This document shows positions 1-64,000 of a DNA stretch of 64,000 nucleotides, in pieces. The stretch's first letter is position 1; the number at the start of each line of letters is the position of its first letter. The stretch is taken from NCBI GenBank assembly GCA_963848135.1, contig CAWKCK010000003.1, positions 248,001-312,000 of the forward strand, written 5' to 3'. A model generated the notes under the pieces. The model did not search any database. It was given only the letters and a program-made list of their open reading frames with translations, and had not been told where the DNA came from. Both the position numbers and the translations under genes were made by a program. Origin of the DNA: an uncultured delta proteobacterium. GTDB taxonomy: Bacteria > Desulfobacterota > Desulfobacteria > Desulfobacterales > SG8-13.

Positions 1-603
1 GGCCATATCGACCATCAGGTAGGCACCGACGGCGGATGCAATCTGTCCGAAGCGTTCAAAATCGATTATGCGCGGGTAAGCACTGGCACCGGCCACGATC
101 ATTTTGGGATGGTGCTCCGCGGCCAGGCGTTCCAATTCGTCATAATCGATGGTTCCGGTCGCCTCTTTTACCCCATAGGAAATAAAATTGAAAAGTCTTC
201 CGGAAAAACTGACCGGGCTGCCGTGAGTCAGATGTCCCCCATGGGCCAGGTTCATCCCGAGCACGGTATCCCCCGGTTCGAGGAAAGCAAAATATATGGC
301 CATATTGGCCTGAGAACCCGAGTGAGGTTGGACGTTGGCATAGTCCGCATTAAAAAGCTCTTTGGCCCGCTCGACAGCCAGTTTCTCAGCAATATCAACA
401 AGTTCACAGCCACCATAGAACCGTTTGTCAGGATACCCTTCCGCGTATTTGTTTGTCAGGACACTCCCCTGAACGGCCATCACCGCCGGGCTGGTGAAAT
501 TCTCGGAGGCAATCAGTTCAAGGGTCGTTCTCTGTCGGGCCAGTTCCTCGGCAATCGTTCTGGCCATATCAGGATCAATTTCTGCGATGCACTGCAAATC
601 CAA
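1..603 (-). CDS. glyA: Serine hydroxymethyltransferase (5' part; runs off the window start)
   Basis: Minus-strand translation from TTG at 603 (AAGGA RBS upstream) gives [36 protein letters not shown]...YAEGYP...[12 protein letters not shown]...HGGHLTHGS...YLMVDMA. Not in the ORF track because it is truncated. Confidence 0.95.
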
Positions 604-872
604 GTCCGAATTCCTTCGTTAGTCGTTTCGGGGCAAAATCCAATCGAACCGAATTGTTCAGATACGCAAATACGAAAGTCCGGTGAACAATGCGAATAAA
701 ACTGATTAGAGGCCACCGCTCGGAACGGTTATTGCCTCTTTGCAAACGGATATTTCAATAAATCCGGTTTTTTGGGACCCAGACACTTCGCGCCGTAACG
801 GTTACCGAAAGCCTTGTCGAATAATGGTGGCCTGAGGACCCTCGGTTTGGCCCAAAGGGTGAAATTTTCGAA

Positions 873-1346
873 TTAAGTGGCTTTTTGTCCCAATTGGTCG
901 AACATGGTCAATCGTCTCTGATGCCGGTCCCCCTCGAAAGGGGTATTCAACCAGGCCTCGACCGTTTCCAGAGCCATGGTATCTCCGAGTATCCGGCCGC
1001 CCAGTACAAGGATATTGGCGTCATTGTGTTGACGACTCATACGAGCAGCAAACGGCTCTGTACAAAGTGCCGCGCGCACATTCTGGAACTTGTTGGCCAC
1101 CATTGACATGCCGATACCCGTGCCGCAAAGAAGAATACCGCGCGGATACTTTCCCATTGAAACCTGTGAAGCGACCCGGACACCAAACTCGGGATAATCG
1201 ACGGAGGACTCACTGTAGGCACCGACGTCCTCGACAGGATACCCTTTCCCAGCAAGAAAGGCTTTGACCTTTTCCTTTAGCGGGTATGCCGCATGGTCGC
1301 ATCCGATGATAATGGTGTTCAAGGGGTCGTTTTGGTTGTTTTCCAT
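873..1346 (-). CDS. rpiB: Ribose-5-phosphate isomerase B
   Basis: Motifs GCDHAA, DYP, LCGTGIGMS, SRQHNDANIL, GDRHQRR. Start moved to ATG 1346. Confidence 0.93.
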   Translation of the reverse strand: MENNQNDPLNTIIIGCDHAAYPLKEKVKAFLAGKGYPVEDVGAYSESSVDYPEFGVRVASQVSMGKYPRGILLCGTGIGMSMVANKFQNVRAALCTEPFAARMSRQHNDANILVLGGRILGDTMALETVEAWLNTPFEGDRHQRRLTMFDQLGQKAT

Positions 1347-1446
1347 GGTTGATTCCCGTCTTTGTTTCACGTTTTCAAGGTGGGGAAGCTACTAAACGAA
1401 AAGCGCAGAATCGTTATCAATAGCCAATTCACTGCGTATCCGCAAG

Positions 1447-1478
1447 AAAAAAATTGCCTCCCGATCGGGAGGCAATTT
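1447..1478 (-). terminator. Intrinsic terminator downstream of fabF
   Basis: Perfect inverted repeat aaattgcctcccga/tcgggaggcaattt with an adjacent A-run (U-tail on the minus strand). Confidence 0.75.
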
Positions 1479-1544
1479 GGGCGCGCCGTGAAATTTGAAC
1501 GGGTTTACTGAAGGGTGGATAGGAGCGGGTTCCTTTTATTCCAC

Positions 1545-2789
1545 TCAATTGTTTTCATAGGCCTTGAGTAAAAGACAGCCGTTTGTGCCGCCGAAGCCAA
1601 ATGAGTTGGTCATGGCGTATATAATCTTTGCTTTGCGGGCGACATTGGGCACATAATCCAAATCACATTCCGGATCGGGATTCTCATAATTTATTGTCGG
1701 CGGTATGATTCCGTGCTTAATGGTAAGGGCGGTAAAAACAGTTTCGATGCCCCCGGCGCCGCCAAGCAGGTGACCGGTCATCGACTTGGTGGAACTGACC
1801 GGAAGTGACCGGGCCTTTTCCTTGAATACAGTCTTGATGGCACGCGTTTCGTAAAGATCGTTTAACGGTGTCGAGGTGCCGTGCGCATTGATGTAATTTA
1901 CCTGATCGTACGAAATTCCGGCATCGTCAATGGCGGCCTGCATACAACGCGCAGCGCCATTGCCGTCCGGCGGTGGGGCTGATATGTGAAAACCGTCTCC
2001 ACTCATGCCGAAGCCGACAATCTCGGCATAGATTTTTGCTCCTCTTTCCAGGGCATGTTCGAGCGACTCGATGATAAGAATCCCGCTGCCTTCTCCAACT
2101 ACGAAGCCGTCACGGTCGCGTTCAAACGGACGGGATGCCTTTTGGGGGTCGTCGTTGCGGGTGGAAAGCGCTTTCATGGCGCTGAAACCAGCGATGCAGC
2201 TTTGCGTCACAACAGCTTCGACCCCACCGGTGATCATGGCATCGGCGGAACCGTTTTGAATCGCCCTGTAAGAATCACCGACAGCATGCGCACCGGCAGC
2301 GCAGGCCGTTGCCAGGGATGCATTCGGCCCTTTGGCACCGAAATAAATCGAGATCATCCCAGGTGCCATGTTCCCGATCAGCATGGGAATAAAAAAAGGT
2401 GAAACGCGCTTGGGCCCGCGAGTCATTACCGAAACAATGGTCCGCTCCATGATCTGCAGGCCGCCCAAGCCGCAACCGGTTATGACGCCCACGCGGTTTT
2501 CATTGGACTCGTCAATTTTCAGCCCGGAATCTTCCAGGGCCATGCGGCTTGCGGCAATGGAGTAGGCAATGAACTTTTCGGTACGCTTGGCATCTTTGAC
2601 GCTCAACCAGTCTTCAGGTTGGAAATTTTTGACTTCACCACCGATCCTGGTTGGATAGCCGGTCGTATCAAAATGCGTTATTTCAGCAATGCCGGATTTA
2701 CCGGCGCAAAGAGCGTCCCATGTTTCATCAACCCCAATTCCCAGCGGTGTAACCAGCCCGACCCCGGTAACAACCACCCGTTTTTTCAA
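1545..2789 (-). CDS. fabF: 3-oxoacyl-ACP synthase II
   Basis: KRVVVTG start, TACAAG active-site Cys, NAHGTST, GHLLG, NSFGFGG. TTG start at 2789 follows AAGGAGG. Confidence 0.96.
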   Translation of the reverse strand: MKKRVVVTGVGLVTPLGIGVDETWDALCAGKSGIAEITHFDTTGYPTRIGGEVKNFQPEDWLSVKDAKRTEKFIAYSIAASRMALEDSGLKIDESNENRVGVITGCGLGGLQIMERTIVSVMTRGPKRVSPFFIPMLIGNMAPGMISIYFGAKGPNASLATACAAGAHAVGDSYRAIQNGSADAMITGGVEAVVTQSCIAGFSAMKALSTRNDDPQKASRPFERDRDGFVVGEGSGILIIESLEHALERGAKIYAEIVGFGMSGDGFHISAPPPDGNGAARCMQAAIDDAGISYDQVNYINAHGTSTPLNDLYETRAIKTVFKEKARSLPVSSTKSMTGHLLGGAGGIETVFTALTIKHGIIPPTINYENPDPECDLDYVPNVARKAKIIYAMTNSFGFGGTNGCLLLKAYENN

Positions 2790-2811
2790 GAGAGCCTCCT
2801 TATTTGTGACC

Positions 2812-3042
2812 TCAGGACTGGGCCTTGACAAAGTTGATGGCATCCTGAACCGTCTGGATCTTTTCGGCATCGTCATCGGATATATCGGTGTCAAACTCTT
2901 CTTCCATGGACATGATTAGTTCAACCAGATCCAGAGAGTCTGCTCCCAAGTCATCGACAAATGACGCTTCGGGCACAACTTCCGCCATATCCACACCGAG
3001 TTTCTCTGCAATGATTTTCTTGACTTTATCTTCTACTGACAT
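2812..3042 (-). CDS. acpP: Acyl carrier protein
   Basis: DLGADSLD phosphopantetheine motif; 76 aa acidic protein. Confidence 0.97.
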
Positions 3043-3057
3043 TCAACTTTCCTCCTT

Positions 3058-3822
3058 TCACATGTACATACCACCGCTGACGTGCAGCACCTGTCCGGTG
3101 ATGTACGCCGCAGCATCAGATACCAGAAACGCAACGGCCGCAGCCACATCATCTGGTTTGCCGGGTCGCCCCAGCGGTATTTGTGACAGCATCGCCTCCT
3201 TGACGTTGTCCGGCAGTGAGGCGGTCATATCGGTTTCGATGAATCCGGGAGCAATCGCGTTGACGGTGACGCCACGGGGCGCCAGTTCCTTGGCTGCGGT
3301 CTTGGTCAACCCGATCAGTCCGGCTTTAGACGCAACATAATTAGCCTGTCCAGCATTTCCGATTACGCCGACGATCGATGCCATATTGACGATACGGCCG
3401 GATCGCTGTTTCATCATGACTCTGCCGGCCATCTGCAGACAACGGAATACCGCCTTGAGGTTGATGTCAAGGACCATGTCCCAGTCAGGCTCTTTCATTC
3501 GCACCAGCAAAGAATCTTTGGTGATACCGGCATTGTTGATCAGGACATCCAGGCGTCCGGTGTCCTTTATCACATCGTCGAAGAAACCCTTTAATTCATC
3601 GGCCAAGGCCACATTCACACTCACTCCCGTCGCCTGACCACCGGCATCGGCGACGGCTTTTACCGTCTCGGCGGCAGCGGCAGCCTCTCCTTCCGGATCA
3701 ACCGGCGAATAATAATTGAAATAGATCTGCGTGTCCGGTTTCGATAGGGCAACGCAGATCGAACGACCGATCCCCCTCGATCCACCGGTAACAATGACAG
3801 TGCGTTTTTCCATTTCCGGCAT
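3058..3822 (-). CDS. fabG: 3-oxoacyl-ACP reductase
   Basis: TGGSRGIG, NNAGIT, YVASK, NAIAPGFI; directly upstream of acpP. Confidence 0.95.
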   Translation of the reverse strand: MPEMEKRTVIVTGGSRGIGRSICVALSKPDTQIYFNYYSPVDPEGEAAAAAETVKAVADAGGQATGVSVNVALADELKGFFDDVIKDTGRLDVLINNAGITKDSLLVRMKEPDWDMVLDINLKAVFRCLQMAGRVMMKQRSGRIVNMASIVGVIGNAGQANYVASKAGLIGLTKTAAKELAPRGVTVNAIAPGFIETDMTASLPDNVKEAMLSQIPLGRPGKPDDVAAAVAFLVSDAAAYITGQVLHVSGGMYM

Positions 3823-3824
3823 GA

Positions 3825-5492
3825 TTACCTCTCAAATACGATATCGGCGACCCGATCCATTGCAGGAATCAGGTCCCGGTGGCTTTCGGTGAGATCATTC
3901 AAGCGGAAGGACGAAATGAATTCACTGACAGCCTCCGCGTTAAATACGCCGGTTCCCATGAGAATGGTCATGATGTTCTGGTGCACGAGTTTGGCCACAT
4001 CGTTGGTAAATACGCGCGACATATTCTGCAGTTTTTCGGCCGCTGTGTCGGCTGCGCGGGTCGCTGCGGCAGCTTTACGTGCCAGCGCGGCCCCGACCTC
4101 GATATGGGCCATCATGTCCGACAAGCCGAACATAACGTGTTGCACACGATTAAGCCTGTTCTTGTGCACCAACATAATCGTTTCGTTTAGTGCCCTGGCG
4201 GCAATGCCGTATAAACGGCAACCAATATTCCCGCATACCGCCTCAAGAGAGTCCATATCCCGCGCGATAGCGCCATAGAACTCCCCTTTAGTCTTTACGG
4301 TCGTGCGCCAGCGAAAGGTGCTGATAATATTTTGTTGTACTTCGCTGGCCCCCTCGTAAATGCAGGTAATCTTGACATCCCGCTTTATCTTTTCGACTTC
4401 AAATTCACTGGTATAACCATACCCCCCAAGCGCCTGCATGGCATCATCAGCGGCCCTGTTACCAGCTTCGGTGGCAAAATACTTGGCAATAGAGCCTTCA
4501 ACCTGCAAATCGAGTTCACCGGAATCTATCCTTTGGGCGATTTCCTCGATATAGGCTGTCGCGGCTTCGAGCCGGACGGCATGTGGCACAATCAGCTTGT
4601 GTGTATATCCTTGTTTTTCGGATAGTACCGATCCGCTGACAAACCGCTCTTTCGCATAAGGAATGGCGATGTTCAGAGCCGCCTGTCCGCCCGCCAGTCC
4701 CATGGCCGCCACCATCAGTCTGGTATAGCCGAAGACCTGGTTGGCTTGTTTCAACCCCCGGCCAGGCACACCGCCGATCAGGTTTTCTACCGGAACGAAG
4801 ACATCTGTAAAGGACAGCTGGGAGGTTTGAGACGCCCGAATACCATGTTTTTCCTCGCTACGCCCGGCCACAAATCCCTCGGCACCCTTTTCGACGACGA
4901 AAAAAGTCGGGCCTTCCGGGGTTTTGGCCAACAGGGTAATGAAATCAGCAGCACCGCCGGTAGATATAAACTGCTTTGTGCCGTTTACCTTGTAGCCGAT
5001 AAGCTCACCGGAATCGTTGGTAACCGGGTCGGCCTTGGTCTTAATATTGGCAACGTCGCTGCCGGCGTTGGGTTCGGTCACGGCATAAGCCACCAGGGCT
5101 TTACCTTCGGCAATCGCCCCCAACCATTTCTTTTTCTGTTCTTTGGTACCACCGACCATCAGGGGGTCGGCACCGAGTTGAATGGCGAAGAAGGCCGTCG
5201 TGATTCCAAGGCATAATTTGGCCATTTCACGGGTGACAATACAACTATCCAGGGCGCCGCCACCCATCCCGCCGTATTCTTCCGGGATCATCAGCAGCTG
5301 GAGACCGATTTCGGGTCCCAACATCTCTCGGATCGTTTCTTCGGGGAAAATCTCTTTTTTGTCCCATTCGAGGATTTTGTCTTTCGAAAGCAGCCGCTTG
5401 CTCAATTGGGCCACCGTGTCCAGAACCATCTGACGCATTTCTGCGTCAAGGCCGTAAGGTTTCTTATCCGGAGCCGATACGGATTCCGACAT
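3825..5492 (-). CDS. Acyl-CoA dehydrogenase family protein (~555 aa, C-terminal extension)
   Basis: PEEYGG, AVTEPNAGSD, NGTKQFIS, QALGGYGY, IYEGASEVQ. ATG 5492 follows AAAGGA. Confidence 0.92.
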   Translation of the reverse strand: MSESVSAPDKKPYGLDAEMRQMVLDTVAQLSKRLLSKDKILEWDKKEIFPEETIREMLGPEIGLQLLMIPEEYGGMGGGALDSCIVTREMAKLCLGITTAFFAIQLGADPLMVGGTKEQKKKWLGAIAEGKALVAYAVTEPNAGSDVANIKTKADPVTNDSGELIGYKVNGTKQFISTGGAADFITLLAKTPEGPTFFVVEKGAEGFVAGRSEEKHGIRASQTSQLSFTDVFVPVENLIGGVPGRGLKQANQVFGYTRLMVAAMGLAGGQAALNIAIPYAKERFVSGSVLSEKQGYTHKLIVPHAVRLEAATAYIEEIAQRIDSGELDLQVEGSIAKYFATEAGNRAADDAMQALGGYGYTSEFEVEKIKRDVKITCIYEGASEVQQNIISTFRWRTTVKTKGEFYGAIARDMDSLEAVCGNIGCRLYGIAARALNETIMLVHKNRLNRVQHVMFGLSDMMAHIEVGAALARKAAAATRAADTAAEKLQNMSRVFTNDVAKLVHQNIMTILMGTGVFNAEAVSEFISSFRLNDLTESHRDLIPAMDRVADIVFER

Positions 5493-5515
5493 GATGATAT
5501 CCTTTGGGGTAGTAT

Positions 5516-5695
5516 TTATTCTTCTGTTTCGACAACGGTTCGCCCCTTGTAGGAACCACAACTGGGGCAGGCATGATGCGGCAGAGTGGACTCACCGCAT
5601 TCGGGGCAGGTGGACAGATTCGGCGCCTCTGCCTTTTTGTGTGTGCGCCGTTTGTCACGTCTTGACTTAGAAGTTTTCCGTTTTGGCACAGCCAT
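5516..5695 (-). CDS. rpmF: 50S ribosomal protein L32 (zinc-ribbon type)
   Basis: Manual translation [59 protein letters not shown]; 59 aa, below the ORF-track cutoff. Confidence 0.96.
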
Positions 5696-6131
5696 AAGTA
5701 ATCTCCTAACATATTGTAAATATTGTATATATTACGCACATCGCTTGGCTCGACGAAACAAAATGTGATAAGTAATTCAATTCCAGCGGATTGTCAAGGT
5801 TTTTGTGGCGCTTTATTTTGTTCCCTTGTACTCAGTCTGTCGATATGGTAAGCAGGGCTACTTGGTGGAACCGTGAATACGGCACAACTATTTATAAACA
5901 TTGGTAAATTTATAAAATAACCGGCCATTGTCATAATCCGGTTGAAAGGGTGAAATCGGATAAAGCTTCGTTGGAAAACCATGCTGAATCTGAAGGCTTC
6001 GGATGCGACCGGTTGTCAATGACTCATTTATTATTCGAGCCAAAGTAGCAAAAGTATCTCTTTTTATCAATACAATTCAGCCTCTTATTTTAAAATATAC
6101 AATTAATAAGTGATCTTACCGGAAAGAAGGA

Positions 6132-7556
6132 ATGATGAACCAGACAGCAGACCAGATCGTCACACGCTTTCCACCCAGCCCGACCGGGTTTCTGCATGTT
6201 GGCGGCGCCCGAACGGCTCTTTTCAATTGGCTTTATGCCCGACACACCGGGGGCCGTTTTGTCCTGCGCATTGAAGACACGGATACCAAGCGATCGACCC
6301 AAGCCAGCACGGACGCCATATTCGAGGCCTTGGCGTGGATGGGCATCGAATGGGATGACGGCCCCTATTTTCAGTCCGAGCGCTTTGCCCTGTATGAGGA
6401 GTTCATTCAGAGGCTCTTGGATTCAGGTGATGCATACTATTGCACCTGCTCGTCCGAAAGGCTGGAAGCCATGCGTCAGCAAGCCATGGCCACCGGCGGC
6501 AAACCCAAGTACGATGGAACCTGCCGTGAAAAAGCGCTTACCAAAACAGATGACGCGGTGGTTCGGTTCAAAGCCCCGCTGTTCGGCACGACAGTGGTTG
6601 AAGACGTGGTCAAAGGTCATATCGTTTTCCAGAATCCCGAACTGGACGATTTTATCATCGCCCGCAGTGACGGCACGCCAACATATAATTTTGTCGTCGT
6701 GGTGGATGATATCACCATGGGGATCAACACCATTATCCGCGGTGACGATCACGTCATGAACACTCCCAAACAGATTCTGCTTTATCGCGCTCTCGACACC
6801 CCCCTGCCGGTTTTCGCTCATGTGCCAATGGTTTTGGGACCGGATCGGACGCGCTTGAGCAAGCGGCATGGGGCCATGTCGGTTACCGAATACCGTGACA
6901 TGGGATTTTTACCGGATGCATTTATAAACTATCTCGCACGCTTGGGGTGGTCATGCGGTGACCAGGAATTTTTTACCAGAGCCGAATTAATAAATAAGTT
7001 TACGCTCGAAAATATCGGCCGTTCAGCCGGAATCTTTGATACGGAAAAACTTCTGGCTCTCAATGCCGATCATATCCAAGCCGCAAAACCGGCAGATCTT
7101 GTCGTGCCGCTTAAACCTTTTTTCAAGAGCCATGGTGTCGATATTCAGGAGGGCCCGTTTATTGAAAGCGTCATCCGTACCCTTCAGCCCCGCAGCAAGA
7201 CACTCAAGGATATGGCTCATGATGCCTTATTCTACATTCAGGACAACGTTGTTTACGATGATGCCGCAGCCAGAAAATTCCTGAAACCGGCGGCGCTCGA
7301 ACCGTTGAATTGTTTAATCGCCGAACTGGAAAAATTGGAAGACTTTACAGAGCCCGCCCTGGAAGGAGCTTTCAAGGCCGTCATGGAAAAAACCGATCTT
7401 AAACTGGGTAAAATCGCCCAACCTGTAAGGGTCGCCCTCACTGGCCGGACTGCCAGTCCCGGCATATTCGAAATTACAGAAATTATCGGAAAAGAACGGG
7501 TGCTCTCACGCCTGCTGGCGGCCGTAAACAGGGTAAAAGAAACCAGTAATCCCTAA
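6132..7556 (+). CDS. gltX: Glutamate--tRNA ligase
   Basis: RFPPSPTGFLHVGG (HIGH-like), LRIEDTD, IRGDDH, LSKRHG (KMSKS-like). Confidence 0.97.
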   Translation: MMNQTADQIVTRFPPSPTGFLHVGGARTALFNWLYARHTGGRFVLRIEDTDTKRSTQASTDAIFEALAWMGIEWDDGPYFQSERFALYEEFIQRLLDSGDAYYCTCSSERLEAMRQQAMATGGKPKYDGTCREKALTKTDDAVVRFKAPLFGTTVVEDVVKGHIVFQNPELDDFIIARSDGTPTYNFVVVVDDITMGINTIIRGDDHVMNTPKQILLYRALDTPLPVFAHVPMVLGPDRTRLSKRHGAMSVTEYRDMGFLPDAFINYLARLGWSCGDQEFFTRAELINKFTLENIGRSAGIFDTEKLLALNADHIQAAKPADLVVPLKPFFKSHGVDIQEGPFIESVIRTLQPRSKTLKDMAHDALFYIQDNVVYDDAAARKFLKPAALEPLNCLIAELEKLEDFTEPALEGAFKAVMEKTDLKLGKIAQPVRVALTGRTASPGIFEITEIIGKERVLSRLLAAVNRVKETSNP

Positions 7557-7580
7557 GCGCAGGCTGTCGGCACATTTGGC

Positions 7581-7609
7581 TTGACTTGAAAATTCATTTT
7601 TTATATTTT
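7581..7609 (+). promoter_or_regulatory. Putative sigma70 promoter for tRNA-Gln
   Basis: TTGACT-17 nt-TATTTT, ending 16 nt before the tRNA. Confidence 0.45.
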
Positions 7610-7625
7610 AAACGGGTTAATCAAC

Positions 7626-7699
7626 TGAGGGATCGTCTAGTGGCAGGACGACGGGTTCTGGCCCCGTTAACCTAGGTTCGAATCCTAGTCCCTCAGCCA
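7626..7699 (+). tRNA. tRNA-Gln (anticodon CTG)
   Basis: Cloverleaf with acceptor stem tgaggga/tccctca, anticodon arm acggg-ttCTGgc-cccgt, T-loop ggttcgaatcc and encoded 3' CCA. Confidence 0.97.
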
Positions 7700-7710
7700 A
7701 CAGCACATAG

Positions 7711-7741
7711 AAGGGCTACGGAAATATCCGTAGCCCTTTTT
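7711..7741 (+). terminator. Intrinsic (probably bidirectional) terminator after tRNA-Gln
   Basis: aagggctacgga-aata-tccgtagccctt followed by a T-run. Confidence 0.85.
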
Positions 7742-7780
7742 GTTATCAATTATATATCTTGGTAGGTCAATTTTCCTTCA

Positions 7781-9166
7781 TCAGATAACTTTCAAGCTAA
7801 TCCCGTACTTGCGGATCCGGTTGAATACCGTCATCCGGTGAACCCCCAGCAGCTGAGCAGCTTGGCTTTGATTGCCTCCGGTTTTGCGAAGAGCTTCGAT
7901 AAGCTGGAATTTTTCCGGAGGATCTTGCAAATCGGGGGCCGGCACATTGGCTGCGCCCTTGTCTCCGCGGCTTCTTTTTATTGATTGAAAATGGGAGGGA
8001 AGATGCTGGACTTCCAGCAAACCGGTGGCACCAATTGCAAAGGAATACTCCAAAGCGCTTTTCAATTCGCGAATATTGCCGGGCCAATGGTATTGCATGA
8101 ACAGCTCCATCACTTCCGGGCTTAAACCGGTCAACCTCTTGCCGCTCTTTTTTCGGTATTCATAGATAAACGTGTTTATCAGTAATGGAAGATCTTCCTT
8201 TTTATCGCGCAGTGGTGGTAAATGGATAGGGAAAACATTGATTCTAAAATACAGATCATCCCTAAATGCTCCTTCGGCCACATGCCTGGACAAATTTTTA
8301 TTGGTGGCCGTGATGATCCGAGTATTAGTATAAATAGATTGCTCGCCGCCGACTCGAACGAATTCCTTTGTTTCGAGAACCCGCAGGAGTTTGACCTGAA
8401 TTGACAACGGTAGATCACCAATCTCATCTAGAAACAGATCCCCGCCATGAGCAGTTTCGAATAGGCCTTTGCGGTGTTTATGAGCGCCAGTGAAAGCTCC
8501 CTTTGTGTGGCCGAAAAGTTCGCTCTCTATGAGCGATTCGCTCAAGGCGGCACAGTTGATTTTCACATACGGTCCTTCTTTCCTGGATCCCGTTTCGTGA
8601 ATGGCGCGGGCAACCAGTTCCTTTCCCGTACCGCTTTCACCCGATATGAGAATGGTTGCTTCGCTTTGCGATGCCTTTTCAACCACCTGAAAGACATCCT
8701 GCATAACCCGGCTTTGGCCAACCATCCCGTGATATCCGTTATCGCGGTTTAACAATCGCGAAAGTTCCTGGATTTTGAATTCTTTTTCCGTGAGTTTGGA
8801 CATGTCGGTGTAGATCTCCAGAGCACCGATAACGGATCCATTACTGCCCTTCAAAACGGTGGCATTCTTTAACATTGGTAGATAAGATCCGTTGTTACGG
8901 GTAATCATGCAATGTTTTCCTGTGACTTTTTTCTTCTCGAAAAGTCGGCACCACTTATGATTACTTTCCGAACGAAGCTGCTCGCAGGCATCGCAATCCA
9001 GAATTGAACAGGGTTTCCCTAACAATTTAGATTCGGGATATCCCGTCATCCGGCACATGGCGGCATTGACCTTCCGGATGATGCCGTTTGAATCGACAAT
9101 CATTACACCGTCGTTTATCGCATCGAAAATCTCATCATAAAACTGGCGGTAATCTATGCCATTCAT
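7781..9166 (-). CDS. Sigma54-dependent transcriptional activator (PAS-AAA+-Fis HTH)
   Basis: GESGTGKE, GAFTGA, LFLDEIG, WPGNIREL, C-terminal HTH. The N-terminal PAS carries CSILDCDAC...WC. Start placed at ATG 9166. Confidence 0.93.
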   Translation of the reverse strand: MNGIDYRQFYDEIFDAINDGVMIVDSNGIIRKVNAAMCRMTGYPESKLLGKPCSILDCDACEQLRSESNHKWCRLFEKKKVTGKHCMITRNNGSYLPMLKNATVLKGSNGSVIGALEIYTDMSKLTEKEFKIQELSRLLNRDNGYHGMVGQSRVMQDVFQVVEKASQSEATILISGESGTGKELVARAIHETGSRKEGPYVKINCAALSESLIESELFGHTKGAFTGAHKHRKGLFETAHGGDLFLDEIGDLPLSIQVKLLRVLETKEFVRVGGEQSIYTNTRIITATNKNLSRHVAEGAFRDDLYFRINVFPIHLPPLRDKKEDLPLLINTFIYEYRKKSGKRLTGLSPEVMELFMQYHWPGNIRELKSALEYSFAIGATGLLEVQHLPSHFQSIKRSRGDKGAANVPAPDLQDPPEKFQLIEALRKTGGNQSQAAQLLGVHRMTVFNRIRKYGISLKVI

Positions 9167-9373
9167 TTTTTCACACCGAATTATTAAATTCCTGGTTGTC
9201 GGATCTGGCCCGTTTCCCGATTCTGCCAGATGCTGCTTATGCAACTGATTAAGCAGGGCCTCAAGGGGTGTCAAGAAAACCCTTCATTTTTTATATATAC
9301 CAGCAACCATTACGAAAGCATTCTTGTCGGTATCGACCTGAAAATAAAGTAGATTTTCAAATATGCCACTGTG

Positions 9374-9389
9374 TGGCATTCATTTTGCT
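9374..9389 (+). promoter_or_regulatory. Sigma54 -24/-12 promoter for the decaheme cytochrome
   Basis: TGGCATTCATTTTGCT fits TGGCA-N6-TTGCW with exact spacing; divergent from a bEBP gene. Confidence 0.8.
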
Positions 9390-9475
9390 TTAAGACAAGT
9401 CAGTAGCAGTTTTGGAAGTCCAACCGGCTTTCTGTCATATTCGTCCGGTCTACTAAAATATTATGGAGGTACCGA

Positions 9476-11401
9476 ATGAGAGTCTTGTCACCCGTGAACA
9501 GCCGCTCTGTATTTTCTGTTTGCTTGGTCTTATCAACCCTGGTGCTCAGCCCGATGGTCCAAGTAGCGTTGGGGTCAGATGACGAGACCCTTTCTATATC
9601 ACGCGTGGTTTGGCGCGCGAACAGGAATCTCATCAGGGTGAACGGGTCCGGCGACAAAGATAATCTGCCGCTTACGGTAAAGGATGCGGACAGCGGCAGC
9701 ATTTTGGGAAATGTCACCCGAGTGCGAGACGGAAGTTGGTCCTTTAGAAAACGGAACCCTGAAACCGTCCCCTGCATGATTATCGTCAGCGATCGGGATG
9801 GACAAACGGCAGTATCTGGCTACACATCCGACCCACCCGAAGTATGTGCAAACATACCATCAGAACCACCGGTGGATAACCCCCAGGAACCCGACACGAC
9901 GCCACCGGAGCCACCTGTACCGCCACCCACGGAACCTGTCCAAGGGTCGCACGCGGGACGGTTTTCAGTGTTTGAAGGCACCGGGACTTGTCTGGCCTGC
10001 CACAGGGAGGAAGCCGAGGACGTCCACGCCTCGGTCCATTACCAGTGGAAAGGCGATGCGACCGAAGCCTTCGGCCTGAGCTCGGATGTGGCCGGTAAGA
10101 TGGGCGGCATAAACGATTTCTGCATCTACCCCGACATCAACTGGATCGGCAAGCTAACCAATGTCGACGGGGTCCAGGTGGACGGCGGCTGCGCCAAGTG
10201 CCACGCCGGCCTGGGGGCCAAACCGGGGCCGGTGGCAACTGACCAGGAGCTTGAAAACATCGATTGCCTGATCTGCCACTCCGATGAGTACCGGCGCACC
10301 GTGGGCACGGTCGACGGAGCGTTCCGATTCGTACCCGATGAAACCAAGATGACCGTCAGTACCCTTCAGGCGGCGGTGGACATCACACGGCCCTCAAATG
10401 ACACCTGCCTCAACTGCCACACCAAGGCCGGCGGCGGCAACAACTTCAAACGCGGCGATATCGAAGAGGCCCACCGCAACCCGAGCCGTAGCTTCGATGT
10501 GCACATGGCCTCCCAAGCTGTCGGTGGCGCCGGGCTCAGGTGCCTGGACTGCCACGCGGCCGCCAGCCACCGCATCGCCGGCCGCGGCACCGACCTACGG
10601 CCCCGGGAGCTGGCCGACCCGGTCAACTGCAACATGTGCCATTCGGATACCCCGCATGACAGCGGTGAGATCGACAAGCACACGGCCCGGGTCAACTGCA
10701 CGGTCTGTCACATTCCCACCTTTGCAAAGGTGGCCGCAACGGATATGAATCGCGACTGGAGCAAACCCGGGGATCTGGTAGCGGCTACCGGCCTGTACGA
10801 GCCCCATCACGACAAAGGCAACAACGTGGTGCCCGAGTACCGCTTTTTCAACGGCACTTCCTATTTCTACCAGTACGGCGATCCGGTCGTGGCCGGTGCG
10901 AATGGCCGGGTGATCATGTCCGCCCCGTTGGGGGACATCGGCGATGCCGGGGCCAAGATCCATGCCTTCAAGCGCCACCTGGCCACCCAGCCCGTGGATC
11001 CTGTCACCGGTGCCTTGCTGCCCCTTAAGATCGGCAAGTTCTTTATGACCGGCGAGATCCAGGATGCCGTAGAAACCGGTGCGACATTGGTCAACGGCCA
11101 ATACAACGGGCACGGGTTTGCCGATACCGAGCGCTACATGGGGCTTTTCCACGAGGTAGCCCCCAGAGAAAAGGCGCTCAACTGCAACAGCTGCCACAAC
11201 GGCGGCACCCGGCTCGATTTTGCCGCCCTTGGCTATACGCCCAAAACCTCCCGCAACAACAGGCCGCTCTGCGCCAGCTGTCATAGTGACGAGTCTGATG
11301 AATGGTCGCAAGGAGAGTTTTTCACCAAGGTTCACGACAAACACGTCAAGGACAAGAAATACGATTGTAGCGCCTGCCATACGTTTTCTGCTGCACGATA
11401 A
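9476..11401 (+). CDS. Exported decaheme c-type cytochrome with an octaheme tetrathionate reductase (OTR)-like core
   Basis: Signal peptide, beta-rich N-domain, Pro-rich linker, 10 CxxCH. OTR-like motifs HYQW, GKxGGINDFC, GGGNNFKRGD, DVHM, CHIPTFA. Confidence 0.85.
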   Translation: MRVLSPVNSRSVFSVCLVLSTLVLSPMVQVALGSDDETLSISRVVWRANRNLIRVNGSGDKDNLPLTVKDADSGSILGNVTRVRDGSWSFRKRNPETVPCMIIVSDRDGQTAVSGYTSDPPEVCANIPSEPPVDNPQEPDTTPPEPPVPPPTEPVQGSHAGRFSVFEGTGTCLACHREEAEDVHASVHYQWKGDATEAFGLSSDVAGKMGGINDFCIYPDINWIGKLTNVDGVQVDGGCAKCHAGLGAKPGPVATDQELENIDCLICHSDEYRRTVGTVDGAFRFVPDETKMTVSTLQAAVDITRPSNDTCLNCHTKAGGGNNFKRGDIEEAHRNPSRSFDVHMASQAVGGAGLRCLDCHAAASHRIAGRGTDLRPRELADPVNCNMCHSDTPHDSGEIDKHTARVNCTVCHIPTFAKVAATDMNRDWSKPGDLVAATGLYEPHHDKGNNVVPEYRFFNGTSYFYQYGDPVVAGANGRVIMSAPLGDIGDAGAKIHAFKRHLATQPVDPVTGALLPLKIGKFFMTGEIQDAVETGATLVNGQYNGHGFADTERYMGLFHEVAPREKALNCNSCHNGGTRLDFAALGYTPKTSRNNRPLCASCHSDESDEWSQGEFFTKVHDKHVKDKKYDCSACHTFSAAR

Positions 11402-11410
11402 TCCCTCACT

Positions 11411-11457
11411 AAAAATAAAGACGGATAAGACGATGGTTCTTATCCGTCTTTATTTTT
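11411..11457 (+). terminator. Long hairpin terminator after the cytochrome gene
   Basis: Perfect 20-bp stem aaaaataaagacggataaga / tcttatccgtctttattttt with a 7-nt loop. Confidence 0.8.
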
Positions 11458-11500
11458 GACTGATAAAAATCGGTCTTTCGGCACAAGTAAATTTTTGCTT

Positions 11501-11604
11501 TTATAACGCTTTCCAAAAATAAATTCCGACATACGGAAGGGCGGCATAAGTGATTGTAGAAAAAACATCCGAATAATGGAATGATTTTTTGACAACCACT
11601 ATAA
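11501..11604. repeat. ~100 bp double-hairpin dispersed repeat, copy 1
   Basis: Aligns end to end with 38802-38902 (ttata..aaaaataaatt..atacggaagggcgg.ataag..gaataa.gga..acaaccactataa). Confidence 0.85.
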
Positions 11605-11651
11605 ACAGTCGCCCACAAGAAGCTGCGCGAATAAACAAGAACAATAATAAA

Positions 11652-11795
11652 ATGTCTATGCAGATTGAACAAGAATTCGAACGCCGCCTGTTGCAAAAGG
11701 ACATCACCAGCCGGAGTTTTCTCAGCTATTGTGGTGTCATCGCAGACGCACTGGGGATGGGTTCGGCCGCCATCTTTTCATCTTTGACCAGATAA
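11652..11795 (+). pseudogene. Remnant of a [NiFe] hydrogenase small-subunit Tat leader
   Basis: MSMQIEQEFERRLLQKDITSRSFLSYCGVIADALGMG resembles the leader consensus ...LERRGVSRRDFMKFCxxxAxxMGMG; the twin Arg has decayed to SR and the ORF stops after 47 aa. Confidence 0.65.
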
Positions 11796-11933
11796 TATCC
11801 TTTCCCTCTCTTCAGGATCCACTCCAAGTCGTTTGACTCTCTCCCCAAGAAAAAGCGTTGATCTTATGTTTTTTGATCTGTATATCGTTTTTTATAAATA
11901 GTTGTATTGTAACACCTCCAAGCCTTTACCCGT

Positions 11934-11968
11934 TCTTCCTTTGACAAAGGGGGACAGGGAGGGGAATT
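11934..11968 (-). repeat. REP-like AATCCCC..CCCCCTTT..AAAGG element
   Basis: Reverse complement aattcccctccctgtccccctttgtcaaaggaaga; same family as 16852, 22362, 35227, 41718 and 41814. Confidence 0.65.
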
Positions 11969-12006
11969 TATAAAGGCACCCATCGGAATAGACTATTGAC
12001 ATTTGC

Positions 12007-12230
12007 TGTAACTAACAGCGAGGTTCTCCGGTTAAATTTAGAGATGGTTCTATACACCATTTCACCCTTGTCGTGGTTTATCCAGCAAAGCGGAGCAGTG
12101 AAATTCTCTTTCAACTTCCTTCGGCAGTTTCTGCCAATCAAAGGAAGGGAAAAACACATGCACCATGACCGATTATCAGTTATTCTTCTATGTCTCTTTC
12201 AGCTGGCTTGTGGCGGTGGGGGCGGGGGCG
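12007..12230 (+). repeat. Duplicated upstream region plus lipoprotein signal peptide, copy A
   Basis: Colinear with 14897-15117, including ttcggcagtttctgccaatcaa and the LACGGGGG coding sequence. Confidence 0.85.
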
Positions 12231-12352
12231 GAAGTAACGACAATGATGAGGGTGCCGATCGCGAAATCGCTCATTGGGCCAGAGGTAGACTATTAACGAG
12301 GTTGGCGGTTGAGGTGCCGGTGGTTTTTGGGACTATTGAGATCGGCCGATAA
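12158..12352 (+). pseudogene. Truncated lipoprotein (paralogous N-terminus of the nonaheme cytochrome)
   Basis: MHHDRLSVILLCLFQLACGGGGGGGSNDND... has a lipobox and Gly tract like the 15049 gene, then no recognisable domain. Confidence 0.6.
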
Positions 12353-12391
12353 ATCCACGAAAGGTCACGAACGCAAAAAGATTCAGGGTAT

Positions 12392-14800
12392 GTGGTCCAG
12401 ATGACAATTCTTATTCAAAAAATAAATATTCTATGCATTTGCTTTACCGTTATCGTAACGGCCTCTGCGGTCCGGGCTCAGTCCGTCTACCAAGCGGATG
12501 AAAACGAAATCATCATCGCCTCCTCTCCCAATGAAAATCAAACCGTAACCGTGGTTCTGCCCCGCAGGGCCATTCAGCCGGCGCAGGTGGCGGTTATCGT
12601 CAACAGTCAGGATCCCCAGTCGGTCAACGTGGCCGCTTACTATCAACAGGCCAGAAACATTCCCGCCGGAAACCTGATTCAAGTCAGTTTCCCTGCCGGC
12701 TCGACAAGCATAAACGAGCAGGATTTCAACGTCTTGAAAGCCCAGGTGGATGCGGCCGCAGAAGCGCTGCCCGACATCCAGGCCCTGGTTATCTCCTGGA
12801 CGGAGCCATGGAAGGTTACAGGGCTCAATAGCGCTAAAGGCATGTCCATCACCAGTGCCTTTGCTCTCGGTTTCCACCCGGATTATTACAATGACACTTC
12901 CTCGGTATGCGAAGCGACGCGGGCAACACTTTACTACAATACCGTTTCTGTGCGCCCGCACAGCGACTTTGGCCTGCGGCCGACGATGATGCTGGCGGGG
13001 GCTAGTGAACAGAATGTCATTGATCTGATAGACAGGGCTGCGTCGGCCGACCAAACGTTTCCCCAGGGCGATGGTTATCTTATCCGGACAACGGATGTTG
13101 CCAGAAGCAGTCCGCGATTCGTTACCTTCATAAACACCGTCGACTCCTTTAATCGCCCCGATGCTCTGGTGATGGACTACATCGATAACAGCGCGGGAAC
13201 TGCGTCCGGAAATTATCTCAGCAACACCTCCGATGTTCTATTTTATTTTACCGGTCTGGCGTCCGTGCCGGACATCGCTACCAACGGGTACATCGCAGGA
13301 GCGGTGGCCGACCATTTGACATCCGCCGGGGGAGTATTAACCGGCCCTAACCAGCAAATGTCCATCCTCAAATGGCTTGAAGCGGGGACCATTGCCAGTT
13401 ACGGCACGGTGATCGAGCCCTGTAATTTTGCCGATAAGTTTCCCCACACGACGAATTTCGTGTCACCTTATTTTGGCGGGGCAACCGTGCTGGAAGCTTA
13501 TTGGAAGTCGGTGCGGACGCCCGGAGAAGGTATCTTTGTCGGAGATCCCCTGACACGTCCCTATGGCAGCAGGGTCACCGTGGATGATGACGGCGCCATG
13601 GACCTCCTGACGACCATTCTGCTCCCGGGTAACACCTATACGTTTTTGGAAGCCGGCTCGGTGGACGGGCCTTTTACGATTGTTCAGTCGAACATCGAGG
13701 TGCAACAGCTCAGACTTTCCACCATCACCCAGAGGATCGGCAACTCTGTTTATATCCTGGCCGAGGATCTCGCTGACAATATGAGGCCGAATACACCCCT
13801 TCTTTTCTTGCCGGAGGACGGTAAATCCGCTGTCTGGCTATCACCCGAGCTTCAGGCCTACGGTCTTGCAGGAACGGCTGGTGATATCCACAGTCAAACC
13901 CGATGGCAGGTCAGCAACCTGGCGGGTGATTTTTCAATCGGCGCGCTGGCGCTGGATGTCACATCGGATTCGGTGTTGACGACAATTATCGTACCGGATC
14001 TCGTATTAGATATCAATTCCACCTATTACTGGCGGGTTCAATTTCACTATGAGAGCGGTGCGCAATCGGAATGGTCCGATCCTTTTTCATTTACCACGAT
14101 GACTTCGGATGAAACGGATCAGAACATGAATGGGATACCGGATAGTCAGGAAATCGATGATCCGAATTTGGATCTGGATGCCAACGGTACGCCTGATATG
14201 ACCCAGACGGATTTGAAGGCTGTGAAATCAGGTGTAGACAATACACCGGTGGTCATTCAAGCCGGTGCCAACGTTACCTCCATTGAGTCGCTCAGGTGGA
14301 TTGATCCCAACGCGATTGCCGACGGGCAAAACAGACCGGATGAAATGCCGATCGGACTCATTAATTTTAAGGTGTCGGTCAATAACCCCGGTGCTACCGC
14401 CGAGGTTGTCGTTTATTTTGCCCAACCGGCTCCGGATGGTGCCCAATGGTATCAATATAATCCCCTATTCGGCTGGCAGGATTACACGGCACATGCTTTT
14501 TTCAGTGCAGATAGAAAATCCGTTACCCTGGCGCTCATGGACGGCGGATTCGGTGATGCCGATGGCGTGGCAAACGGGGTCATCGTTGATCCTTCAGGTA
14601 CCGGCGGGTTCATCGTGGATCCTTCAGGTACCGGCACCGCGACGCCCGAAAGAGTAGATGCTTCGTCATCTAGCGGTGGTTGTTTCATTTCGTGCATTAA
14701 TAGAGATCACCACGAAGCCCTACAGAGCATCTGCTTCGCCCTCATACTTGCTGCGGCTGCCCTTTTCAGCGCATTACTGCAAAAATCAAAGTCATTTTGA
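12392..14800 (+). CDS. TIGR03790-like exported protein with FN3-like and choice-of-anchor-U-like regions and a C-terminal GGCFI-TM-basic anchor
   Basis: Signal peptide; AVIVNSQDPQSVNVAAYYQQARNIP, GAVADHLTSAGG, SYGTVIEPC, FVGDPL; YYWRV..SEWS; LMDGGFGDADGVANGVIVDPSG; SSSGGCFI plus hydrophobic helix plus KSK. Confidence 0.75.
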   Translation: MVQMTILIQKINILCICFTVIVTASAVRAQSVYQADENEIIIASSPNENQTVTVVLPRRAIQPAQVAVIVNSQDPQSVNVAAYYQQARNIPAGNLIQVSFPAGSTSINEQDFNVLKAQVDAAAEALPDIQALVISWTEPWKVTGLNSAKGMSITSAFALGFHPDYYNDTSSVCEATRATLYYNTVSVRPHSDFGLRPTMMLAGASEQNVIDLIDRAASADQTFPQGDGYLIRTTDVARSSPRFVTFINTVDSFNRPDALVMDYIDNSAGTASGNYLSNTSDVLFYFTGLASVPDIATNGYIAGAVADHLTSAGGVLTGPNQQMSILKWLEAGTIASYGTVIEPCNFADKFPHTTNFVSPYFGGATVLEAYWKSVRTPGEGIFVGDPLTRPYGSRVTVDDDGAMDLLTTILLPGNTYTFLEAGSVDGPFTIVQSNIEVQQLRLSTITQRIGNSVYILAEDLADNMRPNTPLLFLPEDGKSAVWLSPELQAYGLAGTAGDIHSQTRWQVSNLAGDFSIGALALDVTSDSVLTTIIVPDLVLDINSTYYWRVQFHYESGAQSEWSDPFSFTTMTSDETDQNMNGIPDSQEIDDPNLDLDANGTPDMTQTDLKAVKSGVDNTPVVIQAGANVTSIESLRWIDPNAIADGQNRPDEMPIGLINFKVSVNNPGATAEVVVYFAQPAPDGAQWYQYNPLFGWQDYTAHAFFSADRKSVTLALMDGGFGDADGVANGVIVDPSGTGGFIVDPSGTGTATPERVDASSSSGGCFISCINRDHHEALQSICFALILAAAALFSALLQKSKSF
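14575..14635 (+). repeat. In-frame 30 bp tandem duplication (G.IVDPSGT x2)
   Basis: cggggtcatcgttgatccttcaggtaccgg / cgggttcatcgtggatccttcaggtaccgg, 28/30 identical. Confidence 0.9.
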
Positions 14801-14896
14801 GTTCGGGCCGGCTGGCCATTTGATTTTACTGACACCAAAATGTCTAGGTGCGGACGAAGCCGGAAAAACATGGTGTTGATTTTATCTTTTTTAGAT

Positions 14897-15117
14897 TGTA
14901 ACTATCGGCGAGGTTATCCGTTTAAGTTTAGAGAAGGTTCTGTACATCATTTCCCCCGTGTCGCGGTATTATCCAGCTGATCAGAGTAGTGAATTCCTCT
15001 TTCAATTTTTTTCGGCAGTTTCTGCCAATCAATAGAAAGGAAAAGCGTATGCGTTACCGGCAATCATTTGTCCTTCTTTCATGCCTCCTCTTGCTGGCCT
15101 GCGGTGGCGGGGGCGGG
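14897..15117 (+). repeat. Duplicated upstream region plus lipoprotein signal peptide, copy B
   Basis: See copy A at 12007-12230. Confidence 0.85.
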
Positions 15118-16794
15118 AGCAGCAGCCGTGTCGACGGAGATGACGGAGACCCTGGTGGCGGCACAAATCCCCCACCTGTAACATCCGACGCGGCCACCGT
15201 GCTGGCCTTCAATGATCTGGGCATGCACTGCATGGACCGCGAGTTTTCGGTGTTCTCCATCCTGCCGCCTTTCAATGTCGTCCATTCCCAGGTGGTGCTG
15301 CGCGATGCCAACGGCCGGCCTTACCTGGCAGATGATTTTGATGTGGACGTTTTCTACGATGCTGTTAGCGATCCCTCCGGCTCAAAAAATTCATACAGTA
15401 TGGGTGTGGCCAAAACTGATTTCTGGCAATACGCCAACAGCCTGTTCGTCGGCGCCAACCTGGCGGCCGGGGAAGGCTTGACGGGCCTCTACATGCCGGC
15501 CGACGACCCGCAGAACCGGGGCGCCCAGCCTATGGAACACAGTAACGCCCAGGGCTGGTTTTCGGCCGAAGGGGTTCCGATCACACCGGTGGACGACGCT
15601 CTCAACGACAACACCTATCCACTCCTGCGCATCGCCGCCTTAGATAAAGGCGGCAACCAAATCGGTCACCTCGACGTGGTGGTGCCGGTGGCCACCGAAA
15701 CCGATTGCCAGGCCTGTCACGCAACTGGGACAATCGCCGCGCAGGGGCCTGGGCCCGGTAGCGGTTGGGCAGATCTGCCTGATAAAGAAGTGGAGAGCAA
15801 GCTCAACATCCTCAAACTGCACGATGACGAAAAAGGCACGAGTCTCGAGTCTTCTCAGCCGGTCCTCTGTGCCCAGTGCCATTACTCCCCGGCCCTCGAC
15901 CTATCGGGCGCAGGAGAACCTAACCCTCCCATTGCGCCAAAATTTTCCGTCGTGATGCACGAGTTTCACGGAAACCTTGGCGTGTTTCAAGGGGCCAATA
16001 CGGTGGAGACGAACTGCTACCAGTGCCATCCCGGTAACATTACCCAATGCCAGCGCGGGGCCATGGCCACCGGCGGGATGGACTGCTTCGACTGCCACGG
16101 CGACATGCTGGCGGTGGGCGGTGCTTTCAACCTGCAGCCGGGCGGCAGTATCGACGGCACCAACGACGGCCAAACTCGGCGCCCCTGGCAGGACCTGCCC
16201 CGTTGTCAGGCCTGCCACACCGGCGATGCTATTTCTTATCTCGCTAACGCCGATTTGGTGTCGGATGCCAACTGGCCTTTCCGCCTGCGTCAAGCCTACA
16301 GAACAGGCGATGCTTCCGCTTCACCTCTTTTGGCAACCAACAAGCGCTTTGCCGAAAACACCGACACCCTGTTTCGCTTCAGCAAAGGCCACGGCGGCAT
16401 CGCCTGTGAAAATTGCCACGGCAGCACCCACGCCATCTGGCCCAATGCCGATACGGCTGCCAACGACAATCTGGCCGCCGCAAAGCTGCAGGGATTCGCC
16501 GGAACCATTATCGCGTGTGAAACCTGTCACGAGACAGGCAGTTTGCCCCGAACGACCAGCGGCCCCCACGGCCTTCACAACGTCGCCGACGCCCGCTGGT
16601 ACGATGATGGGCATGAAAACTTCTATGAGAACAACAAGGCCGGCTGCAAGGCTTGCCACGGACTTGATTTAATGGGCACGCCATTGGCCAAAACAGCGAC
16701 GGCGCGCAGTTTCAGAGTGGAAAATAAAACCGTGACGTTTGCAAAGGGAGACCTTGTCCGGTGCGATGACTGCCACGACATGCCGGATTTATAA
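15049..16794 (+). CDS. Nonaheme c-type cytochrome lipoprotein
   Basis: ATG 15049 after AAGGA; lipobox LLAC then Gly tract; NDLGMHC motif; 9 CxxCH. Confidence 0.9.
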   Translation: MRYRQSFVLLSCLLLLACGGGGGSSSRVDGDDGDPGGGTNPPPVTSDAATVLAFNDLGMHCMDREFSVFSILPPFNVVHSQVVLRDANGRPYLADDFDVDVFYDAVSDPSGSKNSYSMGVAKTDFWQYANSLFVGANLAAGEGLTGLYMPADDPQNRGAQPMEHSNAQGWFSAEGVPITPVDDALNDNTYPLLRIAALDKGGNQIGHLDVVVPVATETDCQACHATGTIAAQGPGPGSGWADLPDKEVESKLNILKLHDDEKGTSLESSQPVLCAQCHYSPALDLSGAGEPNPPIAPKFSVVMHEFHGNLGVFQGANTVETNCYQCHPGNITQCQRGAMATGGMDCFDCHGDMLAVGGAFNLQPGGSIDGTNDGQTRRPWQDLPRCQACHTGDAISYLANADLVSDANWPFRLRQAYRTGDASASPLLATNKRFAENTDTLFRFSKGHGGIACENCHGSTHAIWPNADTAANDNLAAAKLQGFAGTIIACETCHETGSLPRTTSGPHGLHNVADARWYDDGHENFYENNKAGCKACHGLDLMGTPLAKTATARSFRVENKTVTFAKGDLVRCDDCHDMPDL

Positions 16795-16851
16795 TCATCC
16801 GACGGTATTTGTAATGAGTGCCAGAATTTTATGCCGTTTGGCTCTTTTTAA

Positions 16852-16893
16852 AAATCCCCCTGTCCCCCTTTTTTTAAAGGGGGGAGGGGGGGA
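16852..16893 (+). repeat. REP-like element (possible terminator role)
   Basis: aaatccccctgtccccctttttttaaaggggggaggggggga. Confidence 0.7.
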
Positions 16894-17268
16894 CGCACTG
16901 TCGCACACACCCTCTAATCGGAACAAATTTATGGCAACAGCTATATCCCGTGTAGATTGTTCTCACTGTCCGGGGGAGAACGGCCGACTCGCTGCCATCC
17001 TCACCCCGGTCAAAGCCTGCCCCTGACCCTTCTAGAAAAAAGTCGGAAAAACATCTCCCATTATTGAGAAAACAATTTCCCAAACTACGGCCGACCTTTT
17101 TCGGCGGGTTATTGAACATGTCATGAATCAGGGTAGTTATATTAAGGTCTTTTTATGCACGGATCTTGCAGTACGCTATGCGATGTATTACGAAAATGAA
17201 TATTAGATTTTATTGATCGGAATCGAATTTTCAACGATCGCGATAAGCTGCTTATAACAAGTCTCTAT

Positions 17269-19677
17269 ATGACCTCCCCCTCGGCCGAAAGCATTCCAAA
17301 ATCGCCCAACCGGTGGATGATCGTTTTTATCGGTCTTTTGCTCCTTGTGGTATTGGCCTTCGTCGGCTTTGGTTTTTATGTCAACGAGAAGTACCACAGG
17401 GTTGCCTCACCCCTGAGTTCTTCACTGAGAGAAATCCGGCTCGAAACCACCGAAGCGCACGGTCTGGTTGAAAGAATCCTTGATGGTGACGCGCTGCGTG
17501 ACGTTTCCTCTGTCTGGTTCGAGTTGGACCAGGCTTTGGACCGTTTTCGGCAGGATCTCGAAAAGCAGGAACACGCCGTCGAGGTGCTACTGTCCCTCGG
17601 TCCGGCTCTCAGTCTTCTCGATCACAACAAGCGCCTTGCGGAAGAAATCGACGCCTATAAAAAATCGGTGGACCGGCAGTTTAAAGAAGACACGGCCGCC
17701 GACCATGATTACGAACACAAATACATGGCGGTCCTGGCCCGGTTGGACGATATGGAAATGGTCATTCAACAGTTACGGCAGAAAGACCTGCAGTGGTTCC
17801 GTTTCCTCATGGGTGGCGGTGTCGGTGTCTGCATTCTGTTGGCCTTTTTGATTACGGCAACCATTCGCCACTACGAAAAGCAGAAAACGGCCCACTACGA
17901 CGCTTTGAACCAGGCCCGCGAGGAATTGGAGACCAGGGTCGAGGCGCAGGCCCTGACCGAAGAAGCGCTGCGACAGACCAGTAATCTCTTTCAGACCGTG
18001 TTCGAGACCAGCCCGGATGCTGTGATCATCACTCGGGTCGAAGACAGCCTCATCATTGATGTCAACACCGGCTTCACGGTATATACCGGTTATGACAGAG
18101 GAGAAGTGATCGGCCGATCGGTTATTGACATGGACATTTGGACAAACCTGGATAATCGCAATGCTTTTCTGAACGAAGTACTCGAAAAAGGGTTCGCAGA
18201 AAACTGGGAGGCCGTTTTCCGCACCAAAGCCGGCAGCCTCCTCACTTGCCTGCTTTCTTCAAAAAAGATTGACATCAACGGCGAACCGCATCTTCTCACT
18301 GATGCACGCGACATTACCGACCGCAAGCTTAATGATAAAAGGATACGGGCGGCCAACACCTTCCTTCGGATCACCAACCGCCACTCAATTATGAGACCCC
18401 TGCTGAAGGAGTTTATCGCGGAAATCAAAGAACTGACGCAATGTTCGGCAGCGGCCGTGCGGATCATGGATGAAGAGGGCATGATCCCTTACGCCGAAGC
18501 CGAGGGATTCAGCAACGATTTCTGCCGCCTGGAAGGCGATCTTTCGATCCATTCCGACGGGGGAATGTGTGCCCGGGTAATCAAAAACGATCCCCATTCC
18601 CTGGAACCGTATTTCACCCAAAACGGCTCGTATTTCGTCAAAAGCACGTCGGCGTTTCTCGCCACGGCCACGGAAAAGCAAAAGAGCTCCCTGCGCAACA
18701 CCTGCCACCGGTTCGGCTACGAATCCCTGGCCCTGATCCCCATCCGTGCCGGGAATTCCATCCTCGGCCTGATTCACGTGGCCGATGAAAAGCCGGACGC
18801 CATCACTGCGGATGTCGTCGACATCCTGGAGAGTGCAGCCCTACAGCTCGGTACGGCCATTCAGCGTGTGTGCGCCGAGCAGGCCTCGAAAATTGCTTAT
18901 AAAGAACTGGATGATCGGGTCCGGCAGCGCACCGAAATGCTGACCCTAACCAACGAGCAAATGATGAGGGAAATCGAGGAGCGTAAAATCGCAGAACAAG
19001 CGTTAATCGATCACCAGGACCGCTTGCGCCGGGTGTCCACCGAGCTTCTGCAGACCGAAGAGCGTGAACGCCGACGGATTGCCACTGAAATTCACGATCG
19101 TATCGGACAGACCCTGGCCGTGACCAAAATACAGCTGGGGGCTCTGAAGGCGGCTTTGGAGACAGACGATAAGGTTGAGATGGTAGAGGATATCCGGCAG
19201 TTGATCACCCGCACGATCAAGGACACCCGCACGTTGACCTTCGAGCTCAGCCCGCCGGTGCTCTACGAGCTGGGGCTTCAGGCGGCCCTCGAATGGCTGG
19301 CCGAATCCGTTAGGCAGCAAACCGGCTTGATTGTGACGGTCGAAAGAGACGACATTGTCCCAACCCTGGAAATCAGTCGTCGGGTGTTCCTGTACCAGGC
19401 CGTGCGGGAGTTGACGTTCAACGTCGTCAAGCATGCTGCTGCCGAAAAGGCTGTCATAAAAATCAGCGGCAATTCATCAAGTGTCAGGGTTCACGTGATC
19501 GACAACGGCCGGGGATCGGATCCGTTGCAGAAGTCAACGGAGCTGAATCAGAAAGATCCCGGTTTCGGCCTGTTCAGCATCCGCGAACAGATTCAGTCTT
19601 ACGGCGGTCGGTTCGAGGTGACCTACATGCCAGGTAGCGGGACACAGGCGACCATTACCATGCCGTTAGAGACATAG
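17269..19677 (+). CDS. Membrane sensor histidine kinase (2 TM, PAS, GAF, NarX/UhpB-type HisKA_3, HATPase)
   Basis: ERERRRIATEIHDRIGQ H-box, ELSPPVLYELGL, NVVKHA, DNGRG, GFGLFSIRE. Confidence 0.93.
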   Translation: MTSPSAESIPKSPNRWMIVFIGLLLLVVLAFVGFGFYVNEKYHRVASPLSSSLREIRLETTEAHGLVERILDGDALRDVSSVWFELDQALDRFRQDLEKQEHAVEVLLSLGPALSLLDHNKRLAEEIDAYKKSVDRQFKEDTAADHDYEHKYMAVLARLDDMEMVIQQLRQKDLQWFRFLMGGGVGVCILLAFLITATIRHYEKQKTAHYDALNQAREELETRVEAQALTEEALRQTSNLFQTVFETSPDAVIITRVEDSLIIDVNTGFTVYTGYDRGEVIGRSVIDMDIWTNLDNRNAFLNEVLEKGFAENWEAVFRTKAGSLLTCLLSSKKIDINGEPHLLTDARDITDRKLNDKRIRAANTFLRITNRHSIMRPLLKEFIAEIKELTQCSAAAVRIMDEEGMIPYAEAEGFSNDFCRLEGDLSIHSDGGMCARVIKNDPHSLEPYFTQNGSYFVKSTSAFLATATEKQKSSLRNTCHRFGYESLALIPIRAGNSILGLIHVADEKPDAITADVVDILESAALQLGTAIQRVCAEQASKIAYKELDDRVRQRTEMLTLTNEQMMREIEERKIAEQALIDHQDRLRRVSTELLQTEERERRRIATEIHDRIGQTLAVTKIQLGALKAALETDDKVEMVEDIRQLITRTIKDTRTLTFELSPPVLYELGLQAALEWLAESVRQQTGLIVTVERDDIVPTLEISRRVFLYQAVRELTFNVVKHAAAEKAVIKISGNSSSVRVHVIDNGRGSDPLQKSTELNQKDPGFGLFSIREQIQSYGGRFEVTYMPGSGTQATITMPLET

Positions 19678-19828
19678 TAGTATATCGTTTCGTAAATTTG
19701 ACTCTTACCACAGCGCTCTGTGGTTAAAAAACATTATGCATAGTATGTCACCTTAACTAGTGCCCATCCACGATTGTTGAAAAAATCGATGGATACATGT
19801 GTAGGTGTCCGATTCCTAAATGAGTAAT

Positions 19829-19926
19829 TTTTTCTCTGGGCAAGACCGCACAAGGGTTTTGACCGCAAGCGTAGCATGGCTACGTTGAGGATCAAAACCC
19901 GCGGAGAACGCCGCTCAGGGGAAAAA
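19829..19926 (+). repeat. Rod-like hairpin element (MITE/structured-repeat family)
   Basis: Nested stems ttttctctgggc/gctcaggggaaaa, gggttttga/tcaaaaccc and cgtagc/gctacg. Confidence 0.65.
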
Positions 19927-19939
19927 GGACCATTAATAA

Positions 19940-20611
19940 ATGGACATAGAGGAGGAACAGTTGCCCTACCGCGTACTATTGGCAGACGACCACAAGATCA
20001 TTCGTGACGGCTTGCGGTCACTGCTCGAAAAGGAAACCGACATGGTCGTGGCGGGCGAGGCCGAAAACGGCCGCAAAGCCCTGCAACTGACCCGCAAACT
20101 CGACCCGGACGTGGTCATCATGGACGTCAGCATGCCGGATCTGAACGGCATGGACGCTGCGCGGCAGATTCTCAGCGAACAGCCAGGTGTTAAAATCGTG
20201 GCCCTTTCCATGCATTCTGAAAAACTCTATGTGGAGGGTATGCTCAAGGCCGGGGTCTCGGGCTACCTGCTCAAGGACACCGCCTTCGAAGAGCTGGTCA
20301 AGGCCATCCGGGTCGTGTGTGCCGGCAAAAAGTACCTCAGCCCCGATATTACCGATATCGTCCTGCAGAATTATCTACATCCCGCCGCCACAACCGACGA
20401 CCAACCCGCCATTTCGCTGACCACCCGGGAGCGGGAAGTGCTGCAGCTCATCGCCGAGGGTCGTGCCACAAGGGAGATCGCCGACAAACTTCACATCAGC
20501 ATCAAAACCGTGGAAACCCACCGCAAAAACATCATGGAAAAGCTCGACCTTCGCACCGTGGCCGAGTTGACCAAGTATGCCGTGCGCAAAGGGATTACCT
20601 CTTTGGAATAA
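19940..20611 (+). CDS. NarL/LuxR-family response regulator
   Basis: [42 protein letters not shown]. Confidence 0.95.
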
Positions 20612-20732
20612 AATTTTCGCCAAAGACGAAAATTTATGTGGGTGTTGGTGGGATCATTTATCCAAAAATAAGAACTTGACGATGTGTGTGGTAAAATGTG
20701 TATGATTTTTTTCAATAACAATTTTTAGGCAT

Positions 20733-20932
20733 ATGGCACAAACATAGAGATTGATGACTTGATGGATGAAGCTTTTTCATTCAGCAAAGCCAAGACGAAA
20801 AAGGATTTGATTCACGAGGCTCTTATGGCGTTCATCCGGCTTAAAAAGCGGAAAGATTTGACCGAATTGGCCGGTCACATCCAGTTCAGCAAAAATTATG
20901 ACCACAAAAAAATACGGACGCTCAGAGGATGA
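20733..20932 (+). pseudogene. vapB: VapB-type antitoxin (frameshifted near the start)
   Basis: M.TNIEIDD.LMDEAFSFSKAKTKKDLIHEALMAFIRLKKRKDLTELAGHIQF..YDHKKIR; stop overlaps the next ATG (ATGA). Confidence 0.7.
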
Positions 20933-21310
20933 TCCTGGTTGACACATCCGTGTGGATTGAAATCTTGAAAGATCAGAACGGTGACATCGTAAAGGCATTC
21001 CAGGATAGAACCGCGCTCTAGGACACCGTCCTGACGCGCTTCAACCAATGGAACTCCTCCGGGTGCGAGAGGCAAAAGAATGGACCGTCGCTGAGCGATT
21101 ACCAACCGACGCACTATTATTGAGGCTTCAGAAAACTGGCGGGAGGTGCAAGGATTTATTCAGGGCTCAGGTCGCCGCGGGCAAAACATCAAGAGTCGCG
21201 ACGATTGCTGCTCGCCCAGATGGCTAATGGAAAATATTGTGTTCTTCTACATAGGAAATGGATCTGATCTGTATCCATAGTAAATTCACCAGAGCTTTTA
21301 TTGGCGATGA
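20929..21310 (+). pseudogene. vapC: VapC/PIN-domain toxin (in-frame stop and frameshifts; end approximate)
   Basis: Begins MILVDTSVWIEILK, a classic PIN N-terminus; TAG at ~21018 and later indels. Confidence 0.7.
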
Positions 21311-21353
21311 TCATAAACCTAAATGTATTTTGATGAATGGGCGCAATCTGATT

Positions 21354-21816
21354 ATGAAACGATATTGGATTGCAGTATTATCCGTTTTAATTTTAATATC
21401 TTTCGCCTCCTCCGGTTTGGTCCTGCCCGTTTGAGCTACCGACAATTCGAGTCACCGTCAAAGGGCACGATCTCAACATCGAACTGGCGACGACCCCCGA
21501 AATGCGATCCTGCGGTCTTTCCCACCGGACGAGCCTGCCGGCAAACCGGGGCATGTTGTTCGTTTATGCGGAACCCGAGATCCTGACGTTCTGGATGAAG
21601 GACACCCATATTCCGCTCTCCATCGCTTTTATTGATGCTGACAATCGGATTGTCAGCATTCAGAAAATGAATCCCTACCCGATCACGACGGTCTACGCAT
21701 CGCCCATCCCGGCGCTCTATGCCCTGGAAGTCAACCAGGGGTGGTTCGAAGAAAAAGGTATCGGTGTTGGAGACGTTGTCGAATTCAGCCTGCCATTCAC
21801 GCTGAACATTCGATAG
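21354..21816 (+). CDS. DUF192-family exported protein (frameshifted as read)
   Basis: Signal-like MKRYWIAVLSVLILISF; ELATTP; GL..R, GMLFVY, FWMKDTHIPLSIAFID, YALEVNQGWF..GIGVGD. Confidence 0.8.
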
Positions 21817-21880
21817 AAGTGGACCTACTAAAGCGGCAAAAAGTACGAAGATACAGTTTCTGGATTGTAGAAATAAATAT

Positions 21881-22159
21881 TCACCGCAAAGGCGCAAAGA
21901 GCGCAGAGTTTATTTTTCTTTATGTTTTCCGCTGAGACGCCGGAAAACATAAAAAGCTATCGCCTATGGCGAACAGAAACGAATAGAAAGCGTCAAGTTT
22001 ATCAGTATTTCCATATAGTTAATGTGGCAAATCGTTGATGTTCATTAATTCTGCCCGAAGGGCAAGTTGCTTTTTGCTTTTCGGCGTCTCAGCGAAAAGC
22101 AAAAAAAAATTTCTCTGCGTCCTCCGCGGCTCTAGCGAGCGAATGCGAGCGGGCGGTGA
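21881..22159. mobile_element. MITE-like element with TCACCGC/GCGGTGA ends
   Basis: Terminal inverted repeat, subterminal gcgcagag/ctctgcg, and mirrored internal hairpins ttttccgctgagacgccggaaaa and cttttcggcgtctcagcgaaaag. Confidence 0.7.
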
Positions 22160-22253
22160 GTTTATGTCTAAATGACAATGACCTCATTAGAAGCCATCTC
22201 AACCAAATCTTTTCGCCCGATATCCGCTGACCCTCTCCAAAATCCAACCGAAA

Positions 22254-22296
22254 ATCAGGTGTTTTCTCCTCCGATATCAGGGTTCCCCCGATTGTC
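22254..22296 (+). promoter_or_regulatory. Putative NarL-type operator (ATCAGG x2, 22 bp apart)
   Basis: atcagggttcccccgattgtc is 20/21 identical to 23064-23084. Confidence 0.55.
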
Positions 22297-22361
22297 CTTG
22301 CACTAATAGATTCTGTAGATTGAGGCAAAAGCGACATCGGAAAATGTTGCGGCCCGAAGAG

Positions 22362-22394
22362 AAATCCCCCCGGCCCCCTTTGATAAAAGGGGGA
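22362..22394 (+). repeat. REP-like element
   Basis: aaatccccccggccccctttgataaaaggggga. Confidence 0.7.
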
Positions 22395-22603
22395 GAAACT
22401 AACAGCATCCACGGTGTTTGTTGAAATCCGATTAGGGCCAAAGGCTTAGGATTCAAGGATTCGAGTGGGCTCGGGTTCAGGTAGAAAATCTATTTAAGCC
22501 TATCCTTGAATCCTTGACTCCTTGGACCCTTTGGGAGTCATCAGGGCGGGCGGCCCAATGGGTAACAGGGGGATTTAACACCCACTCCAGAGCAAGTAAA
22601 TGG

Positions 22604-23019
22604 ATGGCAGAGATGACTATCAGGGTGCTGCTCGTCGACGATTCCTGGGAAGTCCGCGAAAGACTGCGAATACTGCTGCTGCAGGAGCCAGACATCGAGC
22701 TGGTCGGTGAAGCCGTCAGCGGCGAGGAGGCGCTCGAAATGCTCGAACGGTTGCCCGCCGACGTGGTGGTCATGGACCTCAACCTGCAGGAGATCAGCGG
22801 CATCGAGACCGCCAGACGAATTCTTCTGGAAGACCCGGTATCCGGGTGGTCATCATCTCGCTGCAGTCCGACCCGAATTACGTCAAAGCAGGCTTCAGGG
22901 CCGGGGTGACGGGCTATCTGCTCAAAGACTGCGCCTTCGAGGAGCTGGTGGAGGCGGTCCACATCGTGGCCGGCGGCGGCTCGTACGTCAGCCCCGAGAT
23001 CGAGATCGGGGTGCCGTAA
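22604..23019 (+). CDS. Stand-alone NarL-type receiver protein (one frameshift as read)
   Basis: IRVLLVDD..VVVMDLNL..; after a shift at ~22838 continues IRVVIISLQSD..GYLLKDCAFEELV..YVSPEI; no HTH. Confidence 0.8.
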
Positions 23020-23084
23020 GTCAGGAGAAACCGGCGCAAAGATCAGGGATTTGACTGAAATAAATCAGGGATCCCCCGATTGTC
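23020..23084 (+). promoter_or_regulatory. Putative operator array upstream of the multicopper oxidase (TCAGG x3, 22 bp period)
   Basis: gtcagg at 23020, atcagg at 23042, atcagg at 23064. Confidence 0.6.
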
Positions 23085-23178
23085 GAGATTACAGTGATCA
23101 ACTTACTTTGTCGATACAGCGCTATTTGTTGCGTTCGGCATGCATGCAATCTTTCAAGGATACGTGAGGAGGAAAAAA

Positions 23179-25563
23179 ATGACACAACAACTTTCACATT
23201 CCAACCGATTCTGGCGTTGGGGTATTTTCAGCGCCGCATTACTTTTCTATCGCCGGCAGTGTGACCGGCGTCCTGGCCCAGGCGGTGCCGGGCGGGACAC
23301 TGGACCCGCGACGATTCCCAAGTACGTCACACCGCTGGTCATCCCGCCGGTGATGAAGAATACCGGAACGGCGCAACGACTACGACATCGCGGTGCGCCA
23401 GTTCCAGCAGCAGATCCTGCCGGGCGGCATATGGAAGACGTCGTCAACGGCCGTGACCGGACTTGCACTTCCCGGCGACCACGGTGTGGAGCTACGGCCC
23501 TGCCGCTGACCCGCTGCCCGATTCTCGGCTCTGGGCGGCGCGGTCGGCTTGCACCGGCACCCAACTCTCAGTTCAACTACCCGGCCTATCACCGTGGAGA
23601 ACACCATCGAACAGACGACCACGGTGGACTGGATCAACGACCTGGTGTGATCCGATGCTTGTAACGGCACTCCGGCGACCGATCCGCTGCAACTTCATCC
23701 CCCACCTGCTGCCCATCGACCAGACCCTGCACTGGGCCAACCCGGAGTTGATTGCTCTGCATGGACGGCTCGAACAGGATTGCCGCCTGCCGGCACAACG
23801 GAGCCATCCTGCACAGCCCTACATCGGGCCGGTACCGATCGTCACCCATGTCCACGGCGCCCATGTCGGTCCGGAGAGCGACGGTTACCCGGAAGCCTGG
23901 TGGCTGCCCGGCGCCAACAACATCCCGACCTGGATATGCCACGAGGGGACACTGGTCAACCAGTACGGACACCGACCAACGAACACTACCCGGTGTGGCG
24001 AGCTTCACTACCCCAACGACCAGCCGTCGACGACCATCTGGTACCACGACCACACCCTGGGCATGACCCGCAACAACGTCTACGCCGGCCCGGCCGGTTT
24101 CTGGCTGATCCGCGAAGCCGGCGGCGGCGAGACAGGCTGGTTTCCGGCACGCTGCCGGGCCCGGCGCCGGTGGCAGGCGAAGCTTGACCCCAACTGCCGG
24201 CCCGCTGGATCAGGGAGAAGTATCCGCGAGATCCCCATCGTCATCCAGGACCGTTCCTTCAACGCCGACGGTTCACTGTTCTATCCGGACAACCGCGCCT
24301 TCTTCGAGGGCTATCACGCCAGATACCAAGCTGGCAAGATCCCCTTCATCGGCGATGCCAAATATCCCTCGGACATTTCGCCCATCTGGAACCCGGAGGC
24401 CTTCTTCAACACCATGGTGGTCAACGGCGTGACCTGGCCGAATCTGGATGTGGAGCCCGACCTGTACCGCTTCCGGCTCCTCAATGGCTGCAACTCGCGC
24501 TTCCTTAATTTAGCCATGCGTCGTTGTAAACCCCGACGGAACGACTTGGAGCAGAAGTCCCATTCTATCAGATCGGCGCCGAGCAGAGCCTGTTGCCTAA
24601 TGTTGTCAGAATTCACTGGCTTCAAGGCCGTATACCAGGTGATGGCTCTCAACCATTTCCTGAATCCGGACGCCGGGCGACCCGCAGCAGGCCCTGCTGA
24701 TGGGTCTGGCCGAACGGGCCGACGTTATCGTCGACTTTTCGGGCCTGCTCCCGGCACCCGCGGTGCGCATGATCAACACCGCGCCGGACGCGCCTTTCGG
24801 CGGCTTCCCGGACATCCCGGCCGACCCGGCCACCACCGGACAGGTGATGGAGTTCACGGTCTCGGCTAGCGGACACGACCAGCTGGCGGAGGCGATTCAC
24901 TGCACCTGAGGACCTGGTGCTGAGCCTGCCGGATTTTAGCGATCCCGCCAACGGCACGGCATTCGACTGTGGTACGCGGACCTGGCGCTGATCGAAGAGG
25001 AATCCGTCGATCAGTCTGCGTCACCGTCCGGCCTAACGGTGTGATCAGCTATGATAAGAATGCAATGCCCGATCTTGCCAATCCCGGGACCTGCGTCGAT
25101 AAAAAGGGCAAGCTCGCGAAGTCGCGTACCCTTCGCACCCAAGGCCGCGGTGCTGGATAAACGGCGCGGCTGGTGGCACGGTGACCCTGTGGTCGGATCC
25201 GATCGAAACGAACCCGGCACTTGGCGCGACCGAGACATGGGAACTGTGGAACTGGACCGTCGACGGGCACCCCATCCACCTGCACTTGGTGAAGTTCAAG
25301 GTGGTCAATCGGGAGGTCTTCGATCCACTGACCGGCGCGCTGTCAGGGACTGCCTGGCCGCCGGAGGTCACGGAGGCGGGCTGGAAAGACACCGTGATCG
25401 CCTACCCGGGCGAGGTCACCCGCGTCAACGCCACCTTCGACATCGCCGGCCTGTACGTCTGGCACTGCCACATCGTCGAGCACGAGGACAACGAGATGAT
25501 GGTGCCGTTACTGCGTGGACAATGGACCCGGCTGCGATGTGGTGCCTTAGGTCTCTGCTATGA
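23179..25563 (+). CDS. Exported three-domain multicopper oxidase (CotA/bilirubin oxidase-like); many frameshifts as read, end approximate
   Basis: GAGGAGG RBS and ATG 23179. All four Cu motifs are present across frames: HVHG, WYHDH, HPIHLH, WHCHIVEHEDNEMM. Confidence 0.88.
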
Positions 25564-25595
25564 ACCAGTCGGGGGAGTTTCCCCGCTGAAAACCA

Positions 25596-25620
25596 GGGCC
25601 GCCTGCGGGCGGCCCTTTTC
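25596..25620 (+). terminator. Intrinsic terminator after the multicopper oxidase
   Basis: agggccgcc-tgcg-ggcggccct followed by a T-run. Confidence 0.7.
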
Positions 25621-25706
25621 CCAAGCACGAAAGGTCATTATTTAAAAAGATATTTGAACAACAAGAAATAGTAGGTAATAATCACGATCGAAAGGTAAGT
25701 CACAAA

Positions 25707-26448
25707 ATGCTCTGGTGTCGTTTTTCCGTCAGTTTTCTGCTCCTTCTATCGACGTAGTCCCTTGGCCGAGGAAGCACTAAAACTCGAAAGCGAGACCGAC
25801 CGCATCAGCTACAGCCTCGGCCAACAGATCGGCCGTGACTTCAAGCGCCAAGGGGTGGAGCTAGATGCGGCGGCGTTGGTGCGTGGCTTCAAGGATGCCA
25901 CACCGGCGCTGGGCCCGCATTGGGCCGGGAGGAGATGAACGCCATCCTCGCCAACCTCAAGGGCCGGATCAGTGCCGCCCAGCGCGAGGAGGCGCAGGAG
26001 CGCTGGGCGCAAAAACAGAGGGAGACCGAGGAGAAACGCAGGAAGGGCCAAGAATTTTTGGCCGAGAATCGGTCAAAGCCCGGCGTGAAGACCCTGCCGA
26101 GCGGGCTGCAGTACAAGGTCATCAAGTCCGGTAGCGGTAAAAAGCCGGGCCCGCAGGATGTGGTCAGGGTGCACTACCGGGCCCGGCTGCTCAACGGCCA
26201 CGAATTCGACAGCTTCGTATAGCGGCGAGGGTCCGGTTAGCTTCAGCGTTAGCAAGGTGATCCCCGGCTGGACCGAGGCCCTGCAGCTCATGCGCGAGGG
26301 TGCCAGGTGGGAACTCTACCTGCCGCCCGAGCTCGCCTACGGCAGACGCGGGCCGCTGGCCGACCAGACCGTCATCTACGAGATCGAGCTGCTCGGCGTC
26401 GGCGAGGACAGCCAGGCGACCGGATGCTCAAACGGCGTCCAATGGTAA
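25707..26448 (+). CDS. FKBP-type peptidyl-prolyl isomerase (Mip/FkpA-like), frameshifted as read
   Basis: DRISYSLGQQIG; GQEFLAEN..GVKTLPSGLQYKV; VHYR..EFDS; VIPGWTEALQLM..WELYLPPELAYG. Confidence 0.88.
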
Positions 26449-26493
26449 AACCCAATAAATACGAAGTAAACCTAAAAGAGGCGAACAAACGAG

Positions 26494-26850
26494 ATGAGAT
26501 TACTATTAACAATCGTTGTCGGTGTTAGCTTGATCGGTACCCCCTGTCTGGCAGAGGAAATGGCGGACCTCGGAAGTGAGAAAGCCAAGGTCAACTACAG
26601 TGTCGGTTACCAGATCGGAGACGATTTCAAGCGCCAGGGGGTTGAGATCAATCCCGAGGCCTTATTAAAGGGGATTCAGGATGCCCTTTCCGGTAAAACT
26701 CCCCTGATGACCGCAGAGGAGCAGCGCACCACGCTGTCAATCTCCAGCGGAAAGTGGTTACGCAGCAGGAGCAAGACGACGCCAAACAGGTCCAGGAGTA
26801 AGGTGAGCAGAGACCCTGGTGGAATGACTCCGATATTCAAGTGGATTTGA
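26494..26850 (+). CDS. FKBP N-terminal (dimerisation) domain-only exported protein
   Basis: Signal peptide; KVNYSVGYQIGDDFKRQGVEINPEALLKGIQDALSG; no PPIase domain follows. The 3' end is probably frameshifted. Confidence 0.75.
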   Translation: MRLLLTIVVGVSLIGTPCLAEEMADLGSEKAKVNYSVGYQIGDDFKRQGVEINPEALLKGIQDALSGKTPLMTAEEQRTTLSISSGKWLRSRSKTTPNRSRSKVSRDPGGMTPIFKWI

Positions 26851-26887
26851 CTCGTAAATGTAGCGAGTCGAAACCCTGCAAAAAAGT

Positions 26888-27701
26888 ATGAAACAAGGAA
26901 AAAAATGGACCGTAGATTTTATTAGATCGGCGCTGGTTTTTCTGGCATTTGTTTTTACTGCTGTAGCTGCAGAAGCGAAGATCATTACCAAATCCGTTCC
27001 CTACCAGTCCGAAGGCATGAAGCTGGAAGGCTACCTGGCCTACGACAATGCCGTCAACAGAAAAGAGCCCGGGGTTCTGGTGGTGCACGAGTGGTGGGGC
27101 CTGAACGACTCGATCCGAAAGCGGGTCGATCAGCTCGCATCCATGGGATACGTGGCCTTTGCACTCGATTTGTACGGCATGGGAAAAACAACCACCGATA
27201 TTTAAAAGGCCACCAAAATGCTGCGCATGGTGCAGATGAACGGGTACCGCTGGCACCAGCGCGGATTGGCCGGACTCGAAGTCCTCAAAAAGTTTGCCCC
27301 AGGTCGACTCTCAGCGGATCGCCGCCATCGGTTACGGCTGGGGCGGGGCGACACTTCAACAGCTGGTATTCAAGGGGGCCGATATCAAGGGTGCGATGCT
27401 TTTTGGCTCTTTCATTCCACCGACTGCCGATCAAGCGACAGCGGGTGAAGGCAAAAATTCTCGTTTTACAGGGCGCGGCAGACCCCTATCTCGACTCCGT
27501 CAAATATTAACAGATTACATTGAAGCAATGGACAAAACCGAAATAGACTGGCAAATGGTCCTATTCGGCGGCGCCAAGCACGGCTTCAGCGACCCCAATG
27601 CCGCCCAATACAGTATGAAAGAATTTGATTACAACGAAGCCGCCGACCGGCAGTCCTGGAAGCAGGTGGCTTTATTTTTAAAGGAACTGTTTGCAAGATA
27701 A
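26888..27701 (+). CDS. Exported dienelactone hydrolase-family protein (stop and frameshifts as read)
   Basis: PGVLVVHEWWGLN, GYVAFALDLYG, IAAIGYGWGG (nucleophile position is Gly, not Cys), GAKHGF, AADRQSW. Confidence 0.82.
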
Positions 27702-27774
27702 ACGACAGATTCAAAATTGAACGAACGCCACCAAGAAAGCGAATATTACCGTTCTATGAAAAAGAGGGAAAATC

Positions 27775-28120
27775 ATGAATGCAAGCACAATGGTATTTAC
27801 TTTTTTCTGATTGACGGCCGTCTCTGAGCATACTTGTCGGGTCGGCGTTTGCAGGCGGATCGGCTGAAAAAACTAACGAACAGACAAGCAAAAATGTCGA
27901 GATGCTTGAAGGGGTAATGTCAATCAAGGAAGGCCATGGTGACTTTCTGGTCCGGTTGCCCGACGGTAAGGCGCAGCGGTTCAGCGTAAAGACAGATGCC
28001 GAGATTACCCGCAACGGTAACCCGGCACGCTATAACGAGCTCAAGGTCAGCGACAGCATCCAGGTGCAATACGACGGGTCGACGCGCAAGGTCATCGCGA
28101 TTCACGCGAATGGACCCTAA
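27775..28120 (+). CDS. Small exported hypothetical protein (frameshift near the 5' end)
   Basis: GAGG RBS and ATG 27775; signal-like SILVGSAFAG; C-terminal beta-rich ITRNG..LKVSDSIQVQY. Confidence 0.55.
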
Positions 28121-28161
28121 GTACGCCTATTCATCATTAGAGTGACGAAGTAGCGTTTTTT

Positions 28162-28380
28162 CCCCACGGAGACTCAGGACACAGAGAGCATTTATTTAAC
28201 GTTTGCCGTTGAGAGGATGCCAAACCCAAAGGCTAATCCGTATAAAATGCCATAATTTTGTCCGAATGGCAGCGTTAATAAAGTTTAACGCCTTTTTCAT
28301 CAAAGATCGTGTGGTCTTGATTTTCTGACCTCACAGTAGAAAGTTAAAAGCAAAGCTTCTCTGAGGTTCGAGGGAGGCAG
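28162..28380. mobile_element. Degenerate member of the 21881-type MITE family (limits approximate)
   Basis: cacggag..cacagagag start, gtttgccgttgagaggatgccaaac hairpin, ctcacag and cttctctg near the end. Confidence 0.4.
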
Positions 28381-28446
28381 GGGTTGATATAATTTTCGTA
28401 CGATACTGTCACTTTATGTAATAGAAGATTATTCTTCAGGAGCAAT

Positions 28447-29736
28447 ATGCACCCGACCCAAAGCCGCAATATAACCGGTGAGGTAACACATCACACTGTA
28501 GCCATGGCTTTGCGGTATCCTTACCACGGGCCGCGGCGTCTGTCTAAACTGTTGCGGCGGGATCGGATTTGTTTGACGGCTTCTTCTGTCAACATTATTC
28601 TGCGTCAAAATAATCTGCGTTCACGACTAAAACGGATCGAGAGAGCAAAGAATCTGGCGGAAGAAGACGCATTGACTCGTTCGCGTGAAGCGAAAATCGC
28701 CGAGAAAATCGACCTAACAAAAGAACCATCATATACCAAGAAACCAGTGGTCGTGTGGATGAAACCTCGCACGCGGTGGCAGCAAGGGTTGTTTTCTCCG
28801 CTCTTGTGGGGAAAATGGATGGTTCATTTGGCTTTGGTCATTATTGCCTTGAGTACCGGTTTCTACGCGGCTCAGTATCAGCATCGGACTGCTATAAAAA
28901 TCAAGGAGATCTCTTCGCGTGTCCCTATTGTGGAAGACAGCCTTCTGCTTTCTTCCGATTCCCCTCGCGTCCCATAAGTCCTTCCCGCGTCGTTTACCCA
29001 GAACATCCTGTCAGTGCCAAAGCGAGAAAAAAGAAATCGATGTGGAAAAGCTCGCGCCGCAAACGAAAAAACCACTAATGGCAGATGCGGGATGGAAGCT
29101 GATCGGCACCATGGTGGCGGAACCGGCGGAAAAAAGCATCGCTGTCATCAGGTATTTAAGAACACAGATCCAGGACACAGTTAAAGAGGGCGATCGCGCC
29201 GGCGGTCTGCGCATCAAAAAAATCATGCGCGACCGGATCCTCGTCGGCACCGGCGACAACGAGATAATGATTGCCATGAATCGTACGCTGCCGACAGATG
29301 GTCTGGAGAGATCGCGCAGCGTACGATGCTCTCGCCCGGCAACGGCTGGAACTCCGAGCGACGCTTACACAGCTAGCATTGATCATAGCATGAACCCAAT
29401 GCGGCCCACAGGCAGAAGTCGCTTCCTCCACCTCGATCGGCAAGTGGTCGAGGTATCGCTCGCAGACCCCGATCAGGTTTTACAGCATGTCGCCATTAAA
29501 CCGGCGAGTCACACGGACACCCATCCGGAATTCGGATCGCCCCCATCGAAGCGGGAAGTATTTTCGCCGACCTGGGCCTGCAAAGCACCGATGTGATTGT
29601 CGGCGTCAACAGTGAGTCTATCTCGACGCCCGACCAGGCCGCCCTATTACTCCACCGTATCAAAGCCGGCGGCAGGGTAACCATCCAAGTCAAAGGCAAA
29701 CGCCGCAACCGCATCATTCAGCTCGATATCAGCTAG
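28447..29736 (+). CDS. GspC-like protein (TM, HR region, PDZ) with an N-terminal IS481-like HTH; frameshifted as read
   Basis: N-terminus VAMALRYPYHGPRRLSKLL..LTASSVNIILRQNNL; TM helix; WKLIGTMV..SIAVI..VKEGD..IKKIMRDRILV; IFADLGLQSTDVIVGVN; ends IQLDIS*. Confidence 0.65.
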
Positions 29737-29878
29737 CTATATAAGCCCCTCCAAACGACCATAATAAAGACAACACCCTGGTCTACACGCCTGACATCTA
29801 AGCCGTTGAAAGACGCCATGGTATTTGCTATCCTTTCATTCCGGTATAAATTTTAGATCAAAGGAGAAAAAATTAAAG

Positions 29879-30598
29879 ATGAAACAGGTAATTCTCATTA
29901 ATGCGCTATTGGGACTGATACTATATGGGGTTTGTGCGGCGGAAGATAAAGTGGAAATGAAAGACGAAAAGGCCAAAATCAGCTACAGCGCCGGTTACCG
30001 GCTTGGCAGTGATTTCAAAAAGCAGTTTGGAGCCGTCGATGCCAGAGCCATGGTCAAGGGGGTTCAGGATGCGCTTTTGGATGCAACCCCCCTGGATGTC
30101 GCCTGAGGAGATGCAAACCACCCTGATGGGATTAAAAAGGCGGACCATGGCCCAAAAGAAGCTCGAGCAGCAGCTGGCCGCCAAACACCTCGCCGAGGGT
30201 CAGACTTTTCTGGCAGAGAACGCCAAAAAAGACGGCGTGGTCTCCCTGCGAAGCGGACTGCAGTACAAGGTCATCAAGGAGGGCACCGGCAAAGCCCCGG
30301 GCCTTAAAGACACCGTTTCGGTCAACTATCGCGGCACCCTGATCGACGGCACCGAATTCGACAACTCCTACAAACGGAATGAACCAACGACGTTCCGGGT
30401 CGACAGCGTGATTCGGGGCTGGTCGGAAGCGCTGCAGTTGATGAAGGAAGGCGCCAAGTGGGAGCTTTACATCCCCCCCGAACTGGGCTATGGCGAGCGC
30501 GGCGCCGGGTCGAAGATCCCCCCAACAGCCCGCTTATTTTCGAAGTCGAGGTCGTCTCGATTAACCCCACGAAAGAAACCGTCAAGAAGAAAGAATAA
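29879..30598 (+). CDS. FKBP-type peptidyl-prolyl isomerase (Mip/FkpA-like), frameshifted as read
   Basis: KISYSAGYRLG; FLAENAKKDGVVSLRSGLQYKV; VNYRGTLIDGTEFDNS; VIRGWSEALQLM; LIFEVEVVSI. Confidence 0.9.
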
Positions 30599-30807
30599 AA
30601 ATCCGAAAACACGATTTTTAAAAAGAATTGCGTTTTCGGATAAAAAACCCGTTGCCGAACGTTTTCTATATACGGGGAGAATATTTTTCCCCGATGCAAA
30701 TCAAACAGACGCGATTCCTGAGGGATTATTAGGCGGAAACCCATTCCGTTCGGTTGGATGCTTTTCCCCAGAAACCGTCTGACCCTTCAAACAGACGGAA
30801 AATTCCC

Positions 30808-31226
30808 ATGAATACCCGAATTTTATTGACCGATGACCAGAAGGCCACGCGTAAAATTATCGCCGCCCTGATTAGAAACCAGCCCGGAATGGCGGTGGTG
30901 GCCGAGGCGAATAACGGCCTGGAGGCCTTTAAGATGGCCCGGGAACTCAAACCCGAGGTCATTATAATGGACATCAACATGCCGGTTTTGAATGGTATCG
31001 ATGCCACCCGCCTCATTGTCGAAGACTTCCCGGTATTAAAGTTCTTGGCCTTTCAATCTATTCTGACTGCCAATTCCTGGAAGGCATGCTCGATGCCGGT
31101 GCGGTGGGCTACGTCTTGAAAGATCTGGTATATGAACAGCTCATCCCAGCCATCCATGCGGTGATCGACAACCGGATGTATATCAGCCCCGAGATACACT
31201 GTGCTGTTACCGAAGTCTGTTCATAG
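30808..31226 (+). CDS. Stand-alone NarL-type receiver protein (one frameshift as read)
   Basis: RILLTDD, IIMDINMPVLNGIDAT; after the shift, GAVGYVLKD..MYISPEI; no HTH. Confidence 0.8.
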
Positions 31227-31241
31227 AATGTAGAGTCTATC

Positions 31242-31612
31242 TCTCGCGGAGCAAACAGGGCACACAGAGAATTAGAAGTGGCTTGAAAACCCTATCTGAC
31301 ACCCAATTGCGGTGTTGTGGTCCTCCTCAAAATACTCACATACCACCACATGTATGCTGCGTTTATTTCTTCGGTCCACGCCTTGCACTTGAGCGTGACC
31401 TAAGGTTTTGAAACCACTTCTAAGGATATTGTCCAAACCGCAGAGCTTGCGCGTCACTTTTCAGATACTGCTCACGAGCGATTCGACTCGTACTGTAAAG
31501 AAAGATAATCCCTCGCTGATGGTTGACCGGATTCGACCTCTCAACGAATCCGGTCAAATATTATCTCTGTGCTCTCTGCGTGCTCAAGCGACCTAAGGGA
31601 GAGGGTGTGAGA
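31242..31612. mobile_element. 21881-type MITE carrying a nested insertion
   Basis: tctcgc..gcacacagag / ctctgtgc..gtgaga ends; gaccggattcg-acctctcaa-cgaatccggtc hairpin. Confidence 0.55.
31273..31422 (-). mobile_element. 150 bp MITE with TAGAAGTGG/CCACTTCTA inverted ends
   Basis: Perfect 9-bp TIR; its reverse complement aligns over the full length with 35364-35510. Confidence 0.85.
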
Positions 31613-31807
31613 AGATAATCTCTTAGTCTTTCTCGAATCTAATTCCCGTTAGATCTGGATTTATACAAATCAATCCTTATTTTCCCAATTTGGGTTTTTC
31701 TTCTCACATGCAATTTTTTCCAAAAATCGCATCGCGGATAAAAACCTCCCTCTCAGCCGTTATCCAGTTAGAAGCAGCAGAAAAACAGCCAAAAGAGAGG
31801 CAAACTG

Positions 31808-32437
31808 ATGGAAACCCGAAAAAAAATGCTGAAAAGTGCACTCAAATTAACCCGCCGGATGTTTTTTCGTTACGGCACTCTTTCTATGATCCTGCTTTTA
31901 ACCGGAGCTTTGTCCCTGGTGCCGCTCGGCATCAGCCGCACTACCGGCAAGATGGTCATTGCGACAGCCATAGCAGACGGAGACGGTGGTGGTGATAGTG
32001 GTGACGGCGACGGCGGCGGTGACAGCGGCGATGGCGACAGTGGCGATGGTGACAGCGGTGACGGTGACAGCGGTGATGGCGACAGTGGCGATGGCGACAG
32101 TGGCGATGGGGACAGCGGAGACGGGGATAGTGGCGACGGTGATAGCGGAGATGGTGATAGCGGAGACGGGGATAGTGGCGACGACGGTGAAAGTGGTGAA
32201 AGCGGCGATGAAGGCAGCAATGACAGTAGTGAAGGCGAGAGCAGTGAAGGCGAAAGCAGCGACGACGGCTCTGAAAGCGCAAGCAGCAGCAGTGATGACG
32301 GTTCCGGCAGCAGCGACGGCAGCTCCGGTGATGGCGATGGTGGTGCGTCAGGCCTGATGGGCGTCGGCGGTATCGAAGGCCTGTCTCCGGTATCCGACAG
32401 TGATGAGGCGGGTCTGGTGGGGAACTGGGGGCAATGA
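31808..32437 (+). CDS. Tat-like exported acidic low-complexity (GDSGD)n protein
   Basis: LTRRMFFRY twin-Arg motif, hydrophobic helix, 12 DSGD units, S/E/D-rich tail, C-terminal GLVGNWGQ. Confidence 0.8.
31991..32182 (+). repeat. Coding 15-bp tandem repeat (GDSGD), 12 units of which 11 are contiguous
   Basis: ggN gaY agY ggN gaY units that vary only at third codon positions. Confidence 0.92.
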
Positions 32438-32752
32438 TCGGCGCTGCTTGAAAACGATGGAATAAGTGACAGGTAGGAGAATATTGATGCCTAAAAGAGC
32501 GCCATGAATCATCCGCATATACCGGGCAAACTCATTGTAAAGGGCTCATAAAGAAAGAACAGAGAAGGGGCAATACATCATTATGTTAGTTGCGACACGA
32601 ACAGTACAATGCTCTTGAAACATAAGAATGTCCCGCTGTTCTTTCTTAAAGATCCCTAAACCATTCAAACAGTGCCCGGTGCTATGCGGATAACCCATTT
32701 CGCTCTTATACAGACTTAGCAATATAATTCTCTCGACCCCTGGAATAAATAT

Positions 32753-33322
32753 GTGATGAACCCTCGATCGGATCAAATCCGCGCGCGGGAGGCGGCCTTG
32801 AAGAAAGAGATGGTCGGCCTTCTCCCGTGCTTGCGCCGTTTTGCAAGAGGTCTTTCAAAAGATCCCGCAAAGGCAGACGACCTGGTTCAGGACGCCTGCG
32901 AAAGGGCCTTGAATCGGCTGGATCAGTTCAGCGAAAACACTCGCATCAGAAGCTGGTTGTATCGAATTGTTTACACCCGCTGGATCGACCGGTTGCGTCG
33001 TCAAAAAACCCGTCAGGCGCACCTGGTCCTCATGACCGATGAAAACCGCCGGACAGCAGCGGATGGCCGCTCGGCCGATTCACGTATTCACGCCGCCATG
33101 GACATCCGCACCGCGCTTAATTCACTACCCGAGGACCACCGCGCCGCCATGGTCCTGGTTGTCGTCGAAGGCTACAGATACGACGAGGCCGCAACCATAT
33201 TGGACTTGCCTGTCGGAACGGTGGCCAGTCGGGTGGCAAGGGCGCGCGGCATGCTGGCCAATATGATGACCCATCGGGAAGAACCGCGCTTGAAAACCGT
33301 CGCACAGACACAAGGGGAATAG
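32753..33322 (+). CDS. ECF RNA polymerase sigma factor
   Basis: LRRFARGL, ADDLVQD, SWLYRI, LNSLPEDHR, GTVASRVARAR. Confidence 0.93.
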   Translation: MMNPRSDQIRAREAALKKEMVGLLPCLRRFARGLSKDPAKADDLVQDACERALNRLDQFSENTRIRSWLYRIVYTRWIDRLRRQKTRQAHLVLMTDENRRTAADGRSADSRIHAAMDIRTALNSLPEDHRAAMVLVVVEGYRYDEAATILDLPVGTVASRVARARGMLANMMTHREEPRLKTVAQTQGE

Positions 33323-33326
33323 CACC

Positions 33327-33947
33327 ATGAAAAAGACCTATGACGAAACCTTGCTATCGGCCTACATTGACGGGGAACTCGGCACCGAAGACATGCAGAC
33401 CGCCGAACAAATCATCGCAACGAATGCCTCCGCTCGAGGTTATGTGCTCGATGCCGTAAAATCTGGTGCTCGCTTGCGATCAGCCTTTAACCCCGTCCGG
33501 GAAGAAGATGTTCCCGATCGGCTTTTGGATTCCATAATGGCCAAACAGCCCCATTCTCTTCCTCAAAAACCACCGGTTTTGAGGAACCTGTTTCGTATCG
33601 CCGCAGCGGTGGTTTTGCTGCTCACCGGTTTCGGTGTCAGTGAGATTATCGATCGAACGGGCGGCAACCGCTTACAGGGGTTTGTCGAGCCGTTGAGCGG
33701 CCCCTACAGGCAGGTGGTCGACGCGGCGCTGGAAAACGTCCTGAGCGGCACGCCGCACGAATGGCGAAATGGCCTCCGGCCGGTCACCGTTCGGGTCACC
33801 CCCTTGAAAACCTATCGCGACAAAGCCGGTGTTTACTACAGGGAATACCGCCTGGAGGTCAATAGCAACAATCAGACACTGCAAGTCAACGGCCTGGCCT
33901 ATCGGGCCGCGAAAGGCAGTTGGAAGACCAAGGCCTTGTATTTTTAA
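33327..33947 (+). CDS. Membrane anti-sigma factor with a periplasmic 17-kDa-antigen-like domain
   Basis: LLSAYIDGEL anti-sigma N-terminus, one TM (IAAAVVLLLTGFG), coupled to the ECF gene. Confidence 0.85.
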   Translation: MKKTYDETLLSAYIDGELGTEDMQTAEQIIATNASARGYVLDAVKSGARLRSAFNPVREEDVPDRLLDSIMAKQPHSLPQKPPVLRNLFRIAAAVVLLLTGFGVSEIIDRTGGNRLQGFVEPLSGPYRQVVDAALENVLSGTPHEWRNGLRPVTVRVTPLKTYRDKAGVYYREYRLEVNSNNQTLQVNGLAYRAAKGSWKTKALYF

Positions 33948-34278
33948 CGGGTGCCTAAACTGATCGGTTCCAGCTTCAGGGTTAGGGTTCAAAGGGTTAA
34001 AGTGCTGATTTCCCGAACTTTATATGCCATTTATGGATTGGACGCTCTAACCCATTGTGGGAAACGTTTTATAAACACCATAAAACCAGAATTGTTCAGA
34101 TATAAGCAGTTCAGGGCTTTTCATCCCAGATCGTTGAACCTTAAACCGCTCAACTTCGGGGGTATTATTCAATAGACAAAAAATTCGGGAAATCATAGGG
34201 CTAAAAAGGGTTTCAAAAACCATGTTGAATAAATTCGGATTAGATATGTCTTTCCATACAGAGCATTGCGTGCGCCCC

Positions 34279-35175
34279 ATGCCCGCAATCATTATAATAT
34301 TGGCAATTGTATTGTTGGCCGGTGGGTGCGCAACATCTCCCCCTCAACGGCAGGGACTGGATCTCGCACCGGCGCAACTGCCCGTATATAAAAAAGGAAC
34401 CACCTATGTCTATTCCAATGGCAGCTGGGAAACGGTAATAGACGTCACACCCAGCGCCGTAACTTGGGAAAATAACCGGGGGAGGGTGTCCAGCGGACCG
34501 CCAGACTTTACTTACAAGCAATCATCCTGGAAATTGCTCAACCGGCAAGGGGTCCGGGAATTCGCACCGCGGGAAGATGTGCTAGCCGTACCGCCCACCA
34601 GCCTCTGGCCTTTGCGCGTGGGCAACTTCGCCGGCCACACCGAAAGGGGCGTATGGAGTGAAAGGGGTGGGCCCGAAAAAACGTATCGAACAAATTGGAG
34701 CTGTAACGTCGCCGGGACCGAGCGCGTTTCGGTGATGGCCGGCGAGTTCGACACCTATGCGATCGAGTGTGCGCGAAGGTCCGGTCGTCGAACCTATGAA
34801 TTGAAAACCTGGTACTACGCCCCTGCGGCCGGCCACTATGTTCTCGTCACCAGCAAGTACACCTATGACCGGCCGTCGTGGCAAAAGGAGCTGCTGGCCG
34901 TCATTCCGCCGGATGACGGGCTTTCAACCACAAAAAGAAAACGAATCGCACAGAGCTTTCAAAAGACAATGGAATACAATAAAAGCGGCCAGCCGCTCTC
35001 GTTCTCCGATAAAAAAATCAAAGTGGAAATTACGCCCACAGATACCTTCCGGATAGACAACGGTACCTACTGCCGCCGATACGTTCAGAAGATGTCACTG
35101 CCGAATGATAAGGGCACCTTTTTTGGAATGGCCTGCCGGGAGACAAACGGCACGTGGGTCATTCCGCGCAGGTAA
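34279..35175 (+). CDS. Lipoprotein with a C-terminal 17-kDa-antigen-like (YCR...ACR) domain
   Basis: Lipobox LAGGC; VMAGEFDT..WYYAP beta domain; GTYCRRY..GMACRETNGTW. Start may be 34222. Confidence 0.75.
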   Translation: MPAIIIILAIVLLAGGCATSPPQRQGLDLAPAQLPVYKKGTTYVYSNGSWETVIDVTPSAVTWENNRGRVSSGPPDFTYKQSSWKLLNRQGVREFAPREDVLAVPPTSLWPLRVGNFAGHTERGVWSERGGPEKTYRTNWSCNVAGTERVSVMAGEFDTYAIECARRSGRRTYELKTWYYAPAAGHYVLVTSKYTYDRPSWQKELLAVIPPDDGLSTTKRKRIAQSFQKTMEYNKSGQPLSFSDKKIKVEITPTDTFRIDNGTYCRRYVQKMSLPNDKGTFFGMACRETNGTWVIPRR

Positions 35176-35226
35176 ATCAAATCCAATTTGGGTTAGAATG
35201 TTTCCCTTCCCAACGGCCGTGTCATA

Positions 35227-35260
35227 AAATCCCCTTGACCATCTTTATTAAAAGGGGGAA
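35227..35260 (+). repeat. REP-like element (degenerate)
   Basis: aaatccccttgaccatctttattaaaagggggaa. Confidence 0.55.
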
Positions 35261-35363
35261 CGTTGACACGCTGGAATTTCTTGTTTCGCCTCAGTCTCTT
35301 CTTCATCCCGCAGATATTTTTGACAAGGTGATTGTTGTCTTGTTAAAGAATTCACTTAAAAGC

Positions 35364-35510
35364 ATGAAGTGGTTTAAAAACCTCAGATCACGCCCAAGTG
35401 CAAGGCGTGGGCCGACGAAAAAACGCAGCATACATGAGCGTATGTGAGTATTTGGAGGAGGACCACAACACCGCAATTTGGTGTTAGATGGGGTTTTTTA
35501 ACCACTTCAT
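35364..35510 (+). mobile_element. ~147 bp MITE, second copy of 31273-31422 in inverted orientation
   Basis: atgaagtgg/ccacttcat TIR; shared interior aagtgcaaggcgtgg..cgcagcatacatg..gtatgtgagtattt..ggaggaccacaacaccgcaatt. Confidence 0.85.
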
Positions 35511-35535
35511 CTCAAAATAGACAAGGACGATCGCT

Positions 35536-36957
35536 ATGGACAATCAAGAGTTCAAGAAGATGGGATACGCATTCATCGATTGGATTGCCGATTATTTTTC
35601 CGGCGTGGAAAACTACCCGGTCATGTCACCGGTGGCGCCGGGTGATATCAGAAACCAGATCCCACACGCGCCGCCCATAAACGGCGAAAAACTGGAAAAC
35701 GTTTTTACTGACTTCCAAAAAATCATCTTGCCGGGCATCACCCATTGGCAGCACCCGTCATGGTTTGCCTACTTTCCGGCCAACAACAGCCCCCCTTCGG
35801 TTCTGGCCGAACTTCTCACCGCCGGACTGGGGGCCCAGTGCATGATCTGGCAGACCTCTCCGGCAGCCGCCGAACTGGAAGAGACGGTTATGGAGTGGCT
35901 CAGACAAATGCTGGATCTTCCCGAGGGGATGGTCGGATGCATCCAGGACACGGCCTCCACCGCCACCCTGTGCGCCATACTGACAGCCCGGGAGAAAACC
36001 ACCGACTTTGAGTCCAATTCCACCGGCCTGAGAACACCAATGGCTGTTTATGCTTCTGCACAAACGCATTCCAGCATTGAAAAAGCGGTCAAAATAGCCG
36101 GCCTCGGAAGCAAAGCTCTGCGGGCGATTCCCACCGACGACGCGTTTACCATGCGGCCCGACAAACTGGAAGCCGCCATTCTCGCCGACATCGAACAAGG
36201 GATCCGACCGACCTGCGTCGTGGCGACTTTAGGGACAACCTCTTCAACAGCGGTCGATCCGCTGGAACCCATCGGCCGGATCTGCCGGCGCCACAAGGTC
36301 TGGCTGCATGTCGATGCCGCCTACGCAGGCACCGCCGCGATTTTGCCGGAAAAACGATCGATGCTCGCCGGCGCCGAATACATGGATTCCTTCGTATTCA
36401 ACCCCCACAAATGGATGCTGACAAACTTCGACTGCTCGGCCTATTTCGTCAGTGATCCGGAGAGCCTTGTCCAAACCTTCGAAATCCATCCCGAGTATTT
36501 GAAGACCGGTGTAGACCGTCAGGTCAAAAACTACCGTGACTGGGGTATCCAACTGGGAAGGCGTTTCAGGGCCCTAAAACTGTGGTTTGTCATTCGGTCT
36601 TACGGGATCAGCGGCCTGCAGGACATGGTGCGGGAGCACATTCGCCTGGCGCAACTGTTCCGCGGCTGGGTGGAAACACACGCCACATTTGAAATCTTGG
36701 CCCCGGTCAATTTCAGCCTGGTCTGCTTCCGATTCAACGACGGGCAGGGGGAAGCCGCACTCAACGCGTTCAACGCCCGCCTTATGGAAGCCATCAACAA
36801 GACCGGCAAGGTTTATCTTACGCATACAACCCTGAAGGGCAAATATGCACTAAGATTGGTGATCGGACAGCGGACGACTCAGGAGCACCACGTTCGGGCA
36901 GCGTGGGAATTAATCCTCGAGAAGGCGGCTGAATTGGAAAATCCGCATATTTCATGA
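35536..36957 (+). CDS. Aromatic-L-amino-acid decarboxylase (group II PLP decarboxylase)
   Basis: PGITHWQHP, TSPAAAELE, HSSIEKA, WLHVDAAYAG, FNPHKW, LGRRFRALKLWF. Confidence 0.92.
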   Translation: MDNQEFKKMGYAFIDWIADYFSGVENYPVMSPVAPGDIRNQIPHAPPINGEKLENVFTDFQKIILPGITHWQHPSWFAYFPANNSPPSVLAELLTAGLGAQCMIWQTSPAAAELEETVMEWLRQMLDLPEGMVGCIQDTASTATLCAILTAREKTTDFESNSTGLRTPMAVYASAQTHSSIEKAVKIAGLGSKALRAIPTDDAFTMRPDKLEAAILADIEQGIRPTCVVATLGTTSSTAVDPLEPIGRICRRHKVWLHVDAAYAGTAAILPEKRSMLAGAEYMDSFVFNPHKWMLTNFDCSAYFVSDPESLVQTFEIHPEYLKTGVDRQVKNYRDWGIQLGRRFRALKLWFVIRSYGISGLQDMVREHIRLAQLFRGWVETHATFEILAPVNFSLVCFRFNDGQGEAALNAFNARLMEAINKTGKVYLTHTTLKGKYALRLVIGQRTTQEHHVRAAWELILEKAAELENPHIS

Positions 36958-37216
36958 TGGTTTCGCGTCAACCGTCTGCTGGATTAAATTTACAAATTTC
37001 TGATTTTGATAACGAATTCATTGTTGAATTTTTTCACCACAGAACCTCTGTGGACGCAGGGAGAAATGTGGATTTCGTTTACCGGTGGCCGCATAGCATT
37101 TTTGAGATTCGATCGGTCATCCCGCCTTGGTGGGGGAGAGGATGGCAAACGAAAACCGACGTCTCTGTCGGGCAAACATGGGTATTACTGATGCTAATTC
37201 TGGCAGGATTCTGTTA

Positions 37217-37768
37217 TCAGCGTTTGTCTATCTTCATGCCTTTCAAGACCGCGAACTGGGGATTAACGAATGGGCGCTCGCAACCGCAGCCTCCCTGGTT
37301 CAGATCGGCCCCGCAGTGGGGACAGAGACCCTTGCAATCGGCCCGGCAAAGTGTTCGCATGGGCAGAACCATCACAACCTCTTCCTGGATCGCATTGCGC
37401 AGGTCGATTTCATTGCCTTGGAATTGAATCATTCCAATCTCTTCGGCCTGGAGGTCGATCTCCTCATGCAGCGCCGGATCGGCAGTTTCCGGCAGTTGCC
37501 GAATGTAGGTCAGGTTGAATTCTGAGGTGAGGGGCGCCTCATACGTCTCGAGGCAGCGGCTACAAGTGAGACGAATTCGGGTATCGAAACTCCCGACAAC
37601 TTCAAACAGGTCACCGATAGGCCGTAATAAGATACGGATACTGAGGGATGTGAGGAAAGCACACTCATTTTTAGCGGCAATTTCTTGAAGTGCCGGAAAG
37701 GAATCAGCGTTCTCTTCAAACTCCAGGCTCAGACCGTTTTCATTGAGATCATCGATATGAACGCGCAT
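37217..37768 (-). CDS. yceD: YceD/DUF177 family protein
   Basis: CSRCLE and LCRADCKGLCPHCGADLN motifs; GGAGGG RBS. Confidence 0.92.
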   Translation of the reverse strand: MRVHIDDLNENGLSLEFEENADSFPALQEIAAKNECAFLTSLSIRILLRPIGDLFEVVGSFDTRIRLTCSRCLETYEAPLTSEFNLTYIRQLPETADPALHEEIDLQAEEIGMIQFQGNEIDLRNAIQEEVVMVLPMRTLCRADCKGLCPHCGADLNQGGCGCERPFVNPQFAVLKGMKIDKR

Positions 37769-37809
37769 AAGGCCCTCCTAAAGGGGTCGGCTTTAAGCCT
37801 GCGGCAATT

Positions 37810-37980
37810 TAATAGGCTGTTGAAAAACAATTGCGTTTGACAATACGGTGTTAATGGCTGAACCGCGGGGCCCTACCCCCGCTTCAGGGAAAATGCTCAT
37901 TTATCAAAAATAAACTCCGCTTTTTCGTCGGATTTTGCCTTGTCTTGCCAGCACTCCTGACTTTTTTCAACACCCTGTTA
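37810..37980 (-). mobile_element. 171 bp MITE with TAA.AGG.TGTTGAAAAA inverted ends
   Basis: taataggctgttgaaaaa versus reverse complement of the right end taacagggtgttgaaaaa (16/18). Confidence 0.75.
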
Positions 37981-38145
37981 AGCCATCGGTCGACTCGGCT
38001 TTTCGACTCATGGTGTCTAATTTGATTGCGAAGGCCCGTTTAATATTGTAAATGTAACTTTTATCCCGTTTCTTTGCAATCCGGTAATTGATGTGCTGAT
38101 GGTCGGCCATGAAAGTCCGGCCCATAACAACCATTTTCATCCGAA

Positions 38146-38823
38146 ATGTTGGATATTGCCAAAAAATTAGATCGATTGGCGGATATTTACGAAAGCTATG
38201 CCGAGCAAGTGCACGTTTACCAGCAAGTCGCCGCCTGCAAAGCGGGATGCGCTTATTGCTGCACACACTACGGCAACCTGGACATAACGACGCTGGAAGG
38301 CCTTTCCATCCGGTATCACGTCGAAACCTTGCCGCGGCCGTTGCAGATCCGAATCCGAAAATCCGCTCAGCGAAACAAAAAACGAAAAGAAAAACGCCTG
38401 CCTTCCGATTGCCCGTTTTTAAGTCCTGAGAAAACCTGTATGGTCTATGAGACAAGGCCGCTCAGTTGCCGTCAGCTCTATTCGGTCAAGGTTTGTGAAA
38501 AAGCCGGAACCGGTCCAGTGATTCATCGCCTGGCTGTAACTGTCACCCGACAATACGTGCAGAAAATGCAGCAATTGGACGTAACCGGCTATTCAGGCCA
38601 TTTGACGTATATTTTGCATCTCTTGGACAGGCGCGACTTCCAGTCCATATACCTGTCCGGCGCGTATGATCCACAACGGATCGCCGCCTTCGGGAAATCG
38701 CACGGAATTCTCATCAACCAGGTTGTATCCCAAAATGAAACCGGGACCAATTTTCATCACCCGAAAGCGTCACAACGTATTGAGGATGATGCAGAAACTT
38801 GTTATACCGCTTTTCAAAAATAA
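38146..38823 (+). CDS. YkgJ-family cysteine-cluster protein
   Basis: CKAGCAYCC, CPFL, CMVYETRPLSCR. Confidence 0.85.
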   Translation: MLDIAKKLDRLADIYESYAEQVHVYQQVAACKAGCAYCCTHYGNLDITTLEGLSIRYHVETLPRPLQIRIRKSAQRNKKRKEKRLPSDCPFLSPEKTCMVYETRPLSCRQLYSVKVCEKAGTGPVIHRLAVTVTRQYVQKMQQLDVTGYSGHLTYILHLLDRRDFQSIYLSGAYDPQRIAAFGKSHGILINQVVSQNETGTNFHHPKASQRIEDDAETCYTAFQK

Positions 38824-38902
38824 ATTTCGAAATACGGAAGGGCGGTATAAGCGGTTGTAAAAAAACGTTCGAATAACGGAACGTTTTTTACAACCACTAT
38901 AA
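38802..38902. repeat. ~100 bp double-hairpin dispersed repeat, copy 2
   Basis: Stems ttataccgc/gcggtataa and ggttgtaaaaaa..cgttc/gaacgttttttacaacc; homologous to 11501-11604; overlaps the YkgJ stop codon. Confidence 0.85.
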
Positions 38903-38929
38903 GCGTTCAGGGGGAGTTGAGGTAATCAT

Positions 38930-40675
38930 ATGAAAAAATCAGATAAAACAAAGAAATTCGGAGCAGATGCCAACGACCCAAAAACTGCCGATGCACCGGC
39001 AGCGCCTTCCAATTTCATCCGCACCATAATCGACGAAGATATGAAAACCGGGAAATGGGACGGGCGGGTAATGACCCGCTTCCCGCCCGAACCGAACGGT
39101 TACCTCCATATGGGCCACGCCAAATCCATCTGCCTCAATTTTGGCCTGGCGGCCGATTACGGGGGCCTCTGCAACCTGCGGTTTGACGATACCGATCCTG
39201 CCAAGGAAAGTACCGAATACGTTGATTCTATAAAGAAAGATGTTCGTTGGTTGGGCTTCGACTGGGAAGATAGAGAGTACTACGCCTCAAATTACTTCGA
39301 ACAGCTTTATCAATTTGCCTTGCAACTGATTCGAAATGGTTGGGCATACATTGACAGCCTCAGCGCAAATGAGATTCGTGAGTACAGGGGTACGCTGACC
39401 CAGCCCGGCCGCGAAAGCCCTTACAGAGAACGTTCAATTGAAGAAAACCTTGATCTCTTCTCACGTATGAGGGCTGGGGAATTCCCGGAGGGCGCCCACG
39501 TGCTGCGGGCCAAAATAGATATGGCCTCGCCAAACCTGCTCATGCGCGACCCAACCCTTTACCGCATCAAGCACGTGTCTCACTATCGCACCGGTGATGA
39601 TTGGTGTATCTACCCCATGTACGATTTCACCCATTGCCTATCCGACTCCATGGAGGGTATCACCCATTCCAACTGTACCTTGGAGTTCGAAAACAATCGT
39701 GAACTCTATGACTGGGTCCTGGACACACTGAAGGTCTACCATCCACAGCAAATCGAGTTTGCCCGCCTCAACCTGTCATACACCGTTCTGAGCAAACGCA
39801 AACTTATCACCCTGGTCGAGGGCGGTCATGTCGACGGCTGGGACGACCCGCGCCTGCCGACACTGTCGGGCATCCGCCGGCGCGGCTACCCACCGGCAGC
39901 CATTCGAAACTTTTGCGACCGGATCGGTGTGGCAAAGAGCAACAGCATGGTCGATATGGCTCTACTCGATTACAGTGTTCGGGAAGAATTGAACAAAACC
40001 GCTCCCCGGGTGATGGCCGTGTTGAACCCGCTCAAAGTCGTACTGACGAACTACCCTGAAGACCAGGTTGAGGAGTTGGTGGCGGAGAACAATCCGGAAG
40101 ATCCGGATGCGGGGACACGGTTATTGCCGTTTTCGAAGACCCTTTATGTTGAGAGGGACGATTTCCGGGAAGACCCTCCCCGAAAATGGTTTCGCCTGGC
40201 CCCGGGAAAAGAAGTCCGTTTGAAGCATGCCTACTACATCGTCTGCCAAGAGGTGGTGAAAGACGAGAACTCGGGAGAGGTCGTCGAACTTCGGTGCACC
40301 TATGACCCGGAAACACGCGGGGGATGGAGTCAGGATGGCCGTAAGGTCAAAGGTACGCTACACTGGGTCTCGGCAGCCCACGCTGTCGCGACAGAGGTCC
40401 GCCTTTACGAAAGCCTTTTTTCCAAAGAAAACCCCAACGAAGTGGAAGAGGGTAAAGATTTCACCGATTACATCAACCCAAACTCACTGCACGTATTGAC
40501 AGACTGTCTCGTCGAACCCAGTTTGGCACAGGCCGCTCCGGGAAACCTGTTTCAATTTATGCGGTTGGGATATTATTGTGTCGACACCAAATATTCGACA
40601 CCTCAGAAACCGGTTTTCAATCGCACGGTGACGCTGCGGGATACCTGGGCGAAAATCGCGAAAAAGCGATCGTGA
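38930..40675 (+). CDS. glnS: Glutamine--tRNA ligase
   Basis: [62 protein letters not shown]. Confidence 0.97.
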
Positions 40676-40784
40676 CGGCGTGAGGAAGCGTCTTCATGTG
40701 ACCATCGAATTTACTTATCCCGTTTCGATTTCAGCATTGAGCCGGGCCATAGCCTCACCCGCAACTCGTATCCCACAACCCGTC

Positions 40785-41639
40785 TCACTCAAAAACCATT
40801 CCCACATATCCCACGAAACTGTCCCCCGGGCTTTTGTCATAGCTGGTGGCGTATGACGTGTTCAACGCCCGGGTAGCCCCTAAGCTTTTTACCGCCGCAA
40901 TAGCCGTTGCGGCAGCACCGGCGCAGCAGGCATTCTGATTGGCCAACGCCTCTCCTATCACCTTTTCGGGATCCATGGCCAGCATGGCAGAAATGATTTG
41001 AGAATCATTGGTTTTTTTAACCCACTCCACAGCCGCTTCGCCGGAACCCCGGGAAGTAAAGCCATAGTTGCGTCCATAATGGGTCAGATCCGTGGATCCA
41101 ATGACCTGAATGGTCAGATCCAGATCGGCCGCAAATGCAACCGCGGCGCGACCGATTTCCAGCGACTTCTTGATCGGCGGCACGCCGATGGGGACCAGTT
41201 TTGTTTGGGGAAAAAAATATTTGATGAAGGGTAACTGCAACTCGATGGTATTGTCCGGCGTGTAGGATCGTGCGGTTTCCACCTGGAAATCAAAGCGCTC
41301 TATCAGTTTTTCTGCCAGAGTTTCATGAATCTGAATCTCGCCGAGAGGCGTGTCCCAGGCACCGTCGGTCATTATGTAAGCAACCGATTTTTCATGTAAA
41401 TGCATGCCGAAAACAACCATGACATCGGGAGCGGTTCCCTTGGACAAAGCATTGATCACATTGCAGGCGATACTTCCGGAATAGAACCAACCGGCATGGG
41501 GAACGATGCCGCCACGATAGTTCCCAGCTTGAGATACAGTGTCGTTGCCTTCTTGCAGAAACCGTCTAATTTCACGTTCACAATTCGCCGGATCGTCCGG
41601 ATACCAGCTCCCGGCAAAATCAGCCTTTCGTGTCAACAT
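40785..41639 (-). CDS. amrB: AmmeMemoRadiSam system protein B (MEMO1 family)
   Basis: AGSWYP, VPHAGWFYSG, WDTPLG, IELQLPF, STDLTHYG, SFVGY. Confidence 0.92.
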   Translation of the reverse strand: MLTRKADFAGSWYPDDPANCEREIRRFLQEGNDTVSQAGNYRGGIVPHAGWFYSGSIACNVINALSKGTAPDVMVVFGMHLHEKSVAYIMTDGAWDTPLGEIQIHETLAEKLIERFDFQVETARSYTPDNTIELQLPFIKYFFPQTKLVPIGVPPIKKSLEIGRAAVAFAADLDLTIQVIGSTDLTHYGRNYGFTSRGSGEAAVEWVKKTNDSQIISAMLAMDPEKVIGEALANQNACCAGAAATAIAAVKSLGATRALNTSYATSYDKSPGDSFVGYVGMVFE

Positions 41640-41717
41640 GTCTGGCCTCCTTGCTTTTGTCACCGGTTCGTATTTTTAGTGAATGTCAGAATTATATTCC
41701 GCTTGGCTCTATTTTAG

Positions 41718-41843
41718 AATCCCCCGTTCCCTCTTTGTCAAAGGGGGAACGGGTATAGACCTGAAGTGTTTCAACACAACGCGTGACAAGTGGGGATGCC
41801 GGTGTGCTGGAATTTCCCCTTTCAGAAAGGGGCAGGGGGGATT
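41718..41843. repeat. Inverted pair of REP-like elements
   Basis: aatcccccgttccctctttgtcaaaggggga ... ttcccctttcagaaaggggcaggggggatt. Confidence 0.7.
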
Positions 41844-42086
41844 TTCTCCCGTCGCATACACCCTCCAATCAGAATATATATATGACAACAGCTATATCAT
41901 TGTATACCAGCAAACTTAAATCAGGTTCGGCTGAATGACAACGGAAAACTCACCGCCCCTTTGCAGGCCTTTTATTTCCTCAAAGCATGACTATTATATT
42001 AAATTGGACGCGACACATATTATATTAATTCCGTTGTTTCAAATTCAACCGCTCTGTTGAGATGAAAACAGCACGGGAGGAACATC

Positions 42087-42914
42087 ATGTGGGAATATAC
42101 TGAAAAGGTGAAAGATCACTTTCTCAACCCTCGAAATGTCGGCGTCATCGAGGACGCCGACGGTGTGGGTGAAGTCGGTTCTCTGGCCTGCGGCGATGCA
42201 CTCAAACTGACCTTCAAGCTGGACGATAACGGCAGGATCGATGACGTCAAGTTTCAAACATTCGGCTGTGCCAGCGCCATTGCCTCATCCTCGGCCCTGA
42301 CCGAAATGATCAAAGGCCTGAAGATCGAAGAAGCCGCCAAGATAACCAACGAAGACATTGCCAAATATCTTGGCGACCTGCCTAAAGAAAAAATGCATTG
42401 TTCGGTCATGGGACGGGACGCGCTCGAAAAAGCCATCACTTACTACCGGGGAGAGGAAGAAAAAAAGATCGACGGTGAAATTGTATGCGAATGCTTCGGC
42501 GTCACGGATCGTGAGATCGAACGTGCCGTCAAAGAAAACAGCCTGAGAACCATTGAAGATGTGACCGATTACGTCAAAGCCGGGGGCGGTTGCGGCAACT
42601 GTCACGACCGGATCCAGGAAATCATCGATTCGATCATCGGAACCGATCGCCCAGTGGTCAAAAAGAAGGCCAAACTGACCAACATTCAGAAAATCAAACT
42701 TATCGAAGAGACCCTGGAGCGGGAAATAAAACCGGCGTTAGAAAAGGACGGCGGCGGCATCGAGCTCGTCGATGTCGACGGCAATACGGTCATTGTGCGG
42801 TTATGCGGAAACTGTGCGGCCTGCAACGCCTCACAAGTCACACTGAAAAATTATGTCGAATCCAAACTTCAGGAATTGGTGACGCCTGATCTAATTGTAG
42901 AGGAGGTGGCCTGA
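42087..42914 (+). CDS. nifU: Fe-S cluster assembly scaffold NifU
   Basis: MWEYTEKVKDHF, GSLACGDAL, TFGCASA, KMHCSVMG, CECF/GGCGNC and C-terminal Nfu CxxC. Confidence 0.96.
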   Translation: MWEYTEKVKDHFLNPRNVGVIEDADGVGEVGSLACGDALKLTFKLDDNGRIDDVKFQTFGCASAIASSSALTEMIKGLKIEEAAKITNEDIAKYLGDLPKEKMHCSVMGRDALEKAITYYRGEEEKKIDGEIVCECFGVTDREIERAVKENSLRTIEDVTDYVKAGGGCGNCHDRIQEIIDSIIGTDRPVVKKKAKLTNIQKIKLIEETLEREIKPALEKDGGGIELVDVDGNTVIVRLCGNCAACNASQVTLKNYVESKLQELVTPDLIVEEVA

Positions 42915-44098
42915 TGAAAGTGGTCTATGTCGACAACAATGCCACGACCCGCGTGGCGCCGGAAGTGCTCGACGCGATGCTGCCGTATCTCACGGAACGC
43001 TATGGCAATCCTTCCAGCATGCACAGCTTCGGCGGTACTGTGGGTTTCGATATCAGAGAAGCGCGCGCACGGGTCGCTGCACTCATCGGCGCTTCGCCTG
43101 AAGAAATCGTATTCACGAGCTGCGGCACGGAAAGCGACAGTTCGGCCATATGGGCGACCCTTAATTCGTATCCGGAAAAAAAGCATATCGTCACGACCCG
43201 CGTCGAACATCCTGCCATTAAAAGCCTCTGTGAATCGCTGGCCAAAAAAGGGTACCGGGTGACCTTTGTCCCGGTAGACGAAAGCGGAAACCTGGATACC
43301 GAATATCTCTACCGCCACCTCACCGACGATACGGCGATTGTCAGTGTCATGTGGGCCAACAACGAAACCGGCGTCATCTTCCCGATCCGGGAAATTGCCG
43401 AACAGGTCAAGGCGCGGGGGATTGTCTTTCACTCCGATGCGGTCCAGGCCGCTGGTAAGATTCCCTTGAACATGGCAACGGACGGCGTGGACATGCTCTC
43501 CATTTCCGGCCACAAAATCCACGCTGCCAAAGGTGTGGGGGTTCTTTACGTTCGTAAGGGTACCAAGTTTTCACCTTTCCTCATCGGAGGGCACCAGGAA
43601 CATGGAAGGCGCGGGGGCACCGAAAATACGGCATCGATCATCGGGCTTGGCAAGGCCTGCGAATTGGCACAAAAGAGTTTTCGGAAGGACATGGAACGCG
43701 TCGCGCAGCTGCGCAATAAACTGGAGTCCGAACTCCTCAAGCGAGTCCCCAATGCACTCATCAACGGTGATCCCTCACACCGCCTGCCGAACACCACCAG
43801 TATCGCCTTTGAATATGTAGAGGGTGAATCCATATTGTTGATGATGAACGAGTTTGGGATCTGCGCTTCATCCGGTTCCGCATGTACATCCGGCTCTTTG
43901 GAACCCTCACATGTCCTGCGGGCGATGGGGGTGCCGTTCACCGCCGCGCACGGTTCTATTAGATTCAGTTTGAGTACCTATACCAATGAGGAAGAGATTG
44001 ACTATATCATCGAAAAATTACCCCCGATTATTGAACGGCTGCGGAGCATGTCACCCTACTGGAAGGAAGCGGCGAAGGAAACGGCAAACGTAAAATAA
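42914..44098 (+). CDS. nifS: Cysteine desulfurase NifS
   Basis: DNNATT, YGNPSS, SGHKIH, SSGSACTSGSLEPSHVL. Confidence 0.96.
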   Translation: MKVVYVDNNATTRVAPEVLDAMLPYLTERYGNPSSMHSFGGTVGFDIREARARVAALIGASPEEIVFTSCGTESDSSAIWATLNSYPEKKHIVTTRVEHPAIKSLCESLAKKGYRVTFVPVDESGNLDTEYLYRHLTDDTAIVSVMWANNETGVIFPIREIAEQVKARGIVFHSDAVQAAGKIPLNMATDGVDMLSISGHKIHAAKGVGVLYVRKGTKFSPFLIGGHQEHGRRGGTENTASIIGLGKACELAQKSFRKDMERVAQLRNKLESELLKRVPNALINGDPSHRLPNTTSIAFEYVEGESILLMMNEFGICASSGSACTSGSLEPSHVLRAMGVPFTAAHGSIRFSLSTYTNEEEIDYIIEKLPPIIERLRSMSPYWKEAAKETANVK

Positions 44099-44547
44099 GG
44101 GCCCACCCAACTTCGCTACGCCAATATTCCTACGGATGTTCGAATCGTTTTAACGGCCTGTTAGGTGGTGCTCGCCGATACGGGCATTGCCCTTATGGCG
44201 CAGAGACCCTGTTGCTTCGCCGTAACCGCTATAGATATCCACAGTTTAACACCCTATATTCCCTCACTTGATTCGCCTGCAAAGAAGTTCTTTACAAATT
44301 CAATTTACGCGCCGTTTTCTAAAACCATAGGATGGAATCCTTTTCTTTCTTTATTCTGCGTTGTAACCAAGTTTACATGCTGGGGTTGCTGATCACCCTT
44401 TCCTCCTCAGGGGTCGCGAAAACTCCGCGAGTGTTGAAATAAGTGACCTGCCTTTTCTGGCTCCCTTTTTGGTCTTGCCTGGAGGGGAAATCGGGTGTAA
44501 TAGAGGATTCTTAATAAATCCAGAATGATCAGAGAGAGTGAGGACAC

Positions 44548-46140
44548 ATGTACAAAGTGATGATTCGGGACAATATGTCCCCAGTGGCCAAAGAGATCCT
44601 CGAATCGACCGGTAAGATCGAAGTGGTCGTGGACAACGAGAAGACAACCGGTAGCCCGGAGGCACTGTTAAAAATATTCGATGAATTCGATGGGTTGGCC
44701 ATCCGCAGCGGTACCACGGTAACCGCCCATTCCCTCGAAAAAACGGGCCGCCTGAAGGTCATCGGCCGTGCCGGCATCGGTGTGGATAATGTCGATGTAA
44801 CAGCGGCAACCGAACACGGAATCGTCGTCATGAATGCGCCGGGAGGCAACACGGTGACCACCGCCGAGCATGCCATCTCACTCATGCTCTCCCTGGCACG
44901 CAACATCCCCCAGGCCACCGCTTCCATGCGGGAAGGCCGATGGGAAAAAAAGCAGTTAGCCGGCGTCGAAATCACCGGAAAGACACTCGGTATCATCGGG
45001 CTCGGACACATCGGGCGGGTGGTGGCCGAAAGAGCCCAGGGGTTGAAGATGAAGGTCATCGCCTCCGATCCTTTTGTCAGCACGGAAGCCGCCCGACAAT
45101 TGGGCGTCGAGTTGATGCCGATGGAAAGTTTATTACCGGCTGCGGATTTTATCACCCTGCATGTACCGCGCATGAAGGAAACAATCAATCTGATCAACGC
45201 GAACAGTCTTGCGCAAATGAAACCTGGCGTGCGTGTCATTAACTGTTCGCGGGGGGAAATCGTGGACATAGAAGCTCTTCTCGCGGCCCTTGAGAGCGGA
45301 CATGTGAGCGGTGCCGCCCTGGACGTCTTACCTAAGGAGCCACCCGATCCATCGCTGGCAATTCTAAAAGATCCACGGGTCATCTTTACCCCACACCTCG
45401 GTGCCAGTACGGGCGAAGCCCAGGACAAGGTCGCCGACATGATCGCCCACCAAATGGCTGATTATCTAATCAACGGGGTCATCACCAATGCGGTCAATTT
45501 CCCTTCCGTGTCCCAGGAGGTTATGGAACAGATTCGACCCTACCTTGATCTCGTCGAAAAAATGGGCTCGCTCATGGGCCAGTTGATCAGAAAGCCCCAT
45601 GACGTAACGATCACTTATAGCGGTGATGTCACCCGATTTGATACCCGACCGCTGACGCATGCGGCTCTGAAAGGCCTGCTCGGAGCTTTCACCGATAAAC
45701 CGGTGAATTATGTCAGTGCACCGGCGATCGCGCTGGAAAAGGGAATTCACGTACGGGAAACCACCAGCCAGGCCAAAGCGGATTTTTCGAACCTGGTCAA
45801 GATCAAATTGGAAGGTTCGGCGGAAGAAACCGATGAAATTTGGGGAACGATTTTCAGTAAAAAATACCCCCGATTCGTCCGGTTAGGAAAAATATATATG
45901 GATGCCATTCCGGGGGGATCGATGATCGTGATTCAGAATATCGACCGGCCGGGAGTCATCGGTAACGTCGGAACCACACTGGGCCGCCACAACATCAACA
46001 TCGGGCGGTTCCAACTGGGGAGGCTCCGGGATCGAGCGTTGTGTATGGTTAATATCGATACCGCGGCCGATGATAATGTTCTTGAAGACATCAGGGCCCT
46101 ACCGAATATTCTCACCGTAACTCAGGTGCATCTGGGTTGA
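44548..46140 (+). CDS. serA: D-3-phosphoglycerate dehydrogenase
   Basis: GRAGIGVDN, TTAEH, GLGHIG, TPHLGAST, C-terminal ACT (DRPGVIG). Confidence 0.95.
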   Translation: MYKVMIRDNMSPVAKEILESTGKIEVVVDNEKTTGSPEALLKIFDEFDGLAIRSGTTVTAHSLEKTGRLKVIGRAGIGVDNVDVTAATEHGIVVMNAPGGNTVTTAEHAISLMLSLARNIPQATASMREGRWEKKQLAGVEITGKTLGIIGLGHIGRVVAERAQGLKMKVIASDPFVSTEAARQLGVELMPMESLLPAADFITLHVPRMKETINLINANSLAQMKPGVRVINCSRGEIVDIEALLAALESGHVSGAALDVLPKEPPDPSLAILKDPRVIFTPHLGASTGEAQDKVADMIAHQMADYLINGVITNAVNFPSVSQEVMEQIRPYLDLVEKMGSLMGQLIRKPHDVTITYSGDVTRFDTRPLTHAALKGLLGAFTDKPVNYVSAPAIALEKGIHVRETTSQAKADFSNLVKIKLEGSAEETDEIWGTIFSKKYPRFVRLGKIYMDAIPGGSMIVIQNIDRPGVIGNVGTTLGRHNINIGRFQLGRLRDRALCMVNIDTAADDNVLEDIRALPNILTVTQVHLG

Positions 46141-46230
46141 CCGAAGCGCCTCGCGGCCCCCTATCAACACATTGCCCATTCCGGTATGGGGCCAATAGAT
46201 GCCAGCCGGTTTGCACACTACCGGGCGCAT

Positions 46231-46264
46231 AAAAAAGGGGCGACCATTTCGGCCAGCCCCTTTT
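46231..46264. terminator. Probable bidirectional terminator between convergent serA and dsrP
   Basis: aaaaaaggggc...gcccctttt hairpin flanked by A- and T-runs. Confidence 0.6.
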
Positions 46265-46290
46265 CATTTTTTTTGGTTGTAATTCTATCC

Positions 46291-47445
46291 CTATTGCACC
46301 TCCTCCTTGACCGAAATCGCTATTTTGTAGAGTGCGGTAAGAACGAGGAACCCGAGGCACCAGATCGCCAGGGCTATGATCAGCTCGGGAATGGTCGGGA
46401 TGTATTCATTGACTTCGTGCAGCGGATTGGGAACGAATCCGCCGGAGATCATTCCCAGCCCCTTGTCGATCCATGTGCCCGCAAAAATGGCGACACACGC
46501 TACTGCCAGCACGCCTTCATTCTTGCGTGTCACCGGATTGACAAGCAGAATGATGCCAAGCAGCATCAATGCCATGGCGGTCCACATCCAGGGCACATAG
46601 GTTGCGTGTCCATGCAGTCCGGCAAACAGGTAGGTGAGGTGGTCCATGTGTTCGGGGATCTGGCTGTAGAAAACGGTGAAGACTTCACATAGAAGGAAGA
46701 ACACGTTCAGGCATATGGCATAGGCCACGGTCTTTGCCAAGGTTTGGATCTGTTTGCGCCCGGGATCGAAGTTGGTCGTTTTGCGGATGAAAAGGCACAA
46801 CAAGATCAACAGGGCCGGTCCGGCGGCAAAAGCCGAAGCAAGAAAGCGCGGGGCCATGATGGCCGTCAACCAGAATCCACGGCCGGGCAAACCGGCGTAC
46901 AGGTAGGCGGTCACGGTATGGATGCTGACAGCCCACGGTATGGATAGGTAGATCAGTGGTTTGAGCCAGGGCTTATAATGAACGCCGTTGCGTTCGGCTT
47001 CCAGTACGTTCCAACCGACCACGATGTTTATAAAAAGATACCCGTTGAGAACGATCGTATCCCAGAAGAGCACCGAGTGCAGGGTCGGGTAGAGCCACAC
47101 GTTGAAAATCCGCATTGGCTGACCGAGATCGACGATGATAAACGTCAGGCACATGACCAGGGAGGCGATGGCGAGGAATTCACCCAGAATGGTGATCCGG
47201 CCGTAGGCCTTGTAATCGTGGAGATAATAGGGCAGAACCACCATCACGCCTCCGGCCGCCACGCCGACCAGGAACGTGAACTGGGCGATGTAAAACCCCC
47301 AGGAAACATCGCGGCTCATGCCGGTAATGCCGAGGCCGAAGTCCAGCTGCTTCAGATATGTCAGGAATCCGACCCCGACAATGGCGAGCAGAAGGCCCAT
47401 CCAACCGTAATATCTCTTACTTCCTTTAAGCGCTAATTCAAGCAT
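46291..47445 (-). CDS. dsrP: DsrP, NrfD/PsrC-family membrane subunit
   Basis: TGMSRDVSWGFYIAQFTFLVGVAAG, VDLGQP, SIHTVTA; last gene of dsrMKJOP. Confidence 0.96.
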   Translation of the reverse strand: MLELALKGSKRYYGWMGLLLAIVGVGFLTYLKQLDFGLGITGMSRDVSWGFYIAQFTFLVGVAAGGVMVVLPYYLHDYKAYGRITILGEFLAIASLVMCLTFIIVDLGQPMRIFNVWLYPTLHSVLFWDTIVLNGYLFINIVVGWNVLEAERNGVHYKPWLKPLIYLSIPWAVSIHTVTAYLYAGLPGRGFWLTAIMAPRFLASAFAAGPALLILLCLFIRKTTNFDPGRKQIQTLAKTVAYAICLNVFFLLCEVFTVFYSQIPEHMDHLTYLFAGLHGHATYVPWMWTAMALMLLGIILLVNPVTRKNEGVLAVACVAIFAGTWIDKGLGMISGGFVPNPLHEVNEYIPTIPELIIALAIWCLGFLVLTALYKIAISVKEEVQ

Positions 47446-47452
47446 AACCACC

Positions 47453-48250
47453 TCACACGATGTAGTAGACCGCCGGCTCGGTGCCCAGAGACTGTTTGCG
47501 GCGGATGGTGTAATTGGATCTGATCAGTTCCCGTACCTCGGACTCGGGATCATACAGGTCGCCGAACGCCAACTTGCCGTCGGAGGCCTCGACGCAGGCC
47601 GGCAGCTGGCCAACCGCCAGGCGTTCCGCGCAGAAGTTGCATTTCTCCACCACCCCCTTGCTGCGGGTCGGAAACTTCTTGTTGGTCTCGGTTATAAAAG
47701 GACGCGGATTGCGGTAGTTGAAGCTTCTGGCCCCGAACGGGCAGGCGGCCATACAAAAACGACAGCCAATGCAACGGTGAAAGTCCATCAGTACAATACC
47801 GTCACTCGGTCGTTTGAAGGTTGCGTTCGTCGGGCAGGCCCTCACGCATGGCGGATTTTCACAGTGATTGCACAGCACAATGACCGGTGCGTGCTCGAGC
47901 TTCTCGTCTATGAATTTCGACGGACTCATGGGAAAGGCGTTGTGGTAGGGCGCCGACCAAATCCACTTGATCTCATGGTTTTTGATCGGCATGACCGGTA
48001 CATTATGGATCCTGTGGCAGGCTTCCACCAGCGGCGTGACATCATCCGCCGATGCGAACTTTTTGGTGTCGATTACCAGGGCCCATTGCTTGGCTTTAAG
48101 CGCGTCATCCCCTTTTTTGACGTAAGGCTCACCTTCAACGCCGTGCATGGTTTCCTGCTCAGCGGCGAAAGCGTTCAGGACCGGCGGGGTGTTCAAGGCC
48201 AACGCTGTAATGCCGAATAGCTTCAAAATCTCTCTTCGACTGCGTTCCAT
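47453..48250 (-). CDS. dsrO: DsrO, periplasmic ferredoxin-like subunit
   Basis: Tat SRREILK; CNHCENPPCVRACP, CIGCRFCMAACP, VEKCNFC. Confidence 0.96.
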   Translation of the reverse strand: MERSRREILKLFGITALALNTPPVLNAFAAEQETMHGVEGEPYVKKGDDALKAKQWALVIDTKKFASADDVTPLVEACHRIHNVPVMPIKNHEIKWIWSAPYHNAFPMSPSKFIDEKLEHAPVIVLCNHCENPPCVRACPTNATFKRPSDGIVLMDFHRCIGCRFCMAACPFGARSFNYRNPRPFITETNKKFPTRSKGVVEKCNFCAERLAVGQLPACVEASDGKLAFGDLYDPESEVRELIRSNYTIRRKQSLGTEPAVYYIV

Positions 48251-48639
48251 CAGTTGCTCTCCTTCGGGTTATCGATGTGACAGTCCCAGCAATATGGCCG
48301 GACCGACGCGTAGTTGTGGCATCTGTCACAGAATTCAGCCTTGTTCGAATGGCAATCCAGGCAGGTGTTGGAAAGACTCATCGCAAATTCCTTGCCCTGC
48401 GGATTGACATATATCCGTTCGGCATTTCTGACCACCGAATGCCGCCAGAGGTCCAGGACTTTCATGTGGTCCCGCGCCATGTAATCTTTGGAACGGACGC
48501 ACTCCTTAGCTTCCTTGGCCCTGGCCGTCAGTTCGACTTCCGGGGGCGGAACGGCCTTTCCGTGGTTGTACCAGAATGGTAGTGCCACGATGACCAGAAA
48601 GATGGTGATACCGAGATAAACAAGTTTCTTGTTACCCAT
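48250..48639 (-). CDS. dsrJ: DsrJ, triheme cytochrome c
   Basis: CV..YM..HM..L..WR; CLDCH, CDRCH, CWDCH. Confidence 0.96.
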   Translation of the reverse strand: MGNKKLVYLGITIFLVIVALPFWYNHGKAVPPPEVELTARAKEAKECVRSKDYMARDHMKVLDLWRHSVVRNAERIYVNPQGKEFAMSLSNTCLDCHSNKAEFCDRCHNYASVRPYCWDCHIDNPKESN

Positions 48640-48643
48640 CGGT

Positions 48644-50284
48644 TTATTCCTCCGTCTCTGCTGCGGTATCTTTTAAGTCTTCCAGTTCGTCGCCGCGCAG
48701 GTTGGTGGTCCTTTCATTCTGTCCCTGCAGGTTCAGGGCGTTGGCAACCATTTCGTGCACGCCGGTGACATCCACGTCTCCCACCCAGTAGTCCATCAGA
48801 TCGCCTAAAACCGCACGGTCGATAGCGCATATGGTGGCCAGCATGTTGACGCCGTGTCGTTCCTTGACAGCCTTGACGGCATTGGCTCTTGGCAGTCCCC
48901 CGGCCATCCGCAGCTCCATGTCTTCACCGGCATTCAAGCCCGAGCCGCTGCCGCAACAGAAGGTCTGCTCCCGAATCGTGTTGGCCGGCATTTCATAAAA
49001 ATTGTTGCATACGTTGTTGATCACGTATCGGGGTTCGTCTAACAGACCCATTCCCCGGGATGGGTTGCATGAATCGTGAAACGTCACCTTGAGGTGATCG
49101 TTGCGGCTGGGATCCAGGTCGAGCTTGCCATGCTTGATCAGATCCGCCGTAAATTCGGTAATGTGAACCATCTTGGTGGAGCGGGCATTCTCGAACCGGG
49201 TCCCGGTAATGGGGGATACAGGCACTTCAAGGAAGTCGGCCGGTCCGTTCATGGTGTCCATATACTGGTTGATCACCCGCCACATGTGACCGCATTCACC
49301 GCCGAGGATCCATTTGACCCCCAGGCGCTTGGCTTCGGCATACATCTTGGAGTTGAGTCGCTTCATCGTTTCATGGGAGGTGAAAAATCCGAAGTTGCCA
49401 CCCTCGCTGGCGTAGGTGCTCCAAGTGATGTCGAAACCGTATTTTTCCTTCAGAAAATGAAAGAGAAGCATGTACCCCATGCAGGTATACGTGCCGGGAT
49501 CGGCAAACACGTCACCGGAAGGGGTGATAAACAGTATATCCGCCCCGACCTTGTTGAATTGGGGTTCCACCTGTATGCCGGTAACCTCCTCGATGTCTTC
49601 CACAAAAAAATCGAGCATGTCTTTGAACGCATGGGGCTGGATGCCTAAATGGTTGCCGGTTTTGTAACAGTTGGAGACCGGCGTGGCGATCCAGTCGATG
49701 TTCAGTCCCAGTAGGTTGGTCAACTCCCGGCCCATGATGGTGATCTCGGCCGTGTCGATACCGTAGGGGCAGAACAGGGAACATCGGCGGCATTCAGAAC
49801 ATTGATACAGGTAAGACCACCACTCCTTAAGGACGTTTTCAGTCATCGGGCGGGCCCCGTTGAGTTTACCGAGTATCCGGCCGGCCCGGGTGAAATCGTT
49901 GCGATAGATCGAGCGCAGCAGCTCGGCTCTCAAAACCGGCATGTTTTTGGGGTCACCGGTGCCGATGAAGTAGTGACACTTGTCGGCGCAGGCGCCGCAG
50001 CGGACGCAAATGTCCATGAACACTTTGAACGTACGGAACTTTTCCAGCCGTTCCTTAAATCCATTGTGGATGATTTCTTGCCAGTTATCGGGCAGCTGCC
50101 AGTCGTCGTCGAAGCAGCTCCAGGTCCGCGGGTTCGGAGCGCCTAAGGTTTCCAGGCTCTTGGGATTGCCCGCATAACACGCGAACCCCTTTTTAATTTC
50201 AGCGGGCACATCCATCCAGTCGGTCGAAGGCGGACGCTGGCTGGCGTTGTTTAAGAGCTCTTCTGCAGTTGGGATGTCGGACAT
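48644..50284 (-). CDS. dsrK: DsrK, HdrD-like Fe-S subunit
   Basis: CVRCGACADKC, CSECRRCSLFCPYGID, GECGH, HDSCN, CCG. Confidence 0.97.
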   Translation of the reverse strand: MSDIPTAEELLNNASQRPPSTDWMDVPAEIKKGFACYAGNPKSLETLGAPNPRTWSCFDDDWQLPDNWQEIIHNGFKERLEKFRTFKVFMDICVRCGACADKCHYFIGTGDPKNMPVLRAELLRSIYRNDFTRAGRILGKLNGARPMTENVLKEWWSYLYQCSECRRCSLFCPYGIDTAEITIMGRELTNLLGLNIDWIATPVSNCYKTGNHLGIQPHAFKDMLDFFVEDIEEVTGIQVEPQFNKVGADILFITPSGDVFADPGTYTCMGYMLLFHFLKEKYGFDITWSTYASEGGNFGFFTSHETMKRLNSKMYAEAKRLGVKWILGGECGHMWRVINQYMDTMNGPADFLEVPVSPITGTRFENARSTKMVHITEFTADLIKHGKLDLDPSRNDHLKVTFHDSCNPSRGMGLLDEPRYVINNVCNNFYEMPANTIREQTFCCGSGSGLNAGEDMELRMAGGLPRANAVKAVKERHGVNMLATICAIDRAVLGDLMDYWVGDVDVTGVHEMVANALNLQGQNERTTNLRGDELEDLKDTAAETEE

Positions 50285-50289
50285 ATATA

Positions 50290-51366
50290 TTACTCCTTTT
50301 CCTCAGATGCTTCTGCTGGTTCTTCCACAGCCGTTTCCGCCGGCATTTTGACTACCGGCAAACCGGCCTCGATCATTTTTTCTCTGAAGTCGTCTTCATA
50401 TTCATCATAGGTATGCACTTTGACAGGGTAGTTCCAGGGGTTGAGGTAGCGTTTGGCCCGGGTGTCGGTCGTCATGTTGCGGGTGGGGCTCATGAAAATC
50501 CCCCCCAGATGCATCAGCTTGCTGAAGGGGAAGTAGACCAGCAGAATACTGACCAGGAACATGTGCACAAAGAAGAGGCTGCCCAGATTTTCCGGTATCG
50601 TCGGGCGAAACGTCACCAAACCGATTGAAAGTTCCTTGGCGCCCGTCACATCGATCTTCAGAAAGTAGCGCATGAGGATTCCGGTAAAAGCGATAGCGAT
50701 AATCAGAAACAGCGGAAAATAATCAGAAGCCAGGGATATGTATTTAACGCCGGGGACAAACAGGCGTCTGAACAACAGGTAAGAGACCGCGGCCAACAAG
50801 ACCAGACCGGAAAGATAGACGCCCGGCACACCAAACTGAAAAGCGTTCGCCATGAATTCGAGTCGGAAGAAACTATCCACATTCTCAACCAGTTGAACCG
50901 GCAGCGGAACCGGCTCGGTAAAGAACCGCAAATGACGGAAAATTACCGTAAAAAAGGCGTAATGAAAGGCCAGAGCGCCGACCCAGAGAAAAAGCTCCAG
51001 AGCGTAAGTGACTCTGCCTTCTCTGAGTTTCATGCGGGTATTGCGGAACAGGGAACGAAATGCGACCACTTCGAGCAGCATGCGTATAAAAACACCCCCC
51101 TTTGAAGAAGGGTTGTCCCATTTGGCATGCTTAATCCAGGGCAGCGTTTTTTGCTGCCCGCCGGTGGTGGGAATCTTGAAAGGAACCGGCACACGTGCCC
51201 ACGCCAGAATCCGGCGGATAAAGAAAATGATGAAAATCAGTACCGCCGCATATGGAATGATGACACCGAACAACCATTTGGTGGCCGGAACCGCCGAAAC
51301 CCCCACATAAGCCAGCAGAAACAATACGACCACGGCCAGGAGGGAAACCATGTACCTTTTATTCAT
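50290..51366 (-). CDS. dsrM: DsrM, NarI-like cytochrome b membrane subunit
   Basis: PVPFKIPTT, FRSLFRNT, FPFSKLMH, NPWNYPV. Confidence 0.96.
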   Translation of the reverse strand: MNKRYMVSLLAVVVLFLLAYVGVSAVPATKWLFGVIIPYAAVLIFIIFFIRRILAWARVPVPFKIPTTGGQQKTLPWIKHAKWDNPSSKGGVFIRMLLEVVAFRSLFRNTRMKLREGRVTYALELFLWVGALAFHYAFFTVIFRHLRFFTEPVPLPVQLVENVDSFFRLEFMANAFQFGVPGVYLSGLVLLAAVSYLLFRRLFVPGVKYISLASDYFPLFLIIAIAFTGILMRYFLKIDVTGAKELSIGLVTFRPTIPENLGSLFFVHMFLVSILLVYFPFSKLMHLGGIFMSPTRNMTTDTRAKRYLNPWNYPVKVHTYDEYEDDFREKMIEAGLPVVKMPAETAVEEPAEASEEKE

Positions 51367-51443
51367 CGACCAGCTCCTCGTTTACAGCCCCGCCGCCGTT
51401 TCCGGCGCGCGCAGCCTCTGTGAATAAAAATACGAAAACATAC

Positions 51444-51971
51444 TCAGAGGACCGACTCCTTCTCCGGCTCCTCTTGAATCAATCCTGCCCTTTTGAACGC
51501 TTTAAATACCTTGTCTTTCTCTTCGTTGGCCTTCAATTCAAAAATTTTTTCGCGGCATTGGGTGTAGATATCGAACGCAAACAGGCTCATCGCATCGACT
51601 CTGTCCTCAAATTCCAACAATTCTTTCGTCAAAGAACTGTTTATGGAACCCATCGGAAGATATTTGCGGACGATATTTTTTATGACCAGAACGAAGGCAA
51701 TGGCTTTTGAAGGGGAAAAGTTCTGTATCGCACGAACCCGAACGATAGGATCCAGCATCGTCCGAACAGTCTCCTGGTCCAACCCGGTCAACAGTTGATC
51801 AAACAGGCCAGCTAAACCGGCTGAAAGATATCCACCCACGGGGTTTGTAAAGGGATCTTTATCTCTTTTGAGGAATTGTGCAGTGTCGGGAGCATAGGTC
51901 TTCGCCACCAGGTCAAACCAGTCAGCGACGATGGCGTCACGTTTTTTGGCTAATACTTTTTCAAGCCCCAT
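51444..51971 (-). CDS. dsrT: DsrT (RsbRD N-terminal domain protein)
   Basis: DPFTNPVG, VRVRAIQNFSPSKA, AFDIY..CRE; directly upstream of dsrM. Confidence 0.88.
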   Translation of the reverse strand: MGLEKVLAKKRDAIVADWFDLVAKTYAPDTAQFLKRDKDPFTNPVGGYLSAGLAGLFDQLLTGLDQETVRTMLDPIVRVRAIQNFSPSKAIAFVLVIKNIVRKYLPMGSINSSLTKELLEFEDRVDAMSLFAFDIYTQCREKIFELKANEEKDKVFKAFKRAGLIQEEPEKESVL

Positions 51972-52090
51972 GCGTCGTATGGTTCCCGATCTCCAGTCGT
52001 GAAAGGAAGGAGTGAAGAGTTTAGTTGCTTGATATTACTGCCAAATAATACCTGATCCCCCTGAATGGGGCAGGCGAACTCAAAGTGAAG

Positions 52091-52119
52091 CGTATAGTCA
52101 ACTTGCCAAACCATGTCAA
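52091..52119 (-). promoter_or_regulatory. Putative sigma70 promoter of dsrTMKJOP
   Basis: Minus strand TTGACA-17 nt-TATACG, ~120 nt upstream of dsrT. Confidence 0.5.
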
Positions 52120-52193
52120 GGATAATCGACACCAGGAGCCCAGCATGAAAGGACCGAAACCCGGTAAAACGGTGATATTTTCGGGTTAAGGTC

Positions 52194-52883
52194 TCAGCTT
52201 CTCGACAACATATTTTTACCCTTGAGATACGAGCGCTTGATCCAACCCGCCACTTTCTCTGTCAGTGTGCGCTGATAGAATTGACGATCTTCTTCACTGA
52301 TCCGGTCCCAGCGCTTTCTGTATTTTACCTTTATATATGCATTGTAATCGAATTTTCTGAACAAATTATAGAGGAAGTGATTGACCGGCGCCAGGCCACC
52401 CTTTCGGATGATGGCAACGCCGAAATCCAGAAGGATGGGATGACGGCCATTGACGACCAGAATATTGTCCTTTTTTTTCAAATCACCGTGGGCCACACCG
52501 GCACGATGCATCGCTTTTATCTGCTGCAGCAAAACGTTGCAGAAATATATTCGGTCATCGAGACGTGCATCTTTTATCGGGATACCGTCCACGTATTCGA
52601 GCACCAGATACCGGTTTTTCAAAAGGCCATGACAGACGGGAATGCCGTCCATTCCTGCCAGCCGGGTGTAAACGTCGTATTCATTGGTGATCATCTTTCG
52701 CCGGATAAACGCCGCCAACCCACGCCCTTGAGGGGCTTTTAAGACGAGTTGCCGACCCCAATCAGAGAAAATGTAGGTATTCCCCTGGTATCCACGACCG
52801 AGAATGTTTCGGCCGTCTTTGATGCTGGCGGTAATCTTCCGCCAGAGAACATCTTCGGAAATACCGGCGATTGATTTGTGCAT
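52194..52883 (-). CDS. Protein-kinase-like fold protein (RIO/Kdo-kinase-like)
   Basis: LGRGYQG loop, VLK, HGDLKKKDNIL, LLDFG. Confidence 0.8.
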   Translation of the reverse strand: MHKSIAGISEDVLWRKITASIKDGRNILGRGYQGNTYIFSDWGRQLVLKAPQGRGLAAFIRRKMITNEYDVYTRLAGMDGIPVCHGLLKNRYLVLEYVDGIPIKDARLDDRIYFCNVLLQQIKAMHRAGVAHGDLKKKDNILVVNGRHPILLDFGVAIIRKGGLAPVNHFLYNLFRKFDYNAYIKVKYRKRWDRISEEDRQFYQRTLTEKVAGWIKRSYLKGKNMLSRS

Positions 52884-52898
52884 ATCGACCAGAGATAA

Positions 52899-53468
52899 TC
52901 AGATCTTAAAATAAAGATAATAAAGGCAGGCTAAGAGAAAAAGGGCAATAACCGGTTCGCCGTTTTGACGGAGGCTCTGCCAGAAAGACCAGCTGCCCCC
53001 CGTTTTATATGTCCACGTTAAACGGGCAAGCAGTGCCGGTGTTCGCTGCTGCCATCTTTCCCACTCCTCTTTGAAGAGGTAGTGCAGTTTTTCGTCTTCA
53101 CGTCGTATGGCTTGAGGATAAAAAATGATCAGAATCAAGATGAAAAGGGGGCCGCTCCACCAAAGCCCGCAAGACAGACAAAAGCCGCAACCCAGCAGAA
53201 TATTGCCGACATACAGCGGATGGCGTGCATATTGATAGGGTCCGTCAGTCGCCAGGACTTTGTTTTTCTTAATGTGCCCGGAGGCCCACATTCTAACAGC
53301 GATGCCACTGCACGCGATGACCGCACCGATCCAGTAGAGTCCGGCAGTCGGTTGTCCCGCAACCGTCACAAGCACCACAAAAGCAATGCCAATAAACTGA
53401 CGATAGCGATCGCGGCGGTATCGTATGTCATGCAAGAATCTTTGAAAACCAATATCTTTAGTCATCAA
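52899..53468 (-). CDS. Isoprenylcysteine/phospholipid methyltransferase-family membrane protein
   Basis: LATDGPYQYARHPLYVG, REDEKL, several TM helices. Confidence 0.85.
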   Translation of the reverse strand: MMTKDIGFQRFLHDIRYRRDRYRQFIGIAFVVLVTVAGQPTAGLYWIGAVIACSGIAVRMWASGHIKKNKVLATDGPYQYARHPLYVGNILLGCGFCLSCGLWWSGPLFILILIIFYPQAIRREDEKLHYLFKEEWERWQQRTPALLARLTWTYKTGGSWSFWQSLRQNGEPVIALFLLACLYYLYFKI

Positions 53469-53729
53469 TTCGCTCTTTTTTGATGGGGGCCATACTGCTA
53501 ATCGAAAGCGGCCGAGGATCTAATGAATTTTGGAGTATGAAAGATTGTCCAATCGGTGTCAAGACTGATTTGACTGCCAACCCTATCAGCCGGTCTGATA
53601 AAACGCTTTCGGACATTTCGCCAAAGGAAGTGAATTGCGATGGTCCACAAACAAATACGGCCAATCGACTTGACGATTGACCGCAAAGGAGGAATACAGA
53701 TGATGAATACTGAGGATGAATAGAAACAG

Positions 53730-53745
53730 AGCAATATTAATGCCA
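53730..53745 (-). promoter_or_regulatory. Sigma54 -24/-12 promoter for the methyltransferase-kinase pair
   Basis: Minus strand TGGCATTAATATTGCT with exact consensus spacing. Confidence 0.72.
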
Positions 53746-53862
53746 GAATTTAAATCTTAGCCACAAAAACAAAAATTTATCCTAACTGTCTAATCTGTAT
53801 AATATTTTTTTGTTTGTCACTTTTCTGCGATTTCGATGCTGGAGTGGTAAAAAAGGCCACAA

Positions 53863-53964
53863 TGTTCATATTTTTGAACACACTCGGGGCGATTAATTAA
53901 CAAAAACATTTAATTTCAAACTGTTACAGCGAACCGTACCGGTTCAAAATTTTGAACCGGTACG
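53863..53964. promoter_or_regulatory. Two GTTCA-N6-TGAAC palindromes (candidate enhancer sites)
   Basis: tgttcatatttttgaaca (53863-53880) and the perfect 30-bp palindrome cgtaccggttcaaaattttgaaccggtacg (53935-53964). Confidence 0.6.
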
Positions 53965-54019
53965 CATCCAGCCGATGAATCTCATAAAATCTATTGAATT
54001 CATTTAGAAAACCTGCGCG

Positions 54020-55033
54020 TTAGAGGTCAATACCGGCAATCACAGCTTTGCAAAATCGACATGCGCCGTTTTCAATGCGATTTTTTTTTATCTGAAATCC
54101 CCAACGCTCGATGAGCAACCGCCCGCAATGGGGGCAGTCGGTGTTCTCCCCGCCTTCTCCCGGTACATTGCCGGTATAGACATATTTGAGACCGGCTCTG
54201 AGCCCAATTTCCCGCGCTTTTTCCAGGGTTGACCGTGGTGTCGGCGCGCGGTCCGTGAGTTTGTATGTCGGGTGAAACCGGCTGATATGCCAGGGGGTCT
54301 CAGACCCCAGATCTGCCACCAAAAAAGCGGCCAGTTCCTCAAGCTCAGCGGGAGCATCATTGAGCCCAGGCACGATGAGTGTCGTTACCTCCAGAAATAT
54401 CCCCCGTTTTTTTAAATTTAACAGGGTTTCCCGTACATAACCGAGTTTGGCCCCGCAAAGTTGACGGTAGTATTTTTCCGTGAACGCTTTCAGGTCGACA
54501 TTTGCGGCATCCAGGTATGGGTGAATCATGTCCAGGGCCTCTTCGGTCATATACCCATTGGTGACAAACACATTTTTCAGGCCCTTTTCAGTGGCAAGCC
54601 GGGCGGTTTGGTAAGCAAATTCGAAAAAAATCGTCGGTTCTGTATAGGTGTATGCAATACTGCGGCAGGAACCCTGAATTGCAGCGGTAACCACATCTTC
54701 CGGTGTGCAGGTATCGCCCATGATCAAGCCCTTGTTATCTTCGGGCATTTGGGCAATGTCAGCATTTTGACAGAACCGGCATTTGAAATTGCAACCCACA
54801 GTAGCGATGGAATAGCTAAGAGTTCCGGGCATAAAGTGGTACAAAGGCTTTTTCTCGATGGGGTCGATGTGACGTGCAATCAGCTTGCCGAAAACCAGTG
54901 TGCGCAAAACTCCGGAACGATTTTCGCGGACACCGCATATGCCGCGCCGACCGTCACTGATAAGGCAGCGATGGTGACATAAATTGCAGATGACCCTGCC
55001 GCCATCTGATTTCCTGTACAGGTAGGCTTCCAT
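54020..55033 (-). CDS. amrS: AmmeMemoRadiSam system radical SAM enzyme
   Basis: CNLCHHRC..GICGVREN, DPIEKKPLYHF, GCNFKCRFCQN, YTYTEP, YVYTGNV. Confidence 0.95.
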   Translation of the reverse strand: MEAYLYRKSDGGRVICNLCHHRCLISDGRRGICGVRENRSGVLRTLVFGKLIARHIDPIEKKPLYHFMPGTLSYSIATVGCNFKCRFCQNADIAQMPEDNKGLIMGDTCTPEDVVTAAIQGSCRSIAYTYTEPTIFFEFAYQTARLATEKGLKNVFVTNGYMTEEALDMIHPYLDAANVDLKAFTEKYYRQLCGAKLGYVRETLLNLKKRGIFLEVTTLIVPGLNDAPAELEELAAFLVADLGSETPWHISRFHPTYKLTDRAPTPRSTLEKAREIGLRAGLKYVYTGNVPGEGGENTDCPHCGRLLIERWGFQIKKNRIENGACRFCKAVIAGIDL

Positions 55034-55094
55034 GATGACTGCTCTGGCTTAAACTGGGGCGGTGCACCGTTAACGGTTGGGACAGGCATCCATT

Positions 55095-55841
55095 TCAACC
55101 GGCGGCCATTCCTGTGCTTTGCTTGGCCTGATAGCGCATGGCCAGTGGTCGGGTTCTAAACAGCGGTACGAGCGTAACGAGCATGCCGACAAATGCCCCG
55201 AAAGGGCACCGCTGCACGAACCTGGACTGTTCAAAATTTTGGCTCAAACTGCCGCAACCGATAGGGAACTGATTAACCGTCCGCCAGGTCAATGGCACGG
55301 CCCCTGCGATGGACCGAATCAATCGTCTCAGCTCCCAAATCCCGAAAAACCTGGCATGATTGAAAATTGTTTCTGAAAAAATACCCGCAACGCGGCGTTG
55401 AACGCCTTTGATGGCATAGCGATTGAGCACCCCGAGGAATACCCGGTCCTTCGCAACACGACAGGCTTCCTCGATGGCTATATGGGGATCGTCGACGAAT
55501 TCCAACGTGGTCATGAAAAAAGCGTAGTTGAAGGAGTTATCGTCGAAAGGAAGGTCTTCTGCGCAGCCACGGTACAACTCGACGCGTTGGCGCAGTTTTT
55601 TGAAACTAATGTCGAGCATGTATGGTGACGGATCTATGCCGGTGATATTCAGCCCCATGTCGAGTAACGGAACAAGCCGGGCCCCAGTACCGCAACCGAT
55701 TTCAAGGACGCTTTCCCCTCTGGAAGGCTGGAGCATACTCAGCATCAGTTTGGTTTCGCGTTCGGCTTCGGATCGAAAGCGCGGTTCATTGAACCAGCGT
55801 TCATACAATCCGGCGTCTTTGAAATCGAACACGTAGCCCAT
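55095..55841 (-). CDS. Class I SAM-dependent methyltransferase
   Basis: VLEIGCGTG, GIDPS, AEDLPFDDNSF; start moved to ATG 55841. Confidence 0.88.
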   Translation of the reverse strand: MGYVFDFKDAGLYERWFNEPRFRSEAERETKLMLSMLQPSRGESVLEIGCGTGARLVPLLDMGLNITGIDPSPYMLDISFKKLRQRVELYRGCAEDLPFDDNSFNYAFFMTTLEFVDDPHIAIEEACRVAKDRVFLGVLNRYAIKGVQRRVAGIFSETIFNHARFFGIWELRRLIRSIAGAVPLTWRTVNQFPIGCGSLSQNFEQSRFVQRCPFGAFVGMLVTLVPLFRTRPLAMRYQAKQSTGMAAG

Positions 55842-55881
55842 GGCGGTCTCTATCTGGAACCTTAACTGAGCGTTTATGGTG

Positions 55882-57402
55882 TTATAATGAAGACAGATTA
55901 GAGTTGGGCTCGCCCTCCTGGTCAACTCTTTCTGGTGTACCTTCTGCGGCAGTGGTCTTCTTCTTACGGCGCCGACGTCGTTTCTTCTTCCGGGTTGGAG
56001 GCTCAACGGCCTCATCAGTTGTCGGAGCGGCTCCTGGGGGGTCACTTTCGGGGAGAAATCCGAAAAAGGCTCCCGGATGTTTCTTTGGCCATGGTTTCTC
56101 GGCTGGTTTCTGGCGCGCTAACCTTTTTTGAACACGTCCGCGCACGGCCTTGGCGCGACGGCCCTGAGAGGTGGCCTTGACCGGTCCGCATTGGTCAGCA
56201 ATATACCAGTCGTCTTCCGGCCATGCCACGGGAATCTTATACCCCAACATGTCCTGAACGGCTTCGAGATGGAAAACGTATTGTTCGCAGGCAAGGGACA
56301 GGGCCTTGCCGGTTTTACCCGCTCTGGCGGTTCGACCGATCCGATGGACATAGTTTTCTGCGTCCTGAGGGAGGTCATAATTGACGACATGGCTGATGTC
56401 TTCCACATGAATCCCCCGTGAAGCCACATCCGTCGCTACCAGGATTTTAATATTTCCGTTTTTAAACTTTTCCATCAGTTGCAAGCGCTTCCGCTGATGC
56501 AGGTCACCGGAGATACCCTCGGCCGGAAGGCCGTTGCCCTTGAGTTTCTGGCTCAGCCACTCCACACCGGCCTTGGTATTGACGAATATCAAGACCCGGA
56601 TCCATTCTTCTTTCTCCAGCAAACCCAACAGCAGGGGCAGCTTTTGTTCGCGACCAACATGAAACAGGACCTGCTCGATTCCTTCCACGGCCACATCTTC
56701 GGGGGCAACGGAAATAAACTCGGGCAAATTCATGTATTCATATGTCAGTTCAAGCACGCGATAGGAGAGCGTCGCCGAAAAAAGCATGGACTGACGTTTG
56801 TCGTAACGCGGCAGCTTCTTGAGTATATATCGCATGTCTTTGGAGAAACCCAGATCCAGGAGACGATCGGCTTCGTCGATGACAACAATCTTTATACCTT
56901 GTGTTTTAAATATTCCCTGTTTGAAATAGTCGATGATGCGGCCGGGTGTGCAGATGACAATATCGACACCCTCTTTCAAAATGTCGGCCTGTTTCTGATA
57001 ATCGATGCCGCCGATCACCTGGGCAACTTTGAATTCGGTGTGTCGGCCAATGATCTGGGCCTCTTCATAAATCTGCAAGGCTAATTCTCGGGTCGGTGCG
57101 ACAATGAGTGCTCCAGGTAAATCGGGTTCGCGATCTGTTGCCGTTAACAGGCGGGCAAAAATCGTCACGAGAAAAGCCGCCGTCTTGCCGGTACCGGTCT
57201 GCGCCTGCCCGGCCACATCCCGTCCGGCAAGAGATACAGGAAGAGTTTGCGCCTGTATGGGTGTGCAGTACGTGAATCCGGCGCCGGCGATACCGGAAAG
57301 AATCTCCATCGGCAGAGTAAATTCAGCAAAGGTCGTGCGTGTTAGAAATTTAGGCTTCCCAGCCCGTTGTTCGGTGACCTCGGATTCGGGCTCTTCGGAC
57401 AT
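55882..57402 (-). CDS. rhlB: DEAD-box RNA helicase (RhlB-like)
   Basis: GFTYCTPIQ, AQTGTGKT, PTREL, DEAD, SAT, YVHRIGRTAR, SLACE; basic tail. Confidence 0.88.
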   Translation of the reverse strand: MSEEPESEVTEQRAGKPKFLTRTTFAEFTLPMEILSGIAGAGFTYCTPIQAQTLPVSLAGRDVAGQAQTGTGKTAAFLVTIFARLLTATDREPDLPGALIVAPTRELALQIYEEAQIIGRHTEFKVAQVIGGIDYQKQADILKEGVDIVICTPGRIIDYFKQGIFKTQGIKIVVIDEADRLLDLGFSKDMRYILKKLPRYDKRQSMLFSATLSYRVLELTYEYMNLPEFISVAPEDVAVEGIEQVLFHVGREQKLPLLLGLLEKEEWIRVLIFVNTKAGVEWLSQKLKGNGLPAEGISGDLHQRKRLQLMEKFKNGNIKILVATDVASRGIHVEDISHVVNYDLPQDAENYVHRIGRTARAGKTGKALSLACEQYVFHLEAVQDMLGYKIPVAWPEDDWYIADQCGPVKATSQGRRAKAVRGRVQKRLARQKPAEKPWPKKHPGAFFGFLPESDPPGAAPTTDEAVEPPTRKKKRRRRRKKKTTAAEGTPERVDQEGEPNSNLSSL

Positions 57403-57556
57403 GTAAACCTCAATCGGTTTGGTTTTCAGTTGGTGGTAGGATCCTTCTTCAATTGGGTGGCAGATTATACCCTTTCTATTGATATTGCAAGCATCTGGCG
57501 TCGGTAGCGGGGTTTACGGTTCGACGGACACGCAACCCCGAGCCGGTTCAAATTGG

Positions 57557-57754
57557 TTAATTTGGATCCACTCTACCTTTCGCAGGTCCCCAAGTCTCAC
57601 CGTTTTTATCCAAAAACCATATGGGACAGGCGGATCTGAATTTACAATAGACCTTCGGGTCACGGCATTCGATGCATTCTGTGCATAGATAATTATCATA
57701 CTTCATGCACTTGAAATCGGTTTCACGCTTCGGATGTTGAATACATTTTCCCAT
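57557..57754 (-). CDS. Small Cys-rich putative zinc-binding protein
   Basis: CxxH..C..CxxC.xC..C..C pattern (7 Cys plus His) in 65 aa. Confidence 0.7.
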   Translation of the reverse strand: MGKCIQHPKRETDFKCMKYDNYLCTECIECRDPKVYCKFRSACPIWFLDKNGETWGPAKGRVDPN

Positions 57755-58069
57755 CTGATTATATGCTCGGGTATTGACCGGCTCGATACTTATTCAGTCT
57801 AACGTAATGAGAGTTTGTCGAAATATCAAGATGGCCTCAATTATCCCTGCCTTTGGGGTGTATGGACCCGGCGCCAGAAATTGGTATTTTCGATGGATTC
57901 ATCTCCTCAGGTGCCGTCTTGATGTAGACTGCTGATTGTGTTACCTGGAACGGGCAGCATCCCTTTAAGTTTGGCCAGCATGCGTTACTTTAATGCAGCT
58001 GAGGATATAAAATCAACTCTCAACACGCTGTCTCATTTTGTGCAGAAAGAAAGGAAGGATCCCGGTTGA

Positions 58070-58627
58070 ATGGAAGCCAAAACCAGCACCCCAAAACTTG
58101 TCAAGCCCCAAGACTGCATGTTGATCGTTATCGATGTTCAAAAGAAACTGACAGCCCATATCGCTGAGGCCACCAAAATTGTTAGTAAAATACTGAAATT
58201 GATCCGCCTGGCCCGATTAATCGAAGTTCCTGTTCTGGTCACCGAACAGGAAAATCTGGGGGATACTATCGATGAAATCAGGCTTGAATTGACGGGTAAT
58301 ACACCGGTGCGAAAACTGTCATTTAACTGCTTCGGCGAAGAGTCTTTTTCGCGCCGGTTGGCAACTTATGATCGCCGGACATTGATACTCACCGGAATCG
58401 AAGCCCACATCTGTGTTGCTCAGACCGCTCTCGGCGCGCCATCGAGGTTTCGTTCGGTGGTTGTGGCCGACGCAGCTGCTTCCCGATCGACCTTTGACAA
58501 GGAAACGGCAATGGCCCGTTTGAAGGATAACGGCATTACGATAACCTCTACCGACATGCTCATGTACGAGCTACTCCAAACAGCTGGAACAGACACTTTC
58601 AGAGCGGCTTTGCCGTTACTCAAGTGA
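58070..58627 (+). CDS. Isochorismatase-family cysteine hydrolase
   Basis: VIDVQ, TEQ, SFNC, GIEAHICVAQTA. Confidence 0.9.
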   Translation: MEAKTSTPKLVKPQDCMLIVIDVQKKLTAHIAEATKIVSKILKLIRLARLIEVPVLVTEQENLGDTIDEIRLELTGNTPVRKLSFNCFGEESFSRRLATYDRRTLILTGIEAHICVAQTALGAPSRFRSVVVADAAASRSTFDKETAMARLKDNGITITSTDMLMYELLQTAGTDTFRAALPLLK

Positions 58628-58630
58628 GGA

Positions 58631-59863
58631 ATGGTGAAAGAATTTTTTAAAGTAACAAATCTGGCAACCGTTCTTGCACGGGTGGTCGAATTTTCTCCCG
58701 TGGCCGAGGAAACGATTCCGATAGAGGACTCTAAGGGGAGGATCCTGGCTGAAGATATCAGGGCCGATCGCGACCTGCCGGCATTTTCTCGGTCAACGAT
58801 GGATGGATACGCCGTGCAAGCGGTGTCCACTTTCGGTGCTTCCGAAAGTGGACCGGCTTATCTTATGGTCAAAGAAACAGTATATATGGGTGCCCCGCCG
58901 GCGTTTTCCGTCGGGCCCGGCGAAGCCGCTCGCATCTCCACCGGCGGCATGCTGCCCAAAGGCAGTGATAGCGTGGTAATGATCGAGCACACGGACAAGC
59001 TGGATGAAACGACCATAGAGGTCTATCGTAGCGTTGCCCCTGGCCGGAACGTCATAGAAATGGGGGAGGATTTTCGTCAAGATCAGATTGTCCTTCGTTC
59101 AGGACAGCTTCTCAGGCCGCAAGAGACCGGACTGCTGGCTGCATTTGGTCACAAAGTGGCCCGCGTGTTCAAACGACCCGTAATCGCCATAATCTCTTCT
59201 GGCGACGAAATCGTGCCGGTAGACAGTACTCCGGCGCCCGGTCAAATCAGGGACATCAACAGCTACACGCTGTCCGGTCTGGTCGCGACTGCCGGGGGAA
59301 CCCCGGTACACTACGGCATTGTACCCGATAGTTACGATGCCCTATTTGAGACCTGCCGGGAAGCGCTCGCACAATCGGACATGGTGTTGCTTTCCGGCGG
59401 CAGTTCTGTAGGAACCCGCGATTTCACTGTCGATGTCCTGACCAATCTCGCCGATTCGCAGATTCTGGTCCACGGCATTTCCATAAGTCCCGGCAAACCG
59501 ACCATCCTGGCCAAAACCGGTACCAAAGCGGTTTGGGGACTTCCTGGTCACGTGGTATCGGCAATGGTCGTTTTCAGAGTTGTGGTTCAACCGTTTATTG
59601 CCCGTATTGCAGGGATGTCCCGTTCACCGCAACATTCCTTTACGATTCCCGCCCGCCTGACCCGAAACATCGAATCGGCCCAAGGCCGCACCGATTTCGT
59701 TCGTGTACGTCTCGAACAGAAAAACGGAAAGTATCGCGCTGAACCCGTATTGGGCAAGTCGGGCCTCCTTAACACAATGGTCCTGGCTGATGGATTGATC
59801 GAAATCGATGCCCATACCGAGGGCCTGGATGCCGGGGTCACCGTATTGGTGATGCCATTCTGA
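58631..59863 (+). CDS. moeA: Molybdopterin molybdotransferase MoeA
   Basis: MDGYAV, ISTGGMLP, SSGDE, SGGSSVG, PGKPT, GLPG. Confidence 0.95.
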   Translation: MVKEFFKVTNLATVLARVVEFSPVAEETIPIEDSKGRILAEDIRADRDLPAFSRSTMDGYAVQAVSTFGASESGPAYLMVKETVYMGAPPAFSVGPGEAARISTGGMLPKGSDSVVMIEHTDKLDETTIEVYRSVAPGRNVIEMGEDFRQDQIVLRSGQLLRPQETGLLAAFGHKVARVFKRPVIAIISSGDEIVPVDSTPAPGQIRDINSYTLSGLVATAGGTPVHYGIVPDSYDALFETCREALAQSDMVLLSGGSSVGTRDFTVDVLTNLADSQILVHGISISPGKPTILAKTGTKAVWGLPGHVVSAMVVFRVVVQPFIARIAGMSRSPQHSFTIPARLTRNIESAQGRTDFVRVRLEQKNGKYRAEPVLGKSGLLNTMVLADGLIEIDAHTEGLDAGVTVLVMPF

Positions 59864-59959
59864 AAATTTTTACGCTGGTGATATCCCGATCGACACCTCG
59901 ATAAACCAGATCAGACGCTGGCGAACATGCCCGCGTTTAATCACTGCTCAGGAGCTCTT

Positions 59960-61900
59960 GTGGATCATAAACGAAATATATACCTGAAAATGAAAACCCT
60001 CCAGGAAGCCCGAGAAATCGTGTTTCGGAAATTTGGAGCCACCGGTGTCATGCCCGGAGAAATCCTGTCGGTGCCGGACGCAGTGGGACGAGTTCTGTCC
60101 GGGCCTGTCGCCGCACGACTTTCGTCACCCAATTTTCACGCCGCCGCCATGGACGGCATCGCGGTCTACGCAGAAGACACCTTCGGGGCCAGCGAAGCCA
60201 AGCCGAAAGAACTGATCATCGGTGAAAAGGCATTCTTCCTGAACACCGGCCACGTGATCCCTGAGGGCACAAATGCCGTTATCATGATCGAGAAAGTCAA
60301 CGCCCTGGATCATAATCGTGTCCAAATCGACGCCCCGGTATTTCCCTGGCAAAACGTTCGCAGGATGGGTGAAGACATTGTGGCCACCGAACTGCTCTTT
60401 CCCCAGAACCATATCGTTACACCCTATTGCGTCGGGGCGTTGCTGTCGGCCGGTATATTCGAAGTTGCGGTGCGCAAGAAGCCCAGCTTACTGATCATTC
60501 CCACCGGTACTGAACTCATCGACTGGCGCGGGCGTGGCTCGGCCCCATTGAAACCTGGCCAGGTCCTCGAAAGCAATTCCTATGTCCTTGGAAGTCTGAC
60601 CGTGTCGTGCGGCGGGACCTACGTCAAGCACGACAAAATGCAAGATGATCTGGAAGCAATCAAAAGTGCGACCTCGGAAGGGCTAGAAGCAGGTCATGAT
60701 ATGGTTCTGATCATTGGCGGCTCTTCAGCGGGCTCGGAAGACTATGCCCGGCATGTCATATCTGCCCTCGGTCGGATCCATGTTCACGGTGTCACCATGA
60801 TGCCCGGTAAACCAGTCATTATCGGCGAGGTCGATGTAAAGCCGGTTTTCGGTATCCCTGGCTATCCGGTCTCTGCGATCATCGCATTCGAACAAATCGT
60901 CCGCCCGTTGATTCGAAAATTATTGGGCGTACCGGATATTGAAACCCATACGGCCCTGGTCGAACCGACGCGTAAAATTGCGTCCAAGTTGGGTGTGGAA
61001 GAATTTTTACGGGTTAAGCTCGGCGAAGTAAACAACCGCATCGTCGCCACCCCCTTGCCCCGCGGGGCAGGGTGCATCACATCGATCACCGAAGCTGACG
61101 GAATCATCCGGATTCCGAACCATGTGGAAGGAATAAATGATCAGGAACCGGTCCCAGCCACGCTCCTGCGCCCCCTGTCAACCATCCGGAACACCGTTGT
61201 GATCGTCGGCAGCCATGACAACACCCTGGATGTCTTGGCCGATGAATTGCGCGCCGGCAGTAGCCGTTTGTCCCTTTCGTCGAGTCATGTCGGCAGTATG
61301 GGCGGCCTTATGGCGGTAAAAAAAGGCTTGTGCCACTTGGCGGGTTCCCACCTGCTGGACAGCGCCGATGGCACTTACAACATCTCCTACATCAAGCGCT
61401 ATCTTCCCGATCTTTATGCCGAGAACAGGGTGCGATTGGTCAACCTGGTGTTTCGCGATCAGGGGCTGATCCTCCCCACTGGCAACCCGAAGGGCATCAA
61501 GGGAATTGAGGATCTCGCCCGCGCAGACGTCACCCTGATTAACCGCCAAGGGGGTTCTGGCACCCGCATTCTTCTGGATTACCGCTTGAGGGAGCTGCAA
61601 TTGGATCCCTCCCGGATCAACGGTTATTGTGATGAAGAGTTCACGCACATGGCTTTAGCCGTGGCTGTTTTGAGCGGCACCGCTGATGTGGGTCTGGGCA
61701 TTTTTGCCGCAGCCAAAGCATTGGGACTCGATTTCATCCCGGTTGTGACCGAACAGTACGATCTGGTTGTACCCCAGACGTTTTTCGAAAGCGATAATTT
61801 CAAGACCCTTCTGGATATCATCCGCAGTTCGATCTTCAAAAAGAGGGTCGAAGCTATGGGCGGATACAGCACCAAAAAAACCGGAGACATATGGCATTAA
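59960..61900 (+). CDS. moeA: MoeA fused to a C-terminal periplasmic-binding-protein (PBP) domain
   Basis: AAMDGIAV, GSSAGSED, PGKP, GIPGYPVS; GSHD, VGSMGG, NRQGGSGTR. Probable GTG start at 59960 after AGGAG. Confidence 0.92.
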   Translation: MDHKRNIYLKMKTLQEAREIVFRKFGATGVMPGEILSVPDAVGRVLSGPVAARLSSPNFHAAAMDGIAVYAEDTFGASEAKPKELIIGEKAFFLNTGHVIPEGTNAVIMIEKVNALDHNRVQIDAPVFPWQNVRRMGEDIVATELLFPQNHIVTPYCVGALLSAGIFEVAVRKKPSLLIIPTGTELIDWRGRGSAPLKPGQVLESNSYVLGSLTVSCGGTYVKHDKMQDDLEAIKSATSEGLEAGHDMVLIIGGSSAGSEDYARHVISALGRIHVHGVTMMPGKPVIIGEVDVKPVFGIPGYPVSAIIAFEQIVRPLIRKLLGVPDIETHTALVEPTRKIASKLGVEEFLRVKLGEVNNRIVATPLPRGAGCITSITEADGIIRIPNHVEGINDQEPVPATLLRPLSTIRNTVVIVGSHDNTLDVLADELRAGSSRLSLSSSHVGSMGGLMAVKKGLCHLAGSHLLDSADGTYNISYIKRYLPDLYAENRVRLVNLVFRDQGLILPTGNPKGIKGIEDLARADVTLINRQGGSGTRILLDYRLRELQLDPSRINGYCDEEFTHMALAVAVLSGTADVGLGIFAAAKALGLDFIPVVTEQYDLVVPQTFFESDNFKTLLDIIRSSIFKKRVEAMGGYSTKKTGDIWH

Positions 61901-61916
61901 GCGTCTGCAGAGCTAA

Positions 61917-62330
61917 ATGAAATACATCCTCATCGATCACACCGCCGATGTCGGTCTGCACGTGTTCGGCAAAGACCCGACCGAACTTTTCACCACCGCC
62001 GCCCGAGCCCTTTTTGATATCATGATTGACGCCCGTCGAATTAAAGCGGCACAGTCTCTTCTTTTGCACACTGAAGGTTTGGACTGGCCCGATCTCATGG
62101 TCAACTGGCTGCGCGAACTTTTATACCTATGGTCTGGAAATGACCTCCTGATGCACTCGACGGTTATCCGGAAGATCGGGCCACGAGAGCTCGTTGCCGA
62201 CATCATCGTTGATGCGTTCGATCCCTCTCGACATGCAATTAAAACCGAAATCAAGGCCGTGACCTATCACCAGATAGAGGTCAGAGAGCAGTTGACAGGG
62301 TGGGAGGCCAAGATCATATTGGATGTGTAA
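61917..62330 (+). CDS. Archease
   Basis: DHTADVG N-terminus, WLRELLY, EIKAVTYH, IILDV C-terminus. Confidence 0.95.
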   Translation: MKYILIDHTADVGLHVFGKDPTELFTTAARALFDIMIDARRIKAAQSLLLHTEGLDWPDLMVNWLRELLYLWSGNDLLMHSTVIRKIGPRELVADIIVDAFDPSRHAIKTEIKAVTYHQIEVREQLTGWEAKIILDV

Positions 62331-62396
62331 TCGAGAAATACGTCCCATTATATCGCGTCTATGCAGACCCATCCCGTCTGCCGAAGGATCCCCACC

Positions 62397-63830
62397 ATGA
62401 AACTCAGACAGATCGACCAATTTCGCTGGGAAGTACCCATAAGCGGAAAAATGCGGGTGCCGGGAATCATTTACGCTACCGCCGCCATGCTGGATGATTC
62501 CCAACAAAGCGAGCCGATCAAACAGGTTGCCAATGTGGCCACCTTGCCCGGTATCGTCAAAGCGTCTCTCGCGATGCCGGATATGCATTGGGGCTACGGG
62601 TTCCCCATCGGCGGAGTGGCGGCATTTGATTGGGAAAACGGTATCATATCTCCCGGAGGGGTTGGATATGATATCAACTGCGGTGTCCGTCTGGCCGCCA
62701 CCGGTTTGGTTGCGTCTCAAATTCGACCGCTAATAGAGCCTTTGATCAACGCGCTCTATCAGAATATCCCCTCAGGTGTCGGATCAAAAGGACCGCTGAA
62801 AATCTCGCTTCAGGAAGAAAAACGGGTGCTCAAAGAAGGCAGCCGCTGGGCCGTGCGGCAGGGGTTTGGCGAAGAAGACGACATCCGCCACACCGAAGAC
62901 AACGGGTGTCTGCCCGACGCTGACCCGGAACTGGTTAGCAACCGTGCCCTCGCGCGCGGAAAACAACAGCTGGGAACCCTGGGTTCGGGTAACCATTTCC
63001 TGGAAGTCGGAGTCGTCGACAAGATATTTGACCCGCCCGTCGCCAAAGTCTTTGGCCTGTTCGAGGGACAGGTAACCGTCATGATCCATTGCGGGTCGCG
63101 GGGGTTTGGTTACCAAGTCTGCGATGATTTCCTGGCTTCAATGACCAAGCACGCACACACGATCGGTATGGAACTACCAGATCGCCAATTGGCCTGTGCA
63201 TCGATTCAATCGAATTTGGGGCAGCGTTACCGCGGTGCTATGGCCTGCGCGGCCAATTATGCCTGGGCCAACCGTCAAATACTTCTCCACCGGACGCGAG
63301 ATGTTTTCCAGCATATTTTTGGAATAGGACCGCGCGATCTGGCTATGCGGCTGGTATATGATGTTTGCCACAATATTGCCAAAAAGGAAGAGCACATTGT
63401 CGACGGACAAAAGCAGGCTGTCTGTGTGCACCGCAAAGGCGCAACGCGGTCTTTTCCACCGGGGCACCCGGCACTGGACGATGCCTATCGCAGTGTGGGA
63501 CAACCGGTCATCATCCCCGGGGATATGGGCACTGCATCTTATGTGCTCGTGGGGACCGAAGTGGCCATGGATCAAACATTCGGCTCAACCTGTCATGGGG
63601 CCGGTCGGGTATTGAGTCGCAAGGCCGCTAAAAAAGCCAGCAAGGGACGATCAATTCAACGCGAACTGGAAGACAAGGGCATTCTGGTACGTTGGACCGG
63701 CAGGGGAACACTCGCCGAGGAGATGCCGGATGCTTACAAGAATATCACCGAAGTGGTAAATGTTGTGCATGGCGCCGGTATTTCACGAAAAGTAGCCAGA
63801 CTGCGACCGATCGGCGTTGTTAAAGGATAG
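62397..63830 (+). CDS. rtcB: RNA ligase RtcB
   Basis: MPDMHWGYGFPIGG, GYDINCG, LGSGNHFLE, HCGSRG, HRKGAT, HGAGR, EEMPDAYK. Confidence 0.96.
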   Translation: MKLRQIDQFRWEVPISGKMRVPGIIYATAAMLDDSQQSEPIKQVANVATLPGIVKASLAMPDMHWGYGFPIGGVAAFDWENGIISPGGVGYDINCGVRLAATGLVASQIRPLIEPLINALYQNIPSGVGSKGPLKISLQEEKRVLKEGSRWAVRQGFGEEDDIRHTEDNGCLPDADPELVSNRALARGKQQLGTLGSGNHFLEVGVVDKIFDPPVAKVFGLFEGQVTVMIHCGSRGFGYQVCDDFLASMTKHAHTIGMELPDRQLACASIQSNLGQRYRGAMACAANYAWANRQILLHRTRDVFQHIFGIGPRDLAMRLVYDVCHNIAKKEEHIVDGQKQAVCVHRKGATRSFPPGHPALDDAYRSVGQPVIIPGDMGTASYVLVGTEVAMDQTFGSTCHGAGRVLSRKAAKKASKGRSIQRELEDKGILVRWTGRGTLAEEMPDAYKNITEVVNVVHGAGISRKVARLRPIGVVKG

Positions 63831-63853
63831 CCGAGCTGAAGGGGGATTTGACG

Positions 63854-64000
63854 TTGAATCCGCACATGTTCAGGGAATACGACATCAGGGGAATTGCCGG
63901 CAAGGACATGACAAATGACGACGTCGGGCTTATCGGCCAGGGCGTTGGTACCTTTCTGAGGCAACAGGGTGCCGCCAAAATCAGTGTCGGGCACGACTGC
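63854..64000 (+). CDS. Phosphomannomutase/phosphoglucomutase (5' end only)
   Basis: TTG start then NPHMFREYDIRGIAGKD...ISVGHDC, a typical PMM/PGM N-terminus. Confidence 0.85.
   Translation, partial: MNPHMFREYDIRGIAGKDMTNDDVGLIGQGVGTFLRQQGAAKISVGHDC

Follow-up and report, generated by a model that had tools for sequence, protein, structure and literature searches.

Does the 27-kb stretch beside a tRNA-Gln gene in genome G000 encode one self-contained extracytoplasmic system, or several gene sets with separate histories? The stretch analysed lies in a 64,000-nucleotide piece of DNA from an uncultured delta proteobacterium (hereafter the window). Its conserved left flank consisted of gltX (glutamyl-tRNA synthetase; Pfam tRNA-synt_1c, 328 bits) and tRNA-Gln(CTG), spanning 6132..7699 on the forward strand, with the tRNA placed by ARAGORN at 7626-7699, as a previous sequence-only reading of this DNA had indicated, and it was syntenic in three congeners (G003, G005 and G006) and in loci L019 and L063. 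The conserved right flank was a PLP-dependent decarboxylase gene (35536..36957, forward strand; PF00282, 374 bits), which directly followed the DUF192 gene in G003. Past a leading activator gene, nearly all genes lay on a single strand and their products appeared exported, with Sec, lipoprotein or Tat-like N-termini judged by eye, in line with that reading. The interval between these flanks is probably a variable chromosomal segment in which separate gene sets for exported proteins were gained and lost, neither one system nor a mobile island, with three units and a group of frame breaks most likely due to sequence errors.

The cytochrome unit

Unit 1 (7.8-16.8 kb) was the best-supported working set. 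It began with the gene of a sigma54 enhancer-binding protein with PAS, AAA+ and Fis-type HTH parts (7781..9274, reverse strand; PF00158, 238 bits), recognized already in the first reading, whose orthologues (61-75% identical) occupied the equivalent place in G003, G005 and G006. A sigma54 -24/-12 promoter-like element, TGGCATTCATTTTGCT, was found on the forward strand at 9374..9389, ending up ~100 nt before cyt1 begins at its start codon; it was one of two matches with one mismatch in the window and appeared at the equivalent place in G003, G005 and G006, that is, in 4 of 4 congeners with cyt1. The cyt1 gene itself (9476..11401, forward strand) encoded a 641-aa Otr-family cytochrome with 10 CXXCH motifs, the heme number read previously, and was followed by a terminator-like hairpin and T-run (11411-11457).

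The core of cyt1 (residues 166-595) aligned over the whole chain of Otr from Shewanella oneidensis (PDB 1SP3, E 8.6e-64), with eight of the eight core CXXCH motifs in register and conservation of the Lys56 position, the lysine that ligates the active heme. In contrast to Otr, cyt1 presented an N-terminal extension of ~165 aa and two C-terminal hemes (10 in total), would be sigma54-controlled and was linked to a hydrogenase in congeners. Moreover, its TIGR04315 score (299 bits) was below the curated cut-off of 375, so its substrate may differ. A relative of more canonical length, with a 577-aa open frame and 37% identity, was located at G000:C1:117621-118901, and an N-terminal module was common to cyt1 and the cyt2 homologue L090 (32% identity over 76 aa, pairwise E 6e-11).

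Periplasmic group-1 [NiFe] hydrogenases have cytochrome c acceptors, as in the Hyn-cytochrome c3 pair of Desulfovibrio. In G003 and G005, a Tat-exported [NiFe] hydrogenase sat between cyt1 and cyt2, comprising a small subunit with a Tat signal and no membrane anchor (TIGR00391, 327 bits; cut-off 179.5) and a large subunit (PF00374, 669 bits). An anchorless Tat small subunit and a large subunit placed between two multiheme cytochromes resemble the Desulfovibrio system, but these cytochromes were one Otr-type and one nonaheme lipoprotein rather than tetraheme c3, and the window retained only a 40-codon stub. This stub, the first ~40 codons of the small-subunit gene (11649..11768, forward strand), was detected by tblastn with 68-70% identity to the G003 and G005 subunits over residues 1-40 only, and the RR of its Tat motif was changed to SR. 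It was followed by a duplicated 5′ end of cyt2 (upstream region, lipobox and Gly run; 11996..12352, forward strand; blastn self-match and translation) that ran into unrelated sequence. Where the hydrogenase genes would be, between the copies of a 223-bp direct repeat (12007-12229 vs. 14897-15120, 77%, blastn self-comparison), stood a gene for a TIGR03790-family protein (12392..14800, forward strand; 185 bits, cut-off 67). Its choice-of-anchor U domain (NF041766, 84 bits) and C-terminal hydrophobic anchor agree with the surface-anchored protein described earlier. The gene occupied this place in G000 only, and its sole full-length relative among 41 genomes (G006, 78%) lay at an unrelated locus. 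In G000, the hydrogenase was deleted and the TIGR03790 gene inserted between duplicated cyt2 5′ ends.

The cyt2 gene (14989..16794, forward strand; 601 aa, or 581 aa from the likely start at 15049) encoded an N-terminal beta-sandwich, 9 CXXCH motifs, a lipobox and the NDLGMHC motif, which corroborated the nine hemes initially counted. It shared with MtrC/OmcA/UndA of Shewanella the lipoprotein signal, the order of beta-sandwich and multiheme domain, and a Pfam MtrC-MtrF_II-IV match (PF22113, 44.7 bits; cut-off 30), differing in having nine hemes instead of ten or eleven. The best Foldseek match of its AF2 model (pLDDT 68) was MtrC, which was not significant (E 0.029, TM 0.12), and an MtrAB-type partner was not seen among the ORFs scanned. 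The cyt2 family exceeds 4500 proteins and is mostly solitary. Among 80 loci with the NDLGMHC cytochrome, TIGR03790 and FKBP genes appeared in none, a GspC-like gene in one, and MCO and DUF192 genes in three each, nearly all of these matches coming from the window's own genus; the neighbourhood search proposed in the sequence-only reading yielded no conserved partner from its gene list. Of 78 loci outside the genus, three (L032, L070 and L071, the last two also with a sigma54 activator) had cyt2 next to an Otr-like cytochrome. A periplasmic hydrogenase adjoined cyt2 in L089, and gltX-tRNA-Gln did so in two other relatives, L019 and L063. At least 70 of the 80 loci lacked both an Otr-like gene and a hydrogenase in the vicinity, so that only a minority show the cyt1-cyt2 link.

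The multicopper oxidase block

Unit 2 (17.3-29.7 kb) ran from a kinase/regulator pair through DUF192, receiver, multicopper oxidase (MCO), FKBP, FKBP_N, hydrolase and p133 genes to a GspC paralogue and is, judging from sequence comparison, a block inherited within the genus: contig C19 of G005 held ten Unit 2 genes in identical order with 68-80% nucleotide identity, the flanking core genes showing 75-80%. All the genes were on the forward strand. The membrane sensor kinase (PAS-GAF-HisKA_3) and NarL-family response regulator (17269..20611) were found on both C1 and C19 of G005 and were missing at the equivalent place in G003; of the NarX/NarL system suggested before, the regulator family and the HisKA_3 kinase stood, while NarX likeness was confined to the HisKA_3 core (75 bits vs. 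a cut-off of 578). The DUF192 gene (21354..21816) had its signal peptide and mature part in different frames (one shift near 21414), its intact G005 orthologue scoring 106 bits with PF02643, and was followed by RR2, a stand-alone receiver domain gene (22613..23019, one shift near 22830). The CotA-type MCO of ~800 aa (23179..25645, GC 62%) contained 25 single-base shifts; in a frameshift-aware alignment with homologue P0122, 614 of 789 residues were identical with one stop in the path, and the copper motifs HVHGAH, WYHDH, HPIHLH and HCHIVEHEDNEMM were present.

Next came FKBP-A, a Mip-like PPIase (2-4 shifts), and a small FKBP_N-only gene (one shift) at 25650..26850, whose G005:C19 orthologues were intact (272 and 102 aa), and an exported dienelactone-hydrolase-fold protein (three shifts, PF01738 on two fragments) with p133, a 133-aa exported protein (two shifts), at 26888..28120. 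The GspC paralogue (28700..29727, 2-4 shifts) comprised TM, HR-like and PDZ parts, and FKBP-B (two shifts) with the receiver gene RR3 (one shift) lay at 29879..31208. The MCO, DUF192, hydrolase and three FKBP genes reported before were all present, but none was a single open frame as deposited. The GspC-like protein was recovered as a partial paralogue (44+41 bits vs. a cut-off of 150); its intact G005:C19 orthologue (106.8 bits) was also below 150, and a true GspC-GspD pair was located on contig C2.

Of 58 informative metagenome loci, 10 had an FKBP gene immediately 3′ of the MCO: 7 of the 10 loci with at least 46% identity to P0122 and 3 of the 48 below this threshold, which was picked after the data had been seen. 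None of 79 MCO loci held cyt2, DUF192 or the hydrolase. In PMC5566968, mofA-mofB is described as a gene for an exported multicopper oxidase with, after it, a peptidyl-prolyl isomerase gene whose product presumably folds the oxidase, and the Leptothrix discophora mofABC genes and Geobacter sulfurreducens OmpB cluster as metal-redox gene neighbourhoods including cytochromes. The succession of MCO and FKBP-A resembles these in gene arrangement. The MCO, however, is CotA-type, with relatives annotated at source as 'spore coat protein A' or 'FtsP/CotA-like', and a mofC-like cytochrome gene was not adjacent, the hydrolase and GspC paralogue being found instead. By this likeness, the pair may correspond to mofA-mofB, the FKBP serving as a dedicated foldase for an exported copper oxidase, although the MCO substrate and export route can only be inferred.

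Frame breaks in the middle block

Between 21.4 and 31.1 kb, ~38-44 single-base frame breaks were counted (44 in total, ~38 without shifts in poorly aligned ends), leaving DUF192, RR2, RR3, MCO, FKBP-A, FKBP_N, hydrolase, p133, GspC-like and FKBP-B without a single open frame in the deposited sequence. The MCO accounted for 25 against P0122 (18+7 against G005:C19, frameshift-aware alignment), and the full counts elsewhere were one each in DUF192, RR2, RR3 and FKBP_N, two in p133 and FKBP-B, three in the hydrolase, and four in FKBP-A and the GspC-like gene. The control genes (cyt1, cyt2, PLP decarboxylase and response regulator) had none and the kinase one, at its stop codon. Apart from this 10-kb cluster of breaks, the 6-Mb assembly was clean. 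Ranked by long-ORF cover, the cluster fell into the bottom ~2% of the genome, 23 of 1178 windows having values below 0.40.

Most likely, these breaks are assembly consensus errors reflecting a local consensus-quality problem, and the middle-block genes are therefore probably intact in the organism. A truly decaying block, with MCO, FKBP, hydrolase and GspC-like pseudogenes and only the cytochrome unit and ECF cassette still working, is unlikely. It would account for the restriction of the breaks to one stretch, the four other low-ORF regions of the genome being ordinary toxin-antitoxin and IS genes, and for break sites that were mostly outside homopolymers, with no excess of homopolymer runs in the stretch. 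RR2 and RR3 were also broken at one shared alignment column, G007 shared the FKBP-B break, and the neighbouring hydrogenase was really lost. Two of these observations can equally be read in favour of errors: the ordinary genes in the other low-ORF regions, and the FKBP-B break, which falls in a run of six C and is identical in G007. Moreover, natural pseudogene decay in bacteria generally leaves mixed lesion types and many substitutions, while all modelled events were of one base (in the MCO, 13 of +1 and 12 of -1), and the corrected MCO had one stop in 789 codons vs. 25 indels. In addition, no larger deletions were seen, full-length homology was kept, the 78% identity of the MCO to its foreign homologue running to the last residues with all copper ligands intact, and the frame-corrected proteins were 65-80% identical to relatives and almost stop-free. 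DUF192 and RR2 were conserved as well as intact orthologues, the G000 DUF192 divergence not being above that of the latter.

The ECF cassette

An acidic Gly/Asp/Ser repeat ORF with a Tat-like N-terminus (31808..32437, forward strand) is a candidate gene from translation only. Downstream, the ECF sigma factor, anti-sigma factor and lipoprotein candidate anticipated earlier were found at 32753..35175 (forward strand; TIGR02937, 84.7 bits), with a dispersed repeat on either side, its two copies inverted (31272-31423 and 35366-35508). The trio appeared in identical order, with 45-63% identity, in G029 and G016, which belong to two other genera, and an Otr-like cytochrome directly followed it in G029. 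From these comparisons, Unit 3 (32.8-35.2 kb) is a predicted independent cassette.

One system, an island or separate gene sets

That the whole 27 kb forms one self-contained extracytoplasmic system of cytochromes, MCO, foldases, secretion adaptor and three regulatory layers, exchanging electrons with extracellular metals, oxyanions or O2, is improbable. The near-uniform strand after the activator and the exported-looking products would suit it, as would the MtrC/MtrF-type domain match and lipobox of cyt2, the union of MCO, PPIase and cytochrome c in mofABC (PMC5566968), and the Otr-like cytochrome abutting the ECF trio in G029. The order in G005:C1 (activator, cyt1, hydrogenase, cyt2, kinase, regulator, DUF192, RR2, MCO, GspC-like) also kept the genes from cyt2 onwards contiguous. 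In G003, however, the order was gltX, tRNA-Gln, activator, cyt1, [NiFe] hydrogenase, ABC transporter genes, cyt2, DUF192 and PLP decarboxylase; the locus lacked kinase/regulator, MCO, FKBP, hydrolase, GspC-like and ECF genes, and nothing stood between the DUF192 and decarboxylase genes. Together with the G000-restricted position of TIGR03790, whose relative lies elsewhere, and the ECF trio standing alone in G016 and G029, this argues against the self-contained module. The rarity of FKBP, TIGR03790, GspC-like and MCO genes at the 80 cyt2 loci and the lack of cyt2, DUF192 and hydrolase at the 79 MCO loci point the same way, as do the hairpin after cyt1 and the dispersed repeats at block junctions, and the ORFs scanned included no gene for a porin-cytochrome conduit. 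What stood of the original proposal is that the products are mostly redox proteins and foldases acting outside the cytoplasm, or regulators of these, and that several sub-blocks recur; because they do co-occur elsewhere, the converse expectation, genes that never meet in other genomes, was borne out only by half.

A horizontally acquired island integrated at tRNA-Gln is less probable still, to the point of being very doubtful. The stretch lies directly 3′ of the tRNA, congeners differ in what they carry there (G005, for instance, has a RES-Xre toxin-antitoxin pair), and the MCO segment has a GC content of 62% vs. ~50% in the genome. Against this, copies of the tRNA 3′ end elsewhere in the window were all of 11 nt or less, giving no tRNA-derived direct repeat, and the 28 ORFs scanned contained neither an integrase nor a recombinase domain; cyt2 was beside gltX-tRNA-Gln in L019 and L063 too, and divergence of the block from G005:C19 equalled that of the flanking core genes. 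The island label given before is weak on account of the repeat, the domain and the L019/L063 placement.

The interval is thus read as a mosaic of separately inherited exported redox gene sets, as far as sequence tells, and conservation of Unit 2 inside one genus may reflect plain shared ancestry rather than function. The succession of the ECF trio and an Otr-like cytochrome in G029, and of cyt2 and Unit 2 in G000 and G005:C1, crosses unit borders and so fits a looser functional neighbourhood. According to work cited in PMC8840924, Otr reduces tetrathionate, nitrite and hydroxylamine. In Unit 1, the sigma54 activator would drive cyt1 from the -24/-12 promoter, with cyt2 downstream, and periplasmic electrons, from H2 in congeners and from the periplasmic cytochrome pool in G000, would travel along heme chains until they reach the lysine-ligated cyt1 heme; by analogy with Shewanella Otr, this heme may reduce a soluble S or N oxyanion such as tetrathionate, nitrite or hydroxylamine.

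Gene content of the stretch and its left border

To begin with, the gene content was established from an ORF listing and from Pfam and NCBIfam profile scans, with signal peptides assigned by eye alone. The window is C3:248001-312000 of the source genome (G000; 6.03 Mb, 18 contigs), which encodes an aprB-type APS reductase subunit elsewhere, and this fits a sulfate reducer. Between gltX/tRNA-Gln on the left (6132-7699) and a PLP-dependent decarboxylase gene on the right (35536-36957) were found a sigma54 activator on the minus strand; a decaheme Otr-family cytochrome (cyt1; 9476..11401, plus strand, 641 aa, 10 CXXCH motifs); a TIGR03790 protein (185.1 bits vs. a curated cut-off of 67, residues 65-374) that also carries a choice-of-anchor U domain and ends in a hydrophobic tail; a lipoprotein cytochrome (cyt2; 14989..16794, plus strand) with nine CXXCH motifs, a lipobox and an NDLGMHC motif; a two-component pair made of a PAS-GAF-HisKA_3 kinase and a NarL-family regulator; a middle block with DUF192, a multicopper oxidase (MCO; 23179..25645), and genes for FKBP proteins, for a hydrolase of the dienelactone-hydrolase fold and for a GspC-like protein; an acidic repeat ORF whose N-terminus looks Tat-like; and three genes coding for an ECF sigma factor, its neighbouring anti-sigma factor and a candidate lipoprotein. 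Essentially every family named in the sequence-only reading was thus recovered, but the deposited sequence leaves one third of the stretch untranslatable. The two-component pair, previously called a NarX/NarL-type system, has the HisKA_3 core (PF07730, 50.8 bits) and a GerE/LuxR-type regulator (PF00072 and PF00196), but its equivalog-level scores fell below the cut-offs (75/578 for NarX, 82/553 for NarQ and 161/250 for NarL).

The description of the stretch as a tRNA-Gln-adjacent island was not borne out. No direct repeat of the tRNA 3′ end longer than 11 nt was found at the far border of the proposed island or elsewhere in the window, and no integrase or recombinase domain was detected among 28 ORFs scanned with Pfam, a set that covered smaller or broken ORFs only partly. 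Short dispersed repeats (about 100-320 bp), whose copies were counted genome-wide at 60% or more of the length and E <= 1e-8, are placed at the junctions of gene blocks: after cyt1 (11500-11604, 69 copies), between the kinase and regulator genes (19753-19946, 19 copies), after DUF192 (21871-22190, 3 copies), and at 31272-31423 (13 copies), 33954-34065 (6 copies) and 35366-35508 (13 copies). In particular, the copies at 31272-31423 and 35366-35508 belong to a ~150-bp repeat, are mutually inverted and bracket the acidic ORF and the ECF cassette. Moreover, cyt2 was taken to be an old resident of the tRNA-Gln site and not an island arrival, since in two other loci (L019 and L063) it also lies near gltX-tRNA-Gln, with only small toxin-antitoxin-type genes between. 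The tRNA-Gln site gathers small accessory genes. A RES-domain toxin and Xre-type antitoxin pair was observed between the tRNA-Gln and activator genes on contig C1 of the congener G005 (L015, 6792-7726), and small genes of the RidA-like and PIN types close to this tRNA or block in L019, L063 and contig C19 of G005.

The Otr-type cytochrome and a hydrogenase remnant

Residues 166-595 of cyt1 align over the whole chain of the Shewanella Otr structure 1SP3 (E 8.6e-64), with eight core CXXCH motifs in the Otr (TIGR04315) order, all in register with 1SP3. The lysine of AGKMGGINDFC in cyt1 is aligned to the first lysine of RGKKNSINNFC in 1SP3; Lys56 of 1SP3, distal to the first motif, is the ligand of the active-site heme. 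The TIGR04315 score lies under the curated cut-off (298.9 vs. 375 bits). A search of 41 related genomes placed close cyt1 orthologues in 4 of the 16 same-genus genomes (G000, G003, G005 and G006), all four with a sigma54 -24/-12 element ~94-102 nt upstream of the cyt1 start codon; the remaining matches among the 41 genomes, at ~36% identity, were to a different Otr-like paralogue. Furthermore, cyt1 and a cyt2 homologue from Chromatiaceae (L090) have in common an N-terminal module of ~76 residues (32% identity, pairwise E 6e-11), which precedes otherwise unrelated heme domains (window 9586-9810; L090 about 9674-9900). A second Otr-like gene was also observed in the source genome (C1:117621-118901); its open frame spans 577 aa and shares 37% identity with the cyt1 core, and genes of this second type were found in most relatives searched.

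The gene order in G003 is gltX, tRNA-Gln, activator, cyt1, the small and large subunits of a [NiFe] hydrogenase, an ABC transporter and other genes, cyt2, DUF192 and the PLP decarboxylase. On contig C1 of G005, gltX is followed by the RES-Xre pair, activator, cyt1, hydrogenase, cyt2, kinase, regulator, DUF192, a stand-alone receiver gene (RR2), MCO and GspC-like gene, up to the contig end. Of the hydrogenase, G000 keeps only ~40 codons from the 5′ end of the small-subunit gene (11649-11768), with the twin-arginine motif altered to SR; the small subunit was matched in the window over residues 1-40 only, and the large subunit had no match there. The hydrogenase position is occupied in G000 by the TIGR03790 gene, which lies between 223-bp direct repeats (77% identity), the left one being a duplicate of the cyt2 5′ end. 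The only full-length relative of the TIGR03790 protein among the 41 genomes was found in G006 (78%), on another contig and with no other window gene within 20 kb, while a PDB sequence search gave nothing at E <= 1 and its TIGR03790 part matched only unnamed or TIGR03790 clusters in the ESM Atlas.

From family resemblance and gene order, cyt1 would be a sigma54-controlled periplasmic Otr-type reductase, served with electrons via multiheme cytochromes and hydrogenase-coupled in the congeners. Among the listed titles and abstract openings of papers on octaheme tetrathionate reductase and hydrogenase, none describes an Otr-hydrogenase gene cluster.

The nonaheme cytochrome family

A total of 4539 proteins out of 8000 candidates scored were assigned to the cyt2 family at E <= 1e-5; the best 120 are all at least 60% identical and mostly unnamed, and the source labels of the family include Desulfobacterales, Planctomycetota, large sulfur bacteria, a methanotroph and others. 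All nine CXXCH motifs of cyt2 are invariant in 31 family members, vs. ten hemes in two pentaheme domains for the MtrC/OmcA type. The protein matches the MtrC-MtrF domain II/IV profile (PF22113, 44.7 bits vs. a cut-off of 30), and the best Foldseek match of its AF2 model (pLDDT 67.9) was MtrC at E 0.029, with no PDB match at E <= 0.001. In VIA-align, the model gave only Ig-like beta-sandwich matches (Z <= 5.9); the PDB sequence search returned nothing at E <= 1, and the ESM Atlas only generic 'multiheme cytochrome' clusters.

The neighbours of cyt2 were sought by tblastn (E <= 1e-8) in 80 loci from species-representative genomes, 3.1-21.8 kb long and with uneven flanks, two of which (L020 and L097) exactly duplicate the G003 and G005:C1 stretches and provide no independent evidence. 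The gene association proposed earlier was recovered only in fragments: DUF192 appeared in three loci, MCO in two (plus a fragment in L063) and the GspC-like gene in one, but FKBP in none. In addition, Otr-like cytochromes were found in five loci, the hydrogenase small subunit in three and the hydrolase, weakly, in one, while TIGR03790 and the lipoprotein appeared in none of the 80. When all neighbours over these loci were clustered, the only conserved ones were response regulators, in 20 loci, and ABC ATPases, in 13.

Outside the genus, an Otr-like cytochrome convergent to cyt2 was found in a MAG labelled Desulfobacterales (L032; 10 hemes, 274 bits) and, as an 8-heme form adjoined by a PAS-type sigma54 activator, in two MAGs labelled Gammaproteobacteria (L070 and L071, the latter with 357 bits); a hydrogenase adjoins cyt2 in a MAG labelled Desulfobacca (L089). 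The pairings of cyt2 with an Otr-like cytochrome or a hydrogenase are minority arrangements, in distant lineages, and because they recur there, the activator-cyt1-(hydrogenase)-cyt2 set was treated as the real functional core of the stretch. This large uncharacterised family with its recurrent pairing is the most interesting residue of the analysis. It is rather doubtful that cyt2 acts as a membrane-anchored periplasmic redox hub joining [NiFe] hydrogenases to Otr-type reductases, in an undescribed sigma54-controlled H2-to-oxyanion respiratory module that, in the window, would have lost its hydrogenase.

The oxidase block and the ECF cassette

The oxidase block has the same order on contig C19 of G005 as in the window (kinase, regulator, DUF192, RR2, MCO, FKBP-A, FKBP_N, hydrolase, the 133-aa exported protein gene p133 and the GspC-like gene), at 68-80% nucleotide identity, followed by homologues of the window genes from 37.2 kb onward; on C19, apart from a single break in the MCO, every gene of the block reads as an open frame. 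Since the core genes flanking the block differ to a similar extent (75-80% identity), these data fit a vertical inheritance within the genus, with a loss in G003. G005 (89% complete, 6% contamination) was observed to carry two versions of the kinase-to-GspC-like block, on contigs C1 (L015/L016) and C19 (L124), whose MCOs differ, one having 639 aa, a Tat signal and 42% identity to that of the window and the other being of the window type; the bin may combine two strains, or the block may truly be duplicated. Furthermore, a 57-aa ORF between the regulator and DUF192 (20759-20932), with a C19 counterpart at 78% identity over 60 aa (tblastx), looks like a small antitoxin-type gene.

FKBP-A begins directly after the MCO, and the pair is present on C19 as well. 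Among 79 metagenome loci with a relative of this MCO, 58 were informative (gene end and at least 900 bp downstream). In 10 of the 58, the gene that comes next on the MCO strand encodes a Mip-like FKBP. The pair appeared in 7 of 10 loci at 46% or more identity to the best database relative of the MCO (P0122) vs. 3 of 48 below, a threshold set after the data were seen. A GspC-like gene follows the MCO in 1 of the 79 loci, and hydrolase, p133, DUF192 and cyt2 each in none of them. An MCO followed by a PPIase is also the order of mofA-mofB in Leptothrix discophora, as given in an excerpt of PMC5566968 that likewise summarises the OmpB work alluded to in the sequence-only reading; the likeness to the window, where an FKBP-type PPIase gene lies directly downstream of the MCO, is one of gene order. 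Apart from P0122, close MCO relatives are labelled at source as 'spore coat protein A' or 'FtsP/CotA-like multicopper oxidase'. By this family resemblance and gene order, the MCO may be a CotA-type oxidase that is exported and has a PPIase dedicated to it.

The GspC-like gene stays below the curated GspC cut-off, reaching 44.1 + 40.8 bits in two frames with NF041515, vs. 150, and is not in a gsp operon next to GspD. Its intact orthologue on C19 reached 106.8 bits, and the genuine GspC-GspD pair of the source genome (187 and 469 bits) lies at C2:98037-100789. The window gene is a paralogue; most genomes of the order have one GspC only. A weak IS481-like match of the ORF at 28447-28977 (E 1.8e-4) was discarded, as this ORF corresponds to the membrane-spanning N-terminus of the GspC-like protein.

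Regarding the ECF cassette, lipoprotein homologues were found in two out of 40 other genomes, both of other genera (G029 and G016), and each of the two keeps the window order of ECF sigma, anti-sigma and lipoprotein genes, with identities of 45-63%. In G029, from another family of the same order, the gene right after the trio encodes an Otr-like lipoprotein cytochrome of 575 aa (252 bits with TIGR04315; L208, G029:C155, about 9677-11404, reverse strand), while nothing related was found downstream of the G016 trio. The direct adjacency in G029 hints that ECF cassettes of this kind can control Otr-type enzymes.

Frame breaks in the middle block

Long-ORF cover falls sharply between ~20 and 32 kb of the window, with a value of 0.32 in the 10-kb bin at 22-32 kb; 23 of the 1178 genome bins were below 0.40. 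As deposited, the MCO has no single open reading frame, and its fragments reach 18.3 bits in Pfam vs. a cut-off of 21. Frameshift-aware protein-to-DNA alignment to P0122 (807 aa) yielded 25 single-base frame shifts in the MCO (13 of +1 and 12 of -1), with 614 of 789 aligned residues identical and one stop codon in the path, and the frame-corrected reading keeps four copper-binding His motifs (HVHGAH, WYHDH, HPIHLH and HCHIVEHEDNEMM). This count was reproduced with the C19 orthologue as an independent reference (18+7 shifts). By the same procedure, one shift each was found in DUF192, FKBP_N and the stand-alone receiver genes RR2 and RR3, two in p133 (with a poorly aligned N-terminus) and within FKBP-B, three in the hydrolase, and four in FKBP-A (two of them in poorly aligned ends) and in the GspC-like gene (two with a more distant reference), amounting to 38-44 over all genes of the stretch. 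The control genes cyt1, cyt2, decarboxylase and NarL-family regulator showed no shifts in the identical alignment procedure, and the kinase showed one event, located at its stop codon. Four further low-ORF regions, of roughly fifteen in the genome, proved to consist of ordinary genes, namely IS elements and small toxin-antitoxin genes whose domain matches are full-length; the frame-break noise is therefore local to the 20-32 kb stretch. A search of public sequencing runs, RNA included, for the segment 21201-31200 gave no match. A genome-wide codon-usage scan for coding signal outside long ORFs, which flagged 7% of the genome as coding, was too insensitive and was discarded.

Judging from the sequence, the frame breaks are very probably assembly consensus errors, since every modelled event is of one base, stop codons are nearly absent, there are no larger deletions, homology extends to the final residue, and the divergence of DUF192 and RR2 is no greater than that of their intact orthologues. 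However, this reading leaves three things unaccounted for. The break sites are mostly outside homopolymers, and homopolymer runs are no commoner in the stretch than in its flanks. RR2 and RR3, only ~35% identical, have their single break at the same alignment column (22827-22836 and 31028), both within CCCGGTAT, and a reading with CCCGGG there would bring either gene back into frame; a methylation-motif effect at CCCGGTAT was rejected, as the stretch has no shortage of CCCGGG (5 sites against 5.2 expected). Finally, the C-terminal break of FKBP-B, in a run of six C (30508-30520), is identical in the congener G007 (L125, G007:C42, 10839-11140; 93% nucleotide identity); either both assemblies miscall this homopolymer systematically, or the mutation is real and common to both. 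Annotation or expression work on the MCO block with this assembly depends on settling the 38-44 breaks first.

Biological meaning

The extracytoplasmic redox biology proposed for the stretch stands, but as a mosaic in which at least three units each have a history of their own, and not as a self-contained module. A run of 'exported redox genes' beside a tRNA may mimic a designed system; in this case, four to five relatives resolve it into units of differing history. These units are variants of kinds already known, and the leads from the cytochrome unit and the oxidase block are likewise variants of known themes, not a new kind of system. On the one hand, a sigma54-controlled Otr-type decaheme cytochrome that, in congeners, has a periplasmic hydrogenase and a nonaheme cytochrome as neighbours could bear on the H2-driven reduction of minor S/N oxyanions by sulfate reducers. 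On the other hand, the presence in an anaerobe of a CotA-type copper oxidase, accompanied by a Mip-like foldase of its own and a surplus GspC paralogue, could bear on O2/metal handling at oxic-anoxic boundaries.
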